Source: Rhizaria sp. SCN 62-66
Lineage: Eukaryota
Direction of reading: 5' to 3'
DNA length: 64,000 bases
Assembly: GCA_001724265.1 (NCBI GenBank)
Contig: MEDY01000092.1
Coordinates: 1-64,000 of the forward strand
In this document: positions 1-64,000 of the stretch, piece after piece
Numbering within the stretch: the first letter of the stretch is position 1
Layout of the letters: the number at the start of each line of letters is the position of its first letter
Notes under the pieces: generated by a model
Database searches by the model: none
Told to the model about the DNA's origin: nothing
The model's input: the letters and a program-made list of their open reading frames with translations, nothing else
Translations under genes and position numbers: made by a program

Positions 1-1
1 G

Positions 2-115
2 CAGCGCGTGTTCGAGACGCTCATCGGCAAGCAGAAGCAGTTCCAGCTCGCCACGCAGCTCGTCCGCATGATCCTCAAGATCGACGACGTCATCCTCAAT
101 TCCGACTACGACTAA
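2..115 (+). CDS. CCT5: Chaperonin CCT/TRiC subunit epsilon, 3' end (partial)
   Basis: Frame 2 reads [37 protein letters not shown] then TAA (113-115). This matches the CCT-epsilon C-terminal motif [25 protein letters not shown]. Confidence 0.9.
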
Positions 116-712
116 GTTGGGTGCTTGAGCGCCTACTAAGCGCTTATGTCGTGTGTGGATGTGTCTCTGTGACTGCTTCGCTTCAGTGTCGGTTTGCTTT
201 GTGTAAGTACAAAGCGAGGAGACATGTTGAGCGCTACAGTGATCGATCGCACGCATACGAGAACAACGATGTGATGTGATTATGTCAAGTAGTACTAAAA
301 GCAAGCCTGCACTGTTCTTTCTAAACAAAGAACAGAGTGAGTGAGCTTGCTTTTTAACTCCAGTACGGGAGCGCGAGTGAATGATAGTGTAAAGGTACTA
401 AAGGTACATCAAGAAAAAAATATTAGTAAGAGAAACTATATACTATAATAATAAAACGTTATAATTGTATTCACAGTATATCTTGTGTTTGTCATTTTGT
501 CATTTTGTATTAATAATGCTGGCCAATTCGGCGTGGGATAAGTTCTAGAAGTGTACAGAGCGCAAAGCTTCTCCAGCCTTGCAGCACTGTAAACTACGGG
601 TTTAAGATGAGGCTTCTGAAATAGGTATCATAGTGCATACTGAATATACAATAGTCAACTCTCAGAGAGACTCAACACGTGCTATCAGCATCCTCAAATG
701 GCAGAGAACAGC

Positions 713-1246
713 TCAGAAGGCGCTGATGCTATTGTTGTTGTTGTTGTTGATGCCGTTAACGGACGCAGTCGCTGCGGCGGCCGAGTTTACCAGCAGAGAC
801 TGACCCTTGAGTAGGAGCGACACACCGTGCTGGCGGATCTGGTCCATGCCCTTCTGACTGAGCTTCGCAGCGCTCTGGTTGATGTTGTCGCGGACAGACT
901 GGAGCCCGTTGTCGATCTCGCTCTCGTACTGACTCAGGAGCGGGTGGATCACGTTAGCGTACAGAAGCTCGGCGCCCTGAAATGAGGGCATAATAAGCCA
1001 GAAGATAAGCATAAGCTTGAAGGAGGCGTAGCCCGGGATGAGATTGACTGCGAGCGGGGACATCTCGAGAGCCATGGGGATGGCCATCACCACCCAATAG
1101 GCGAACCAGCGGGTCTTTTCGGGCGAGTCCTTCGACATCAGCGCTTGAGAAGTGCGGTAAACGGGCCACAGAGCGACTACGTTGGCGAACCAGGCGGAGA
1201 TGGCGAGGAAAGCCTGGAACATAAGCTGAAGGGTCCAAAGGAACAT
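713..1246 (-). CDS. TB2/DP1/HVA22 (REEP/Yop1) family ER-shaping membrane protein, 177 aa
   Basis: Motifs WPVYRTSQAL, TRWFAYWVV, KLMLIFWLIMPSFQGAELLYANVIHPLL and YESEID. Single exon, stop TGA. Confidence 0.9.
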   Translation of the reverse strand: MFLWTLQLMFQAFLAISAWFANVVALWPVYRTSQALMSKDSPEKTRWFAYWVVMAIPMALEMSPLAVNLIPGYASFKLMLIFWLIMPSFQGAELLYANVIHPLLSQYESEIDNGLQSVRDNINQSAAKLSQKGMDQIRQHGVSLLLKGQSLLVNSAAAATASVNGINNNNNNSISAF

Positions 1247-1756
1247 AGTGGAGCTGTGGGCGATGGAAAGGGTAAAAGCGAGTTTGAGTACACAGGGTTA
1301 GACCTCTTTTCTAAAATGATAACGGAATAAACAAATATGAAATTAAGCAAAGGCACCAATAATTGTATTGAATTTACTATTGCACGATTGATCATGACGC
1401 TGTATAGGTTTTCATTTATGGTCCGCAGCGTTTCATCTTCGCAGCCTGACCAAGATTCTAGCCGTTGGGTCGGCGACAGTCACAGTCAAGAACATATAGG
1501 TATTTCAGGCACCAGCAAATCAAGTAGAGCAATAATAACTGACTAGATACTTTTGACAAACTTAGATCTAATGTATCTGTTTGACGAATCACGCGTCCTT
1601 CATATATTCCAATCCACTCCACACACCGGAGCATAAAAGCACAGCAACAGGAACAGCAACAATAACCACACGTTGTTATTCTCTTTGTGTTTCTTCTTTC
1701 GTTATCTTGCGTTAAACGCATTAGTTGTGTTATTGTTCTATCTTTGTGTTTTTCTT

Positions 1757-3334
1757 TTACCGGCACATGGCGGCATGCATGCACATCTGATTCACAGACA
1801 TACTCGCCACATAGTCACCAATCATCTTATCAATCATCGCAAACATGTTGTTGCACGGGTGCTTGAAGATATTACTCAGCTGCATCTCACTGCAGTGCGT
1901 CACAAACGCGTCGTACAGCGCCACGGGATCGACGCTGTTGCCCAGGTCCACCTCCACTTGCATCCACGCGTAGCGGCACGCCACGCAGTCGATGACGTCC
2001 TTGGAGCGGGGCGCCACGGGGTCCTCGCCGGTGATCTCCTTGTCGCCCTTGGTGCGGTGTGAGTGGGGGTTCGAGTGCACGCGCGCGAAGTTGTTGGCCT
2101 TGACGTCCTTGTCGAGCTTGTCGAACGAGTCCGCGATCGTGTTCACGCGTTTCAGCACGCGGTCCATATGGTGGTACATGGGCGCATCCTTGTCCTCGTC
2201 GAGCTGCTTGCGCACGTTGCTGAGGCGCTCCGGCAGAGTCAGGTTGCGACCCGCCTGCGTGTCCGGGGACACATTCCAGCTGCGCAGCCCCTCGCCGGCC
2301 TTGGGCGGGCCGCTCGCGAGCACCTTTGAGGTGGACACGGCGAACTTGGGCACCTTGGGCTTCTCGTTGGCGGGGTCAGCGGCGGGCGCGGCGGCAGCGC
2401 CTGGAGTGACGCTCGTCGCGGTCGTCGTCGTGGGGTTCACGCCCGTGGCCGCGGGCTCGGTGCCGGGCATGGTCGGCGCGACGGGGACCGCGGAAGTGCC
2501 CGCGACAGCGGCAACGGAGTTGGCACTCTCGGTCGTGGCGCTGTCAGTCGACATGACCGCGGGCGCGCCGGCGCCGCCGTCCTCGGGGATGGCGCCGCTG
2601 GCCGCGTTGGCCGCGTTGGCAGCGTCGAGCGTGGGGAGCGGGCCCAGCACCATGCCGCCGGCGGCAGCGGCGTCGGCGTCACCGGGAGTGCCCTCGGCAG
2701 CGGCGCCAGCGGCAGCGGCCTCGGCAGCCGCGGTGGCGTCGACAACGGTGCCATCAGCGGCCTCAGCAGCGGGGGCGGGGGTGGTGACAGAAGGGTTCTC
2801 GATCAGGGCGGCGTTAGTGGCCTGGGCCCAAAGCGCGTCGGCATCCATGTCGGCGTCGGCGTCGAGCCCGGAGTCGAGCAGCGACTCGAGACGCGAGTCG
2901 GCGCGGCTCTCGGCCTCGTGCGACGCCAGCAGCGCCTGCTGCGAGGCCGAGAGGTGCTCGGTGCGCAGAGCCACGTCGTCGGACGAGTAGGACGAGAGGT
3001 CGATGTCGGCCTCGATCGCAGTGCGCGCGTCCATGTCGAGCAGCGACGCGGCCTTGGCGAAGCGCTGCGGCACCGGTCCGGGGTCGCGGAACTCGAGGGC
3101 TGCGTAGGACTTGGCGTCGTAGAGATCGAGGTCGAGGGACGCCAGGCGACGCGGGTCGTAGGAGGAAGCGGGGGAGTCCTCAGTGGCGAGATCAAGATCG
3201 ATGTCGAGGTTAGACTCGAGGTCGAGGTCGAGCTCGGAGGCACTGTTTGCCTCCACGGCCGAGGCCGTCGCCGAAGCGAGCGGGGCAACCGTGGAGAGAC
3301 CGAGAAGCAGAGCACAGAGCACAAGAATGCGCAT
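1757..3334 (-). CDS. Secreted proprotein with long acidic/Ala-rich pro-region and C-terminal saposin-like (SapB) domain, 525 aa
   Basis: ATG at 3334 gives signal peptide MRILVLCALLLGLSTVAPLASA. The C-terminal ~78 aa has six Cys in saposin spacing (CVAC...C...C...C...C). Stop TAA. Confidence 0.75.
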   Translation of the reverse strand: MRILVLCALLLGLSTVAPLASATASAVEANSASELDLDLESNLDIDLDLATEDSPASSYDPRRLASLDLDLYDAKSYAALEFRDPGPVPQRFAKAASLLDMDARTAIEADIDLSSYSSDDVALRTEHLSASQQALLASHEAESRADSRLESLLDSGLDADADMDADALWAQATNAALIENPSVTTPAPAAEAADGTVVDATAAAEAAAAGAAAEGTPGDADAAAAGGMVLGPLPTLDAANAANAASGAIPEDGGAGAPAVMSTDSATTESANSVAAVAGTSAVPVAPTMPGTEPAATGVNPTTTTATSVTPGAAAAPAADPANEKPKVPKFAVSTSKVLASGPPKAGEGLRSWNVSPDTQAGRNLTLPERLSNVRKQLDEDKDAPMYHHMDRVLKRVNTIADSFDKLDKDVKANNFARVHSNPHSHRTKGDKEITGEDPVAPRSKDVIDCVACRYAWMQVEVDLGNSVDPVALYDAFVTHCSEMQLSNIFKHPCNNMFAMIDKMIGDYVASMSVNQMCMHAAMCR

Positions 3335-4162
3335 GTGGGTCCGACTGATAATGAACACCGTCTCGGAGGAACGGATGTCCACACTGTGGTGATAGGCGCA
3401 GAGTGAGGGTAGATCGGGCAGGGCAGGACAGAGCGGCAGAGAAAGGGGAAGTAGGAGTGAGATCAGAGCAAGGGCTAAGGAGGAGACAATGGGGGTCCAG
3501 GGGAAGGCAAAACAGGAACTGGTGGAGCTCTGCGAATAAATCAAGAAACTTCAATCGATGAAATGACTTTGCAAAGAGTGACAACAGATAGCTGGTGGTA
3601 TTAGGGGAGGCCAGAGGTCGGGAAGGAGGAGCCAAGCGTCTCCTCTGAGACCTCGCCTGGAGTCCTATAGAAGCAGGCAATACCGACGACACGGTGTTCT
3701 GACACGAAGCCAAGTAATATGTGCGCTCTTGAATCCCCCATAAATTAATTCATTGATGTCGCAAATTACTCCCAGGGCACGTATAGCCTTCCTCAGTGGC
3801 CCGCTTACATCCTTGCCCAGCGGGCGGCCGAAAATACATTTAGTTTTTTCGGTCGACCTTCCTCGCCAGACACTGAGATGATTTGACGGAAAATCGGCCC
3901 ATCAAAAGACAGATTTTTCAGGGACTTACCTCGACATGAACGTTCGTTATAATTTATTGTGGTTGGGTGTATACTATGTAGTGCACACTTTAATACCTTC
4001 AATTTTTCTACTCCGTGCATGTAAAGCCTGTGAGGCGTGGTGTGCTTCGTTCAAGATATCTTCTTTCACTCCCTTGACTAACGCCCCCTCCCTCACCCTC
4101 CTCCATGCTTATCGACATCAAACCACACCCATTCCGCTTCGTAGAACTCTCTTCCGCTCGCG

Positions 4163-6090
4163 ATGAAGTTCAAGAGTACCCGCGGCAAGGTGACCGGCTT
4201 CTCCTTCGAGGACGCCGTGTGCAGTGGGTACGCCAGCGACGGCGGCCTCTTCGTGCCCGAAACGCTTCCCACGCTCGCGCCCGCCACGGTCCGCGCCCTC
4301 GCCCGCATGACGCGTTTCGAGGACGTCGCGTTTGTCGTGCTGCGTCTCTTTATTTCTGTTGAAGAGATGCCCGACGTAGACCTCAAAACGCTGCTCCACG
4401 ACGCCTTTGTGACGTTCCCGGTCACCAACCCCAACAACACCAACGCCTACGACAACGCCAACAACAACGTGCTCCCGACGCGAACGCTCGCCGACGGCAC
4501 CGTCATCGGTGAGCTCTTTCACGGCCCCACGCTGTCCTTTAAGGACTTTGGCCAGCAGATGCTCATTCGCCTCGTTGACTACTTCACGACACGCGCGAGC
4601 TTGCGCCGCTGCCTCGTCGTTGCCACCACGGGCGACACTGGCCCCGCCGCGCTGTACGCCGTCGCCGCGTGTCGCTCGCTCGACATCGTCTGCGGCTTTC
4701 CGCGCGGCCAGGTCTCGCGCCTGCAGGAGCTGCAGATGACCACTGTCGACAGCGACAATGTGAGTGTGTTCGCGTTTGAGGGCGGAGGCGACGACATGGA
4801 CCCCAGCATCAAGGCCGTTACCACGTCGCCGTTCGCGGCCGAGCGCAAGCTGTGCGGCGTCAACAGCATCAACCTTGCGCGCGTGACTACGCAGGTTGCG
4901 CACTACGTCTGGCTCTACACGCGTCTCGCTTTCCCCAACGTCGACGATCGCACCGATACTACCACCGATGCCACTGAGGGCAAGACCGAGGACGCGCCTC
5001 TGCCCGTCGTGATCATCAACGTTCCCACCGGTGCCATGGGCAACGTCATGTCGGGTTACTTTGCCCGGCTTGTGGGCTTGCCGCTTGCGCTGAGCTGCTC
5101 GGTCAACGCCAACAACATGCTTCACAAGGCAGTTACCACGGGCGTCTTCTCAGCTCGGTACGTGCACATGTCAGTTATAAGTCTCAATATTGGTTTATTC
5201 TTCAGTTATGCATGCATACTTCTTTCTTAAGTTCTTTTAATGCCCTGCTTGTAGTTGATCTTATGTGGATGACTCTTTTATTGCCAATTGTGACTGGCTC
5301 ATACAGGGAGCCTTTGCGCCGCACTCTTTCGGAGGCGATGAACGTGCAGTGCCCCTACAACTTCGAGCGCATGCTCTACTACCTCTGCGGCCAGGACTGC
5401 GACGCTGTCTCCACTTTCTACACCACGCTGGGGATGGAGGGGTCCGTGACTCTCAGCGACACGGTCAAGACCGAAATCGCCAAGCTCATCAGGACCACCT
5501 GGGTCACTGACGCCGAGATGGCCGTCACCGTCCGCAGCATTGCCCTGACCAACTCCAGCGTCGACAGCGACGTCGGCGTCGCCGGTGTTGACGCCGCGGC
5601 CATTGCCACTATTGCTGCCGCGGCCGCTGAGGAGGAAAAGACCGGCACCAAGGGCCCACTCACCATCATCGACCCCCACACCGCGGTCGCGGTCACCGGC
5701 ACCCGCAAGCTCGGGCTCCGTGCGCTGCCCGCGGCTACCGTCGCGGCGCTCAAGGCTTCCGGCGGCCTCTGGCCCCTCACCGACGACTCCGATGGGAGCG
5801 CCGACGCTGCTGCGGCGGGCGGTGTTAACCCGCCTGTCGTGGTGCTTGCAACGGCGCACCCCGCCAAGTTCGCCGAGGCAACCACCGCCGCACTCGGCAC
5901 CGACGCATGGAACGCCCTGTTCTTCAACTCCGAGACGCGCGCGACGGGCCCGCTCATGCCCGCGCGCGCTGCCGCGCTGTACAGCAAGGAGATCGCGCAG
6001 AAGGCCGTGTTCGCTCAGGGCGAGGACTGGGAGGAGAAGCTCCGCGTGCTCATCGATGAGACCATTGCGCGCTCCAACAGCAAAAACTAA
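4163..6090 (+). CDS. Threonine synthase / THNSL-like PLP enzyme, 592 aa; exons 4163-5157, 5307-6090
   Basis: Motifs KFKSTRG, ASDGGLFVP, ELFHGPTLSFKD (PLP lysine), ATTGDTG, NSINLAR, VPTGAMGN, PYNFER, IDPHTAVA and LATAHPAKF. A GTACGT...CAG intron (5158-5306) joins the frames. Stop TAA. Confidence 0.92.
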
Positions 6091-6256
6091 AGGTCGTCTT
6101 GCAACGCATGGACTGTCTGCGATCATAACACAAATTTAGGTTGAATCAATAAAACGGTTTATTTTCAGTGTTATACTAAAATATATCTGGGCAACTCAAA
6201 CAAACACATCCTCACAGTGACTTTGCATAAAACTGGGTGTGTGTGATCCTGCTTTC

Positions 6257-7849
6257 TTAAGGCTTCTGGCCGGCGTTCTTGGCGGCACGAATCCGTTCCA
6301 GCTCGGCCGCGCGCGCCTCCGCGTCTTTTCGCCGACGCTCCTTCTCCTCAGCCACCTTGGCCTTCATGCGGGCCTCGGCAGCGCGCTTCTCGGCGTCTTG
6401 GCGCTTCTTGAGCGCAGCGGCGTCCTTGATCTTCATCATCTCGAGCCGCTCCTGCATCTCGAGCGCGGCCTTGCCCACATCGCGGCGGCTCACTTCGCGC
6501 GCCTTCTCCGTCTCAATCGCCTCCTTGGCGCGCCGCGCAGCCACCTCGGCCTTGCGCTTCTCGAGCCACGCCATCTTCTCTTCCGTGGTCATCTCACTCA
6601 GCGGCTTCTGCCCGGCGCGGCGGGCCGTTGCCTCCCCGGCGGCGCGCGCCGCGGCCGACTCGCGCGCCCGCGCCGCCTTGGCAATCGCCAGGATCGAGGG
6701 ATCCGTCTCGCCATCGTCCTCGTCGTCGCCCATCGCCGCGCCGCCGCCGAGCGAGTGACCGTGGGCAGGGCCGTTGAGCTCGGCGTCGAGCTTGCGCGCA
6801 GCCTCCAAGTCCTCCTCCTCGCGGATCTGTCGCTCGAGCGCTTCCAGTTCCGCCACCGTCATGCCCTCAAGCTGCGCACCTGACACGCCGTCCGTCGCGC
6901 TCGCACTCGCGGTCGCGCTCGCGGTTGCTGAGCCAGTCCCCGCACCGCCAGCGTCGCCGTCGGTCATCGGCGCGGCGGCGGTCGGGGCGCCAGCGGCCGC
7001 CGGAGTCAGCGCGGCGCGGGCGCGGGCGGCGCGTTCGATGCGTTCGGCGCGCTCCGCGGCGGCGGCCTTCTCGGCGGCGGCAGCGGCGGCGGCGGCGGCG
7101 GCCTCGGCCTCGGCGGCGGCCTTGTGATGCGCGACCTGTGCCGCGACGGCAGACTTGGCGGCCTCCTGGCGGGCGGCTTCGCGCGCCTTGGCCTCGGCGG
7201 CGCGGGCGGCGGCGCGCTCGGCGTACGCGGCCTCGTCGGCGGCCGCAGCAGCGTCCTCAGAGGCGCGGATGGCGGCGGCGGCGGACTGGGCGGCGGCGAG
7301 GCCGGCAAGCACGGTTTGGATCGCCTCCAGGTCGAAGAGCGCGTCCGGGATGTTGAGGCGATCGCCCTATTTCACAAAGCCGGCGTGGCGCAGGATATAC
7401 CAGCCCGCCAGGGAGGGCGAGGTCAGGCGCGGGAGGAGCTTGGCGCCGTTGAGGCTGCGGAAGCGCGCGTTGCTGGGGTCTCTGTACGGTGACGAAGCAG
7501 ACAGGAAGAGTGGGAACTTGAGAATAAAGACCCGCATTGGCGGCACTTAAGCCCGGATATGATATACAACACAAGTCACTATATGTTATCAAATTGAATG
7601 GACGTACTCGGTAATGGTCTTGAGGATCTTCTCGATGCTGTCGACGTCGAAGAGGGGGTTGCCCATGGAGGTGAACAGGGCGTCGAGGCACATCTGCAGC
7701 GGCACAGCGACGTGTTTGACCTGAACAAACAAAGAATTCAAAATGTATACGCGGTTAGCATACAGAAAACATTGCGTGGCTGTGAGGTACATGCGTTAAC
7801 CTGATAATATTCGTACCTCTTTGGCGACCTTAGCGACAGTGACACTCAT
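6257..7849 (-). CDS. PUB-domain protein with UBXN1-like charged coiled coil (probable p97/Cdc48 cofactor), 456 aa if the in-frame TAG is read; exons 7817-7849, 7608-7720, 6257-7481
   Basis: Spliced frame reads IEKILKTITEDPSNARFRSLN...ILRHAGFVK[TAG]GDRLNIP, the PUB pattern. It continues through a MIU/UIM-like QIREEEDLEAARKLDAE to KPLSEMTTEEK...EVSRRDVGK. Two GTACG...CAG introns with consistent phases. Stop TAA. Confidence 0.8.
7367..7369 (-). other. In-frame TAG (codon 87) within the PUB domain; candidate recoded codon
   Basis: Minus strand reads GGC TTT GTG AAA TAG GGC GAT CGC CTC. The same frame stays open with coding-type codon bias for 369 more codons. Confidence 0.85.
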
Positions 7850-8620
7850 GGTGTTCTGTGGGGCAACAACGATGAAGTAAATGACGGCATGAGAGAGTTT
7901 CCAAATAGAAATATACTAGGTAGTGCAACTTTAATACAGTGACAAACGCGCACGGATGTAGACGGTCATTGTGAAGCAGGATGGAGTAAGATAAGATTCG
8001 ATGGGTCAGCTCCCCACTTCGCAGCCCAAACAGCGTTTGTGGTGCAGTGATTAAAACAGCGCAAAGAGAGGTGATATGAGCGAATACTATCGTAACCCTT
8101 CGACATAGTATTCATGGATAGGCACCACATATATTCGCACTCGGATCTCTGTAAAATCGGCGACTGCCATACAATACCCGACACTTTGTTCTTACATCAC
8201 GCTTTATCGTCACTTACAATAACATACTTGAGACATAGCTCACACATAAAAATGTGCGGGGGAGGCAAGATTATGACATAACGTAAAAATAAAATAGGTG
8301 AATACCATTAATACCTTGCTTTCTCTGTGTATTGTTGGTGTTTCGTTGTGAATTTGTTTGTTTGAGTTTAAGATGACTTGAATAGGTATGTGCATGTTGG
8401 CGTGTTCTTGTTGACCATTATGACTTGAAAAGTGATTGTGTGCGTTACATGACACATCAACATGTGCCACAGTGGGTAACAATACAGCATCAATTTGTTT
8501 CTTGAAACCGCGGCACGTTACCACGTTAGCCGCTCTATATCGAACCAAGGCGAGAGTGACAAGTCACTTACTCTCGATTTGTCACTTCTCGCTGCCATAA
8601 CGACACGGGGTTACTATGCC

Positions 8621-9727
8621 TTACAGTGACATCCCGAGTACAAGCACGGCAAGCACAGAGAGCATCGCAACGCTGCCGGCAAGCACGGCGCCGGCACTAG
8701 CGCTGTTGCAGCCCTTGGTGGAACAGAGCTCGCAAGTGCCCGTTGCGATGAGGTCGCCGAGAGTCGTCGTGCGTGCGTTCAATGTAAACTAAAGCAGAAA
8801 CAGAATCGGCAGCCCGAAAAACACATTGTGAGACTCAAGCAATGGCAATAAATGATATCGTGAAACGAACATGTTCTAAACATTAAACTTAAGAGAGTGA
8901 GTTCCAGTAAAATGAATACGGCAACGTACATTAGAATTATAGTCAGGGCGCGTCGCGTTACCACAGTTGATCACAAACGCCTGATCCTTTGTCAACATGG
9001 TGTCCGACGCAATCTCAATCGACAGCTTTTGCGTCGTGTCCTCGTCAGCGTCGACAGACTCCGTGTAGTCGCCAATCGTGATGTTGCAGCCCTCGAAGGT
9101 GCCCGCGACAAACTGCGCCTTCCCCGTAAGCGTGTACTCGAAGTAATAGCCCTCGCCGGTGATGTCGGTGCCAAGCCCGCCGCCCACGGCCACCTTAAGC
9201 GCACCGCCGCCAGAGCCGGTAGTCTTGTTCTTGCGCTCAGTCACCACCGCGGCGGTGAGCTTCGAGACGTCGTAGGGCGCAATAACGGTGACCGTGGGCG
9301 TGGCGAACGTGTCGGCGTCGAAGCGGATCGCGGCGGGCAGAGACACGGGCTTGTCAGTGGTACGCACGGTCTCGCACTCAACCGTCAGCACACCGCCCGA
9401 GCTCGGCGTGACGTCGGCAGGGACAGTGAGCGCGAGCACGCCCTCAGCAATGGCCGCAAAACCCGCGGCGGTGTCGCCAACGGTGCATGAGATCGGGAGG
9501 CCGCCGGACGACCAGGCTGTGCCACCGGCGGCGACAGGGAGATCGACCTCGATCGTGGTGTCCTCGGGCGGCGCGGTCTCACCGATGTCAAGGCGGATTG
9601 TCAGTCGACCGCCGGTGTTGACAACGCCGTAGCTGTGGGTAATCGTGGTCTCGGCGGAAGAGAGCGCGAGAAGAGAAGCGACGGTGAAGAGCAAGGCCGG
9701 AAAGGCGAGGGAGCGGAGGAACTTCAT
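8621..9727 (-). CDS. Predicted GPI-anchored surface protein, 321 aa; exons 8930-9727, 8621-8788
   Basis: Signal peptide MKFLRSLAFPALLFTVASLLALSSA and a Thr/Gly-rich, beta-strand-like body. After the GTACGT...TAG intron (8789-8929) it reads CELCSTKGCNSASAGAVLAGSVAMLSVLAVLVLGMSL then TAA: small omega-site residues followed by a hydrophobic tail. Confidence 0.8.
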
Positions 9728-9867
9728 CGCGGTGATGCAAGAAGAGCGGGGTAGCTCTGACTCTGCATATAAATATTTCAGAGTTATAAAAACAGAATTA
9801 AAGTGTTAACGTTGTGTACAACAATAAACGTGCAATATTACAGCACATGACGGTGTTTTGAGTTCAC

Positions 9868-10230
9868 TTCAAGTGAGATAAACTCAACACTCTTCACTCA
9901 ACTCGTCAGGTGTGCGCTGGCTGCTGGCAGCGTGACTGTGAGCGTTGCTCGGCTTTGAGTGACCGTGTGCGTGAGCTCACAGATGCTGTGTGAAGTAAAC
10001 TGCAGACGCGGATTAGTATCTCAACTATAACATAGCACGCATTCAAGAAAATGGGAACTTCTCCAACTGCTTTGTTCAAGTTGCAAGTTGTGCTTCAAGT
10101 CCCATGTTACTGACTTCATATCTCTTCAAGTTGCAGAATCGCAGACGGCGGGCGCATCTCGCGTTGAGTCATGATGACTCCGCATATTGCGGTCAGCCAT
10201 CGCATCCTAAGAGCGTATGGCGCTTCAAGT
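9868..10230. promoter_or_regulatory. Cluster of five exact TTCAAGT heptamers plus inverted repeat GAGTCAT-G-ATGACTC upstream of the surface-protein gene
   Basis: TTCAAGT at 9868, 10075, 10094, 10125 and 10224, all in the same orientation. Palindrome at 10166-10180. Confidence 0.45.
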
Positions 10231-10385
10231 CGTCGAACTAAGTATTCTTAAGTGGCTGTGTACGCGCACTCGTCTAAAGTCTAGGTAACGTAGGGATTCG
10301 TGTGCGTGCGTGGTCTGTGGCAAATTGGCGTTCAGTTGCTGTGCTTTGTGCAAATAAGTAATGAACGTGGCGAAGTGTTCGTGCT

Positions 10386-11300
10386 TCACCACATACCACC
10401 ACCGACGTTCAGCAAGTCATCATCGTCAGCGTCACCCATCGCGTTGTGCTGCATATTATCATTCGCTGGCATGGCAGGCGCGGCAATCGCGGCAGCAGTG
10501 AGACTCGGTGTCGCTTTCTTGGTCCTGGCTTTTCGCGGCTTGACTTCTGCATCATCCTGCTCACGGTCACCAGCAGCACTGGCATCATCACCACCAGCAT
10601 GTGCACCATCGGCACTGCTGTTGTCTAACGAGCGCTTCGGACGTCCCCGGGGCTTCTTCACACCGCTGCCGTTCACACTCGTATTCGCGCTGTTACTGAT
10701 GCTATTGTTGTTGTTCGCGCCCACGCTCGCGTTGTTATTGGCAATGGCAGAGCGCACAGCAGTCGCAGCCTCCGGGTTGCGCCGCAGCACGAGCAGCACG
10801 TCATCGGCGCCCACAGTCTTCCTGTTCGCGTGCCGCGCAAAAGCGCTCGCGTCGCGCGCCACCTCCGAGCCGAGCTTCAGCACTAAAGCGCTAAGGGCGG
10901 CCACAAACGTGCGCGTCATCACAACGCGGCCGCCGGTGTCGCTGTTGCTGTGGCTGCCGCCATCATCTGCCGCACTCGCGCTCGCGCTCACACTCGAGCT
11001 GGAGCTAGAGCTGGAGCTAGAGCTGTTGTTGTCGCGCGTGTGGCCGTCGTTAAGACTGCTCGAGAGAAGTGTTGTGGCGTCGCTGCAGATACGGTTCACG
11101 TCAAAGTGCAATGCGGGAAACGGCATGATGGGGGTTGTGTCGTCATCGTCCCGGGCGATGGCGGCAGCAGCTGCAGCGAGCGCAGTCGCAGCATTTGTGC
11201 GCGCACTGCTATCGTTGTCCGCGTTAGTGCTAACAGACTTGCGGCTATGCTTCTTCTTCGCGGATTGAACACTATCCGTGCCATCGGCAGAGCTGGACAT
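10386..11300 (-). CDS. CENPS: CENP-S/MHF1-like histone-fold protein with low-complexity insert and AT-hook, 304 aa
   Basis: ALHFDVNRIC (helix 1) and FVAALSALV...VARDASAFARHANRKTVGADDVLLVLRRN match the CENP-S pattern DLExFARHAKRxTIxxEDVxLLARR. AT-hook KKPRGRPKR. Stop TGA. Confidence 0.8.
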   Translation of the reverse strand: MSSSADGTDSVQSAKKKHSRKSVSTNADNDSSARTNAATALAAAAAAIARDDDDTTPIMPFPALHFDVNRICSDATTLLSSSLNDGHTRDNNSSSSSSSSSSSVSASASAADDGGSHSNSDTGGRVVMTRTFVAALSALVLKLGSEVARDASAFARHANRKTVGADDVLLVLRRNPEAATAVRSAIANNNASVGANNNNSISNSANTSVNGSGVKKPRGRPKRSLDNSSADGAHAGGDDASAAGDREQDDAEVKPRKARTKKATPSLTAAAIAAPAMPANDNMQHNAMGDADDDDLLNVGGGMW

Positions 11301-11779
11301 CGGGTTTGTACCAAGCGAGCCTTCCTTTAGTGTGTTTATGGGCGAGTGTGCGCTGCTGTGGCAAGCAAGATCACTACTGGCGAAAAAAGATACGAGTAAA
11401 CGCCGAAGATAATGGCCTGGTAAGATTTACTAAAGATATAATAAATAAATTCATAGTTTGACCCCGGATAAGCTGTGGTTATTAGTTGAAGACTCCGCCC
11501 TACTGACTTTGATTCGATTGCACGTAGAACCACAAGCGCGGGAGTTGTGCAGTCGGGGGGTGAAGTCTCGAGATATCAAACTGTCAACTGTCATTCAAAC
11601 ATCCGTCTATGGTGGTGTCTTCACACCATGCTTATTTTGAGGCACATTCATACATTTTCTTAATATCATTTACTTTATGAAGCTCACAATAATGCACATT
11701 CCTTCGTTTCATTGCGTAGGTCCAGCCCCTCGCAGCTCTCAACCAACCGAGACTTCTCTCTCTGCCACCCACTCACAGA

Positions 11780-12957
11780 ATGGCGACCGCCGCCACTGCC
11801 CCGCGCTCTGCCGCCGCCCTATTCTCCACACTTGCTACTGCGGCCTCCGCGTCGCTCCCTGTGCTGCTCTTAGAGGCGTTGGTCCACTGCGACATCTACG
11901 ACTTCACCCCGATCCTCGCCCTGCCCGCAGTCTCCGTACGTGGAACGAAAGACTTTCGCCACAAAGCTCGTCCTCAAATGTGGATGCTCTGCAATATGTT
12001 ATGGACTGCTGCAGTATATGTATTTCATATTGTTTCTGTTTTTCTTAGACTCGATATAGACTATTTCCTCCTCTATTTGGTAATCTGACCCAGTCTCACC
12101 ACAAATCGTTTCTGCCTACTCATATCCTTCATAACACTTACTAATCGCACTATCGCTCTCCAAACCAGACATATGCTGCTTCAAGCAACGACTCGACTGT
12201 CGTTGCTATGCGCCACTTCCCCAGCCTCTCAGTCACTGATGCTAGCAACAACAACAACAACAACAACAACAACAGCAGCGCTACTGCCAATGCGACTGTT
12301 GCTTTGGCAGCCATCTCTGCCGCTCTGAGCAGCAACGCCTGCGACTGTGAGTTCGTGTTGAGCAAGTTCCACACCGCCCGCTTTGCCGCCCACTGCCGCG
12401 CCGCCGCTGCCGCCCACGGCCTCCCTTGCGAGCTCAGCTACGACGGCGTCGCCACCTCACTCAACCTCGACAACACCGTGACCACGACTGGCGCTGGAGC
12501 TGCTGGGGCCTGCTGCGCCACTGACGCGGTTGACGGCGCCGTTGAGGCTGCTTTAATACAAGCCGCGTCCGCCGGACTGGTGACCGCACGTGCAGACGCG
12601 CAGGCGCGCTCGCTGCTGCTGCTCACGGTCACCCTCACAAACCCCGCTTTCGCCGCCGCCAACAGTCCCGCCGCCACCGCGAGCGCCGCCGCTGCCGCGG
12701 GTGCTGCCGTCTCCGCGGAGGCGCTCCAGGCCGCGGCGGCCCGCGCGCGCGCCGTCGCGGCCTCGCTCGTCCGTGGCGCCGCGGCGGCCACGGCGCTGGG
12801 TGCAGGGGAGACCGCGCTGCGGGCGGCCGTGGGACAAGAGCCGATGGGGGGCTTCGAGGACGCATTCGCGGCCACGGCGCGGGTCAAGGCCGCGGCCACG
12901 CAGGGCGGCGTTGCGGCGCTCGCGGCGAGCAAGGGGGACAGGGGCTACCATAATTGA
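11780..12957 (+). CDS. Highly divergent PCI-domain protein (CSN7/eIF3m-like), 314 aa; exons 11780-11935, 12169-12957
   Basis: N-terminal LEALVHCDIYDFTPILALPAV resembles CSN7/eIF3m. Winged-helix-like ELSYDGVATSL...VEAALIQAASAGLVTARADAQARSL. Intron GTACGT...TACTAAT...CAG. Stop TGA. Confidence 0.6.
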
Positions 12958-13585
12958 ACAAAATTCGCCGCAGGTGCGTGCGTCTCGAGTTTTTGTTTCG
13001 CTGTTACTGCCTAGAAGGGCCTCGGTTTACATAATGTGTCGTAAGTGCTTATCCATACATCGCTATTTTGTTGTTTATATAGGTGAGGTCTGCTTTTGTT
13101 TACGGTAATCGGGTTATTCTGTCTTGTGGCCAGGTAGGTTCATTGCTACACGTGTTTCCAGATAGGAGGTGAGCAAGCTGCATCACCTCCGCCCGTGTTG
13201 ATGAGAATGATACTATATGTGCCGCAATAAACTCAGCCGACTCAGTTTCGCGCTCAGCCTGCCTGAGCTGAACACATGGCCACAAGGAAAGACTAGAAAT
13301 GATGCCGCTTAAAAGACAAAACCGGTATGAAGGCATGTTTAATTACAATTGTATAGATGACTATATAATTAAAGAGACAATTGGCAAAATATAACAACAC
13401 TTTTAACCCTAGAAAGTGACCGTAAAGTGAGATATCCGAGCGAGTCATATCGCTTCCCACTGCTCTGCTATGTTCCCAGGGTTCGCAAAAAATCGTTGCG
13501 GTCGCAGAGGGAAGGGTGATGAGAGCCGAGTGTGGCGGTGATCAAATTTGCCTTTATAACCGGCTTTGTAGTCCGCAAATCTGAA

Positions 13586-15920
13586 ATGGATTTCGACCCC
13601 AACACGCCTTTCCCCACCGGGTACGTCCTTCTAAAATGTTTTACACTTCTGTGGCTTCCCTGTCTGACGCCAGCCCCAGTGCGCACCCTCTCTGAGCCAC
13701 TTCGAGGAGGATGTGGTCATCGCGGGCTGTGCCTCAAGCGCTCTATAAACGCTTGTCTACAGCAATAACGCCCCACTAACCACACTGTTCATGTCATTCT
13801 GTGTATTCTGCGCCCGGTGTAGGTTGGTGCAGCCGAAGTATACGGCGCCCATGATCCTCTGTTGCGGCTGCGGCGTGAGCATCCAGTCGAACCCGGCGAA
13901 CATGTGCGCCCAGTGCCTGCAGTCGCGCGTCGACATCACCGCGGGTATCCCGAAGCAGATCACCATCTTCTGGTGCCGCAACTGCCGCCGCTACCAGCGC
14001 CCGCCGTGGGAGGACGTCGAGCTTGAATCGCAGAAGATGCTCTCGCTCTGCCTCAGCAAGATTAAGGGCCTCAACAAAGAGGTCAAGCTCACCGACGCCG
14101 CCTTCATCTGGACCGAGCCCCACTCGCGCCGCATCAAGGTAAAGCTCACCGTACAAAAGGACGTCTTTAATGGTATCATCATGCAGCAGGTCTTCGTCGT
14201 CGAGTTCGTCGTCGGCAACATGCAGTGCCCCGACTGCGAGCGTTCCTTCACCGAGCACACGTGGAAGGTCTGCGTCCAGGTCCGCCAGAACCGCAAGCAC
14301 AAGCGCACGCTCTTCTTCCTCGAGCAACTGCTCGTGCGCCACAACCTCTGCGCCAACACCACCGATATCAAGGAGCTCACCACGGGTCTCGACTTCTACT
14401 GGGACAAGATGTCGCAGGCCAACAAGCTCATCGCCTTCCTGCGCTCCGTGCTGCCCGTCAAGATCTCCAAGGCCGGCGAGAAGCTCATCTCGCAGGACGA
14501 CAGCAGCAACACCAAGAAGTTCAAGTTCGGCATGCACATTGAGATTGCCGAGGCCTCGAAGGAGGACGTCGTCATGGTCGACCGCCGCATCGTCTCCGCC
14601 ATGGGTACGTCTTGAACTCAACAAACGACTGTATATATCTCTTGTTACAACGCCGAAATTATCGCATACTATGCATTTCTGTTTTGTTTCTATTATATTT
14701 TTTGTTTTTCATGATGCATCTCTCATATATTGCTCCATAACCCTCGTTCTGTGCTCTTTTTTTTTCGCACTTTACTCACAGGCGGTGTGTCGCCGGTTCT
14801 GCTCGTGTATCGCGTGTCCAACACCGTGCACCTGATCGACCCTGTGACCCTGAAGACGTTCGAGCTCGACGCGCGCCACTACTTCGCGCACCCCCTCCGC
14901 ATCCTGCTTACCCCCGAGCAGCTGACCGAGTTCATCGTCATCGATGTCGACGTCATCGGCGACGAGAGCGTCAACATGCACGGCCAGCATCACCTGAGCG
15001 CCAACACGCGTGGCCAGTCGCTGCAGACGGCCAACGCGGCCCGCCAGCGCGCCGGCAACGTCCACAACGCCGCCCACAACAACAACCGCTACAACTCCGG
15101 TCTCACGGGCTTCAACAAGCAGACTGCGTTCAACGCGCGCATCGTGCTGGCCGAGGTGACCGTGGCGCGCTCGCACGAGATCGGCGAGGAGGGCGCGATG
15201 ATCGTCTGCCGCACGCACCTCGGTGCGGTCCTCAAGCCCGGCGACACAGTGCTCGGCTACGACCTCGCCAAGCGCAACATCATGGGCGACGTGCAGTCGA
15301 CGTTGCGCGCGCGCGACCTCCCCGACATCATTCTTGTCCGCAAGACGTTCCCGCACCGCACCAAGCGTGCGCAGCGCCGGCTGTGGAAGCTCAAGCACCT
15401 GGCCAAGACTGCGGCGGACTCGGGCGCGAGCCTCAAGAAGCGCGCTGTGCTGGCCGCCAAGGAGGAGGAGGAGTACGAGCGCTTCATGCAGGACGTCGAG
15501 GAGGACCCCGAGATGCGTGCCAAGATGAACCTGTACCGCCGCTACGAGACGGACGAGGAGGCCGTCAAGGCCGGCGCCTTGAAGGCCGCCGCCGCCGCGA
15601 TGGGCGACGACGCGGCTGCTGCAGTTGCGCCCCACGACGACGACGGTGACGACGACGACGGGTTCCCCGAGGTGCGCATGGAGGAGCTGCTCGACTCGCT
15701 GCAGCAGCTTGCCGTCGACGACGACGCCGCGCGCGCCGCCGCCGAGGGCGGCCACGGCGAGGAGAACGAGGACGACGACGAGGAGCTCATCGGCGCCGAC
15801 GACGGCTACGCCAGCGCGCCCGTGCAGAAGGTCGAGACGGGCCGCGGCGTGCGCAACAAGGCGCGCAACGCGCCCGCGCGCTCCGGCGGCTTCGACGACG
15901 ACGAAGACGCGCAGTTCTGA
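13586..15920 (+). CDS. NMD3: 60S ribosomal export adaptor NMD3, 651 aa; exons 13586-13620, 13823-14604, 14782-15920
   Basis: Motifs CCGCG...NPANMCAQC, CRNC, DAAFIWTEPHSRRIKVKLTVQK, CPDC, VQVRQ...HKRTLFFLEQL, RTHLGAVLKPGD and an acidic tail with NES-like MEELLDSL. Two GTACGT introns. Stop TGA. Confidence 0.96.
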
Positions 15921-16453
15921 GTTAGAGGCTGACCAGTGTAATACTCCTATCTCTCACAAGACAGCGTTGCTTTCTTGTGGGTGTTGAGGGCCAGTGTGTC
16001 GCATCGTTAAATATCGATCTAGACTAGGTTCATGTTTGCTTTAGTGAATAACAGAGTCCTGATTTTACGCTGTTGTTGGTAAAATACAGCTGGATGAAGG
16101 ATGACTATACATATAAACTTTGATAAGCGCGCATCTCGCAAGCTTCTAATCCAAAAGCGCAGTCTGTCTCGCTCTGTTCAGACCTAAATCGAATGATATG
16201 CACGGGTATATGATACTTTATGTGTATAATAGTCGCGCCACTGACCTGAATCTTATAATCTCGTCTGATTTTAAGTGGGGGTGTTGATTAACGAAGATAT
16301 TCCAGATATATGGCGTGATTCTGCGTTGCCTTGACATGCTTTTGTGGTGCCTGCGCTGGGGTCGACGACGTGGCCCTGGCCAGCCTCTTCGAAGGGGTGA
16401 TTGACGATTAGCACAGCGCCTCGAAACAACTGTCAAACGAGTTCTAAGCGAAC

Positions 16454-19400
16454 ATGTCTCATCGACGGAACGACCCAAGTGTCGTTAATGCTGGTGGGGC
16501 ACATGCTGATGGACTATATGTCTCTCTAAGCGACTTTCCCTATGACCGGCCACAGAAGGTACGTCTCTCTTCTCAACATCCGCCTTTCACAGCTATATCT
16601 CTGTACAGCGCCCACGTTCTGAATTCTACGTATTGTATGTCTATAGATCGCAACTGTTTTTACCGCAACCTTAACTTTTTTGTCTTTACTACTGTTATAT
16701 ATCTTGCTTCTAGACTTGGTGCCAGAGGAATGGCAAGACAACTTTGATTGGCGTACTCGCCGTCGCCCTTGTCGCCGTCATCGCGACCACGGTCGTCTAT
16801 TACATGTACGTGCAACGCACCCAATCAATTATATTGCGACATTGTATCTTGATGTGATGTTATTCTGTGTGCTGGTCGACATTTCAGCGCACTCTGCCTC
16901 ACTCCTCTACCCGACCACAACCTCGTTCACCTTCAATTGCACGTCACACCCATGCATCCCGTCCCAAACCCGCCCGTCTTTCGCTTCGGATCACTCCCGC
17001 ACAGCACTCACAAGGGCAACTCCGACTCCGGCTTCCAGGTCGAGCCGCTGTACCTCGTGTACAACGCCACGATCTACACTGGCGACCCGCTCGACCCTCA
17101 CTTCACGACCTTCGAGACCGCGGACGACGCCGCGACGCTCGCAGCGCAGGCGCTCTTGCGGCAGCAGCTGCTGGCCCGCAGCGACGCCGTCGCCGCGCTG
17201 TCCCCGTTCCGGCTCGAGCCCGTTAGCCCGCTGGCGCTCGCTAACGCCACCGCGGCCGGCGCAGCTCTGACGTCCTCTATGTCTCACGGCCGCAGTCACG
17301 TGGGTCACGGCCACGGCCACAGTCTCTCCGTCACGGCTGGCGCTGTTGGCGCTAACCGCAATGGCGGGCTTTTGCGCGCGCCTCTGGCCTGGACCGCGGC
17401 CGCCGCGGCCCCCGAGGCATTTGTGGTGGGCTCCGACGGCCGTTTCCTCGCCGTCGGCACTCTGGCGGACCTCACCAAGGCCCACCCGGACATCCCACGG
17501 CTTAACTTGCACGCGCGCACGGTCGTCCCGGGCCTCGGCGACGCGCACGGCCACCTAGCGTCGCTCGGTATGTCGTTTCTCTCGCCGCTGTTCCAAGACG
17601 CCAAGTCGCCCGCAGATGTGGTGACGATTCTGCAGCGGTTCGCCGAGAAGCACGAGCTGAACCCGCAGAAGGACCCGGGGTTCTTCCTCATCGGCTCCAA
17701 CTGGGACCAAAACGACTGGACCACCACCGATGCCGATGCCACTGAGGACCACCCGTTCCCGACCGCGGCGGACCTCGACGCCGCGTTCCCCGTGCTGCCG
17801 CTGGTGCTGGAGCGCGTCGACGGCCACGCCGTTTGGGTCAACTCGGCCGCCATGGCTATCGTGGGCCCGATCCCAGACGCTGACCCGGCCGGTGGGCAGA
17901 TCGTGCGCGACCCCGTGACCGGCAAGCCCACGGGCGTGTTCCTCGACGCCGCCATGGCGCTCTTCTACGACCACCCGTACGCGGAGATTGCGCCCGACCA
18001 GCGCGCGGCGGCGCTGGAGCTGGCCGTGGCGGCGGTGGGCAAACAGGGGCTCACGCAGGTGCACGATGCCAGCATGCAGCTGGACGACTTCCACATCATG
18101 CGCGCTCGGCTAGTCAAGGGCCGCGAGGCCGCCGACCCCGCTAAAAACAACCATAGCAACAACAAGAACAACAAGAACGCTAAGGACGCGAACACGGGTA
18201 ACACTGCTGAAAGCAAGGCCGCTGACTCTGCTTTGCCCACGGGCGCCCGCGTCAGCGACAGCTTCCCCCTGCGCGTGCACGGGCTGTTCGAGATGGAGGG
18301 CGTCTGCGGCACCGCGGACGGCGGCTACGACTGCCCCGCGGGGTACCCCGTGCGCGACCTCGACGCCGCGCAGTCGCTCGCGGCGATGCTCAGCCAGTCG
18401 GGGCTGCACGAGCGGAAGCTGCGCAAGGAGAAACACGGCCACAGCCACAACGACGTCGTTCTCAACAGTGTCCACCATGGTGATGGCTCCAAGCACCGCC
18501 CGTCTAAGGGCCTCCGCGCGGCGTCCAAGGGCGGCGTCAAGGCCAGCGAGAGCACCCTCGAGGACCTGGACCTGCCCCTGGTCATCGGCAGCGCCAATGG
18601 TCGTCTCTCGGCGGCGGCGGTGAAGCTCTTTGCCGACGGCGCGTTGGGATCCTGGGGCGCTGCGATGCTCGAGCCCTACACCGACAAGCCAGAGTCACAG
18701 GGACTGCTGATCTACACGGCCGAGGAGCTCGCCACCGCAGTCGCCGCCGCCGTCAAGCGCGGCTTCCAGGTACGTCATCACACACAAAACTAGTAAAATC
18801 TCCGCGTTTGATAATATTTACTGATTGATTTTAAGATGACACGTTTATAACTTGCTTACATTCTGATAACTCACATATTATATTCCTATTTTTTGTAAAA
18901 CTTCACCCACATCTATCTGGTTTATTTCTTCATTTCGCTCTCTCTCTCCCAGGTCTGCACGCACGCAATCGGCGACATGGCGAACCGGCTAGTGCTCAAC
19001 TCGTACGCCACGGCGATCGCCGACGACGAGGCCTCGGGCGGCGCGGGCCGCGTGCGGCGCCACCGCATCGAGCACACGCAGATCATCGACGCCGACGCGG
19101 ACCTGCCGCGCCTCGCGCCGCTGCACGTCCTAGCCTCGATGCAGCCGACGCACGCGACGTCGGACATGCGCTATGCCGAGGCCCGGCTTGGGCCCGCCCG
19201 CCTCAAGGGCGCTTACGCGTGGGCCTCCGCGTTGGCGACGACGGGCGTGCTGCCGCTGGGCACCGACTTCCCGGTCGAGGCGCCCGACACGATGCGCAGT
19301 TTCCACGCCGCCGTGACACGGCAGAACGAGGCCAGCGAGCCCGCGGGCGGGTGGCTGCCGTAGCAGAAGCTCACGCGGCGCCAGGCGCTGCGCGGGATGA

Positions 19401-20204
19401 CCTGGGACGTGGCCTTCGCGGCCGGGCGCGAGCTCGAGCAGGGCTCCATCGCGGCGGGCAAGACCGCCGACTTCGTCGTGCTGGACCGGGATATCATGAC
19501 GGTGGCCGCTGAGGACATCCTGGGGGCGAAGGTGATCGCGACATTCCTTGACGGCAACGCGGTGCACGTGCTCAAGAGTACCGAGGCCGCCGCTTCGAGT
19601 GATCTTGTTGGTGTGAACGGACAAAAGGTGACGCTGGGGGCGCTGGCCGAGGCGCGGCGCGCTGGCAAGGCCCTCTGCTGGAGCGACATTGACATGGTAC
19701 GACGCTAAACAACCACGCTAAACAACCTACTATTTAGCTCTAAAAGTAGTTTCGTAGTTTAAAATATCACGCTTACATGTGTCACTTTATTTTCATCTTC
19801 ATCGCTCACACATATGCGTGATATCTCCGATGTTGTTATTATTACAGGTCAACACCCTGAACGGCGCCGTCGCGCCCGCTCGCGGCCACCTCGCGCCCGC
19901 CCCGGTCCCCGCCCCTGCGCTCACAGCGGCCGCTGCCGTAGACATGAGCGCCGAGGCGCGGTACATGCTACTGCGCCGCAGCGGCAGCCGCAACGGCAAC
20001 AACAACGGCAACAACAACGACAAAGCTTTCAGTGGCAGCGGCGCTGGTGCTGCTGAGTCTGCCGGTGCGGCGTCGGGGATGCCCGGGAGGCGCGAGCCGC
20101 CGTGCATGCAGCACTGGCCCGTGCTGGCGAAGCTGGCCGCCCGCCAAAGCCGCTCCCGCGCCAAGGCGCTGCTGCACCCGCCGCAGCAGGCGGACCAGCT
20201 GTAA
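16454..20204 (+). CDS. Amidohydrolase-3 (YtcJ/LAF3-like) with N-terminal membrane anchor, ~1020 aa if the in-frame TAG is read; exons 16454-16558, 16714-16805, 17005-18769, 18953-19696, 19848-20204
   Basis: Motifs PGLGDAHGH, RVDGHAVWVNS, KLFADGALGS, HAIGD, RIEHTQ, SMQPTH, GTDFPVE, GGWLP[TAG]QKLTRRQALRGMT and GSIAAGKTADFVVLD. Exon 2 encodes TM helix LIGVLAVALVAVIATTVVYY. The exon-3 acceptor and the last exon are less certain (alternative TAA at 19706-19708). Confidence 0.88.
19361..19363 (+). other. In-frame TAG within the conserved amidohydrolase C-terminal motif; candidate recoded codon
   Basis: TGG CTG CCG TAG CAG AAG CTC ACG. Conserved motifs continue in the same frame downstream. Confidence 0.9.
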
Positions 20205-20822
20205 AGAAGGCTCCGTATGTTTGGCGGCGTCAATTTGGGTGAATCGTGATGAAGCGATGTGAGCAAATTGACGAAATATCGTTATTTAGTAAGTTTGTTC
20301 TTGTTTTGGACTGAGATAAATGCACTTGAAAAAGAAAAGTAAGCAATACAACAATATGTAAGATCTACTCTCACAATGCAACATAATCAAGAAGAACAGG
20401 CAATGCGTCGGATTGTATTCCTGATTGGCACAACGCGTCCTGTCATGCTCATGATATGACATGATTAAGATGGTGAACATGGGAAAACGTAAACGTTGTA
20501 TGTGTAAACTTTGTATGTGAATTTGTAATTATAAAAGAAAAAGCTATGGTGAGTCGTACATTGTCTCACAGCAACACAGAAAATGAGGGTGTCTTGATTG
20601 ATGTGTAAACACGGAAGACTAGTTATACTAGTATTCGTAAATACGTGAGGATTACGAAAATATGATATTAGTCGATATTATTTGTCATGATATTAGTTGT
20701 CAATCGTTGACACACACACAAAAAAAAAGACATGTAATGCAAGTACATCGATACCCTTCAGACATAAAACTGAATAGGGTCTAAAAAAAACACGGGACAT
20801 CCCATCGCACCACTTGGCTACT

Positions 20823-23800
20823 TTACTTGCTGGGCAGCGCAGCTTCCTTGACGCAAGCGCCGTAAGCGTCGCCAACAACTAGGATAGCAAACCGCTCCAC
20901 CTCCTTCAACTTCTTGGTTGACAGAGACACGTAGTCGAAGCGGCCGCGTAGGTCCGTATAACCGTCCTTGTAGAAGTCAATATCACCGGTCTTAAGCTTG
21001 GCGAAGCATTTGACGTATGCGCCAGACAAGGGACCAAACACGCGGGCCGCGCCCTCGCCCTTGGCGGCGGTGACCTTAACCTGGCCGACGGACTCGACGA
21101 CTTGAATGAACATGGAGTGCGCGTAGTGGGTCGCAGTGCGCGCGCGGGGAAGCGTCGCAGACGTGACCTACACAAGAAGATATGGTAACATCGTGATAAG
21201 TTATGAATGAGCTAAAAAAATAAATATATAGATATATATATAAGCTGATTACAATGAATGTAGTGCGACATTAAAATACAGTTGGCTGACGCTCATTTCT
21301 AAATCAAGACGTTAAAAAACAACGTGTTGTACTCGTACCTGAATGTGAACGTTGGCGGTGGCGAACTTGGCAGGGACGGCCACCATCGTGACGCCCATAA
21401 ACCCGTGCTCAGCGGACGGCACGGCGCCAGTGAGATCAACCTTGAGTGCATGGTTCGGCGCAACAAGAGCGAACTTGTCCATCTCACCAGAGATGAATGG
21501 GCTGGCCGAGAAGAGCGCTTCCAGGTCCATGAGGTGGAAGCTCACAATGCAAGACGCCAGATTGGCGTGCACAAGCTTCAACGACAGCGCGGCGCCCGCA
21601 GCGGCACCGGCTGACTTCTCGACTGTGAACTCGAGCTGAGGCTCGGTCGAGGCGAGCGCGTCCAGCTCCTTGGTGCGGTTGGAAGCGCGTACCTCGGCTG
21701 ACGTGTTGTCCTGTGACAGAACACCAGATGTAAGCACGCACGCCCCAATTCCGGCTGCAGGGCCAGCGAAAGCAGGCACACCGTTGCCGCCGGCACCACC
21801 GTCAGCGGCAGCGGAAATCGTCTCGAGTGCCTCGTTCACGTGCGCCTTGACGTCAGCAAACATCTTGCGCCACATACGAACAGGGTAGGTAGTATACTTG
21901 TCTGCAATAGCAATGGCGCGCGCGGCACCGGCGCGCAGCGCAGCGGCGTCTCCGCAGTTGCCTGGTGCAAGTGAGAACATGTCGAAGTATGCAGTGAGAT
22001 AATCAAGCTGCAATCCCACGCTATTGTCGTCGGCAGCGCTGTCGCTCGCGTTGTTCGCGCTTGCAACAGTGCGGCGGGCATCAAGCATTGCGAAGAGCTT
22101 CTTGGCCTCCGGGATGCGGTCCTGCAGCAGCATGTAGTACACTGCGCTCATGAGGTGGCGCGTGGAAATATTCTCGCGGCACGAGCTTGCGTAGACCAAG
22201 TACTGTAAGAATTTGACATACTGCTCGCGGAATTCCTTGTTCTGGATCTTGTGTCGACGCTGGACGCCGCGCGCGAGGTCGAGATCTAATGCCGTCGTGG
22301 TAACCTCGTGCGCACGCTCATTAATTAACGGCAGATACTCAAGGTGCCGATAGACATTGACTGAGGGCGCAAATGCGTCGCTGGTAAAGCCAGGAACAGC
22401 TAAGTAAGGGCCAGTGTTGCGGTAGTCATAAGAGACCGAGAGACTCGGAGATGCTATCCACTCATTCATAAGCTTGTGCATCGTCGGGCACCGAATTGAG
22501 CCGCCAGCCTAAGTTGAAGAAATATACAAAGCCAAGTAACGTTAGCACCTACTTCGAATAAATATACAACTTGACATAAAATTTCATGGCAAATATTCTC
22601 AGAAATCATTTACTCAAATGCTTGAGTCCATCATAGGTGTTTCTGCTTACCTCGCGAATTGCGTGAACGGCGTAACCCCAGATGTCGCTGCTGTAGTAGT
22701 TAGCAGCACGAAGCGCTTCTGTGAAGCGAATCAAAAATGTGGGGTTGCCGCGACAACGGAACGCTGCCTTGCAAGGCTTCACGGGGTTGCTGAAGCGTTC
22801 ATTGGCTGGATCAGCGAAGTAAGCAATAACTTCATCATCAGAGCCATCCTAACATAAGCAAATAGTTTAGTGCGTCGCATCATAGATACGGACATGCATC
22901 AGGAAATTGTTAGCCATATTTGTGTTAAGTCATAGTTTTCGCTCATTATTTGTGGAAGCATAAGCCTATGAAAGGAAATTTGTTCATATTTTGTTACATA
23001 TTAGACGCTCATCGAAGATAAAGACAGTGGAATCTTAAAATCAATCAATCATTTGCATAATGTTCGTACCTCAGCAATGGAATCCCACAGCTTAGCGTTA
23101 GGGAGGTTAGTCAGCGTAGACACAACAGTGATGATGTTGGGCAAGCCGTAACTGACAACCACAGTTCCCTCCTCCCTAATCTGCGATACGTGCATGGGGT
23201 AGTGCCCGAATGAGCCCGCTGCAGGGAAATAGAAAAAGTACTCGGCCACGTATGTTTGAAACCCATCAAGATGAACTAACTCCGTTTTTGTGCGGAAAGA
23301 GTTCAGTACACACTTGATGTTGACCCTGCGGTTCATCTTGCCAATGCTGATCGGAATCGCGCCGTTAGGAATCTGTAAATGCAACGCGCACTTCTGCGGT
23401 TTCATCGTCGCGTTTGTGACTGCAACGCGGCAACCGTACGCTTGTTGCAATAACATCTCGTTCTTCATCACGCCCTCCTCATAAAGCGACCTTGGATCGA
23501 AGTAAGCTTGAGCGACAAATATGCCGCTGTTTTCGCCCGCGTCAGCAATGCGCGTCTCGCGGACCTCCTTGTGCAGCACAAGCATCGGTGCCGGTGCAAC
23601 AAGTTCTGCCTCGCCATTGGACAACAGCTTGAAGAAGCTCGACGCGTTGCCCGGAGGCGCATCTGCAGGAAGATCAGTGACCGCAAATGCCAAGACTATG
23701 CTTGTAAAAGACTTATCGGCTAGAGATAAAATGTTAGATGATAAGAACGGCTTTAGAGCACCCTTCCCGTCGTTTTTCTCGATGCTAGCAAGATGTGCGG

Positions 23801-25529
23801 CCCAGTCGCCCCAAAAGGAAATTGGGTAAACAAGATTCTCAGACATGATAGCGTTCCTGCTAGATGAAGTAACGTCATAGTACTCGCGCTCCTCATACTC
23901 ACCAGCCATCTCGGGCGCAGGAGGCACCCAATGCGGCTTGTGCGCGGCACCCGCAGCGGCGCTCTCGGCCGCGGACTCAAAGCTCACTGGCGTACGCAAA
24001 CGTGCTGCAGTCTTGGACTTAGCAACATTAGAGCCGTTCGTCGGCGTCGCCATCAGAGACATCTGAGCAAACGGGGGGGAAATGGGATATCAAAATAAAA
24101 TGGAAATAAAAATACAAATTGCAAATTAGTAAATCATGGTAATATGAGCAAATTAAATCGAAATGAAACAGAGAGATTAGCGCGCGATTTATGCTACCGT
24201 GTGCTCATGTGCGTTAGGTTGCGATATATCAATTATAGATATAACACGTTGTTTCTGATTCGTGTCCGACGACGTACTGCAGAAGAAGGGTGCATAATCA
24301 CGGGAGCCGGCGGTAAGGGCTTGGGGGGCGCGCAAGGTGGCGGTGGCCGGGAAGTGTGGGAGCTCATCATCCAGCTGGGCATGTTACAGAAACCTTCGTG
24401 GCGTGATTGGGAGTTAGCGGGAGGCGGCACCTCCTCGTCATCGTCATCGTCGTCACCCAAATAGTAGTCGTCATCATCGCCATGGTTGGCGTCAGCAACT
24501 GCAGCGTTATTGTTCTTCTTGTTCCTGCGCGCGTGATTTCGAGCCTTTGCGTGAAGCTGCTCGGTTGTGCTTTGTCCCAGTGCCAGCGCGCGGGACTGCA
24601 TCGCGAGCGAGAACACGTGATTGACATCGCATGCGGCGTTGGACAAGGCACCGCGAAGCACGCGCGCAATGTTCTGCAGTGCAGCGGGGCCCGTGGCATG
24701 AGCAACAAGCACCGTCTCAAAAGCATTCATGCGATTGGAAGCTAAGAACGAAGAGCAGCGTGTCGGTAGAGAAGCCCGCGCAGCGTCGCCGAGCAGGTAT
24801 AGGTCAACGACGGTCTTACGGAAACGATTACGGATATGTGGTTTAACGACGCAATTGAAGAAATCAGAGTCCTTAAAGTAAATAAAGACATTTAGTTCGT
24901 GCGACATAAACTTGCTGTACTTATCTTCCTTTTCCGCCCTGGACATCGAATTCCAGCGTGGGAGCCAGGAAAACGCCGCGAAGAGAGCTGAGTTGTTCCC
25001 ACCGTCAATCGTCCGGAGCAACTCCCAGAGCTCGCTCAGCGAGGAAAATACCTCAACACGTGCGGACAAGGCATCAGGGATGGGAAGAGTGTCGCCTGCG
25101 GTGGACAGCGCAGTTACCAGACTCTGCTGCGTGTAATGCTTGTGAAGGTTCAATGTGGCTGACATGCGGACGTCAATGCATCCTGCGCTCATACTACCAT
25201 CTCCCGCTGCAGTTGACATAGGCAAGATAGTTGCCATACGCGTGAAAGCTGTCGTGTTGTCAATAGCAATCACAGCAAGCGTAGTGTGGTGTACACCAAG
25301 AGCGGAGCGACAAATGGTCACGCGCCCGTTAGCATCCGGCTTCAGATTCAGCAGACGTGTCGAGCTCTCTTTCAAAAACTCGACTGAGTGGTGGGCATCA
25401 GTGTCTTGATCGTCATAGCTGTACCGTCCAGCGTTAACATGGAAACGCGCAAGCTTTGTGTTTGTGATAATCTCACTCTTATTATCGCTTTCGCCGGAGT
25501 ATTTGCTGTCGTCGTTGTCGTCGTTGTCG

Positions 25530-25560
<31 letters not shown>

Positions 25561-28500
25561 TGTCGCGGGTGTCGCTTGTGTAACCGCTGTCGGTCGCGGT
25601 TGGCGGGACGACTAGAACGGGTTTTTTTGTCATCACCCGTGTCTTGCCGGCCTTGCGCATCATTATCTTTGAAAACGTACTCGTCGACTGTTTAAACCTC
25701 TTTGCAAGAAACATCGTCGGACGCGTGAGCATGTTGCCAACGCGCTTGGCAGCGCGTGTACGGTCCAGCACATACTGTTGCTCTCCAGAGAGTAGACGCT
25801 GCGTGAGGTAGTCGTGCTCTGCTGTTGGCAGTTGCATTGTTCGCGCATTGTCCAGCAGGACAGGCATCAACTCAGCAAACTCATTATCTGATGGCATGAA
25901 ATGTGATGAGAACACATGCACACGCGTGGAGTTGCTGATAGAGCCAATCTGAATGACGATATCGCTTTCAGCAGAAGCAACAGAGTTGCCGTTACTCATG
26001 CTAGCAGGAACAGCAGTCCCTGAGATCAAGCCGACACTCAGAGATGTGCCGTAATCGGGGAGCAGCTGATGCATTGCTTTATCAGCCAGCACATAAGACC
26101 CCATCACGCGCTGATTTGCAGGAAGCACACGCACAACGTGGCGAATAATAGCACTCGTCGTCGGATCAGCACTCGCACTGTCTACGTACATCAACTCATA
26201 CTCACCCTCAGTGAGGTTATTCAGCACGACGTGACCATTGACACTATCTAGCGATGCGCAGCGGATTAATTCGCTCTGCACGTACACACCAGGGCTCGCC
26301 TTGGCCATTTGTAGCAGCGAGAAAGCCGCCGGCGAGAGAGCCGTCTCAACACCCATGTAGGGCACGCGAACAGCGGTGCCCACCTCGGCACGGATCTCTC
26401 TCACAACATTGGTCGCGACCTCTTTGCTGGCGGAATAGTCGATGGAACAGTGAGAGGTCGCGCATGTCACTTGGACCAAGGTCAGATCATTGATATTGGC
26501 AATAAAGACACGACCTTCAGCATCGGTAAGGAGCCTGCATGTCTCTTCTGATTTGGCAGAGCGATGACGTGCCCGCACTATGAGTTGTTGCAACGGAAGT
26601 GGCTCGCCACCCTTGCCAACCAGAACAGCAATAAGCCACACTCCAGTTGGGTTACAGGGGTTAATCTTGTGCGCTGTGTTTGTAGTGTCTCGGCGCAGGA
26701 AAATCTGGCGGGTGCCGAGCTCCGCGCGTTCAATTGCATTAACCGTGATCGTATCGCTATTTAGCAATAGTACTTCCTCAGTCCCGCGTATGGTGACCAC
26801 AGTGACCGTGAGACAAAAAGTTAGGGATGCAAGATCAGCAGGGACTGAGAACTTGTGGATCGCCTCACAGTCGCTGCCCGGGAGCGCAAAGTCTTCGACG
26901 ACCTGCGTGGTGTCGACGCCGGCGGCATCAGTTGCCTTGATCGTAAACCGCACGTCCTGGGTGTTCAATACAACACCCGAGGGTAGCGCGTGGCCGTTGC
27001 GGCGGAATATAGGACGCACAATAACCTCAGCGACGGCCCGCGAGCGCAAGGCCTCGCGGGAAAGCGCAAACCCGCCTTCAAGGGTGTACTTCTCGGGCAT
27101 GTGGGTAAAGCTCCCAAGGCAGGAGAACGAATCACCGATGCTTGCGTCCAAAGAGCCCATGGGTGTCGCAGCGGAGTCCGATGTGATAACAATGGGGCAG
27201 CTGGGTACGCGTGCATCATTGTAAGGCACGATAATAAACCCGCTCCCAGTGTCCGCGACAAACGTGCGAGTACCCAATGTGATGCGTGCGTCCTTGACAT
27301 GCTCACGCGCCTCGTTAAACACCGCGAAAGCGTGGCCCGCCGACGTGGAGTGCTCGAGAAACGTCAGCAGGCCCTTGCGGACAACGGCGCGCGCAGCCTC
27401 ACCATTGCCTTCAAGCTCGATCACAAAAAGGCCGCGCTGGCCGCGCAACGAGTCGATTGTGAAGGTTTTCTCGACGCGCGTTAGCGGCGACGCGGCGGAA
27501 AAGTCGAATGTGATCGTCTCGTGTGGGATGAGGCCATCAAGTTCGATTTGGGCGTCAAAATCCTTGATGTGCGTCGTGTAATACGCGGTCGTGTTAATGC
27601 GGTAGATCTTGAGGGTGACTGTAGGCACGTTCTTAATAATCGCGTGCAGAGTGACTGGAGCGAGAACAGCCTCGGGGGTGCAACCGAGGAGGGCGTTGTG
27701 CGGCGCCCAAACCAGTTCCGCTAAGTCGGTCGAGACTATATTTGTGTCTTCCTATGAAGGTGAGAAAATTATCCACGAAAGGGGGAAAAAGTATGGAGTC
27801 AAATTCGAACAAATTTTGCGACAGTTGAAAGTGTTGCGCCAGTATGATCTCAAGATATTATGGTACGCCTTCGGAACTGACGTACGTTGAGGCGCGTGGC
27901 AACCCAAGATGGGAGAGGTAGAAGAGACTTGTACGTGGCGGGGTCAATCGGGGGGTGATGAACGCGCGCCTTCAGCAAGGCTGCCTCCAGAACGTCATCA
28001 TCAAGAGTCCCGCTATAGTGACCGAGCGATGATGCGGAAAACTGATCGTAAGGTTGGCGACGGTAGTACTCGATCAAGTACGGCTCAGTCACATCCTACA
28101 AATAAAATTACATTTAAAAAAATATAGCAGTATATATTCATGTTGGTAAGCAATGTAACACACGCACCCGCATTTAAACATCGTACTAGTCACTCTTTCT
28201 ATCATGATACGTCGAACGAACGACCACCATGATGAGGTGCAATAAAACATCCAGGTAAAACGTACGTCAAAATCGGGATGAGGAATAGACTCAAAGTTAT
28301 TCGGCTTGACGATGATGTCCTCATTGATTTTTGTTTTCCGGTTGATGAATGGTTTGACCGCGGCATGGTTGAGGGCAATCCATGTGTCAAACCACGCAAA
28401 GTTGTACTTCCCATCGCACTCCAGCAGCAAACGCATACACCAGCTCATGAGCGTTGACGCCACCTCACCACACATCGAGTTTAACGCACGTCGACTCACA

Positions 28501-29756
28501 TCGTGAGCAAACGCGAACACACGAGTCAGCATATCGAGGCGTGCCTCCTGTGTCGTGCACTCATCGGGACGCGGGGCGGAGCCGAACTGAGTGACAAACT
28601 CACAGACGATGAAAGCCTTCTCAGTGCGCACGCGCGGTACAGCCTCAGCAACAGCGCTAAGCTGATCCGCCGTCAGAAGAAAGTCGACAGCGCGGCTGCC
28701 GAAGACTCGCTCAGCGCCTTTCATCTTCTCTGGGTTCACCCATTTGAGCGAACGGATCACAAGCGAAATCATTCCGGGGTGTGCAGCAAAGTTCGTATTG
28801 CTCTATCAAGACGTACAATGCCCAGGTAAACGAAATAAATAGAGCACGGTGTGAGGAAGTGAAGGAACGACCATCGACGGTTAAAATAAAAATAAAAATA
28901 GGATGCCATTCACACTGCCAGCTGGTCATTTGTCAGCTGGTCCTTGATTTTAGGAACGTACGAATAAACTGGTGATGACCTTGTCAACGTTGTGATCAGA
29001 AATGTTGGCGTGGTTGTCAAGCAGATATGGGATCGACGCCTGATCCAGATCGAGATCCTCCTTGGCAGACTGTAAGATGCTTTGCTCAATCATCTCTGAC
29101 CGCTTCCACTGAAAGACTGACGATGATTTGGACTCGGCCATGCGCAGTGCGGATGCGAACGAGTTGTCGTCAGTGAAGCTGGTACACTTAGCAGACTCCT
29201 TGTTGTGGTCCCAGTTGCACAAGTTGGCGAAGACGTCGGAAATGATCTGCACACGACGCTCATCGGATGCTGAGGAGAACTCAAGCAAGGCTGACCGGTA
29301 GATCATTGATATCGAGGATGAATAACCGTGCTCATTACGAGAGCGCATCAAGTTAGTGAAGGCCTCATATGCCGTGTTAGAGAACTTTCCTTGCTCCTGG
29401 CACTCGATCTGCTCGACAAGGGCCTTGTGAAATAGATTCTCAACTGAAATCCAAACAAAATGATTATCGAATAAGAGCAGGATCGAGACCATAACAACCA
29501 AAAAAAAGGGGTGAATCGTATGATGTAAGATGCAATGGTCCCCTTAAAAGCTCGTAAATTGTTGACAAAGACGTGGGATAGCCGTGACAAGTATCCTAGT
29601 TGAAGGTAATTGCTATTGTAAGGAGGGGTCATGAGCTGACATACCTGAGTTAGGCAGAAATGCGGCATCGATGGCAGCGAGACGGTCTTCAGCAAAGACA
29701 ATCGCTTCAAGAGCAAAGACGTCGTCGCAGTAAAATGGATGCAGCGACCCTGACAT
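20823..29756 (-). CDS. Giant conserved protein of unknown function, 2506 aa; exons 29645-29756, 28962-29443, 28266-28802, 27886-28095, 24278-27751, 23070-24062, 22651-22848, 21339-22508, 20823-21167
   Basis: Nine exons join in frame through eight GT-AG introns with no internal stop. Motifs YVKCFAKLKTGDIDFYKDGYTDLRGRFDYVSLS, YRHLEYLPLINERAH, EYFFYFPAAGSFGHYP and SHELNVFIYFKD recall, from memory only, a family of ~2000-aa proteins in some bacteria and protists. Stop TAA. Confidence 0.8.
25506..25565 (-). repeat. Coding GACAACGAC / GAC tandem repeat (Asp-Asn-Asp run)
   Basis: (gtcgtcgtt)n on the plus strand; encodes DNDDDDDNDDNDDNDDNDD. Confidence 0.85.
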
Positions 29757-30494
29757 CTCTGGTGTCGGATAATGAAGCACGGCGGGAAAGCTCGGTGAGG
29801 AGAGAGACATGAATTAGTTTTGCATACAGCATCGACTAAATCAAAGTTCACAAAGATCTCAATTCGCATATACATAATGTGTTTGTGTAATATGACATTA
29901 ACTTTGAATGAACCCATTATCGTACGTGTTCTGATCCAAAACGGTGATTACCAAGTCCAACACAAGCGCATGCCCGACGTCCAAGAAATGCCAAACTTGA
30001 AAACTGGGTGCTTAGCAGTTGATCTAAGTCCGCTCACAGTCACTTTTCCTGGCAGGTGCGAGCACTGTGTGGTGACCGTGAGCAGATGACAGAACATGTG
30101 AAATAACTTGAGGCATAATGCAGCTTATTGTAAGCTTGTCGTGTATCGGACGATTCAGTCGTTCGAGCGTCCATCAATCGATGTGATGTGCAAACATCGT
30201 GTTAGACTCCGTATTGCTGGTCGTCATCATCGTCGTTGTCGTCATTGTTGTCATCGTCATCGTCGCCGGCGCCCGCGGGCCCGCCGCGCGCGCCGTGAAA
30301 TGCTCACTTGTCACTCGTATAACATCTCGAATCATAACGAAGATAGCTTTTGTATCGAATGCGCAAGGAGATACCTTGAATAATAGCTAACTAAAACTAA
30401 CAGACTCAAACCGGTAACAAGTTAACAATTCTTTAAAGGGTTTAAGGCAAAACAACCACGACAACAATGCGCTGCATGCCATGAGATGTTCCGC

Positions 30495-33400
30495 TTACGC
30501 AAGCCCCGGCAGTGTGTCACGGTGCAGGTTGCCAGTGCTGTACTCGGTCTTCTTCGCCGTGCGCCGCACATACGTCGTCACACTCACCCCGCCGCCCGAG
30601 CTGCCCACGCTCGCGTTTGCACTCGCATTAGCGTTGTTATTCGACGAAGAGCCCGCACCGCCGGAGACGGGCTGGACGGTCGTGACTGGCACCAGCGTCG
30701 TGGGCAGCGTCTGCTGCGACAGCTTCGCGTTCGGCAACGAAAACCGCACCCTGGAGATGAGGTTCCTGAACTTGGCCATGTCGCCGTACACGCTGCCGGG
30801 CCCGCCAGGCGCGAGCCTGCGGAAGGCGCCCAGGCGCGCGGGCATCTGGCCGAAAAGCCGCGGCACGCGCCCGCGCAGCAGGCGGTGGAAGTGCGCGTTG
30901 AGGCGCTCGTCGTAGCTTGCATCGGGCGAGAGCCCGGGCGGGACGGGCCATGCGCCCTCGCGCGCGCGCGCCGCGAGCATGTGCGCGAGGTATGCGCGGT
31001 CGAACGGCAGCGGGTCGACCATGGTGAGGATGTCGGCCAGCAGCTGAGGCTTCACGGCGCGGTCGATGCTAGTGTTGAGGTTGAGCGAGGGCGACGCGTT
31101 GGCCTCGATCACCCACGGCTTGAGCTTCGAGTCGAGCATGACGTCGAAGCCGAAGAGCTCGAAGCAGTTGGGCTGCGGTCCGATCTTGTTCTTGACACAC
31201 ATGAGCGTGCGGATCACGACGTTGTCGATAGACCGCATCACGGCGTCCGTGTCGACGCCCAGCGCGGCGAGGTCGGCCAGGCAGTCCGACAACAGCTGCT
31301 TCGAGCCGCCCTCCTGCTCGAAGGCCGCGATCTCGGCCGTGGTCGGCGGCGGCGGCGGCGGCGGCGCAAAGAACTCGCCGTCCCACTCGCCCTCAGCCAC
31401 CGCCGCCGCGGCAGCACTCGCGCCTGCAGCGCTGTTGCTGCTGGTGTTGGAGTTGCTCGCGGTGGCCTGCAGGTGCGCGATACCGGCGTCCTGCCGCTGC
31501 GCCGCCAACTGCAGCAGCAGCGTGCGCGAGCCCACCACAGTCGCGCCGAGCACGTTCGTGGTGAGGTCCGAGACGGTGTGCACGGCTGCCGGCGACTTGG
31601 CCGCCGCGGTCGCCAGTACGCTCGCGCTGAATGCAGACGACATCGGGTCGCCCGCAGCCGCGCCAGCGCCAGCGCCAGCGCCGGCGCCAGCGCTACCACT
31701 CGCGATCTCAGCGGGGGTGGCGCCGGTACTGGCAGCCGCGCGGGGGCGCGCGGCGTTGAGCTGCATGCCGCTGGCGCGCTCGATAAACGCCAAGCCGCGC
31801 TCGACCGACGTCGGGCCGCTCGCACTGGCGTTGGCACTGGCACCGGGGCGCCGGCCGGCGAGCGACTTGGCTCCAGAAGCGGCGGAGCGCTTGGCGGTGG
31901 GGGACGCGACCTCCTCGTCGTCGTCATCGTTCTCGTCATCGTCGGGCTCGGAGTCGCCGCCGCCGCCGCCGTTGCCGCCGCCGCTGTCAGTGCCCTTGTC
32001 GAAACCCTGCCCGATGCTCGAGTTGGTCAGGTGGATGAACGGGTCGTTAAGCGACTCGGGGTCGGTGCGGTACGGGCGCATGGCGTAGCGCGCGAAGCCC
32101 TCGTTGTAGATGAACGCCTCGAGGGGCTCGAAGCTCGTGACGACGACGTAGAGACGGAAGTCGAACTTGCGCTTGTACATTACGCACGGGTCGGCGATGT
32201 ACTCCTAGAGTGAATTGCACAAAAAGCAAAAATTGATAAAGATATACAGTTATATGAGCATGGAGATAGAAAAGTGATCGAAAAGATGTACGAATCATGC
32301 CTTGCGCCTTCGATCAAAAAATCGGTTTGATTCCCATTTCTGAAGACAGCATTGACAAATCTGTGATTCAGTGATATTACATGTTACAACGTACCTGAAC
32401 GACTGCGGGGGCGCCCGAGTGCGGCATGTGGGCGAGCTTGTTGGTGAGATAGATGCCGCGGCCGCGCGACGAGTTGATCGGCTTGATGATCCACACGTTG
32501 CGTGGGGACGGAAACGGCGGCACCGCAGCGGCGACCGCCGTCGCGCTCGTCAAAATGCGCACTGTGTTGCTGCTGTCACCCGGCGCACTCACACTGGCGT
32601 TGGCGCCAGAACTAGAGGAGTTAGGACTCGTTGAGCTCTTGTTCTGGCCCATCGTGCCGTTGCTGTTGCTGTTGTTGTTGTACGTCCACGAGTACTCGCC
32701 GCCGTACAGCGCGTTGGCCTGCGCCATATCGACCCGCAGCGGCAGCGCCAGACCGAGGCTTTCGACGTCCTCCGCGGTAAGCGCGGCGGCGTTCGCAGCA
32801 GAGTTGGAGAACTTGAGCGCGGACGTGGAGTGGACGGCGTTGTTGGTCGCGTTGTGTTTGTCGACCTTGCGCAGCAGCGCGACGAGCTTCGCGAGCAGTG
32901 GGTTACTGGCGAGACTGTCGGCGTCATCGCGCGAGCCGTAGCCCTCGCTGGCGCTCTCGCCAGTACTGCCCTGCGCCCCACTGCTCTTGGCGTCAACACC
33001 GCTCGCGTTGGTAGAGTGTGACTGCGAGCCGAGCTGAGCCGCGAGCCCCAGGCGGACGCCCCACTCCTCGGCGCGCAGGATGACGTCGCGATCGTAGTAA
33101 CGCTCCAGGAACGGCTGCGCGGCGAGCGGGAGCGTGAAGGTGCGCGGGATAAACTCGAACCAGCGCCGCATCACGGGGGATCCCTCGCAGAGCTTGGCGT
33201 AGCGTGAGATGTTGCGCGACAGCATCGCTTTGCGCGTGAGGTTGCACGAGCGGGAGAAGTGGTTCACCTTCTGGAACGCGAGCAGCGGCGCGGTGTCGAG
33301 CGGGGAGTGGCGCCACGTCCAAAGCAGGTTCCAATACGCGTTGCCGGGGGTACCCAGGATGGCGAGTAACGCGGACGGGGGCGTTTGCGACGACACCACA

Positions 33401-36400
33401 GCAGTCGCAGAACCGGTACTCGAGCCATCGGCGTTACTGCTGTTGCTGTTGCTGTTGTTCAAGCTGTGCGCGTTGAGCGGCGAGTAGTCGCTGTTCATCT
33501 TGACGTCCTTGTTGAGCAGCGTGACGATAGGCCGCGGCGTGGGCACGTACGGCATCGTCGCCGGGTCCAGGCACTGCGACCACGGCAACAGCGGGTACTT
33601 GGGCGCCGTCACCGGTTGCGGCAGCGCGCATGCCAGCGCGCCACACAGCGCCAGCGGCAGGGGGCCTGTCGCCGCGGGCGCCTCGGTGCTCTGCTCGCTG
33701 CCGTCGCTTATCGCCGCGCCGCTGCTGCTGCTGTTGTTGCTGGTGTTGCTCGTGCTGTTCGTGTGCACGTTGTTGGTGACGAAGCTGTGCGTGCGGGCCG
33801 AGTACGCGCCAAACCGCGCCGGGGCCTGCGACTGACCGTGGGCAGCACCGGTACCGGCAGCGCTAGAACTCGAGGCCGCGGCAAACGCGGCGTCGGTGCC
33901 CGCTTCGATCGCCTTGGCGACGTGCAGAAAGCGCTCAGCGTTGAAACCCACATGCACAGCGTCACTGCCACTCGCGGCCGCGGTCGCAGCAGCAGTGGTC
34001 GTGCTGTTGCCGCTGTTTGCAGTGACGTTTGTGGCGTGCCTGCGGTGGATCGCGCTCACGGTCGATGCCACTGCGCGCACGTTGGCCGAGTGCACCAGCG
34101 ACACACGCGTCTGCGTCAAATGCAGCAGCTCCGAGACCGCAGCCGGCGTGGCGACCGCCTCGGCGGCCACGGCGGCGGCCAACGCGTCCTCGGTGTCGGC
34201 ATCGTCGTCGTCGCCCCCATAGGCAGTCCCACGCACATCGCTGTTGTCGCCGTCGTTATTGTGGCTCGATAAGTTGGTTTTGGCCTCGATGGTGGCCCGG
34301 CCGAGCTCGAGCGTCATGAGCTCCTCGGCTTCGCGCCGCGCCTGCGCGTTGATGCGGCCGATGGCGAGTTGCATCGCGGCCCACACCTCGGGCTTCTCGG
34401 CCGACACGCAGATGTACAGCCGCGACGGGTCCCAGCGCGCGGGGTCCAGGTGACTCAGCGACGCCAGCGAGGACGGCACGACCGCGCCCACGGTCGAGTC
34501 GTACCGGGCAGCGGAGGCGGGGCACTGCGCCGGCGCCGGCGGGGGAAAGAACGGGTCCAGCGCAGCCGCGATGCGCGCCTCAGTCGCAGACAGACTGGAG
34601 TTCAAACGCCAAAAGATGACAAAAGATGAGATAGATATGCGTGAGATTAAGAATTGTTGATGCTAATGATTGAAAATAGTTAAACAGCCACAAATTAAAT
34701 GGTTTCGTTTAGTATGATGTCATATTCTAGAACATGCGACGATCACTCATAAACACACGTACCGAGCAGCAGCAGCCGTAGCGTTCGCGGCGCCCGCCGC
34801 GGCGGTCTTGTCGGCCGGCGAGAAAGACAGCGGCAGCGGCTGCGCAGTGAGGATGGTGGTCGGGTCCGCCGGCAGCCGCAGCGCACGCGCGGCCGCGGCG
34901 GGCAGCGTCCAGCCCGCTTTGGCCGCGGTCGCCATCGCCAGCGCGTGGGCCTCCTTGGGCTGCAGCGAGTGACCGTGGGCGACATGGGTACCCGCGGTGC
35001 CGGCAGCACCCGTGGGGGGCATCAGCGCCGCGACGGCTTTGTTTGGGGGCGCCGCCAGCGCGGGGCTCGCGGCGGCGGCGGCGGCGACGGGGGCGGTCGA
35101 TGGGGGCATCATGTCTACCCAGGGGTCCGCGATGCCGTGCAGCGCGGCGCGCCACAGCGCGGCCTCCTCGGCCGGCGGCAGCGGCACGATGCGGAGCTGG
35201 CGGCAGAGGAAAAACATCACGGCCAGCGGGAGCGCGGTGGACGACACGGGTGTCGTGGTGGCAGCCGCACTCGCGCTCGCGGTGGCGGTGGCATTACTAG
35301 TCGTCGTCGCGAGGGCGGTGCTCGCGGTCGTGGTGCGGGTGGTGACCGCGGGGGTCGCAATCGCGCCCTGGGAGCCTGTGGGCGCCGAAGTGTTGGCGTT
35401 GAGAGTAGTCGCATTGTTGCTGTTGTTGTTGGACACAGAGCGGGTGGAGCGAGGCACCGGAAATGCCTCCGAGTCGACCAACGGCGCGCCCGCCAGCGCC
35501 GCGGCCGCTGCAGCGCCAGTGCCAGCGCCCGCGCCCGCGCTTGAAAGCGAGAGTGGGGAGTTGAACATGGGGCCGTCGCGGGAGAAATCGCCACTGCTGC
35601 TGCCGAGAGTGTTGCTCGGGCTGGGGTCAATGTCACTAATGGGATTCGCGGTATTAGCGAGATTGCCAGCGCCGGCAGTCGCGGTGGCGAAGGGCGACAG
35701 CGCATTCGCGGTCGCGGCGTCGTTGCGGTCGTCGTCATCGTCGGTCATGCCGACTGCGGTCGAGCCCTTGCCCGCGAGGTTGGCCTGGGCAGCGGCCGCG
35801 GCAGCAGCGCCCGCGAGGAACGTCGCCGTCGCACTCGCGCCAATCGAGCCAGCACTCGCGCCGCCCGCAGCAGCGCCAGCAGTAGAGCTGTTCGCGCTAC
35901 TGGGGTTGGTCGTGTTGCTGCTAGTATTGCCGGGCGGGGGGGAGTTGGCGCGCCGCGAGCTCAGCCGGCCGCCCTTCCAGCCCGCCATCGCGGCGCCGAC
36001 GCGGACAAAGTTGACCCAGCCCGAGACGGCAAACGCGGCGAGCCTGAGCGCGGCGGCGGTGCGGGCGGCCGAGAGGGGCGCTGAGTAGCGCTGGCGGAAG
36101 AGGGCCTGCTGGGCGAGCTGGCAGCGCAGCGCGGCGCGCAGCGACGCGTGCAGAGCGGGTGACGGGGGGCACGTCCAGGGGGCCGAAAAAAGAAAAGTTT
36201 CCGAGGGGAAATAGGCCGGGTACAGCAGAGGTGCAGTCGACATCACCGGAACACTAAACGTGAAAAAGAAGAATATACGGGATATAGCACAAGATGTGAG
36301 GCGCGTGTGATAGAATGAATAAAAAAGTCAAGCAATAGCCTGAAAATCGTATTTTGTGTGGTGACGATACAATAAACATCTCTTTGATTGCGATATAGCG

Positions 36401-37922
36401 AGCGATAATGAAGCACATACCTGAGTCCCTTAGGAGGCGTGCGAGTATAGCTGTTCGCAACGGGCGCGCGCTTGACCGGCCTCAGCACAGCGGCGCCGCT
36501 GCTGGCCGCACCTCCACGCGTACCGGCACTCTCAGCAGGCGGGTTGCGGCGGCTGGAGGGGGCGTCCCTGGCCCTCGAGCCCACCTTGGCCTGCGACAGC
36601 CCGTACCGAGATTGTTCAGACGGAGCCTGCTGAGCCTGCGACTGAGACTGAGCCTGGGACTGCTGAGACTGGCGGAACTGTGCGAAGGGCTGGGACAGCG
36701 GCTGCGCCGCGGCGGTGTTCTGTTTGTTCCAACACAGCTCGTCGATGGCGCCACTGGGCAGTACGGGCAGCGCAGACGCCACCGCCGCCGCCGCCGCCGC
36801 CGCGGTCTGCAAGGGCTCGGACGCCACGGCGGCGGCCAGTGTGGCAGCCGCGGCCGCGGCGGCGGCGGCGGTGGACTCGGCGAACGAGGCGTCGAAGCTA
36901 TCAAACGCGTTGTTGTCATTACCATCGTTATCATTGTCGATATCTGTCATAGCTGGAGCAGCGGAGGTGTTATGAGACAAACTACTCGACTTGTGGTTGC
37001 TGCTGCTCGCAGCCGCCGCCTTCCGTGTGGCTTGACTATTATGCGCGGCCAACTGCCTGTCAATGGCGGCCACGGCGTCCTCGGCCGCGAGCTCCTGGGC
37101 GAAAAACTCGCAGTCGTCAAACCAGCTGCCCAGGAAGGGAAACGCGGCCGCCACTGCCGAGACGGAGCCGGGGTTGGACGGGGACGGAAGCGCTGCGGCT
37201 GCGGCCGGGCCGCCGTAACCAGGGCTGGGGCTAGAGCTGGAGCCTGTGCTGACTGAGAGAGAGGACAGCGAGCTAGTAATGCTGCTGCTGTTGTTGTTGT
37301 TGAAAGCACTACTGCTAGACGTGGGTGTCTTGGGCCTGACAGACCGCGGAGTGACAGTATTCGCAGCGGAAGCACTACTAGAGCTCGCGGCCGCACTCGA
37401 CACGCTCGACGCGGTGGCGGCATTGGTGTTGCTGTTTGTATAGAGCCTCTCCAGGTCGTTGACGGCGGCGACGTCGGCGGCGTCGAGGAACGCCGCCAGC
37501 TGCGACAGCGCACGGCTGCTGTGCGGTGGGCTCGCGGCTGCGCTGCCGTCGCTCATCGCACTGTCCGCCGTGCCAGCACCCGCGTCAGAGCCTGCGCCGG
37601 GGCTGGCGCTGGCGCTGGCGCTGGTGCCCTCTCTCGCCGCGGCGATGGACTGCGTCAGAATGTCGCGGATGTTAGACACCTGGCGCTCGATCGCCTCGAG
37701 GAAGACCGCAACGTGGCGCGAGCGCTCGACAGCGTCCGCGCGGGCCTCCGCGGTGGCGAACTGCGCGGCGCTGGCGGCGTGGCGCTCGAGCTCGGCCTGG
37801 TTGCGGCGCGCGGCAAGGTCCACGAGCGCTCTGAGGATGGCGACGACGGACGCGCGCGGGAGGGCCGCGAGCTCGGCCTTGGTGAGCGCAAGCAGGCGCA
37901 GTGACGGCGCGGGGGGGTTCAT
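30495..37922 (-). CDS. Tubulin-tyrosine-ligase-like (TTLL) polyglutamylase-type enzyme with large low-complexity expansions, ~2300 aa; exons 36421-37922, 34763-36253, 32395-34594, 30495-32204
   Basis: Motifs WNLLWTW, QKVNHF, FIPRTFTLP, WIIKPINSSRGRGI, VVQ|EYIADP, KFDFRLYVVVTSF, HLTNSSI and [28 protein letters not shown]. Three introns with consistent phases. Linkage of the two 5' exons is inferred from splice phase only. Confidence 0.85.
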
Positions 37923-38379
37923 CAGCGGCGGGGGCGAGCGCAAAAGCGCGGCAGGAAAGTTAAATGGTGCGTTGAGGGGGATATACAGGCGTGGAGGTGT
38001 GGTGCCGGCTCGTGCAACTTGGAACAGCGAAAGATGCGAGACGAAGATTGTGGTGGAAAGAGGGAAGATCGGGATATGTGGGAGTGAGAGACGGGTGGAT
38101 AATATACAAAGTAGATACGCCTTTTATGGTTCTGTTATTTCGCTATTCTCGTTGATTGTGGTGAGTTGTTCAAGAAATGGGTTGAGAGTGGACTGGATGA
38201 CTGGATCCCACGCCACAGGCTGCGGATACACGGATAACAAACGCGGGCAGCATAAGAAACTAAAACAAAGTAAAGAGTCACAAGTCAAATACTATACTAA
38301 GCTGATGAGTCGCTCTATGTCTTCTCCGCATCGCACAACATTCGCAAAGTGAGTCTTCACGCACGGTGTGGATGCCCGG

Positions 38380-38430
38380 CGCGGTCCAGCCTCGCTAGCG
38401 GACCGGCCAGTCCTGGCCGTTTTTGAGACG
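38380..38430. promoter_or_regulatory. Putative bidirectional promoter core between TTLL and DNAL1 (GGCC-rich, GGCCGTTTTTG)
   Basis: Local GC/GGCC island inside a 648-bp head-to-head gap. Similar GGCC plus A/T-tract elements at ~3825, ~42251 and ~44370. Confidence 0.4.
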
Positions 38431-38570
38431 AAGTGAGTTGTCAGGAGTTCCAAATCTGCATTTATCCTTCGTTGTGTTGCTCTGTGGTTTGAACTCTGGA
38501 AACTACTTCTTACAAAATCGTTGATTTCTATTTTACACCTGCCCCAAATCCCGGCATATCCTTCCTACAG

Positions 38571-39715
38571 ATGGTACGTTCTCGCCTTCTTGTTCAGTCA
38601 TCACGAAAAACGGCTCTCTCTTTCCCGCACCTCCCAAACCATCTCACTCCCCCGCTTCCCCGACGCCGTGTATTGTTATTTTTGTTGTTAACAGGCTGAT
38701 CCTAAGGCTAAGGTTGGCCCCACCTGCAAGGAGGCGATCCAGAAGTGGCAGGCCAAGACCAAGGAGGACCCCCAGTCAGCTACTAAGGTCTCGCTCATCG
38801 CCATGTTCCTCCGCAAGATGGAGCCCGCCCTCAACACCCTCGTCAACTGTGAGTACGTCCCGCCCTTACTCGCACATGTCTCCCTACTGTAGATCCTGCT
38901 GCTTCTCCCTCTTAATGGGTTTGGCGTGTGCTGCATCGCATTTGAAATGTGCAGTCGCAGGTTTGTTTTCTTGTCCGCTGTTGGCTCTATTTGAATCTCA
39001 TGCTCACCAATCGCTTTTCCACACTCTAATGGTTGTTGTCATCGATTAAAACACGTAGGCACCTTTCTCTGTCGACCAACATGATCGACAAAATCGCCCC
39101 TCTGCCTTCGCTCAAGCGCCTCAAGATCCTCACCCTGGGCCGCAACAACATCCGTAAGATCGAGAAGCTCGAGGACCTGGCCGGCTCGCTCGAGCAGCTC
39201 TGGCTTTCCTACAACGCAATCGAGAAGCTCGACGGCCTTTCGTCGCTGCGCCACCTCTCGGTGCTGTTCATCTCGAACAACAAGATTAAGAGCTTTGACG
39301 AGCTCCTCAAGCTCAAGGACCTCCCCAAGGTACGTTGCATCTAACACGATCTCATTAAGACTGTCACCCATTTTTACGCAGCCCGATTATAATTGAAAAT
39401 GTGGCTCACACGTGCTATATTTAGTTGTTCAGCTACGGAAGCAACATATTCATCCTCAAATCTCACGCTTTCTCGTTTCTCTCTTCTGGTGCCCTTGCGC
39501 CTTGCATCCCAACATCACACTCTTGACGATCGACCTAACTGCAGCTCTCGGAGCTCCTGCTGACGGGCAACCCGATGTACGACAACCTGTCCCGCCAGGA
39601 GGCACGCGCCGAGGTGCTGCGTCGCCTGCCGAAGCTCAAGAAGCTCGACGGCACGCTCGTGTCCGAGGCTGAGGTCGAGGCCGCGCTCAACCCCGAGAGC
39701 CTCGAGGTCGCGTAA
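38571..39715 (+). CDS. DNAL1: Axonemal outer-arm dynein light chain 1 (LRR), 200 aa; exons 38571-38573, 38695-38852, 39059-39329, 39545-39715
   Basis: Motifs TCKEAIQKW, RKMEPALNTLVNCEHLSLSTNMIDKI, LKILTLGRNNIRKI, LEQLWLSYNAIEKL, LLLTGNPMY and RLPKLKKLDG. Three GTACGT introns. Stop TAA. Confidence 0.95.
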
Positions 39716-40984
39716 ACGCGGGAACTGTGGGGAAACAAACAAAACACACAGCGTGTCGAGGAACAAAAGACCAAAACATGAATAGATGAAAACCGAAAAA
39801 CACCAAACAATGCTGCTGGTGGCGGCAACAGTTAGAGTATACCCAATAATTAAACTTACAAACAATGAATCCAAGCAAAGCAACAATGTGTTAAGCTCAC
39901 GTTGTTGCCGTATGAAAGAATGATGTTGGTGCCAGCACAGATAGATACAAAGCACTTTTAGACCAATTTACTTTTCATAACGGCAACCATCTTATTATAC
40001 ACTGTGTCATGTACAGTCACGGCAAACAAAGCATGACTAGGCTAGAATGTGGTTACAATTTTGTATTTGGTTTTATATCGATGTTTTGTTTGAGGAGTGA
40101 GGACTACCAGTAGCAATGAAAGCTATCATAAGCCAAGTTCGGCTCGTGAAAACACGTGACAGCACGGCATGTGGGGAAACGTGGGTGAAGCTTGATTTGT
40201 TGTACGTAAATGCATATAGAACATTAATTTTCGGGCGTATCCGTAGATAACGTGAAAAGAACGAAGGATCAAAATGAGAATTGCGGCGGCGTGTTGATGT
40301 TGTTGCTGAAGGAAGGGGGCGCACGGAATGATATGATGGTGACAAGTGATAAGGAACTCGGTGGAAGCGAGCGACTGGAACAGTGACCACATACGAGAGC
40401 GTCCAGGTGTAAGGAAGTGTTTGTGTAAATGACTGTGAGGGTAATGATAACTGCTGATATGGGGATAAAGTTGATAATTACGCCCTGACTAGTGAAACAA
40501 ACAACGAGCAACAAGAGCAACACCGACGCATAGATTTGAGAAAGCTAAAACGAAAAGACGGAAATAAAATGAGAAAGCGGGGCGCGGTGAAGCGGAATTA
40601 AAATAGGGCACGGGGGAAAACAATATAACTGACAATAAAACACGATCGTATGTGACCATGCAAAGACGTGAGGACTGTAGCCTCAGGGTTGTGTTTTAAA
40701 ACAAAAACACAGGGAGCACTTCAGAAACGCCGTTGAATACATGCAACATACAATGACAAAAGTCCAGTACAACCGAGCACCAGCTGTGTAGTGACAACCC
40801 TGATGGTGCGTGTGTGACTGACCGGCGAACTGTAATAAGCGGTGCTGAGACATCGACGACAAGCTGTCTTGGTCTTAGCGCGGACTTGGACTGGAAGGAA
40901 GAGTGAGATTTTGTTCATTTAACCCCACTTATAAACATGCAGTCAAAGCATTGAGAGTCCATGTCATGATCGAAGCATCACTGC

Positions 40985-42121
40985 TTAGTCATACCGCTCG
41001 TCATCGTCATCCTCCTTCTTAGTGCTGTTGTTGGGGTTATTGTTGGTGTTGTTGCTGTTGCTGTTAGAGCTGCCGACCGTCTCAAGGGGACGCACACTGA
41101 CGGTGCCCATCATGGCGTTGCCGACCATGACGCCCTGCTTGTGCGCCACAATCATCTCCTTGAACACCAGAAAGTCGCCCAGCGAGGTGAGCAGCTCGAG
41201 AATCTGCTCGTCCACCTCGTCCGACCGCGCCGTGGTGAGCTGCATGAACTCGCCCAGGTCACAGTCGGGCACCACAGACAGGGCCGACTCCAGCAGCTTC
41301 TCGATCAGCGCGGTCTGCGGAAGCGACGCAGCAAAGAGCACAAACAAGTGCACAAGTGAGAATTAGATGAGAAAAAGTGAGTTGTGGTGAACGCGGGTTA
41401 CTCGAATGCAATTTGAATTTTGATTGTGCCTCGGACAATATAATCAGCAATGTTGATGTGCTTTAATGTGATGTGTGTGAAATAAATTATTATTCGACGT
41501 ACCCACTGCTGGAAGATGGGCATATACTCGAGCTTGTTCTCCTCACTGGCGTCGAAAATGCCACAGTGCTCAGACAAAAACGCGTCTTGAGCCTGGCCGA
41601 ACTCCTGGCGAAGAGCAAAACAAAGGTTTTAGAATGAATGGAGGCAAAATATGTGTGTGAGAGTGAGTTGTAGTTCTGAGCGGTCTAAGGTGTAGAATAT
41701 CAGTGGTCTCAAAGGAGTGGCGATGGGTTGATGTGAGAGACTGAGACGAACCTCGCTGCAGACAAAGGTCTGAAGAGCGTCGATGTACTGGTCAAAACGA
41801 TCAGTCTCCTCGTCGCGGGGGCGGCTACGTAGAAGGCAGAGCGACATTAATGGGCAAAGAGATCAAGATGGAGACCACAAAGGGTGAGTGAAAGTGAGAA
41901 GCCAAAGGCCAAGGAGACACAGGCGAGACACAGCATCGAGAAATAAACACATTAAATTGTCGACTGAAACGTCAAATTTGAACATATGGTTCATTTAGAC
42001 ACAGTATTAGAGGAATACTATGAAGATATGCATGGTTGAGATGAACGTACTGCGTGGTGGTGAAGATGATCTCACCATCGTCTCCGTTGTCGGCGTTCAT
42101 CAAAGTGGTCTTGTCGTCCAT
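40985..42121 (-). CDS. ARL2BP: ARL2-binding protein (BART domain), 191 aa; exons 42051-42121, 41752-41824, 41503-41604, 40985-41314
   Basis: Motifs RFDQYIDALQ, FLSEHCGIFDASEENKLEYMPIFQQW and DEVDEQILELLTSLGDFLVFKEMI. Three introns in phase. Stop TAA. Confidence 0.88.
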
Positions 42122-42601
42122 CGCTGTTGGGAGTGCAACAGAACAAAGAAAGAGAAAATGAAATTATGATTGCTTAGTTAGCTCATATTAAAGTCGACTT
42201 GAATCGCTAACACCTTCATGTGACGTCTAAAAATTGAGTTTAAACCCTGACAAAAATGGCCATTACAAACGGCAGCTCATCTTTGTTGTTCACTGGCTGG
42301 CCGGCCATCGATAGCCGTTGGGGTGCATGACAACATCGCATTTGTGGTTATAAAAGTTTGATATCTACAAATTGTGTATTACTGCAGTGTGGTATAGTGG
42401 TCTAACCTTACAAACGAACGTATAATCAACTCCAATAGACCGCATCTGCGCATTGATTTGACTTTGAACAACCTTGTTCTTCAAAATCCCTTCCATTCTA
42501 CATTCAACTAACCCAGCCGGACCGACACAAAACTAAATCTACTCACTCATCAACATGAGCCCCATACGACATCATCAACCTCGAAACCACCGCTTCCCGC
42601 C

Positions 42602-44210
42602 TTAGAGCGAGGGGCGCATGGAGGGGGTGACGTAGGTGGCAACGGTGGTGCCGTTGACGACGTCGAGGATCATCTTGGGCTTGAGGTCGGCGTTGACGAT
42701 GCCGTGCGTCTTGCCCTCGTCGAGCGGCTTCGCGGCCTCGATGCGCAGCTTGTGCAGCTCCTCAATCGCGCCGGTGGACGCATTGTTGGCGAGCCAGAGC
42801 TGGCGGTGGCCGAGCGCGAGCTTGGACACGTTGGCGGCGCGCGTGAGCAGGTAGTCGGCCTGGTTCTCGGCCGCAGGGCCCACGCGGGGGTAGAAGAAGC
42901 CCGCGGAGACGTTGAAGGCGGCCGTCGAGGTGCCGTTAACGTTCTCGGCCGTCTTGTTGACGTAGGTGACGGGCACGGGGCGGTACATCATGACCGCCTC
43001 GGGCGAGTAGTACTGGTTGATGATGTCCTGGATCTTAGGCGGGATCGGCACCATGTCGGGGTTGATCTTGGGCACGAACTCGGCCTTGGCGCCAGAGCGG
43101 GCCTCCAGGAACGAGGGGACGTAGGGCGAGGGGCTGCCGCCGACGATGTGGGTGGGGATCGAAGCGCCGCCGTTCTGGAAGTAGAACTCCTCATACTCGG
43201 CGAGGCCCTCGCGGAGGGTCTTCATGCTGTCAGCAGACGCCAGAACCATGTCCTCGGCCGACTTGATCAGCTTGGGATTGATCGAGATCTGCTCGGCGTC
43301 GCGGCCGAGGGCGTCGCGCACCATGTCGCTCGTGTTGCCGGCCTTGCCAGCGCGGAACTTCCAGCCCTTCAAGAAGGTGACGTTCTGGGCCGCGCGCGCC
43401 TGGGCCTGCGCCTTCTCGGCAGGGAACAGCGTGATCGCAATCGTCGTGTCCTGCGCAGCCGTGTCGACGACGCCGGCGTAGGGGACGAAGCCGGGGGCGA
43501 CGCCGGACTCGATGAGCGAAGCGTCCTCGGTCTCAGCCTCGGCGTCAGCGTCAGCATCGGCCTCGGAGTCAACGTCAGCCTCCTCGTCAGCGTCGGCGTC
43601 GGCGTCAGCCTCAGCGTCGGCCTCGGCGTCGGCCTCGAGCTCGAGCTCGGCATCGGCCTCGGCGTCAGCGTCAAGCTCAACGTCGGCCTCGACGTCAGCA
43701 TCCATTTCCATGGCGTACTCCGTCTCGGCCTCAGCGTCTTGCTCAACGAAGCTCACCCCGAGAGCTGCGTTATACTGAGGCTCATCTTGATAAACCTCAG
43801 AGCCGCATGCGCCCTGTAATAAAGTAAAGTTGGGGAGAAACAAGCGGGCAGGGCGAAGGATAGGGGAAGGACAGGCAAGGGGAGAGGAAGCAGGCAGGGT
43901 ATGAGTGAGAGTGGGCAGAGAGCAAGGGGAATCAGCCAGCGAACTTAGAAGGGATAGACGGAAGGGAAGGCGACGTCAGAAGCGCGCGTGGTGGTTCTGA
44001 AGGGATCAAACATGGGATATTATATCCTGTTGAAATGCCTAGAAGAGCATGAGCGCGGCGGGGGACTTTCTGGAGAGCGTTGAAGAAGGAGCACAGAGGG
44101 CAACAGAGGGGAGAACAGGGTCGAGAGGGGAGCAAAGAGGGGGCTTTACGTACCTGCATGGTAAGTGCTAGGGCACATGCGATCACCAGAAACAAAAGAG
44201 ACACTTTCAT
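42602..44210 (-). CDS. Secreted protein with (DAEA)n acidic pro-region, unknown function, 422 aa; exons 44154-44210, 42602-43813
   Basis: Signal peptide MKVSLLFLVIACALALTMQ|GACG, split by a GTACGT...CAG intron. Very strong C/G-ending codon bias and many NxS/T sequons. Stop TAA. Confidence 0.8.
43530..43745 (-). repeat. Coding degenerate hexamer repeat (GAY/GAG-GCY), Asp/Glu-Ala dipeptide run
   Basis: Encodes DADAEADAELELEADAEADAEADADADADEEAD. Confidence 0.8.
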
Positions 44211-44329
44211 GTTTATCTTCTGTTTTCGCAGAGTCAAAAGGACTTCACCAAGGGCCCACATCACGTCCTTTCGGCGCCGCCCACAGCCTTTGCCCCACAC
44301 ACTCGCACGAAGTTAGGCCGCTCGAGTCT

Positions 44330-44425
44330 GACTTCTTGTGGACCGAGCCAGTCGGCCGCCAGCCTGCTGGGCCGAAAAATCGATGGGCCGGTCGGACTGG
44401 GGCATTTTGCTGCGCCGCGGTCAAG
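44330..44425. promoter_or_regulatory. Putative compact bidirectional promoter (276-bp gap between start codons)
   Basis: Divergent ATGs at 44210 (-) and 44487 (+). GGCC-rich core containing GGGCCGAAAAATCG. Confidence 0.5.
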
Positions 44426-44486
44426 TGATATATGCGACTGAAAGAATCCGTTGTTTGGTCATTAGTTTGATTAACTGAATAGTCAA

Positions 44487-45643
44487 ATGAGCCGCAAGCG
44501 TCGTGCGAGTGAAATGAAGGTCCAGGAGTCTTCCGAGGAGGAGGACGGCTTCGATGCCCTCGAGTTCGAGGCTCTCGAGGAGTACCAGGAGGAGATGGAG
44601 AAGATCAAGCGTGCTGCCACCAGCATCAAGGGCGAGATCATTAACAACAAGGTACGACATTCCCCATTACGCATTTGACCACTACCCCCTGCTTTTAATC
44701 CACCCAGGGTCTTCTGTCGCTCATAACTCGTCAAAGCCGTCACACACACTTCACTTCCCTCTCACACCTCTCGAAACTTCACGTCTCTCTTTTGCTTTTG
44801 TCTCCCTCGGTCCCTGTCCGCCTTATGCTTTCCTGTCACGCTCTCCAGGAAGGTCTGCTGCAGAAGATTGAGGACATTGCGCTGCCGCGCGACTGGATGT
44901 GGATCGAGACGCTCGACGTGCACACCACAGAGCCTCTCCAAGTCGACGAGAACGACGACCTTAAGCGCGAGGCCGCCTTCTACGAGTCGTCCCTCGACGC
45001 CGTCAAGCTCGCGCTCATCCAGCTCAAGCAGTCGGGCGTGCCGTTCGAGCGCCCCGCAGACTACTACGCCGAGTCCGTCAAGCCCGACACGCACATGTCC
45101 AAGATCAAGCAGATCCTGATCAACGACAAGAAGCGCATGGAGGAGGTCGAGGAACGCCGTCGCAAGCGCGACATCCGCAAGTTCGCCAAGGCCGTCCGTA
45201 CCGAGAAGGTCAACGAGCGTCTCGACCGTAAGCGCGCCGCGCTCGAGGAGATCGACCGCGTCAAGAACCGCAACAAGCACAACGACGTGTCGAGTGCCGA
45301 GTTCAAGGCGTCTCTCCGCGGCGGCGGCGCCAACGGCAACGCCAGCAAGGGCAAGCGCTTCGAGGACTCGCTCCCCGGCGGCGTCGAGGCCGCCGAGCGC
45401 AAGGGCAAGGTCGGCTACCGCGGCAAGCGCGACGACGGCGCCGCTGCGGGCGGCAAGTCGCACAAGCGCGCTGCCAAGGACGAGAAGTATGGCGCTAAGA
45501 AGACCAACCGCCGCAACACGCCCGAGAGCTTTAACGACACTTCGAGCTACAGTCGCAAGCACAATGAGAGTGCCATCGGCCAGTTCGGTCCCAAGGGCTC
45601 CCACGGCAAGCGCGGCGGCGCCGGTGGCAACAAGCGCAAGTAA
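44487..45643 (+). CDS. EBP2: rRNA-processing protein EBP2, 319 aa; exons 44487-44651, 44849-45643
   Basis: Motifs INNK|EGLLQKIEDI, WIETLDV, NDDLKREAAFY, PFERPADYYAESVKPDTHMSKIK, RKFAKAV and KRAAKDEKYG. Stop TAA. Confidence 0.93.
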
Positions 45644-46197
45644 GCGCCTGAGGAGTTGCTTTTCCTGAAGCGTGCTTTTCCTGAAGCACGGTGTTTTAGT
45701 TTTAGTTTAGTTTGATAAGTACATGGTTTCATCATGTACACATATGTAGTCGGAAAAGTAAATGACGTTCTTCACCACAAGAGCGCAAACACAAAAATGA
45801 CCCCCAAATTTATCTTCATTTGCCTGCATCGTCTAAGCATTACGACGGGCTCGATACAAAGTCTCTGCATTTTTTGAAACTTTACTCCTTTGCAATGTTG
45901 AAACAAAATGTTATCATTTTCATTTGATTCTATGAATCGGTCTTTTTTTTTAATTATTCTGACAAGTATCGATCGTCTGAAATGTCAACGGTTGCCCAGG
46001 GGCACTCACAGAATGAAAAGATAGAAATGAATGGATTCGAATGAAATGATATTTATTCAGTGAAAAAACATGAAATTATATTATTTAAATATTCAAGGAC
46101 CACGCGCACAGAATTTCGTAGACTCATTAACCAATATCTTATCATATGTAACTTTCTTAATAAACCGACAAAGGCGAAAACGCATTCACTCGCTTAC

Positions 46198-49100
46198 TTA
46201 CGCCTCAGCGCTCTTGCCGTTGCCTTTGTCACCGCCCACAGCCTTATCCTTCTTCTCACTCGCGCCAGCGCCGGGAGCGTTGCCTTGGCTCTGGTTGCGA
46301 CTGTGCGTGCGGTTGTGCGCACTCGACTGCCGGCTCATTCTCAAGCCCTTAAGCCTGCTCTTGCTCTTGCTCTTGTTGTTGCTGGCGTCATCAACCGCCG
46401 AGTGCGACTGCCTCAGCGCCGCAAACGCGCCCCCGGCAACCTTCTCTAGCTCGCGCGGCTTGCCGACCTCGATGATGCGGCCCTTGTCCATAACGACGAC
46501 GATGTCGTAGTCCATCACCGTCTCAAGCCGGTGCGCGATCGTGATCACCGTCACGCCGCCGAACTCGCGCCGCAGCATCGTCTGCACCAGCGCGTCCGTC
46601 GCCAGGTCCACCGCCGCGGTCGCCTCGTCGACCAGGAGAACCTTAGCGCGGCGCAGCAGCGCGCGCGCAATACAGAGCAGCTGGCGCTGGCCCTGCGAGA
46701 AGACGTCGCCGGCGCCGGAGCCCAGGCGGAAGTCGAGGCCGCCAGGGAGCTCGGCGACCGTGTCAAGCAGGCCCACAGCGTCGAGCGCGAGCCACAGGCG
46801 GCACTCGCGGCCCGATTTGAGGTCGGCGGGGGTGAAGCCCATCTCCTTCGGGGACGGCCACGACCACGAGTCGTCGCTCCTGCCACCGCCGCTGCTCGAT
46901 GACGATGAGCTCGAGCTGGCGCTGCTGCTACCGGTGTCACCGCAGAGGAGCGCGTCGTTGTAGTCGTCCGCCAGGCCCGCGTAGACTCTGTAGCGCAATT
47001 CCTCGTCGTCGTCGCAGAGCTGCTCACTGCCCACCGTGACCGCCGTGTGCTGCTGCTGTGCGCGCGTCCCGTCAAGCGACATCGCGGCGTGCGCCTGCGC
47101 CTGCGCGTGCGCGAGCGCGACTGCGGGGCGAAGGCGGCCGCGCGCGTCGCGCCGGGGCTTGCGCGCGGCCTGCACCGCCGTCTCGGCCGCGGGGTCAAGG
47201 TTGAAGCGCACGGAGCCCGTGAACAGGACGGGCTCCTGCGGGATCGTGGCCATGCCGCGGCGCAGCGTCGACAGCGGCACGCGCGCGATGTCGATGCCGT
47301 CGAGCAGGACGGAGCCGCGCCAATCGACGTCGTGCACGGCGGCGCGGGCGCTGTCAGCCTCGCCGCTGGCACCTGCAGGCGCAGAGTCAGCAGTCGAGTT
47401 GCTGTTGGAGTCAGCGCTGTCGGCGTTGGCGTAGGCGTTGCTGTTGTTGTAAGCCATCGCGAGCGCAATGATGGGATCAGTGCAGTCAGCGACGCCGGCA
47501 GCGAGTCCGGCCTCGACAAGCGCCGCGTCAGACAGCAGACCAACAGTGTCAGCACTGCTTGAGTTCGCGTGCGAGTTCGAGCGATAGCGGCTGTTTGTCC
47601 CGTTCACGCCGTGCTTGGCGTTCCACGCGGCCGCGTTGGCGCTGGCCTGCGAGTCGGTCTCGCCGAGCAGCGCGCCCAGCACCGCAGCGGCCTCCGCGCG
47701 CACGCGCTCGTGCTCCGTGGTGCGGAACAGCAACTGCAGCAGCGAGCTCTTGCCGGCGCCCGTGCGGCCGACGACGGCGACCTTGGTGCCTGCCGCGATG
47801 GGCAGTGAGACGTCGCGCAGCACTAGCGGCGTGTCGGGGCGGTAGCGCATCGATACGTGGCGCAGCTCGAGCGCGCCAGTGCGAGGCCAGCGCGGCGGCG
47901 GCGGCGGCGGGAGGAGCGCGGCCGGCAGCCGGGTCAGCCGCGCCGCGGGCGTGGGCCGCTGCTTGGCCTGCTCGATGAAGACGGGGTCGCGAACCTGCGC
48001 CGGCGACGCCGCGGCCTCGGGGGAGAGCGCGATGAACTCGTCGACGCGCTGCGCGCTGTTAAGCTGTGACTCGACGTCGATGCTGAGGCGGACGAGCCAG
48101 TTGAGGCGCTGCGTGACGGCCATGGCGTAGCCGACGAGGAGGCCGATGAGGCCCGCGTTGAGCGCGGGGTGCGCACCGAGCGCGCTCGCGCCGAGACGGG
48201 ACCAGGCCGACCACCACCAGTCAGAGTCACGCTTCGCGCTGCTGCTGTCACCGCTCTCGTTGCCGTTAACGCTGCTCATGTTCGTACTGGACGCAGTCGC
48301 GGAGGGCGCGATCGTCGAGAGCAGCGCGGTGATGTCGCGAGCATCAACACCAGGGAGCAACGCCGCAATACTATCAGCATCCACACTTCCACTCGCACTC
48401 AGAGAGTTCACGTTCGGGTTGTGCAGTGAGCGGAGTGCAACGGTGACGACCTCTGCAGCGACTGCAAGCTCGCTCATTTCGCTGTCGCCACTGGTACTCA
48501 CCCTGGAGGCAGATGCACTCATACTGATGTACTTAGCCTCGGTATAAGTGTCCGCGAGCGGGGACCACTGCGGCAGACCGAGCGCGCGCGCCAAGACGTC
48601 GCCCGCAGCCTCGAGGGCAGTTTTGCTGGCGCGGCGCGCGCTGGCGGTCGTGGCGCGGGCTGCGATCGTAGTCGCAATTGCGGCAGCAGCCTCGAGTTCA
48701 GCATTACTCACAGTCGAGCCGGTGCCGAAGTCGACGTCAGAAGTCGTACTGTTGTTGTTGACGCTGCTGCGAGACGCGAGAATCGCAGTTGCGACAACGC
48801 CGATGGCAGCGGCAGCAGCCTCAATTGCAGTTAAAGCCGCAGTGCGCACCACAGAAAGGTCACTCGCGCTCGCGCTCACAACGCCACTAAACGCAGCCAC
48901 AGTGCTGTTCGTGGCTACACTCGCGACGACACCGGTAGCAGCGTTAACCGTCGCCGTCGCCGCCACCGCTGTCGCGCTTGACTTGGCGAATGTTGCGGCA
49001 GGCGCGAGCGCAAAGCCGAGCGTGGTGACGTACGTAACGGACGACGACATCATCGCGATGGCGCCAGCCAGGAACAGGATGAGCGCGCCGAGGATGTCCA

Positions 49101-52100
49101 GCCGCACCGCCAGCCAGCGGTTCGAGCACTGGTTGGCGTAGCGCGCGCGGCAACTGTGGTCGACGAGCGTCTGGTTGCGCGACATGAACTCGAGCCGCTT
49201 GCGGTACGCGCGGATCGACGTCAGCCCCTCGAGCGTGGACTCGAACTGGGTGAAGATGGGCGAGTTGGACAGCGCCTCCAGGCGGCGTGTCTCGCGGGCC
49301 GTGGAGCGGTAGTAGCGCGAGATCATGTAGAAAATAGCACCGATGGGCACAAGCGCGGCGGCGAACCAGACCGCGCCGAAGGTGATGACGATGAGAAACG
49401 ACACGCCGTGCACGTACGAGGTGATGCAGTTGAAGAAGGCCGTCGGCAGGCCCTGGTCGAGCGCGGACACGTCCTTGGAGAAGCGGTTCACGATGCGGCC
49501 CGTCGGGGTCGTGTCGAAGAACGTCACGGGCGCCTGAATTACTGCAATGAGCAGCTTGTCGTGCAGCAAACGGGCAGCGCGGATGCCGAGCCAGGCCGCG
49601 AGCAGGTTCGCGATGAGCGACACGACGACCGCGCCGGCTGCAAACAGCGCGTATACCTTGATGTAGAAAAGCCCTTCGCGGTGGTACGAGTCCGAGGACC
49701 AGGCCGAGAGCCACACGTCAGTGAAGCGCTGCAGCGCGGCCTGCGCGACGATGGCGACGACGGCGAGGAACGGCAGGAAAATGCCCATGGAGCGGAGGTA
49801 ATTGAAGTAGACGGCCCATTCAACCGAGCCCGAGTGGCGCTGCTCGGCCGCCACCAGCGTCACCACGGGCTTCGCCGCAGTCTTGTCGCCGTCCTTTGCG
49901 CCGCTCTCACTCTCGCTGGGGCTCGCACAGGCAGTTGTGCTGGCAGCTGCAGTTCGGGAGATGGCGGAGGCGCCGCGGTTCATCGACTTGGCCTTGGCCA
50001 GAGAGCTGGATGACTTGGCGACAGCCACGGGCGGTGCCGCGGCGCTCGCAGCGGCGCTGCTCTGCGCGTTGGCACTTGTTGTGTTCGTATTGACCTCTTC
50101 TTGCTCTTCGGTCACGTTCTTTGCCTGAGACTTGCTCGCAGCAGCAGCGTCGGCGCTTGCGTCGACAGCAGCATCAGTGCCACTAGAGAGCTCACTCCAG
50201 GCGCTGTTGCTCCTCGCAACCTCGGTCGAGTTGGCGACGCTGTCCGCCAAGTTCGGCGTGATGTCATTCGCCACATTGTCATGCGACGCGGACGTCGACA
50301 GCGACAGCGACGTGCTCCCGTCGTCCTCGTCGTCGTTCTGGATCGCCAAGGCGGCCTGGTACTGCGCGCGGTACCCCGCCGCGGTCACGGCCGGAAACAG
50401 CGCCGCGAACGCGCCCTGTAGCGGGCACATCGCGGCCGCGGCGCCCTCAGGGGCCGCCACGGACGCGAAGGCCGCGAGCGGGATCAGCGGGCAGCCGTGC
50501 GCGGCCTGCGCGACGCGGGCGCCCGAGCCGGCGGGCGGCGCGGGGGCCTTGGCGCCCGCAGTCACAAGCGCCGTGCTGCTGCCGCTTGCGTTGTTGCCAT
50601 CATTGTTCACACCAGCAGCAGCGTCAGCGGCGTCGGCAGCGTCGGCAGCAGCGTTCGCGTTGCCAGAGCTGTCGATCGCCATGAGTTCGTCGAAAGAACC
50701 ATCTTCCTGAATGCGGATCGCAAGAGCGCGGCGCTTCAGTGACCAACCAATGGTCTCGACACTGGTCGCAGCAACCTTGCTCACGACCACGGCCGCCCCA
50801 CTCGCAGCGGCGTGGGTAGAGCTGCCAGACGCGCTTGCACTTTCGTTCCCGTTGGCAGGCGTCGCCGCTGCCGAAGACTTAGCCTGAGCGGCGTGACCAC
50901 TGGCACTAACACTGGCGCTGCCGGCGACGGCTGCGGCGGCGGCAGCCTCCTGCGCCGTGCCCTGCGACGTCGACTGCATCACGATGACGCGGTCGGCATG
51001 TTGGGCGAGCCGCACGTGGTGGGTCGCCAGTACGCGCGTCTTATCCTTGAGCAGCCCGTTGGGACCCAGTACGCGGTTGAAGACATGTCGCGCGACGTGC
51101 TGGTCCAGCGCGCTGAGGGGCGCGTCGAACAGGAAGATGTCGCAGACGTGGCGCGCATACACAGCGCGCGCGATGCCGAGGCGCTGGCGTTGTCCGCCGG
51201 AGAGGTTCGACCCGCGCTCGCCGACCTCTGTCATGTCGCCGTTGGGCAGGATGGCCAGATCGGTCGTCAGCGCGCACGCCTCGACAGTCTCGGCGAAGAG
51301 CTTGGGGATGAAGGGCGCGCCCAGGGTGATGTTCTCGCGGACCGTGGCGTTGAACAGCCAGGGGACTTGCGGCACGAAGGCGATGCGCGAGAGTGGGTTC
51401 GCGAACGACGCGGCCGCGCGCGGAGTCGGCAGCGGGAGGCGCGACAACGCGGCCAGCACAGTCGCGGCGGGGGAGCGCAGCGACGCGTGCGGGGACTCGG
51501 GCGCCGCCGCGGTCTGGCCGGGGATAAGGGACAGCAGCGAGGGTGAGTGGTCGATCTCGCCGAGCAGGCACTGAAGCAGGAACGACTTGCCGGAGCCGAC
51601 GGGGCCGACGATGACCGTGAAGGAGCCCGGCGCGAGGTACAAGTGCGGGATGTGCAGAGTCGGCAGCGGCAGCGTCGTCGTCACCGTTGCGCTCGCAGCC
51701 GCGGCGGCGGGCTTGGAGATGCTCGCGCGCGGCGTGCTGGAGCTACGACTGGGAGTCCCGGTCCCTGTGAAGGCACCCGTGAAGGTACCCGTGGCCATGT
51801 GTGCACTGGTGCTCGGTGCGATGGCGACTATGGCGGTGAGGTCCACCGCGCTGACGCGGAGCGGGTCGGCGCGCTCGGCCCAGAAGTCCCTCTGATGCAC
51901 CCAGAGCGCGCCGCGGGGCAGCGCAGCCGTGCGGGAGAAGCGCGTGCTGAGGCGCGTCAGCACGCGCGCCGGCTCCGGCAGCGGGGTGGCGGGGCGCGGG
52001 GTCGGCGCGCCGGCGATCTTGCCCAGGCCGCTGCTGTTAGTGGTGCTGCTCGTGTTGACGACGGCGCTCGACGAGAGCGAGCTGCTGTTGGGGCTCGCGT

Positions 52101-53339
52101 ACGTGCTGCTCTCGTTGTTATGGCGCGCGTCCGCGGCGACGACGAGCTCCTCGACGTACCCGGGCGGGGCCTGGTCTGGGTGCGCGAGCAGCTCGCCGAT
52201 GCGGCGAATCGAGATGCCGCCCTCGATGATGTACTGGATGGCGAACGGCAGCGACAGCAACGGCTGCTGCAGCATGTTGAACAGATTCAGCGCGGTGAAC
52301 GCCGACGCGGGGGTCAGCGTCCCGCCCGCGGCGAGCACGTAGACGAGGAAGGTAGCGGTGGCGACGACCGTGGGCAGCGCCTGCAGCACCATGGCCTGCA
52401 CGCCGCCGAGCGCCTGGCGAGACAGCGCGAACGCGGTTTCGGGCGCGCGGACGGCGCGGATAACCGAGAGCAGGTACTGTTCCCAGCCCTGCATCTTGAC
52501 CGTGCGGATGCCGACTAGCAGCTCCATGGTGAGGTTGACGCGCTCGTCAGCCTTGGCCACGGCGCGGCCGGAGTAGCGGCCCTGGATGACGTTGAGGCGC
52601 AGCTGCAGCGGGATCGTGACGATGAGCGCGACAACGCCGGCGACGGTGGCCCAGCCCAGAAGCTGCACGAGCATGATGATCGTGATGATGCACTGAGGCG
52701 GAACGAAGAACACGTAGTACCCCATCCAGTAGACGGACTCGACGCGCTGCGAGTCGGTGGACATGATGTTGGCGATCTTGCCGCTGGTGATTGAATCGCG
52801 CGAGTGCAGCGACATCGTCAGCGTCTTGCGGTACACGAGTCCGATGACCAGCGAGCGCACGCGCATGGCTTCGCGGATGAGCAGGTGGTACGAGTGCTGC
52901 AGCGCGAGCGACTGCAGCAGCGACGACACGACGAGAACGATCATGAGCAGATAGCCGTAGAAGCCATGCTCGCCGCCCCAGAAGGGCGCCGAGTCCATGT
53001 CATCCGCGAAGACAATCAGCGCGTTGAGACACAGCGGGCCGACGAAGCCGAGCAGGTCGCCGATGAGCTTGAGCGCGCAGGCGAGCAGCGAGCGGCGGCC
53101 CGTCGCGCTGATGAGCCCGTGGAGCACCGTGCTGGAGAAGTAGCGCGCCGCGAGGATCTGCTCGGCCGTGAACATGCGCAACGAACCGAGGTTGTCAGCG
53201 CCGCTCTTGCTGCAAGCCGCACTCGCACCCACGCCCCCGTCGCCGCTGCTGCTGCCCGAGGGGCCCGCGCCCGACTCAGGCTGGCGGCCGCTGACACCGG
53301 AGTTGCTTCGGGATACGGCGTCCGAGTCGGCTCCACTGC

Positions 53340-53376
<37 letters not shown>

Positions 53377-56300
53377 TCGGTCGCGCGCCGAGCTCGCCAC
53401 CGCAGCGGTCCTGGCGCGCGCCGCCGCGGCCGCCGCGCTGCCGTCGTCGTCGCAGTCGCGCTCAGTCGGGTCCTGCTCGTTCTTGAGCTGCGACTCGCTC
53501 ACGCCGATCGACGAGCTGAACCGGATCAGAGCGCTGCGGAGGGACTCCTCCTCGGGCGTGTCGTTCTTTGAGATCGCACCGGCGGCGCCGGCGCCCACGG
53601 CAGCGCCGCCGCGCATGCCCGCGCCCGGGAGCGCGGCGGCACCGGCGACATAGTCACCCTGGGGGTTTCGAGTACCCGCAGTCTCGGAGGGAAGCAAATG
53701 CGCGACATCGGCCATCGCACTCGCGTCAAACCCGTAGCCGTCATGACTGTGGCCGCTATTACTGCAGCTGCTGACAAAGGCAGCACACGCGGCGGGCGTG
53801 CGCACCGCGGCGCCCGTGTCGTCGACGGAGACGCCGCTGGGCAGCACCGGCAGCGCCGCCGCGCCCCCGGCCTCAGCGAAGGCGCCGGCAAGGCGCGCGC
53901 GCGCCGCGGCCGTGGCGGCGGTCGCTGCGGTGGCGTCGCATCCGGCCGCGGCGTCGAATGCGCGCTCACGCATGCGCATCACGGCACCGTGGTCAAACGC
54001 GTTCATCGTGCGGCGCAGCGAGAGGTATGGCGCGAGGTAGTCGAGGTCGGAGGCGTTGATGACGGCGCGGTAGCCGTGTGCGATGAGCGGGTGCATGAAC
54101 GAGAAGAACAGATACGAGAAGCTCGACGACATGACTTCCCACGACGACGGGGCGACAGCGCCGGCCGCGGTCGGCGGCAGCGAGGCGGTGGCCGCGGCGG
54201 CGACAGTGACAGTGGCGGGGCGTTCGGGGACGCGCCAGATCGCGCCCGCGGTGAGGCGGCGCTTGATGGCGCTGAACACACCACCCTTGTTCTTGTCGTT
54301 CTCGGCGTCGGCGTTGTTCACGTTCACGTTGCTACGGGGCTCGTAGTAGGCGAACTCGGCGCTGTCGCCGCCGTCGCGCGGGCCGTGTGTGATCGACGCG
54401 CGCGACGCCGAGCTGATCACACCCACAGAAGAGCCGCCCGCGCCCCTGGCACCGGCGCCCTGGGCGGAGTTGGTGCTAGGGTTGGCGGCCAGATACGCAG
54501 TGCCAGGCCCGAGCAACAGAGTGCCGCGGCCGCTGGCGCCCGCGCCGGGCCCCACGCCCACGCCCGCGCCCGCGCCTGCGCCAGCAATGCGGGCGCCAGT
54601 GGAGCTGCGGTTACGGGCACTTGCACTTGCAGTCGCAGGTGCAGCGGCCTTCTTGCCGATGATTCTGGCGAGGGAAAGCCGGTCGTTGCCGTCGCTCGTC
54701 GCGATCTCAACAAGCTCGCTGACGTTGTCCTTCTTTGCCTTCTTCTGACCCGCCGCAGTGTTTTGCGACTTCGCGTTCTCTTTATCGTCGCACATGCGGC
54801 CTGGCTTCAGCGCGGGGTCGGTGCTATCCAGGAGCGCCACGCCGGAGAAATCCTTGGCGGCACTCCCGCCACCGCCGCCGGAGCACGCAGTGGGCAGAGC
54901 GGGCAGCCGGTCGACGTGGAAGAGCCCCTTGGCCACGGCGCCCTGGTAGGCCGCGTTGAGCGCTGGGTCGACCGGCTTGCCCGCGAGCGTGTAGCCGACC
55001 GGGCCTGGGGTCACCTCGGTTTCGGTCACCGCCACCGCATTCACATTCGCGCTGGAGGGCACCGAGGTCGCGGTCGCGACCACGGAGGCGGCTGCGGCGG
55101 CTGCGGCGGCCGCGGCGGCCGCGGTGACCGACGCGGTGGTGGGGCTCGCGGTGGCGATGCCGGCCGTGACGGTGCTGACCGAAGGACCGAGCGTGGTGTC
55201 ATCCGCGTCGACCAGCGTCAGCATCGCGACGTTCGCGCTCGTGGGGCTCAAACACGCGCCTGGGGCTCCGGAAGCAGCCGCGGCGGCGGCTGCGTGAGCT
55301 GCAGCGGCTGCGGCGGCGGCCGCCGCGAGGGTGGACCACACGGCGGCCTCGCGGCGCGTGTCCACTGTCGCGATCGCGGCGGCGGCGGCGGCGGTGGGCT
55401 GGCGGGTCGCGACTTGGGGGCGGGACTTGGGGATCGAGGCGAAGATGGACGCGATGGTCGCGCGCGCGACGATAGCGGCGTTCGCGTCGATGACAGAGTG
55501 CGCGATGCCACTGTTTGCGCCAGAGAGAGGAGGGCTATGGTCGGAAAGCGTCGCGTAGCCAGTGCCCGCGGCCGCAGCGGCAGGGTGGCTGTAGCCGCCG
55601 TGATGCCCGGACTCGTCAAACACAGAGAGTTCAGAAGCGCCGACGGGCGGCGCCGCGGCCGCGAGTGTTTGATCCATGATGAATCCCTCGCGGTGTGTTG
55701 CGGAGGCCGGCGTCGCGGAGTACACGTCGCTGGCGCTCTCGTCGTTGTGCGCAAGGATCTCATCCCGGTCGTCAAGGCTCCCGTCGTCGTCGCTATTGTC
55801 GCTGTTGTCCCGACTGTTCAGATCGTCATCGTCGAGATTGAAGTTGTTGCCGAGGCCGTGACCATGACCGTGAGTGGCCGACCGCAGCGAAGACCGTGGG
55901 CGCGTCATCTTACCCGCGCCCAGAGCCGAGGCCGCCACCACAGCGTCCGCCTTGGCAAAACAGTCTGAGCTGGTCGACGCGTACAGGTCGCGCGCGGTGG
56001 CCACCGGATCGGGTGCGTCGTCGGCAAGGAAGTAGCTGAACCCACCGTCGTACCAATCGTACAGGATGCGCTTCTTGACCTCAGCCCAGGACCACGGCGA
56101 CTGCCGCGCGATGGGCGCGCGCGTCTTGAGCGCCCGCTCGGCGCGCTCAGCGGCGCGGCGCGCGGCGAGTTTGCCGTCTCTCATGCCGGTCAAGTGCATG
56201 ATTGCGCAGAGGGCGGCCGCGCTCTCCTCGACGCCGGCGCCCGCGCCCTCGGCGTCGGCTGCGGCGGCATCCGCAGCGCCCGTGCGCCGCGCAGCCGCAT

Positions 56301-58989
56301 CGGCCACGGCCACGGCGGCGCCCTCGGCGATGACGTCGGCGTCCTTGAGCGCGGGGACCTCGATGCAGCGCATCACCATGGCCGCTGCAAGCCACTTGAG
56401 TGCGCGCTCGGGCACAGTCACGCTCGCCTCGGCCATCGACGCGGCGTCGGTCGGTGGGAGCGCGCTGCCACCGCCGCTGTGCCGACCACCGCCGCCGCCG
56501 CTGTTTCGCGCGCCGTGACCGTGGTAGCCCGAGGGTACTGACTGCAGGTTGCCATACGAGGTGCCCACGCTGGTCATGTTGAACGGGAAACCGCCCCCGA
56601 CAGTGTTACTGGCCCTCGTGTGCGTGTCGGCAACGGGCATGCCGGAAGCAAGCGTGTAGCCTGACTGGCGCGAGACGCCAGCGGGCAGATCCAGCGCGCC
56701 GAGCACACGCGATAGCGCCGAGTCGGCGACGGAGGCCTCGACGTCGACGGCCACGGTCGCGACTGCGTTGGCGATCATCGTCGGGCTCTTGGCGAAGGAC
56801 ACCGAGGAGGCCATGGCGCTCAGCCCGCGTGCGTGGGGCACCGAATCGTCGGTCAAGGCGGCGCGTGCACTGGCCTTTTTGCTGCGAAGCAGGCTTTCGC
56901 TATCCTTTGCACTCCCAACGATGGGGTTGTTGCCGTCTTTACGCTTGGAGAACGAGGACGACGAGACAAGACCTGAACTACCGCCGCCACTGCGACCGCC
57001 GCTCTTATTGAGCCCGGTCGCGGCGCGAGGCCGCGGCACGGACCCAGGCCTGAAGCGGCGACTGAGCATCTTCTTTCCACCGCCACTGGTAGAGACCGCG
57101 AGGAGCGTGCCGGTCGTATTGGCAACACCGCGGACGCTGATCGCACCGCGCACGTCGTCGGTCTCGTTGATCGCGGCCGCGTCAGCGCTGGCAAAGGCGA
57201 AGTCCGTGTCACTGTCGCCGTCGTTGTCGCTGAAGCCGCCGGCGTTGCTATCACTGTCGCTCTGGAAGTCATCGTCGTCGCCATAGTAGTTCGCTGCGTC
57301 AGCGCCCCGGTGCTCGTCGTTGCTAATGTAACTCTCTTCTTCTTCCTCGCCGCCGCTGTCGTCGTCGCCGTCGTCGACGTCGTCTGGGTCCAGGTCGTGC
57401 TCTTCGGCAACGACGCCAAACCGCGCCTGCTGCTGTTGGTGTTGCTGCGCCGCCGCGGCCTCAAGATTGGCCACCGCGGCCGCCGCCGTCACGCGCTTGC
57501 GGGCGTCTGTGAAGGCGCGGTCAATGGTCCGATCTGCGCTCTCGACTGTGCGCGCCGTGGTGCCCAGTTGGACGAGCACGAAGGAGCAGCAACGCATCCA
57601 GCGCCAGGATCGCTCGGCCGCGCCCGAAGCCGCCCACGGCAACAGGAGCACGGCGACGGCCTTGACCGCGCTGGCAATGCACGCAGCCAGCGAGGGCCGC
57701 GCGCCGAGGGCCGGGTGCGCCGCGAGCTCGGCCGCCGAGTAGACGAAGCCGCGCATGAGGAGCGAGTGGAAGCGCGCGGCAGTGACGGCGAGGGCCAGGA
57801 AGTACGCGACGTGGAAGTGCACATTGTACACGAACGCGGCGGGCAGCGGCAGCGAGAAGCGGTGCCGCATGAGCACCAGGAGCAGCAGCCAGAACGCGGC
57901 GTTGCCAACCAGAAACACGACGTGCGCGATCGTCAAGTCGAGCGTCTTGACCCAGTCGACGTCGCCGCCGTGCCGCGCGACCGCGATGAGCGCGTCGACG
58001 CCGACGGCGATAAGCGGCGCGAGAGCGGCGACGACTGCCAGCACGTAGGCGCATGTGGCCGCGGTAGAGGTGTGCATGTGGCCCGTACTGCCGCGCTTCG
58101 GTAGCAGGTCCAAAGGGTTGCTGCTGCTCATCGCGTGCGGAGAGCCTCGCGCGTTCGCGTTCGTCACGCTATCACTGCTGCTGTTGCTCTTCTTCTTGTT
58201 GCGGAAGTCGGCCGATTCAGAGGAGAGCAGCGTGGCTAGAGCGCGCACGTGCGCGAGGGTGACGATCTTGGCGCAGGCGCGCGCGGCAACCGAGGCCGGG
58301 ACGACCGGGACGCCGTCCCCTGCACCGCCGACCGACTCTGAAAAGAGGGACGGCGTGAAGGGCAGCGGCGGGGCCGCGGCGTCGCGCGCGGAGCGGCATG
58401 ACAACGGCGGGACCAGCGGCAGCGGCACGCTGTTGGGGCCCACGTAGGTAACCGCGGCGCCTGATAGTGCGGCAGCGGCGGCGGCGGGGGCCGGGCCCAT
58501 CGCTACCGCGGCCGCGGCGGTCGCCGAGGAGGGGTACAGCGCGCACAGCACTGGGTTGCGGGCATCGAACTCACTGGCGATGCCGCCGCCGGAGAGGGAC
58601 GAGCCAAGCGCGGATGAGAAGAACGACGGACTGCCGGCGAACGAAAACGACTTGCGGCCCTTTGCGCCGGGCTTGCCGTGGGCGAGCGCGGCGGCGGAGG
58701 CGGCGGCGGCGGCAGCGGCTTCGGCGGCGGCCTTGTGCAGCACTGCGGACTCAAGCGCCTGGTACACGAGCGTGAGGAACGTGGCGTAGATGCGCGTCGC
58801 GAAGCGGTTGAGGCGGCGCACGGCCCAGACGCTGACAATGACGAGGAAGAGGAACGGGACGAGCCCGCCCAGCAGGTAGCTGGCGCAGGGCGTTAGAACG
58901 GCGTCGTCGAAGAGTAAAAACGGCGTGTTGACGCCGCAGAGTGACGCCTCGAAGGGCGAGACGCGCTCCAGGAAGGACAGCGAGGCCAT
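46198..58989 (-). CDS. ABCC (MRP-type) full ABC transporter, 4263 aa, single exon
   Basis: NBD1: GPVGSGKS, VGERGSNLSGGQRQR, FLFDAPLSALD, LATH. NBD2: GRTGAGKSS, IPQEPVLFTGSVRFNLDP, FSQGQRQL, LVDEATA, IAHRL. TMD2: FFDTTPTGRIVNRFSKD. TMD0-like helices at the N-terminus. Start inferred at ATG 58989. Stop TAA. Confidence 0.93.
53341..53373 (-). repeat. (CAG)n coding poly-Gln tract in ABCC
   Basis: Pure ctg run on the plus strand; encodes the poly-Q after RDRR. Confidence 0.9.
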
Positions 58990-59968
58990 CGCGGAAAAGC
59001 GAGCAGCAAGCGCGGGGGCGCTGTGAGGGTGATGACTGTGCGTAGACAAGAACTTGGCTTGAGGTTGATGTGCTCTGTGTGACGAGTTGAGCAGGCTTGA
59101 CACGGGGAGAGTGCCGTGATAGAAGTGGACCGGGCTTGGGCTGCGGCTGAGAGGAGAGAACCTAAGGGTTCCTGTGCAGCAAGCAGGGTCTTTTGAAAAA
59201 GGAAAATGCTGGTTTCCCGAAGCCAGCTGCAAGGCACGAAGCAAGGAAGGCAGGATGAAGGAGGGTGAGCAGAGATGCGCATCAGGTGCGAATGACAGGG
59301 TGCGCGCACCGAGGCGAGAGTCGTAGCAGTGACAAAAATTTATTTTTTCAAGAAACAGTTGATTGCGAGATCTCCACAGATACATTTATTTCCCTAAACA
59401 ACGGTTGATAGCAATCACCGTGATATCGTGAAGAGCAGGCGCGAGGTGGGTGGTCGGTCGACGTCGCCAACTGACCTTACGCACTCGTTCTTCGCAATTC
59501 GCATTTACTCTCAATACGATCTTCTCAAATTCAAAAGGCAAGTCGATATATAGCTTGGCATATAACATGTGAGAGGTATTAGCTCATGTATTTCGCTGAA
59601 ATGGTGCACTCTGGCGCTGATGAGTCGTTTGTTCTACAAAGCTAGCTCCCTTTCCTGTTTGTCGAGGTCTGTCACATCACTGTGGTATCTGCACGGTTAC
59701 GCGCGCCGCGCTGCGATATGCTCCCGCACTGTCCCTGGGCACACCTCTCTGCCAGCGCCCACGATTCCCGCACCCTGTGTCCGCGCTAACGCCTCAAACG
59801 GTGAGGTGGTGAGAGCGGACTTGCAAGACACGGTCGTGAACCGACACGAGAAGCGTTGTCATAGAGACAGCAATAGCGACAGCAGCAACACGGCGACGAT
59901 GACAGCAGCAAAGGTACAGATGTGACTGGGGCTGGGATTGCAGGCGAAATGACTCACTGCGGGCAGTT

Positions 59969-59991
59969 GTGTGTGTGTGTGTGTGTGTGTG
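59969..59991. repeat. (TG)n microsatellite
   Basis: Uninterrupted tg run of about 11 units. Confidence 0.9.
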
Positions 59992-62900
59992 ATATAAAAC
60001 AAAGAGACGAATAAGCAACGTATCGTTGACTTAACTGTGACACACGTGCAAAATAGGCGAGCAAAGAGAGCAAACACGAGGGGAAGAACGAAGAAGACGA
60101 TGCCGAGTAAAATGCGGAGATGGCAAGTGCTGATGTTAGCTGCGTCAGTGACAGTGGTAGCTGAGTGCTGCTGTAACGACGTCAGAAACAAAAACAATGA
60201 TGCCAAAGATATGTTACTCTCTGTGTACTCCATTCTGAAGATATTGGTGTTGCTGATGCTGCTGATGTTGACGTGTGAGTGCGCTGGGTTGGCGGTATAT
60301 ATGTAGTAACATGAACACAGATATCCAGACCCGTAAAAAAAACAACAACACTCATGAGATAAAAACAAATTTAAAGAGCAAAGAGAATAACAAGCGAGAA
60401 AAGAAAAGAAAAAACAGAAGAAACGATTGCTTCAGTTACAAGCAACAGCACAACATCAGCATAACAACAGAACGACGGAGAAGATATGTGAGTATCAAGC
60501 TGCAATTGCTGATAACGTGAGATGAAAGAGACACAGAAGAGACAGTGATCAAGATGCACTGGGTTGCTGCTGCGGCTCTTTAACATGACTCACTTGGCTA
60601 TCTCAATGATTGAAGTTGATGTTCAGGTAATGTTGTTGTTGGAGCTGATGAGTGTGTTGTTGCTATTATTGTTGGAGTTGCTGTTGGTTTGGTCACCAAA
60701 ACTGGGTTTGAGTGTCGCAGAGAAGAGGGAAGATCACGGGGTAGATATGGAGTTGGTTTTCGAGTCAATGGGTGAAATGGGATGAGAAAGTGACTGTGTT
60801 CGATGCGTTCATGCGTAAATGTAAGCACACACACAGCGAGATTATTGGCGTACGTCTCTTCGGTTAGTTCGATGCAGAATGAACGTGCAAGATTTAGCTC
60901 CAGTATGCGTGTTCAGTGGGATTGCGTCATATGCCCGCGTGCGTGTGTTTGATGTGTGCAAGCGCGATCATGTTGTGAGGCTTAAAATGAGCTCTCATGC
61001 AACACTACAACAGCTAGGCATCACAAACTCAGGCACGACCATACACAGACACATCAGCAGATAACACTCAACACGCACGAAAGAGATAAAACAAGAACTA
61101 ACATTGCACATGAACACACCTGAGACAACACAGGGAGGAAGCGCTAATAGTAGCACAGTCACAGACACATAACATATCACCCCTTACTGGCCACACAATC
61201 ACTTTGCTCGACTAGGACCGCCGAGACGGATGTCGTGTTGGTGTTTGCGAACGCTCGCACCCTCCGTGGCCATTTGAGCTGCGCGGAGAGCAATTGAGCA
61301 TAACAAGATACAGCAACAAGAAACAACAAGTGCGTACATCGAGAAACGAGAGGAAATGAGACGAAATGGTTGTTGAAGCATACTACCGAGACGTGTACCG
61401 TTGCTTTGTAGTCGTTGAAGCAAACAGTACTGCCAGTGCAGCTGTGTGTGCACTAATACATGTACGCTTGTCATTTGCGTGGGAGATTCAGGTTCGAACT
61501 TCCTGCTAGAAGCACCGCAGAGCTTAACTTTAAAACAAAGAAGCCGGGTAAATCGAGCGTGATGAATGTGCGACCAAAAAAACACCCCACAAAATAACCA
61601 AGAGTACACATTCGTACACAAACAGCACTTGTAGTCATAAAACACTGAAGATTGCCCATATATGGGTGCGGCTGACGTAGCATCAACGCACTTAGTAATG
61701 TCCACACACGAAGTAATATCAGTGAGCACGATGTCCAAGAGTGTACTGCAACAACAAGGAGATAGCGAGAGGCAAGAGACGACGCGAATAACGACATGTC
61801 GATATATAGCAGTAACGCACAACACACCATCACATGGAGTCCCAATGTTTGCGGTGGACATATTGCAGAAGTGCAAGATGCGATGAACCCAAGTACGTTG
61901 TACCGTGACTGGAGAAGATGTACACGTAAACTTGAGTGTCAAACAAACAAAATGAGCATGAGACAGGGTTATTTGCAACTGGACTCTGGACGTACAAAAT
62001 AAAAGGGCAGTGGTTGTAGAGTTAAAAACGTCGGGAGAGAGTGATACGACGCCATCACAACACAAACAACTGGTGAAGAAACGAGCAAGAACTAGACAAT
62101 AAAGTGAGTGCTAAAAAAAAAAACGTGGAGTTAGGGAAGGAACCTTCGCCAGCATGGTGCATACTATCGTAAAGTAAAGCAAGATCAAGCACACAAGCGC
62201 GCACGTAGAAACCGCAATCAACGAACGATGCGATGTTACACGCGAAGCATGCTGCCATGATTTGCCAGACAAGTAATAGGGGGAAACATACTGTTCACCT
62301 TGTCGCCGTGATGATATTTGTGACGTTATTAGGGTGATTTTGTCGCGACATCTAAACGAAAACACGCGTGGTATTTGTTGTAGGTTTTTGTTGGGTGTTT
62401 TGCGCGGAGAAAATAAGCGTTTGCTTTAGGTTCTCAATCACACTCTCAATTTCACGCACTTACTACGCTCTTGCGTGTCAGTATGCTGTGCTTGTTATAT
62501 GCGTAGAGGCTTTGTCGTGATGAATATTGCAGCACAGGTACCGTAGTTTCAGTTCACGTTTGTGTGAGTGTGATAAGTTATCATGCGATGGGTGCTGTGC
62601 TGAGTGTGCGTGGTGTGATATGACGGCGCTTGATATCAGCGCCAATAACAACACGGCACATAACTGCACTAAAACACGTCAAAACATACAATACCACACG
62701 GCACATTTAAGCACGGGTCAGATGCAGAAGAAAGCACATCCGACGAAGCCAACGTACACGAAAACAGAGTTAACACTACCATGGATACAAACGAGACAAA
62801 GCTACTACACATAAAGTGCACACAAACATCTGAAACTGGGGAAGAGCTAGTGAAGACGAAAGGGAGTGGGATGGAGGCGGAGAGGCGGATGTAGTAAAGC

Positions 62901-63795
62901 AAAAACTCGAAGGCCAGGAGCACGACCACACATGAATGGTGAGGTGCAGTCACACGAGAACGAGACAAACTAAAAAGAAGATCAAATGAAGATACAAATA
63001 AGCGTGCACATAAACAAGAGAACATGAAAAAAGAGTTACACATGATGAAGCAGGTGTGAACTGAAAGCACATGCTGTTAAACAAAAAATACAAGCAGTGA
63101 AGGAACCATATGGAGCGACAAAGAGTCGTCTTTGACGCTTAATCGAAACCTTAAGAGAAACATGAACTACTACTACTACTACTGTTACTAAGCTAAACGC
63201 ATTCAATTGTCGTTTAAACAACGTATGATATCACGTGTACGGTGAATGAGTGATTGTACGCGAGATGACACCGCTGTCATTTGGACTGTTGAACGAGACT
63301 GAAATACTGATCAACTGATTGATTTGGTGCAAAGTAGAAATTGGTTTTGCAGCAAAAAATGGGTGATATTGTTGCTTGAAGTCTTTGATGATCATTCTGA
63401 CGATCATAATATCGCATTGCGCCCCTTGGCAACAATGTTGAGATTTACGACATTCCAAGCACATGCTATCATTCTTCCGTGCTCAACTGTGTTCACAGTC
63501 GTGTGTTGGCTTGACACTCTCACTTAGAGATCGTGTGGAAAATGAATTCAGATGTTGACTGTTCGTTGCAGGGTTTCAGTGAGGATATAGGACACACTAC
63601 ACACATTGGGAGTGAATATAGTATTGTCCACATGATCACAGCAAGCACCACAAAATTGAACAAATAAATGACACACGAGTATACACAGTGCGCGAGCACT
63701 CGCGGTTGGGACGAACACAATGACAATCGCACAAAGGACTGCGTGACAGAGTGTGACCAATAAGAGTGCGAGTAATGAGATTGAGCAAGAGAAAA

Positions 63796-63811
63796 AGAGA
63801 GAGAGAGAGAG
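63796..63811. repeat. (AG)n microsatellite
   Basis: Uninterrupted ag run of about 8 units. Confidence 0.8.
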
Positions 63812-64000
63812 GGAGCATATGCGAGGCGAGATCCAGGAACAAGTCAAAGACAAGACAAGTTTCACAACACCAACAGTCGCAACGAAGTCTTACAATGACT
63901 GACAAGAACAAACAATTCATCGAATTGTTAATGTTATTTTCGCCACCGTCGGTTCGTTACTAGTGCCAATCGATTGCTGAGCCGTGATTGTTTTGTGATG

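Follow-up and report, generated by a model that had tools for sequence, protein, structure and literature searches.

Analysis of a 64-kb stretch of DNA (hereafter the window), part of a contig at least 64 kb long from an uncultured GC-rich wastewater eukaryote, reveals two genes on opposite strands that are each interrupted by one in-frame TAG, and no gene that ends in TAG. Only one of these two sites, that at 19361, is supported by both DNA and RNA. We give about an even chance to the reading that UAG is no efficient terminator in this organism and stands for an amino acid, most likely glutamine, with UAA and UGA ending the genes. The UAG-only recoding proposed in the earlier note is in this respect plausible and unproven: the sequence facts on which it was built hold, a sequencing error at 19361 is excluded and neither gene carries any other lesion, whereas usage of the codon is tiny and the data comprise only 64 kb.

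In-frame stops, terminators and codon usage

Coding sequence was delineated with our own crude gene finder, which applies strict donor rules, resulting in 16 models that correspond to 17 genes and 14,408 codons (the genes at 713–1297 and 1757–3550 were fused by the program and split by hand). The models have a GC3 of 0.81, G is the last base of 87–90% of their NAR sense codons, and TTG represents 15% of TTG plus CTG. Introns are AT-rich and roughly 60–290 nt long (at least 56 nt), with GTACGT or close variants as donors; those of threonine synthase (5157–5305) and NMD3 (14604–14780) are confirmed by spliced cDNA contigs. A contig with this GC3, these intron lengths and these donors probably does not represent a ciliate-like genome.

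All 3,734 TAA, TAG and TGA triplets in the six frames were scanned, with at least 30 stop-free codons and a codon log-likelihood above 8 required to either side. Two of them, the two TAGs of Table 1, are flanked in this way by strong coding signal; no TAA or TGA among the 3,734 triplets is. Relaxed thresholds added seven weak cases, every one of them antisense to a stronger gene or located at an acceptor site. A third candidate, TAG 9066 on the plus strand, was dropped, being antisense to a stronger minus-strand gene (8621–9727). Within the gene models the in-frame stops amount to two TAG and no TAA or TGA in 14,408 codons. Translation and scan thus place the two TAGs where the earlier note had put them, and our models agree with its two further counts, of a very low TAG usage (2 in about 14,500 codons) and of zero in-frame TAA or TGA; its claim that decay is absent is also borne out, there being one TAG per gene and no further lesion in either. 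Frameshifts, second stops and relaxed conservation after the TAG, the signs expected of a pseudogene, are missing from both genes, a state with which a very young pseudogene is compatible.

The terminators of the 17 genes, read from the ends of the open frames, are 13 TAA, 4 TGA and 0 TAG, the same count as had been claimed; with an alternative 3' end of the ABC transporter they become 12 TAA, 5 TGA and 0 TAG. The accompanying probability of 0.8^17, about 0.02, rests on an assumed TAG share of 20%. A share of 10% raises it to 0.17, and with a probability of 0.02–0.17 over this range of assumed shares, 0 of 17 is too small a sample. In a survey of 50 eukaryote genomes, TAG use is reported to go up and TAA use to go down with rising GC3 (PMC9348620). 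Because TAG use normally rises with GC3, which is 0.81 here, the count of 13 TAA against 0 TAG opposes the usual trend.

Table 1. In-frame TAG codons, models of the genes containing them, and terminators of the genes in the window
Feature	Position	Strand	Basis or remark
In-frame TAG, PUB-like / coiled-coil gene	7367–7369	-	Translation, codon log-likelihood
PUB-like gene model, ends with TAA 6257–6259	6257–8247; exons 8218–8247 (doubtful), 7817–7915, 7608–7720, 6257–7481	-	Own gene finder
In-frame TAG, YtcJ-type amidohydrolase gene	19361–19363	+	Translation, Pfam, contigs, homologue column
Amidohydrolase gene model, ends with TAA	16542–20204; exons 16542–16558, 16728–16805, 16888–18769, 18953–19696, 19848–20204	+	Own gene finder, Pfam over two exons
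TAA, gene entering from left edge	113–115	+	Open-frame end
TGA, TB2/DP1/HVA22 gene	713–715	-	Pfam, open-frame end
TAA, secreted Cys-rich protein gene	1757–1759	-	Open-frame end
TAA, threonine synthase	6088–6090	+	Pfam, open-frame end
TAA, secreted/GPI-like protein gene	8621–8623	-	Gene finder, open-frame end
TGA, CENP-S histone-fold gene	10386–10388	-	Pfam, open-frame end
TGA, Ala-rich protein gene	12955–12957	+	Gene finder, open-frame end
TGA, NMD3	15918–15920	+	Pfam, open-frame end
TAA, amidohydrolase	20202–20204	+	Gene finder, open-frame end
TAA, 2,251-aa multi-exon gene without Pfam match	20823–20825	-	Gene finder, open-frame end
TAA, tubulin-tyrosine-ligase-like gene	30202–30204	-	Pfam, gene finder; alternative end 30495–30497 also TAA
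TAA, leucine-rich-repeat protein gene	39713–39715	+	Gene finder, open-frame end
TAA, ARL2-binding BART-domain gene	40985–40987	-	Open-frame end
TAA, 368-aa protein gene without Pfam match	42602–42604	-	Gene finder, open-frame end
TAA, Ebp2	45641–45643	+	Pfam, open-frame end
TAA, ABC transporter, 4,395-codon open frame	46198–46200	-	Alternative: 10-nt last exon, TGA at 45920

The two genes containing TAG

The translation of the amidohydrolase gene reads EPAGGWLP immediately before the TAG and QKLTRRQALRGMTWD immediately after it. The exon concerned matches the Pfam family Amidohydro_3 with an E-value of 1.5e-36 (residues 18–223 against profile positions 277–472 of 472), the TAG being residue 155; two exons score 115.2 and 127.3 bits, well above the Pfam gathering cut-off of 29.7, and together cover positions 4–222 and 277–472 of the 472 in the profile. 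Downstream of the TAG the frame continues without frameshift or second stop until the TAA. The gene looks functional, since DAHGH, KLFADGALGS, HAIGD, RIEH and GTDFP, which we take to be its metal-binding motifs, are all present in the model. The model predicts four introns of spliceosomal type with GTACGT-like donors.

A sequencing error at 19361 is excluded because an independent DNA contig of another study (X3, covering 18440–20555) and a polyA-RNA contig (X7, covering 18960–19567) both carry the TAG, with 0 differences. Depth in X7 is missing from 3 of 30 bins, including the intergenic bin between NMD3 and the amidohydrolase, whereas the DNA runs fill 30 of 30; a further RNA run, X5, contains two GT..AG-spliced contigs of this organism, which is present in the DNA runs X1–X3 and the RNA runs X5 and X7. 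X4 and X7 also contain a sister strain, with an identity of about 91%.

Among 8,000 candidates scored, 7,182 are homologues of the amidohydrolase at E ≤ 0.001, and homologues align across the TAG residue for residue and gap-free. In an alignment of 120 of them the corresponding column contains E (67), D (21), A (11), Q (9), N (4) and G (4). The closest orthologue (P0001), with an identity of 0.66 over the 120 residues before the TAG and of 0.61 over the 75 residues after it, has Gln at this site, from whose codon TAG is one C-to-T step away. A search for short fragments spanning the TAG gave only relatives of at most 61% identity and no close orthologue, and the exact 33-mer across it had 0 matches in genome contigs and 0 in viral contigs. 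The assignment of UAG to a residue refers to a single alignable site in a variable column. The earlier view that Gln or Glu would fit both TAGs and Leu would fit them poorly is fair for 19361, where E and D dominate and P0001 has Q; the TAG at 7367 has no homologue alignment.

In the minus-strand gene, LRHAGFVK precedes the TAG (7369 to 7367) and GDRLNIPDALFD follows it. The resemblance of this gene to the PUB (PUG) domain was judged by eye. An intron divides the domain, and Pfam gave no match on either exon alone even at E ≤ 10, nor on the frame of exon 4; the match to HypC among PDB sequences (E 0.29) is at chance level, and a homologue search with residues 1–70 gave 0 among 1,606 candidates. 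Of the two conserved domains in which the TAGs had been placed, Amidohydro_3 is therefore confirmed and PUB is not. The coding signal at 7367 is strong on both sides of the codon, with a codon log-likelihood of 16.1 over the 40 codons before the TAG and of 21.3 over the 40 after it (17.1 after the TAG of the other gene), and the frame continues for another 369 codons with strong codon bias and no stop. No variant at 7367–7369 occurs among the variant rows listed for four runs, a listing that lacks three rows of one table and does not display coverage of this exact base.

Decoding of UAG and alternative explanations

If UAG is recoded, UAA (about three quarters of the terminators) and UGA would act as stops and UAG would specify Gln, a code which we take to be NCBI table 15. 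UAG would be read by a tRNA-Gln with anticodon CUA or by an unusually efficient near-cognate tRNA-Gln(CUG), and its recognition by eRF1 would be weakened. We infer from the sequence that the codon is translated, and likewise which amino acid it specifies and which machinery reads it. In the 64-kb window ARAGORN gave 0 tRNA genes and Rfam, at the gathering threshold, 0 tRNA genes or other RNA families, and Pfam scans of a part of its reading frames gave no eRF1 domain. TAG is carried by 2 of the 17 genes (12%), and two TAG compare with 363 CAG plus CAA codons. With TAG and CAG as neutral synonyms at equilibrium, about 55 TAGs would be expected by our own extrapolation from the 15% TTG share, against 2 observed. 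A codon lost as terminator and very rare as a sense codon would point to a recent reassignment, or to a codon that is inefficiently decoded and still disfavoured, and not to a mature code. Tentatively, this uncultured GC-rich eukaryote, probably not a ciliate, might represent a natural intermediate of stop-codon capture, in which UAG is extinct as terminator, probably means Gln, and is barely reappearing in genes or held low by competition with eRF1; we regard this more specific proposal as possible and somewhat doubtful. Models of codon capture and of ambiguous intermediates postulate such a stage. To our knowledge it has not been seen in the documented UAG-sense lineages, in every one of which the codon is in heavy use.

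The observed density of TAG fits a few accidents and not a sense codon, and it is quite conceivable that the code is standard and that both TAGs are young CAG-to-TAG nonsense alleles, fixed or major. This is the main rival explanation, under which the two genes would have become pseudogenes very recently, would be null alleles of genes that are dispensable or duplicated, or would be partly rescued by low-level near-cognate readthrough. Given the codon usage here, about 70% of random nonsense mutations would produce TAG, with CAG as the largest single source, and two such mutations would both be TAG with a probability of about 0.5; the Gln of P0001 at the amidohydrolase site is of the CAG type. 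As the nearest named relatives of the amidohydrolase are bacterial YtcJ proteins, the gene was possibly acquired and may be dispensable. Contigs mask minor alleles, and an intact second allele is possible; the TAG allele is however the assembled one in runs of separate studies dated 2015–2025 as well as in polyA RNA. Such accidents would also have to strike two of 17 neighbouring genes, leaving in each a single clean lesion without frameshift, second stop or drop of conservation downstream, and they leave the 0 of 17 TAG terminators at a GC3 of 0.81 unexplained.

The missing TAG terminators are equally unexplained by gene-specific readthrough of UAG, programmed at both sites under a standard code and giving a short and a long isoform of each gene, an explanation that we consider improbable. 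The downstream frames are indeed intact, and the PUB-like gene could conceivably give a short product with the domain alone and a long one with the coiled coil, whereas a truncated isoform of the amidohydrolase would be pointless, the stop leaving 75 conserved residues of the enzyme fold unmade. UAG-CAR-YYA is a readthrough context, which the TAG-CAG of the amidohydrolase partly resembles; the two contexts, AAA TAG GGC and CCG TAG CAG, have nothing in common. It is very improbable that the TAGs are artefacts, whether of assembly or sequencing or of a misdrawn exon that places within the gene a TAG belonging to an intron or lying past the true gene end. The site at 19361 is free of differences in DNA and RNA contigs and its homologues align without gaps. 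Room for an artefact exists mainly at 7367–7369, where the matches listed provide no independent contig check of the base, no homologue alignment crosses the site, and the minus-strand GTGAAATAG has the GT..AG form of an intron; this 9-nt GC-rich stretch is however unlike the introns found here, which are at least 56 nt long, AT-rich and begin with GTACGT-type sequences, and the long codon-biased frame runs on beyond the TAG.

If the recoding is real, a lineage without UAG terminators and with few sense UAGs would reveal by what route the meaning of a stop codon shifts, and whether loss of the terminator precedes gain of the sense codon; the known UAG-only cases are all mature, with the codon in most genes. 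The change would moreover have taken place in a genome rich in GC, in which TAG is expected to be favoured and not removed by mutation pressure, and gene callers would truncate the proteins of this organism in wastewater metagenomes. If the two TAGs are nonsense alleles, they are just two young ones, and ordinary.

Comparison with relatives and known UAG-only lineages

A search of metagenome contigs with an NMD3 exon yielded nine loci, none of them the organism itself, and a search of genome contigs found no relative; a protein atlas searched with NMD3 gave no placement finer than Eukaryota. The best NMD3 relatives, L001 and L002, have 78% and 55% amino-acid identity, respectively; their NMD3 genes are without in-frame stop, with TGA and TAA as terminators. 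Their freedom from TAG says little, with one gene each. The amidohydrolase belongs to the same family as bacterial YtcJ-type enzymes (Amidohydro_3; PDB entries 3IGH and 3ICJ, 'uncharacterized metal-dependent hydrolase'), from which it differs by four predicted introns, by long inserts of low complexity, and by extensions at both the N and the C terminus.

In the accounts cited here, UAG-only nuclear reassignments are rare, amounting to about half a dozen lineages, and the recoding, if real, adds to this known class a new member with very low usage. The terminators reported for two such lineages are only UAA and UGA (56 and 15 in the rhizarian exLh, 104 and 15 in Iotanema), with 384 in-frame UAG in 71 genes of exLh (PMC5304391). 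For documented cases it is reported that 78.2–91.1% of genes have an internal UAG and that UAG makes up 18.5–31.8% of Gln codons (PMC11687900), and the values given per gene are 1.6–5.4 UAG. Widespread in-frame UAG, a trait of the documented UAG-sense lineages, is absent here, and TAG usage is at least an order of magnitude below that of every one of them.

Ordinary near-cognate readthrough of premature UAG by tRNA-Gln, as described for standard-code eukaryotes (PMC13192750), would insert Gln as well and would spare part of the function of a nonsense allele; it is a low-efficiency error process and leaves TAG among the terminators. With regard to the residue, the UAG of exLh is reported to mean Leu and that of Scotinosphaera Ser, and both amino acids lie outside the six commonest residues in the column at 19361. 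The ciliates Hartmannula sinica and Trochilia petrani (Phyllopharyngea; UAG = Gln) and metagenome-assembled genomes from TARA Oceans (UAG = Leu), known in part from environmental assemblies, are described as UAG-only and UAA-dominant, as would be the case here, with UAG in 78–91% of genes, against 12% (2 of 17) in the window, and with some suppressor tRNA genes (PMC11687900). Iotanema spirale (Fornicata; UAG = Gln), for which a T32G change in eRF1 is reported, differs by its 204 UAG in 126 genes, compared with 2 in 17, and by 28 hyperconserved sites, compared with one alignable variable site; what it shares with the present organism is that UAG is the only stop codon found in frame, that genes end in a majority of UAA together with UGA, and that Gln is the likely meaning (PMC5304391).

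Coding sequence and stop codons of the window

The window is part of a GC-rich eukaryotic contig, its G+C content ranging from 44 to 69% across 4-kb windows, and contains approximately 17 genes with many spliceosomal-type introns, whose donors are GTACGT or close variants. The genes encode TB2/DP1/HVA22, threonine synthase, CENP-S, NMD3, a YtcJ-type amidohydrolase, a tubulin-tyrosine-ligase-like protein, Ebp2, a leucine-rich-repeat protein, an ARL2-binding BART protein and an ABC transporter. The sequence is present in bioreactor, wastewater and activated-sludge runs from several studies (2015-2025). Throughout the window the 5' splice sites are strikingly uniform (G|GTACGT), and the introns are far more AT-rich than the exons. 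The ABCC-like transporter is about three times the usual size owing to very long Ala/Ser/Asn-rich inserts. None of the four large frames scanned within the 2,251-residue gene model matched Pfam, and its exon boundaries, taken from our own gene finder, are unreliable. A Pfam search with the acidic protein likewise gave no match; its six-cysteine segment resembles, by eye, a saposin-type fold.

For independence from gene models drawn by eye, a codon log-likelihood was trained on six Pfam-matched frames and the 4,395-codon frame, in which ABC-transporter domains were matched later. Every TAA, TAG and TGA in the six frames was then scored, with a threshold of at least 30 stop-free codons scoring >8 on both sides. 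Two of the 3,734 stop triplets pass, TAG 7369(-) and TAG 19361(+), exactly where the earlier note had placed them. Relaxed thresholds brought up seven weak extra stops, each of them antisense to a stronger gene or at an acceptor site.

Gene models were built with a simple exon-chaining gene finder of our own and inspection of open-frame ends. Over their 14,408 codons the G+C at third codon positions (GC3) is 0.81, and there are two in-frame TAG and no in-frame TAA or TGA, in agreement with the absence previously claimed for ~14,500 codons. The terminator counts of the earlier note were also reproduced: 13 of the 17 are TAA, four are TGA and none is TAG (12 TAA and 5 TGA with an alternative gene-finder end for the ABC-transporter gene). 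This lack of TAG is odd for this genome, because 87-90% of NAR sense codons end in G and because rising GC3 across eukaryotes goes with more TAG and less TAA use (PMC9348620). The share of TAA, despite the high GC3, runs opposite to that trend.

Positions of the features discussed, in window coordinates unless a contig is named
Feature	Position	Strand	Remarks
Acidic protein	1757-3550	-	Long acidic low-complexity region, then C-terminal six-cysteine segment
TAG, PUB-like gene	7367-7369	-	
Amidohydrolase gene	16542-20204	+	Four predicted spliceosomal-type introns; eukaryote-style low-complexity inserts
TAG, amidohydrolase gene	19361-19363	+	
DNA contig, run X3	18440-20555		Separate study
PolyA-RNA contig, run X7	18960-19567		
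Sister-strain contigs, runs X4 and X7	13856-14063, 19093-19138		~91% identical
Gene model	20823-29756	-	~15 exons, 2,251 aa; lower-G+C stretch (0.51-0.54)
ABCC-like transporter	46198-59385	-	Two ABC_membrane + ABC_tran regions in one 4,395-codon frame
Example donors	5157, 14604, 18770		
Example donor	7607	-	
NMD3 of a relative	L001:1-2271		Metagenome contig; 78% amino-acid identity
NMD3 of a relative	L002:1-2887		Metagenome contig; 55% amino-acid identity

The two in-frame TAG sites

In the amidohydrolase gene, the reading frame with the TAG matches positions 277-472 of the 472 in the Amidohydro_3 profile over its residues 18-223 (E 1.5e-36). The TAG, at residue 155, lies inside this conserved domain, as first described. 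Homologues, including two solved structures, align gap-free across this codon, the column from 120 of them containing E 67, D 21, A 11, Q 9, N 4 and G 4. With 65% identity (0.66 over the 120 residues before the TAG, 0.61 over the 75 after), P0001 is the nearest protein, and its residue opposite the TAG is Q; the extra inserts of the window protein recur in P0001, which is therefore probably a eukaryotic orthologue. At 19361 the bases were borne out in assembled contigs: the independent DNA contig and the polyA-RNA contig both keep the TAG with no differences across the stretch. The genome therefore does carry this codon, which also occurs in an RNA library, and in the RNA contig it is neither spliced out nor edited. 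Whereas the DNA runs have depth in 30/30 bins, X7 has none in three of them, one being the intergenic bin that precedes this gene; a further RNA run, X5, contains GT..AG-spliced contigs of two neighbouring genes.

All relatives of the amidohydrolase that carry a name are YtcJ proteins of bacteria (Bacteroidota, Gemmatimonadota and Rhodothermales, with 55-58% identity), and an ancient transfer from a bacterium to a eukaryote is a candidate origin of the gene. In the contigs of runs X4 and X7 that come from a sister strain or sister species, most differences from the window fall on the third base of a codon; a hand count gave 6 of 8 for the amidohydrolase stretch. Both metagenomic NMD3 genes have intron 1 at the same position and with the same GTACGT donor as the window and are without its second NMD3 intron; in L002 a DnaJ-domain gene begins downstream.

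The other TAG stands 37 codons into the last exon of the PUB-like gene and is followed in frame by a further 369 stop-free, strongly codon-biased codons, with no contradicting variant among those listed. Here the in-frame TAG of the earlier note stands, and its conserved PUB domain was not confirmed: Pfam searches of separate exons gave no match, a PDB search gave a chance-level match only, and no homologue was found among 1,606 candidates. Support at this site is from codon statistics only.

Possible translation of UAG and its alternatives

Weighing the evidence together, we regard decoding of UAG at low usage as having an even chance of being correct. In its favour, two of 17 neighbouring genes have exactly one in-frame stop each and are otherwise intact, and that stop is the very codon absent from all 17 terminators. 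Against it, this absence from 17 terminators is only weakly significant, and TAG is found in 2/17 genes and numbers 2 vs 363 CAG and CAA codons, where approximately 55 would be expected of a neutral CAG synonym at equilibrium (extrapolated from the CTG/TTG ratio); such usage is at least an order of magnitude below any documented case. That the code is standard and both codons are young nonsense alleles appears possible, if somewhat doubtful: in this codon usage ~70% of random nonsense mutations yield TAG, mainly from CAG, and a pair of them would give two TAGs in roughly one case in two, but the intactness of the two neighbouring genes and the terminator set speak against it. Site-specific programmed readthrough seems improbable, and an artefact very improbable.

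Comparison with known UAG-only codes

UAG-only reassignment is established for Iotanema spirale (Gln) and the rhizarian exLh (Leu) (PMC5304391), for Scotinosphaera (Ser) and Protocruzia, and for several phyllopharyngean ciliates (PMC11687900). Full-text searches of open-access papers brought up no such code in a eukaryote from wastewater. If real, UAG decoding here would add a further member to a known class, its unusual feature being the near-absence of the codon, which would be consistent with capture that is at an early stage or inefficient. The terminator picture (UAA and UGA, no UAG) is that of the documented UAG-only lineages (PMC5304391), whereas codon usage is not: documented cases have UAG in 78-91% of genes and at 18.5-31.8% of Gln codons (PMC11687900), against 2/17 genes here, and 1.6-5.4 UAG per gene (PMC5304391), against two TAG in 17 genes.

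Follow-up and report, generated by a model that had tools for sequence, protein, structure and literature searches.

How does a spliceosome recognize introns that begin with GTACG and thus carry C at position +4? The question is raised by the window analysed here, a stretch of 64,000 nucleotides of contig MEDY01000092.1 from Rhizaria sp. SCN 62-66, in which a preliminary description had reported a near-invariant GTACG(T) 5′ splice site and had suggested a compensatory change in U1 or U6 snRNA. Intron ends were sought, without use of the motif, at the joints of RNA contigs from runs X1 and X4 between positions 5100 and 25090 of the window. Seven introns were fixed by spliced RNA contigs (six by joints of run X1 and one by two pieces of a single X4 contig); all seven have GT-AG ends, and their donors are GTACGT in four cases, GTACGA in two and GTAAGC in one (Table 1). 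The nine remaining joints, among the 15 listed of 25, lack GT-AG ends, the short side measuring 20–25 letters in eight of the nine. Five of the seven introns are also present unspliced in run X5.

Table 1. Introns, 5′ splice sites and in-frame TAG codons of the window, with the basis of each assignment
Feature	Positions	Strand	Donor	Basis
Intron, threonine synthase-like gene	5158..5306	+	GTACGT	RNA joint X1
Intron, -1 base T	8789..8929	-	GTACGT	RNA joint X1; unspliced in X5
Intron, NMD3-like gene	14605..14781	+	GTACGT	RNA joint X1; unspliced in X5
Intron, -1 base T, amidohydrolase gene	16806..17004	+	GTACGT	two X4 contig pieces; unspliced in X5
Intron	19697..19847	+	GTACGA	RNA joint X1
Intron, sole +4A donor	22509..22650	-	GTAAGC	RNA joint X1; unspliced in X5
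Intron	22849..23069	-	GTACGA	RNA joint X1; unspliced in X5
Predicted donor	7602..7607	-	GTACGT	learned gene model
Predicted intron	7721..7816	-	GTACGA	donor-blind and learned models
Predicted intron	11936..12168	+	GTACGT	donor-blind and learned models
Candidate donor, first NMD3 intron	13621..13626	+	GTACGT	sequence only
Predicted donor	16559..16564	+	GTACGT	learned model
Predicted intron	18770..18952	+	GTACGT	donor-blind and learned models; end of X1 contig piece at 18770
Candidate donor	20554..20559	-	GTACGA	GC-to-AT step
Predicted intron	21168..21338	-	GTACGA	learned model
Predicted intron	24063..24277	-	GTACGT	donor-blind and learned models; phase 0 frame chain
Predicted intron	27752..27885	-	GTACGT	learned model; frame chain
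Candidate intron	28096..28265	-	GTACGT	frame chain
Candidate donor	28811..28816	-	GTACGT	sequence
Candidate donor	28956..28961	-	GTACGT	sequence only
Predicted donor	29639..29644	-	GTATGT	donor-blind model
Doubtful donor	29920..29925	-	GTACGA	sequence only
Predicted intron, TTLL-like gene	32205..32394	-	GTACGT	learned model
Predicted intron	34595..34762	-	GTACGT	learned model
Predicted intron	36254..36420	-	GTATGT	donor-blind and learned models
Predicted intron	38574..38694	+	GTACGT	learned model
Predicted intron, -1 base A	38853..39058	+	GTACGT	learned model
Predicted intron	39330..39544	+	GTACGT	donor-blind and learned models
Predicted intron	41315..41502	-	GTACGT	donor-blind and learned models
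Predicted intron	41605..41751	-	GTTCGT	donor-blind and learned models
Predicted intron, -1 base A	41825..42050	-	GTACGT	donor-blind and learned models
Predicted donor	44148..44153	-	GTACGT	learned model
Predicted intron, EBP2 gene	44652..44848	+	GTACGA	donor-blind and learned models
In-frame TAG, Amidohydro_3 domain, candidate sense codon	19361..19363	+		covered by X1 and X3 contigs, same letters throughout
In-frame TAG, then 369 open codons, candidate sense codon	7367..7369	-		no Pfam hit at E 0.01

In a model-free test on 844 kb (the window plus 78 loci), GTACGT occurs 46 times at GC-to-AT boundaries, against 3.8 expected and 8 at the reverse boundaries; GTAAGT marks GC-to-AT boundaries twice, against 1.4 expected. 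A donor-blind gene model placed GTACG at the start of 74 of 180 introns and, in 18 held-out loci, of 32 of 48 (106/228 pooled), the background being 1.3% of all GT; among its 119 GTANG donors, the +4 base is C in 106, T in 10, A in 2 and G in 1. Without any use of the motif, GTACG thus holds up as the main donor, and the consensus is real and genome-wide, though not invariant. ‘Near-invariant’ was an overstatement: GTACG begins 127 of the 184 introns of a learned gene model, and junctions fixed by homology in eRF1 and Prp8 include the donors GTCCGT, GTACGC, GTACGG and GTATGT. The dominance of +4C and +5G, given earlier as 27/30 and 30/30, is borne out by 15 independently fixed donors (7 by RNA and 8 by homology, three by eye), with +4C in 13, +5G in 15 and GTACG in 11, but the learned-model frequencies are lower (0.79 and 0.87, wrong calls included). 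The window list of 33 donors, which is partly motif-guided, comprises 22 GTACGT, 7 GTACGA (one doubtful), 2 GTATGT, 1 GTAAGC and 1 GTTCGT, close to the previous tally of 21, 5, 2, 1 and 1, respectively. Neither of the donors at 28961(-) and 28816(-) could be chained with a YAG at least 60 nt downstream, so that one of them may be wrong.

The exonic -1 base, previously described as often not G, is G in 20 of the 33 window donors and in a fraction of 0.67–0.69 of modelled donors; the exon side is therefore an ordinary CAG-type consensus. As a statistical trend, weak exon ends are compensated by the full GTACGT, which among donor-blind +5G donors follows 29 of 45 exons without -1G and 38 of 96 with it (p=0.007). 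No such compensation was seen for +4C alone (32/45 without -1G and 83/96 with it in the donor-blind set; p=0.34 in the learned set). Introns are mostly about 110–250 nt long (median 173 nt) and occur at about 0.3 per kb of modelled coding sequence, a density from a gene model that misses introns.

The snRNA genes offer no counterpart to this shift. The U1 found by covariance model, with 41 of 308 candidates scored, starts with GUACUUACCU and contains the canonical ACUUAC; it scores 47.9 bits against a cut-off of 69.5, folds with the full set of four stems plus an Sm-like site, and is single-copy by DNA search of the assembly. A pattern permitting ACGTACC ahead of the U1-70K loop matched the ACTTACC copy alone. 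U6 carries the canonical ACAGAGA (48 of 1299 candidates scored) and U2 the canonical GUAGUA, whereas U5 had no match among the 48 of 683 candidates scored in the assembly, which consists of 714 contigs and may be incomplete. Thus, neither the ACGUAC-type U1 nor the ACGGA-like U6 envisaged in the preliminary description was encountered, and canonical U1 and U6 are the outcome which that description had itself named as refuting the snRNA explanation. The only U1 found carries ACUUAC, which speaks against donor–U1 coevolution of the Entamoeba/Mastigamoeba type here. Given the GT-AG ends of all seven RNA-fixed introns and the standard U1, U2 and U6, the introns are probably of the ordinary major (U2-type) spliceosomal class. 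All four proteins whose presence was to be checked, METTL16, SNRNP27K, U1C and LUC7, are encoded. METTL16 has the NPPF and DIGTG motifs in frame in a divergent predicted protein with long insertions, and SNRNP27K has RQYMN at its C-terminus, the Met of which presumably corresponds to human M141; with both genes kept, this is not the yeast-type switch to +4U, in which METTL16, SNRNP27K or the latter's Met is lost. U1C differs from the human protein at L13 and several neighbouring residues and Prp8 departs from 74 of 951 otherwise invariant columns, differences which may be only a long-branch effect.

A second preference for C emerged near the 3′ intron ends. CTCAY is enriched 29–80 nt upstream of the 3′ end, with CTCAC found 79 times at -80 to -29 in 159 introns against 16 for CTAAC and 7 for CTGAC and none on the antisense strand, and unseeded expectation maximization gave C a frequency of 0.79 immediately 5′ of the branch-like A. 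The predicted branch site is therefore likely CTCAY. With +4C donors and CTCAY branch sites in use, C would face an unchanged snRNA U at both sites.

The check on METTL16 also brought to light that TAG ends no genes in the sample. Among modelled gene ends, AT-rich tails follow TAA in 52 of 71 cases, TGA in 48 of 66 and TAG in 0 of 9 (that is, TAG accounts for 0 of 100 such ends); in another count, five TAG have AT-rich tails, all within 45 nt after a donor-like GTNYG. Coding continues in frame beyond 27 of 64 TAG, compared with 2 of 119 TGA and 0 of 99 TAA, the commonest stop. In-frame TAG occurs in eRF1, METTL16 (twice), an amidohydrolase and a ubiquitin-like copy. These patterns point to UAG being no longer a stop, with UAA and UGA remaining so, and the METTL16 gene would then be intact despite its two TAG. 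The putative decoder is a single-copy tRNA with a CUA anticodon (G000:C84:76008-76080(-), 58 bits), the gene of which adjoins a gene with a GTACGT intron. Compared with 117 homologues, eRF1 is altered among its stop-reading residues, the changes including T32S (T in 117/117), G57S (117/117) and T58K (116/117).

The amino acid is probably Glu, judging from the tRNA and three sites. The CUA tRNA is identical to tRNA-Glu(CUC) at 47 of 73 positions, against at most 37 for the other types compared, among them Gln with 31 and 25. At the eRF1 TAG site, 106 of 117 homologues carry E and another 10 carry D. UAG may thus be decoded by one Glu-derived tRNA(CUA). That UAG instead means Gln, or is a weakly suppressed codon of mixed meaning abandoned as a stop, appears unlikely, although several observations lend it some weight. 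UAG is used very sparingly, making up 44 of the 221,901 modelled codons, with none in the 2,392 codons of Prp8 or within 13 dynein domain matches whose open frames reach 5,164 aa; Val occupies the TAG site in the closest relative of this eRF1; paralogues of the ubiquitin-like copy carry Gln at its TAG; and Pfam scores summed over just three domain sites place E (256.1 bits) only 2 bits above Q (254.1), followed by K (253.0), S (252.1) and L (247.0). Taken together, we judge it likely that this is a cercozoan code at an early stage, in which UAG, still very rare, is Glu with UAA and UGA as stops, read by a Glu-derived tRNA(CUA) and made possible by eRF1 T32S, in a genome that keeps METTL16 and SNRNP27K along with +4C and CTCAY. 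The in-frame UAG inside eRF1 may constitute a feedback loop.

What, then, selects C at +4? We lean towards the explanation that U2-type introns with the donor CAG/GTACGT (the slash marking the exon boundary) are served by unchanged snRNAs, the choice of C being made outside base-pairing, with UAG as a sense codon. The consensus would have shifted to CAG/GTACGT in this probable cercozoan; the snRNA genes being unchanged, +4C is mismatched to the U1 uridine U5 and does not pair in standard fashion with the A at the centre of U6 ACAGA, but the helices could be kept through +3A, +5G, +6U and the exonic AG, while the C before the predicted branch A would likewise lie opposite an unchanged snRNA U. 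We infer that the preference originates outside snRNA base-pairing, spliceosomal proteins being its most likely setters, and putative protein-based donor recognition is our best guess. U6 m6A, assumed from gene presence, would disfavour +4U, m6A:U pairs being destabilising (PMC11732430), and might leave C as the tolerated pyrimidine. Nevertheless, m6A alone predicts no C, because retention of METTL16 and SNRNP27K M141 is tied, in the available portions of the published work, to +4A rather than +4C.

Editing or modification of the U1 uridine facing +4 and the U2 uridine opposite the base before the branch A could favour C at both sites through a single cause, and these uridines are pseudouridines in model species, in part according to the accessible text of the papers; still, this seems improbable to us, as human YTCAY branch sites are common despite a normal U2 (PMC10638238). 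A second, rewired U1 of the Mastigamoeba-like ACGUAC kind, which that organism proves evolvable, or a second U6, could lie outside the fragmented assembly or among unscored candidates, where the unmatched U5 and the sub-threshold U1 score leave some room for it; yet covariance model, DNA search and permissive pattern converge on one structurally complete canonical U1, and we give the idea little credence. Similarly, there is little to recommend the consensus as a relic of a past introner burst persisting without active selection: intron lengths are narrow, but matches of 22–28 nt are shared by just 2 pairs among 127 GTACG introns, which largely refutes a recent burst, and +4C is kept while the remaining intron sequence is unrelated. 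Finally, a shifted register in which the first four U1 bases, GUAC (G for the consensus A at model position 1), pair with donor GUAC at +1 to +4 would give the best duplex for donors without -1G (-4.5 kcal/mol, versus -1.2 kcal/mol were position 1 an A), but it is scarcely credible, as the U1 start site is predicted, the normal register prevails on CAG/GUACGU (-6.4 kcal/mol), and four weak base pairs would leave the conserved +5G and +6U to U6 alone.

The donor pattern by itself is a modest result, adding one more lineage to the short list of those combining +4C with a normal U1. The codon result is weightier, the separation of UAG from UAA being rare among nuclear codes. One genome displays the tRNA gene together with the eRF1 change and the lost UAG stops, and the codon is still rare, so that the order of the reassignment steps is open to study; in practical terms, eRF1 and METTL16 come out truncated here when annotated under the standard code. 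Moreover, the published link between METTL16/SNRNP27K retention and +4A is broken in this genome, which therefore provides a natural setting for testing how the +4 base is determined.

The combination of UAG as Glu with UAA and UGA as stops was not found in the literature searched. Reassignments of UAG alone have been described, according to the accessible parts of the sources, in the rhizarian exLh (Leu) and Iotanema spirale (Gln) (Panek et al. 2017, PMC5304391), as well as in phyllopharyngean ciliates (Leu, Gln) and Scotinosphaera (Ser) (PMC11687900). As in these codes, UAG occurs here in frame but not terminally and UAA and UGA stay stops, and eRF1 is changed at position 32 as in Iotanema (T32S here, T32G there); unlike in them, the residue is apparently Glu, the cognate tRNA gene is identified and the codon is far rarer. 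Were it Glu, it would account for about 0.5% of the codons for that residue, whereas in Iotanema UAG supplies about 8% of those for Gln (PMC5304391). UAG as Glu is shared with Oligohymenophorea sp. PL0344, where UAA is Lys and the CUA tRNAs are likewise most similar to tRNA-Glu (PMC10553269), and with peritrichs and Blastocrithidia, in which UAR is Glu; from what is available of these reports, UAA is sense in all of them, whereas here it is the commonest stop.

Donors with +4C alongside a standard U1 are on record for Thecamonas trahens and Mamiellales (GYGCGY) (Roy and Bowser, 10.1101/2022.06.08.495308), a precedent that, like the non-stop TAG, is absent from the preliminary description. There, as here, +4C is commonest, +5G is present and a single U1 carries ACUUAC; as far as the accessible part of that source extends, the present genome differs in its +3A (GTACGT), its probable cercozoan affiliation, the retention of METTL16 and SNRNP27K, and the branch-like CTCAY, and the examination was extended to U6 and U2. 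An atypical +4 base in the commonest donor also characterizes Mastigamoeba balamuthi (GUGCGC, U1 ACGUAC) and Entamoeba (GUUUGU, U1 ACAAAC) (Roy and Bowser, 10.1101/2022.06.08.495308), but U1 is changed there and unchanged here, so this genome is not of that kind. Loss of +4A with unaltered U1 and U6 sequences parallels the +4A to +4U switch of Saccharomycotina, which the available text (Parker et al. 2023, PMC10581693) connects with losing METTL16 or M141 of SNRNP27K; here, by contrast, the switch is to C and both METTL16 (NPPF) and SNRNP27K (Met-bearing motif) are present. The less usual feature of this genome is that +4A is almost missing despite the retention of METTL16 and SNRNP27K, in company with a predicted CTCAY branch site.

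The preference for GTACG at donor sites is real, strong and genome-wide, although the motif is not, as the preliminary description had it, near-invariant, since GTAAGC, GTCCGT and GTATGT donors also occur. The raw count of the motif is uninformative, because many of its 56 copies per strand of the window fall within coding sequence. Contigs of RNA-type sequencing runs, by contrast, fix seven introns on 5100–25090 without any use of the motif (4 GTACGT, 2 GTACGA and 1 GTAAGC, among the joints listed; there are ten further joints). Run X1 was tagged ‘probably DNA’ by the tool, yet its contigs skip GT-AG introns; run X4 contains a small share (0.07) and yielded one intron, stretches without RNA cover being excluded, and run X5 spans five of the seven introns unbroken. 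A skip in X5 within the first NMD3 intron, with non-GT-AG ends, is possibly a strain difference.

A gene model given no donor weights beyond GT, applied to the window plus 60 further loci of 10 kb, placed GTACG at 74 of 180 introns, the runner-up being GTATG with 8; in 18 held-out loci, the motif opened 32 of 48 introns as against 1.3% of all GT. In a model-free test, GTACGT was found at GC-to-AT boundaries 46 times versus 3.8 expected, and GTAAGT twice versus 1.4; this stricter version supersedes a crude one with a weak signal (GTACG 8.3% versus 2.2% overall). Among the donors fixed by homology, eRF1 has GTCCGT, GTACGC and GTATGT, while those of Prp8 include GTCCGT and GTACGG. After self-training, the consensus read CAG/GTACGT, the slash marking the exon–intron boundary, with +3A 0.79, +4C 0.79, +5G 0.87, +6T 0.67 and –1G 0.67; the exon side, for which a frequent lack of G at –1 had been claimed, is thus ordinary. 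Model intron counts are approximate, because the self-trained model dropped true introns, including two fixed by RNA, in the AT-richer gene at 20–30 kb. In the model without donor weights, the full GTACGT was commoner where –1G was lacking (29/45 versus 38/96, p = 0.007), and this exon–intron compensation stems from +6T, not from +4C. Introns have a median length of 173 nt and are mutually unrelated, with two short-match pairs among 127, on which ground a recent introner burst is rejected.

The suggestion that U1 or U6 had undergone a compensatory change is not supported. The single-copy U1 begins with the standard GUACUUACCU, a pattern permitting ACGTACC recovered this copy alone, U6 retains ACAGAGA and U2 retains GUAGUA; no rewired gene for any of the three was found, with 41/308 candidates scored for U1 and 48/1,299 for U6, in an assembly that may lack copies. 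U5 was not found among 48 of 683 candidates scored. The genome thus combines standard snRNA genes, a +4C consensus and partial exon–intron compensation. Model duplexes with the U1 of this genome gave –6.4 for GUACGU and –12.5 for GUAAGU, the test strings differing downstream too; the former duplex being far weaker, +4C is not selected by U1 pairing. The proteins proposed for checking are all present: METTL16, SNRNP27K with its RQYMN end kept, U1C and one LUC7 gene. The zinc-finger region of U1C differs from the human one at L13, a residue that influences U1 duplex stability in yeast, and at several neighbouring residues, and of 951 Prp8 columns that are otherwise invariant, 74 are changed; in either protein this may be drift. 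The intron of the U1C gene itself opens with GTACGT.

We lean, with some reserve, towards a composite mechanism, in which the snRNAs are standard, +4 would remain unpaired, its identity would be dictated by proteins, and m6A on U6, in line with PMC11732430, would act against U. Among the rivals, all of them less likely, modification of an snRNA might account for the preference for C in the face of standard gene sequences. A missed variant snRNA could do so if the assembly lacks copies, against which stands the recovery of standard genes only. Position 1 of U1 is G, not the consensus A, which makes bases 1–4 of the RNA complementary to the donor from +1 to +4; a shift in the U1 register that exploits this G1 is a further candidate. 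Finally, the consensus may be a historical legacy. In Parker et al. (PMC10581693), METTL16 and SNRNP27K M141 are associated with +4A; the present genome, with +4C despite both proteins, is therefore an exception, which the composite mechanism would explain only in part.

The 3' part of the introns has its own peculiarity. A branch-like motif, CTCAY, lies 29–80 nt upstream of the 3' end in a set of 159 introns (CTCAC 79, CTCAT 43, CTAAC 16 and CTGAC 7; antisense CTCAC 0). Genome-wide, C precedes the predicted branch A in ~0.79 of introns and the spacing to the acceptor is long, with GUAGUA of U2 unchanged. An unchanged snRNA U thus faces C at two places, +4 and the base before the predicted branch A.

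The check for METTL16 exposed in-frame TAG and led to a second finding, namely, that UAG very probably no longer terminates translation and is instead translated. When a gene model was free to end on any of the three stops, it chose TAA in 71 cases (AT-rich sequence following in 52), TGA in 66 (48) and TAG in nine (none), and in all nine TAG cases the frame stays open for a further 50 codons. After 30 coding codons, same-frame coding continued past TAG in 27 of 64 cases, compared with 0/99 for TAA and 2/119 for TGA; five TAG with AT-rich tails each lie downstream of a donor-like site and were read as intronic. In METTL16 itself, TAG occurs twice in frame and there are long insertions of low complexity; the possibility that it is a pseudogene was dropped, given that TAG is non-terminal and that the frame keeps the DIGTG and NPPF motifs. 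In the eRF1 gene, TAG lies in frame at the position of human E107, a column with E in 106, D in 10 and V in 1 of 117 homologues; that this constitutes feedback is speculation. The protein also has the substitutions T32S, G57S and T58K, in columns that do not vary among 116–117 of the 117; Thr32 touches the G of UAG and is altered in Iotanema, according to Panek et al. (PMC5304391). One dynein heavy chain match includes an in-frame TGA, which may lie in an in-frame intron.

If UAG is translated, glutamate is its likely meaning. Initial tRNA surveys recovered no CUA tRNA among 63 of 506 candidates scored, and a pattern search (29 matches, five fetched) yielded a single gene, followed by a run of T, which is likely the UAG decoder and belongs to this genome, because the adjoining gene carries a GTACGT intron. 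It agrees with the tRNA-Glu(CUC) of this genome in 47 of 73 positions and has the TCCCA start and T-stem in common with it, whereas Glu(UUC) shares 38 and other types compared at most 37. The search for UUA/UCA anticodons returned 115 matches, the chance level (control 99), of which 100 were listed; two were inspected, and both ARAGORN and visual inspection rejected them, so that such tRNAs may still be present. Summed over the only three scorable domain sites, Pfam scores were 256.1 for E, 254.1 for Q and 247.0 for L, with K and S also below E; a scan of 30 of the 37 TAG segments placed TAG within a curated-cut-off domain in only 2. Amino-acid context at 34 of the 37 sites (three were wrong-frame or non-coding) gave negative scores throughout, with V, E, K and L on top and Q last. 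Against the codon reading stand the rarity of UAG (44 of 221,901 modelled codons), its absence from Prp8 and from 13 dynein matches, context scores with no clear winner, the small number of scored domain sites and one ubiquitin-like copy in which TAG faces Gln. The probable UAG=Glu code affects two window genes.

The window comprises the initial 64 kb of C92, part of a eukaryotic assembly of 34.9 Mb in 714 contigs, and the RNA-type runs containing it carry the labels wastewater, activated sludge and biofilm. In a tree of 47 Prp8 sequences and 2,274 columns, the sequence is nested in a clade (local support 0.999) that also contains Paulinella, Amorphochlora and Chlorarachnion. The other 46 rows were picked from 120 listed matches and their cluster members, omitting near-duplicates among algae and plants as well as four rows that were chimeric or partial; since none is labelled heterolobosean or retarian, placement in Cercozoa is only probable. 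The eRF1 tree left the lineage unresolved (support 0.146) and EBP2 matches were uninformative. A metagenome scan found four loci, one identical to the eRF1 gene, which may be the same material rather than independent, and three distant. An SSU rDNA of high divergence, which has four matches to group I introns and an apparent His-Cys homing endonuclease frame, seems to resemble that of Heterolobosea and is at odds with the Prp8 tree; its contig may be mis-binned. The ubiquitin genes (L130–L134) start with MSMQIFVK, free monomers end with GGHPQ, and no monomer–monomer junction was seen among them; the extra Ser presumably recalls the insertion at rhizarian polyubiquitin junctions.

Coordinates of features in the window (bare positions), in other contigs of the assembly (G000:Cn) and in loci taken from it (L)
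Feature	Location	Strand	Observation
In-frame TAG, amidohydrolase	19361		Same letters in contigs of two runs
In-frame TAG	7369	(-)	
X5 skip	13626-13820		193 nt
Secreted-looking protein	1757-3550	(-)	Acidic E/D/A repeats; saposin-like Cys pattern at end (by eye)
Secreted-looking protein	41300-44200	(-)	Acidic E/D/A repeats; no usable Atlas match for 42.6-43.8 kb
Large AT-richer multi-exon gene	20200-29950	(-)	About 11 introns
ABCC-type transporter	46198-59385	(-)	4,395-codon open frame; big low-complexity insertions; almost intron-free
U1	L001 1501		
U1C	L168, G000:C179		
METTL16	L004, G000:C75	(-)	
eRF1 exon with TAG	L099, G000:C63, 1117-1828	(-)	
tRNA(CUA)	G000:C84:76008-76080; L161 109-181	(-)	
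Dynein match with TGA	G000:C164:48099-49313	(+)	
SSU rDNA	L160 1501-5945, G000:C706		

Neither GUACGU/GTACGT as a consensus nor cercozoan donors so described appeared in the titles and abstracts searched, mostly of literature outside subscription. The literature searched for codes, closed bioRxiv supplements and other papers lying beyond it, held no UAG=Glu code with UAA as stop and no cercozoan UAG recoding but exLh (Leu). According to Roy and Bowser (bioRxiv 10.1101/2022.06.08.495308), Mastigamoeba has an altered U1, ACGUAC, and Thecamonas and Mamiellales have +4C alongside standard U1; the donor pattern of the present genome resembles that of the latter two and is grouped with it. The reported UAG-only codes assign Leu, Gln or Ser (PMC11687900) rather than the probable Glu of this genome, whereas the reported UAG=Glu codes, that of Blastocrithidia included, recode UAA too, which here still ends genes.

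What the first reader, a model, noticed from the sequence alone, without database searches (positions are those of the whole stretch)
19361..19363. In-frame TAG in the amidohydrolase motif GGWLP*QKLT
Seen: all metal-ligand motifs upstream (DAHGH, HAIGD, RIEH, GTDFP) and the fold-closing motif downstream (GSIAAGKTADFVVLD) are intact in one frame, so this does not look like a decaying pseudogene. Established: YtcJ-like enzymes typically read GW-x-P-E-(Q/E)-(R/K)-L here, favouring Glu or Gln. The 3' context TAG-CAG partly resembles the leaky UAG-CAR-YYA readthrough context, so programmed readthrough is an alternative.
Basis: partly seen in the sequence, partly recalled or inferred. Interest (0 to 1): 0.8.

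Follow-up and report, generated by a model that had tools for sequence, protein, structure and literature searches.

The report
TAG codon probably read as sense
Two unrelated, otherwise intact genes of an uncultured wastewater protist each carry one in-frame TAG, which suggests that this organism translates TAG instead of stopping there (a rare genetic-code change), although two very young knockout mutations are not excluded.

Summary
The TAG at 19361-19363 is real. It lies in frame in exon 4 of a five-exon, YtcJ-like amidohydrolase gene of a eukaryote (GC-rich exons, AT-rich GTACG...AG introns). It is not a base-call error. The same letters stand in a JGI contig, in DNA contigs of other runs, and in RNA contigs of two further studies, one of which also shows intron 2 spliced. 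The proposed 51-nt intron is not removed. A related species has GAG (Glu) at this codon and a more distant relative has Gln. dN/dS after the TAG (0.26) equals that before it (0.24).

The main new result is a second in-frame TAG, at 7369-7367 on the minus strand. It lies inside a PUB-like gene whose homologues run collinear across it, and the ORF that ends at it occurs on 7 contigs. These are the only in-frame stops in about 13,300 coding codons. None of about 12 credible terminators is TAG (TAA 9-10, TGA 2-3).

Best reading (about 0.5): this organism translates UAG, most likely as Gln or Glu, at very low codon usage, with TAA and TGA as stops. Main rival (about 0.3): two young nonsense mutations. 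The TMV-type readthrough signal is not supported. No whole genome, tRNA(CUA) or eRF1 could be examined.

The parts
19361..19363 (+). In-frame TAG no. 1, codon 137 of exon 4 of the amidohydrolase gene
   Evidence: The same letters stand in L001 and in contigs of runs X2, X3, X4 (RNA) and X5. The orthologous codon in L002 is GAG.
16454..16558 (+). Amidohydrolase exon 1 (ATG at 16454; 35 codons)
   Evidence: Sequence. tblastn of the L002 protein matches 16481-16558. A GTACGT donor starts at 16559.
16714..16805 (+). Amidohydrolase exon 2 (hydrophobic stretch, probable membrane anchor)
   Evidence: Acceptor CTAG|A at 16713/16714; GTACGT donor at 16806.
17005..18769 (+). Amidohydrolase exon 3 (N-terminal half of the enzyme, DAHGH motif). 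The start is uncertain: an acceptor at 16887 is also in frame.
   Evidence: Pfam Amidohydro_3 profile 4-222 (110 bits).
18953..19696 (+). Amidohydrolase exon 4 (C-terminal half of the fold; holds TAG no. 1)
19848..20204 (+). Amidohydrolase exon 5 with terminator TAA at 20202-20204. The tail motif PPCMxHWP is shared with L002.
   Evidence: The joint 19696 to 19848 is seen in a contig of run X5.
7367..7369 (-). In-frame TAG no. 2, 37 codons into exon 3 of a PUB-like gene
   Evidence: Homologues are collinear across it, with one residue opposite. The 56-aa ORF that ends at it (P0368) occurs on 7 contigs.
7817..7849 (-). PUB-like gene exon 1 (ATG at 7849-7847)
   Evidence: donor GTACGA at 7816.
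7608..7720 (-). PUB-like gene exon 2 (ends in phase 2)
   Evidence: donor GTACGT at 7607. Its translation aligns with the N-termini of the homologues.
6257..7481 (-). PUB-like gene exon 3 with terminator TAA at 6259-6257. The C-terminal region conserved with P0369 lies after the TAG.

Best explanation
In this organism UAG is translated instead of ending the protein. The organism is an uncultured eukaryote of wastewater and bioreactor communities. The inserted residue is most likely Gln or Glu. Both genes therefore make full-length products: a membrane-anchored YtcJ-like amidohydrolase and a PUB-like protein. TAA, and less often TGA, are the working terminators. What is shown: two in-frame TAGs in two unrelated conserved genes; UAG no. 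1 is present in processed RNA; constraint downstream is undiminished; TAG is absent among credible terminators. What is inferred: the mechanism, which is either a tRNA with anticodon CUA (classically a mutated tRNA-Gln or tRNA-Glu copy) or efficient near-cognate reading combined with weakened UAG recognition by eRF1; and the very low usage (about 0.015% of codons), which would mean an early or ambiguous stage of a UAG-only reassignment.
For: 1. Two in-frame stops, both TAG and in different genes, are the only in-frame stops in 13,297 codons of 22 exon-ORF segments. They rank first and second of 749 candidate stops by the coding score of both flanks.
2. Each TAG aligns with exactly one residue of the homologues, at a variable polar position. 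Pooled over 30 homologue residues: D 8, Q 6, E 5, G 3, V 2, N 2, S 2, A 1, T 1, and no L, Y, K or W.
3. Conserved sequence continues after both TAGs. For the amidohydrolase, Pfam runs to the end of the profile, omega is 0.26 downstream against 0.24 upstream, and changes unique to the window lineage number 2 against 5 in L002 downstream, 8 against 8 upstream. For the PUB-like gene, the C-terminal block is shared with P0369, and there is no ATG for about 137 codons after the TAG.
4. TAG no. 1 is in RNA contigs of two studies (X4 poly(A), 18960-19567; X5, 19290-19667; 0 differences). X5 also shows intron 2 spliced.
5. Both TAGs recur in other assemblies (L001; X2/X3; P0368 on 7 contigs). No intact allele appeared in the protein searches.
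6. None of about 12 credible terminators is TAG: TAA 9-10 and TGA 2-3. Three of them are supported by homologue C-termini. Published UAG-only codes show the same pattern: Iotanema UAA 104, UGA 15, UAG 0; exLh 56, 15, 0 (passages of PMC5304391).
7. No other lesion (frameshift, TAA or TGA) was found in the genes checked.
Against: Usage is far below every described case. Here 2 of about 14 genes carry a TAG, which would be 0.6% of Gln codons or 0.35% of Glu codons. Compare 78-91% of genes and 18-32% of Gln codons in UAG-reassigned ciliates (PMC11687900, section 10), 204 UAG in 126 genes in Iotanema, and 384 in 71 genes in exLh. A 4,395-codon ORF has none. No tRNA gene of any kind lies in the window. 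No genome is held, so tRNA(CUA) and eRF1 are untested. Given this codon usage, 67% of single-base nonsense mutations would create TAG, so 'both are TAG' discriminates little. The terminator count is small, and only 3 terminators are confirmed by homology. One unsupported ORF (8879-9805, minus strand) is bounded by TAG. The relative L002 has no in-frame TAG in 1,580 codons. RNA evidence exists for TAG no. 1 only.
Confidence: 0.5

Rival explanations
1. Two independent, very young nonsense mutations have fixed in a nearly clonal, widespread lineage. One would be GAG or CAG to TAG in the amidohydrolase; the other has an unknown precursor in the PUB-like gene. Both genes would be freshly dead, or kept partly alive only by basal near-cognate readthrough. 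The code would be standard.
For: Usage of 2 in 13,297 codons is what sporadic mutations give rather than a sense codon (benchmarks). 67% of possible single-base nonsense changes in these genes yield TAG. The relative L002 has GAG at site 1, one step from TAG. All assemblies of this organism are identical over 600-3,800 bases, so a recent mutation would be seen everywhere. The amidohydrolase looks bacterial in origin and may be dispensable. Basal insertion of Gln, Tyr or Lys at UAG is known in yeast (abstract of PMC4150775).
Against: Two single-hit knockouts among about 14 genes is improbable. My estimate of the chance is 1e-4 to 2e-3, if 0.1-0.5% of genes carry such a lesion; this is inference, not a tool result. 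There is no frameshift and no TAA or TGA lesion anywhere else. There is no relaxation downstream: neutral evolution since the split from L002 fits the 2-against-5 count poorly (my binomial estimate is p about 0.005). The transcript carrying the premature stop is assembled from poly(A) RNA in two studies. TAG is unused as a terminator.
Confidence: 0.3
2. The TAGs are loss-of-function alleles sheltered in a diploid or polyploid (possibly asexual) genome. The other haplotype would carry a sense codon, and the assemblies happen to show the TAG haplotype.
For: Contigs drop minority variants, as the tool text states. Depths are low (3-7). Heterozygous loss-of-function alleles are common in diploids (general knowledge).
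Against: Every assembly examined shows TAG at site 1, with no contig break within 31 bases of it: the window, L001, X2/X3, X4 RNA and X5 RNA. In RNA, the allele with the premature stop should be the rarer one. No intact-allele ORF of near-100% identity appeared among proteins of 136-434 aa or among cluster representatives. Both are weak negatives, because the candidate lists are capped and clustered.
Confidence: 0.08
3. Gene-specific programmed readthrough: a local signal makes these particular UAGs leaky, as in the TMV-type UAG-CAR-YYA signal or signals that depend on a downstream structure.
For: At site 1, +4 to +6 is CAG and +4 is C, part of the leaky context described in passages of PMC9272376.
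Against: At site 1, +7 to +9 is AAG and not YYA. Site 2 reads TAG GGC GAT, so the two sites share no motif. The 100 nt after site 1 fold no better than shuffles (z = +0.63; 148 of 200 shuffles fold as well). Both TAGs interrupt folded domains, so the terminated product would be useless, unlike known programmed cases, which add an extension.
Confidence: 0.05
4. Artefact: a base-call or assembly error, or a small intron that removes the TAG.
For: None was found.
Against: Identical letters stand in assemblies of at least three studies, including RNA, in L001, and on 7 contigs for site 2. RNA contigs are continuous across the proposed 51-nt segment. Homologues need exactly one residue at each TAG. 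All 9 introns examined begin with GTACG and have 33-44% GC in the five measured.
Confidence: 0.02

Closest known systems
UAG-only nuclear stop-to-sense reassignments: Iotanema spirale (UAG = Gln), rhizarian exLh (UAG = Leu), phyllopharyngean ciliates (UAG = Gln or Leu)
   Same: In-frame UAG in conserved genes, aligned with a residue. UAA is kept as the main terminator, UGA is the minor one, and UAG never terminates (passages of PMC5304391; abstract and section 10 of PMC11687900). Here: 2 in-frame TAG, TAA 9-10, TGA 2-3, TAG 0.
   Different: Usage here is 50 to several hundred times lower (2 of about 14 genes, 0.015% of codons). The genome has GC-rich coding sequence. No suppressor tRNA or eRF1 is available. 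The lineage is unplaced: a single-gene NMD3 tree only hints at Rhizaria.
UAR = Gln codes (NCBI table 6: many ciliates, Dasycladales, oxymonads, Amoeboaphelidium protococcarum)
   Same: Gln is a likely meaning of TAG.
   Different: Those codes also read TAA as Gln (passage of PMC5304391). Here TAA is the main terminator, so table 6 does not apply.
Natural near-cognate suppression of UAG (Gln, Tyr or Lys inserted; yeast reporter work)
   Same: It would insert Gln at UAG without any dedicated tRNA (abstract of PMC4150775). Site 1 has C at +4.
   Different: It is normally a low-level event (recalled, not from a call), which is not enough to keep two conserved genes functional.
TMV-type leaky stop UAG-CAR-YYA
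   Same: UAG followed by CAG at site 1.
   Different: YYA is absent, site 2 is unrelated in sequence, there is no structure signal, and both stops lie inside a domain.
Young unitary pseudogene or fixed nonsense allele
   Same: A single premature stop in an otherwise intact, still transcribed gene.
   Different: Two such genes lie in one 64-kb window, with no other type of lesion, no relaxed constraint, and no TAG terminators.
YtcJ-like metal-dependent amidohydrolases (Pfam Amidohydro_3; solved: 3IGH, 3ICJ, uncharacterised hydrolases)
   Same: Pfam match over both halves. 55-58% identity to bacterial YtcJ-annotated proteins in the C-terminal half. Weak sequence match to 3IGH and 3ICJ (E = 9e-8 and 3e-7).
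   Different: This is a eukaryotic gene with 4 introns, an N-terminal hydrophobic anchor, low-complexity inserts, a conserved C-terminal tail, and an in-frame TAG.

Membership tests
YtcJ-like amidohydrolase (Pfam PF07969 Amidohydro_3) | Profile match above the curated cut-off over the whole domain | tested here: met
   110 bits (profile 4-222) and 125 bits (profile 278-472 of 472), against a cut-off of 29.7.
YtcJ-like amidohydrolase (Pfam PF07969 Amidohydro_3) | Metal-ligand motifs of the amidohydrolase fold (HxH, His, His, Asp) | tested here: met
   DAHGH, HAIGD, RIEH and GTDFP are present, and H4, E40, H41 and D105 of the exon are invariant among 18 sequences. Assigning these motifs to metal ligands rests on general knowledge of the superfamily, not on a call.
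YtcJ-like amidohydrolase (Pfam PF07969 Amidohydro_3) | Uninterrupted reading frame under the standard code | tested here: not met
   TAG at 19361.
UAG-only stop-to-sense reassignment | In-frame UAG in several conserved genes, each aligned with one residue | tested here: met
   Two genes. Only two sites were found in 13,297 codons.
UAG-only stop-to-sense reassignment | UAG not used as a genuine terminator, while UAA and UGA are | tested here: inconclusive
   0 of about 12 credible terminators are TAG. Only 3 are confirmed by homologue C-termini. The sample is too small to be decisive.
UAG-only stop-to-sense reassignment | Widespread use of UAG as a sense codon (most genes) | tested here: not met
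   2 of about 14 genes and 0.015% of codons, against 78-91% of genes in described ciliate cases.
UAG-only stop-to-sense reassignment | Cognate tRNA with anticodon CUA | not testable with these tools
   There are no tRNA genes in the window. No genome is held. Scans of genome contigs found nothing.
UAG-only stop-to-sense reassignment | Altered eRF1 stop-codon recognition | not testable with these tools
   eRF1 is not in the window and no genome is held.
UAG-only stop-to-sense reassignment | UAG present in mature mRNA (not edited, not spliced out) | tested here: met
   Site 1: RNA contigs of X4 and X5 with 0 differences, and intron 2 spliced in X5. Site 2 was not tested.
Programmed readthrough, TMV type (UAG-CAR-YYA) or structure-dependent | Six-base 3' motif CAR-YYA | tested here: not met
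   Site 1 is CAG AAG and site 2 is GGC GAT. The motif is as described in PMC9272376.
Programmed readthrough, TMV type (UAG-CAR-YYA) or structure-dependent | Unusually stable downstream RNA structure | tested here: not met
   z = +0.63 for 19364-19463. Site 2 was not folded.
Pseudogene | Relaxed constraint or further lesions after the first disabling mutation | tested here: not met
   Omega is 0.26 against 0.24. Relative-rate counts are 2 against 5. There are no other stops or frameshifts.
PUB-domain protein (Pfam PF09409), for the second gene | Profile match above the curated cut-off | tested here: not met
   The window fragments gave no match. The homologues P0383 and P0378 score 32.8 and 25.6 bits, below the cut-off of 34.3. 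I therefore call it 'PUB-like' only.

The most novel reading that the evidence does not exclude
A new, independent UAG-only reassignment (UAG = Gln or Glu; UAA and UGA = stop), caught at a very early or ambiguous stage. TAG has already vanished from terminators but makes up only about 1 in 6,700 sense codons. The host is an uncultured protist with GC-rich coding sequence and no close sequenced relative, which recurs in wastewater and bioreactor metagenomes. That would be a natural example of the low-usage stage that codon-capture and ambiguous-intermediate models predict.
Probability: 0.45. Interest if true: 0.8.

Novelty: new member of a known kind. Interest (0 to 1): 0.6.

Why it matters
Nuclear codes in which UAG changes meaning while UAA stays a stop are few: Iotanema, the rhizarian exLh and some phyllopharyngean ciliates. 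All of them were found at a stage where most genes already carry the codon. An organism with TAG gone from terminators and only a sprinkling of in-frame TAGs would show how such a change begins. It would also warn that standard gene callers truncate its proteins: two predicted fragments, P0368 and P0370, already sit in the public protein collections. If the two TAGs instead turn out to be fresh knockouts, the finding is ordinary. The material to decide is already public, namely the metagenomes and metatranscriptomes that hold this organism.

Tried and rejected
- Base-call error: rejected.
- The 51-nt GTG...TAG intron: rejected. RNA contigs are continuous and homologues need the residues.
- A 9-nt GTGAAATAG 'intron' at site 2: rejected, because all 12 homologues keep three residues between F and G.
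- An acceptor at the TAG of site 2: rejected, because it is out of phase with exon 2.
- Downstream RNA structure: none.
- tRNA and other RNA genes in the window: none.
- Whole genome: not held.
- Contaminated prokaryote genomes as a source of more sequence: nothing found.
- Earlier notes of this scan: nothing on this genome.
- Intact alleles in protein collections: none seen. This is a weak negative, because the candidate lists are capped and clustered.
- Further in-frame stops: scans with two codon models and inspection of stops that bound ORFs gave only antisense frames, intron acceptors (TAG at 27754, 32207, 34665) or non-coding sequence. The model trained on the lower-GC gene discriminates poorly, and short exons may have been missed.
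- PUB domain by Pfam on the window fragments: no hit.
- Taxonomy: the named NMD3 hits are scattered over supergroups. The quick NMD3 tree places the organism with unnamed environmental sequences and then with Paulinella, a 'Ploeotia' transcript and an MMETSP transcript (SH-aLRT 96). This is a single gene and not a reliable placement.
- Depth in RNA contigs cannot rank expression or test nonsense-mediated decay.
- Supplementary tables of the cited papers were not seen.
Full report
WHAT THE WINDOW IS

The 64-kb window is eukaryotic. Coding stretches have GC3 near 0.85. Introns and spacers have 33-44% GC. All 9 introns I examined begin with GTACG (7 GTACGT, 2 GTACGA) and end in YAG. The genes include:
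- threonine synthase, NMD3, Ebp2 and a CENP-S-like protein;
- a giant tubulin-tyrosine-ligase-like gene;
- an ARL2BP-like gene;
- a 4,395-codon ABC-transporter ORF without introns.

No whole genome is held. The DNA recurs in bioreactor, wastewater and activated-sludge runs of several studies. NMD3 has no close named relative. A quick single-gene tree puts it with unnamed environmental sequences and then with Paulinella and two transcriptome sequences (SH-aLRT 96). That is a hint of Rhizaria and no more.

THE OBSERVATION

TAG at 19361-19363 is in frame in exon 4 (18953-19696) of a YtcJ-like amidohydrolase. Pfam Amidohydro_3 matches both halves of the enzyme and runs through the TAG to the end of the profile.

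The gene model has five exons:
- ATG at 16454;
- exons 16454-16558, 16714-16805, 17005 (or 16888)-18769, 18953-19696 and 19848-20201;
- TAA at 20202.

The nearest homologues of the C-terminal half are bacterial: 55-58% identity, with Bacteroidota, Rhodothermales and Gemmatimonadota among the named ones. Two eukaryote-like relatives exist. One is P0002/P0247 (64% identity). The other is metagenome locus L002, a 1,580-codon uninterrupted ORF that is probably a cDNA-type contig (71% overall, about 75-79% in conserved blocks).

IS THE TAG REAL?

- L001, a 3,805-base contig of another collection, is identical to window 18440-22244 and carries the TAG.
- Logan contigs of X2 and X3 carry it. Their figures are identical, so they may be one data set, and X2 shares a study with the possible source.
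- A poly(A) metatranscriptome contig of X4 carries it (18960-19567, 0 differences).
- A cDNA-library contig of X5 carries it (19290-19667, 0 differences).
- X5 also holds the spliced joint 19696 to 19848. Neither RNA run covers intron 1.

So the UAG is in processed RNA, unedited, and the proposed 51-nt segment is not removed. These are contigs, so a minor allele cannot be excluded. No contig breaks near the site.

WHAT STANDS OPPOSITE THE TAG

The position is variable and polar: D 6, Q 4, E 3, and N, S, A, G once each in 17 homologues. The closest relative, L002, has GAG = Glu, and P0002 has Gln.

IS THE DOWNSTREAM PART DECAYING?

No.
- Against L002, omega is 0.24 for the 211 codons before the TAG and 0.26 for the 69 domain codons after it.
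- With P0247 as outgroup, changes unique to the window lineage number 8 against 8 (L002) upstream and 2 against 5 downstream.
- If the window lineage had evolved neutrally downstream since the split, about four times more changes would be expected. My binomial estimate for seeing 2 or fewer of 7 is about 0.005 (inference).
- Exon 5 keeps a tail motif shared with L002 and, more loosely, with P0247.

The TAG is therefore either very young or translated.

THE SECOND TAG

I checked every stop that could be read through between coding-like flanks. This turned up TAG at 7369-7367 on the minus strand. The gene model there is:
- ATG at 7849;
- exon 1 at 7849-7817, with donor GTACGA;
- exon 2 at 7720-7608, with donor GTACGT, ending in phase 2;
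- acceptor CAG at 7484-7482;
- exon 3 from 7481 to the TAA at 6259.

The phase of exon 2 fits exactly the frame of the long ORF. The TAG lies 37 codons into exon 3. The next ATG is about 137 codons further on, and GC3 stays at 0.8-0.9 on both sides.

A full HMMER search of 1.84 billion representatives found 16 proteins. Twelve of them were aligned. The full-length ones run collinear from exon 2 across the exon junction and across the TAG, with exactly one residue opposite it: V 2, Q 2, D 2, G 2, and E, N, S, T once each. The invariant HAGF lies just before the TAG, and a conserved C-terminal block shared with P0369 lies far after it.

Two further hits are the window's own fragments. P0368 (56 aa) ends at this TAG and is on record on 7 contigs from two sources. 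The domain is PUB-like: two homologues score 32.8 and 25.6 bits, below the cut-off of 34.3, and the window fragments gave nothing.

HOW OFTEN, AND WHAT ELSE

- In 22 exon-ORF segments (13,297 codons) the in-frame stops are TAG 2, TAA 0, TGA 0.
- By the coding score of both flanks, the two TAGs rank first and second of 749 stops. The next candidates lie antisense to known genes.
- Stops at ORF edges that I inspected are intron acceptors or non-coding.
- No gene checked shows a frameshift. The threonine synthase 'overlap' is an ordinary intron.

Credible terminators are TAA 9-10 and TGA 2-3, with no TAG. Three of them are confirmed by homologue C-termini: NMD3 TGA, PUB-like TAA and amidohydrolase TAA. 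One unsupported ORF (8879-9805, minus strand) is bounded by TAG.

WEIGHING THE EXPLANATIONS

For translation of UAG:
- two hits in about 14 genes, both at tolerant positions where Gln, Glu or Asp dominate (19 of 30 pooled homologue residues; no Leu, Tyr, Lys or Trp);
- no decay and presence in poly(A) RNA;
- no other kind of lesion;

Against it:
- usage is 50 to several hundred times below any described case (section 10 of PMC11687900);
- TAG is four to six times rarer than the rarest ordinary sense codon here (AGA at 0.09%);
- 67% of possible nonsense mutations in these genes would give TAG anyway;
- neither tRNA(CUA) nor eRF1 could be looked at.

My rough odds are inference, not a tool result. 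Two young fixed knockouts among 14 genes should occur with probability about 1e-4 to 2e-3. A low-usage sense TAG explains the counts well but has a low prior. Together with the terminator spectrum, I put translated UAG at about 0.5, two young nonsense mutations at about 0.3, sheltered heterozygous alleles at about 0.08, a local readthrough signal at about 0.05, and artefact at about 0.02.

Only CAG at +4 to +6 of site 1 fits the TMV-type context. Positions +7 to +9 do not, and site 2 reads GGC GAT (context rules from passages of PMC9272376). The 100 nt downstream of site 1 fold no better than shuffles. Both stops sit inside folded domains. Basal near-cognate insertion of Gln, Tyr or Lys at UAG is documented in yeast (abstract of PMC4150775). 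If eRF1 reads UAG poorly here, that could be the mechanism, and I count that case under the best explanation.

COMPARISON AND NOVELTY

If UAG is read as sense, this is a new member of the small class of UAG-only nuclear reassignments. It is not NCBI table 6, because TAA terminates. It would be unusual for its very low usage and its GC-rich coding sequence. If not, it is an ordinary pair of nonsense alleles. The public runs that hold the organism should decide. Supplementary tables of the cited papers were not available to me.

Noticed in passing
window 16454-20204 (+); L002: The amidohydrolase's nearest named relatives are bacterial (55-58% identity). Yet the gene has 4 spliceosomal introns, an N-terminal hydrophobic anchor, Asn/Lys-rich inserts and a conserved C-terminal tail. 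This looks like an old bacterial transfer into this eukaryotic lineage. The relative L002 carries an insert of about 700 residues rich in His, Ala, Asp and Arg in the same loop.
   Followed up: partly
window, 9 introns (donors at 5158, 14605, 16559, 16806, 18770, 19697 on +; 7816, 7607, 27885 on -): All 9 donors examined begin with GTACG (7 GTACGT, 2 GTACGA). The 6 introns whose length I worked out are 96-183 nt, and the 5 whose GC I measured are 33-44% GC, inside exons of about 65-70% GC. This donor consensus is unusually rigid and could help to bin the organism's contigs.
   Followed up: partly
window 46201-59385 (-): A single 4,395-codon ORF without introns or any stop. ABC transporter domains occupy only about the last 1,900 residues. 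The first 2,500 or so residues have no Pfam match.
   Followed up: no
window 30498-38123 (-): A very large tubulin-tyrosine-ligase-like gene of at least 4 exon-ORFs (about 2,450 codons). The TTL profile is split across the intron at 32205-32379.
   Followed up: no
window 21315-29543 (-): A multi-exon gene of lower GC (GC3 about 0.6) and no Pfam match, unlike its GC-rich neighbours. At least one more short exon (28095-27886) lies between the ORFs first listed.
   Followed up: partly
window, gene ends: TAA ends 9-10 of about 12 genes although third codon positions are about 85% G+C. 11 of 12 terminators are followed by a purine.
   Followed up: partly
window 18749-19173, run X4: One RNA contig of X4 joins 18771 to 19057 with 102 other letters between, and shows 13 differences in 117 bases. 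It is probably the spliced transcript of a diverged paralogue or sister species in the same community.
   Followed up: no
window 13851-15920 (+): NMD3 has a sister-species orthologue (P0122/P0243, 82% identity over 545 columns) that confirms the intron at 14605 to about 14780 and the TGA terminator.
   Followed up: yes
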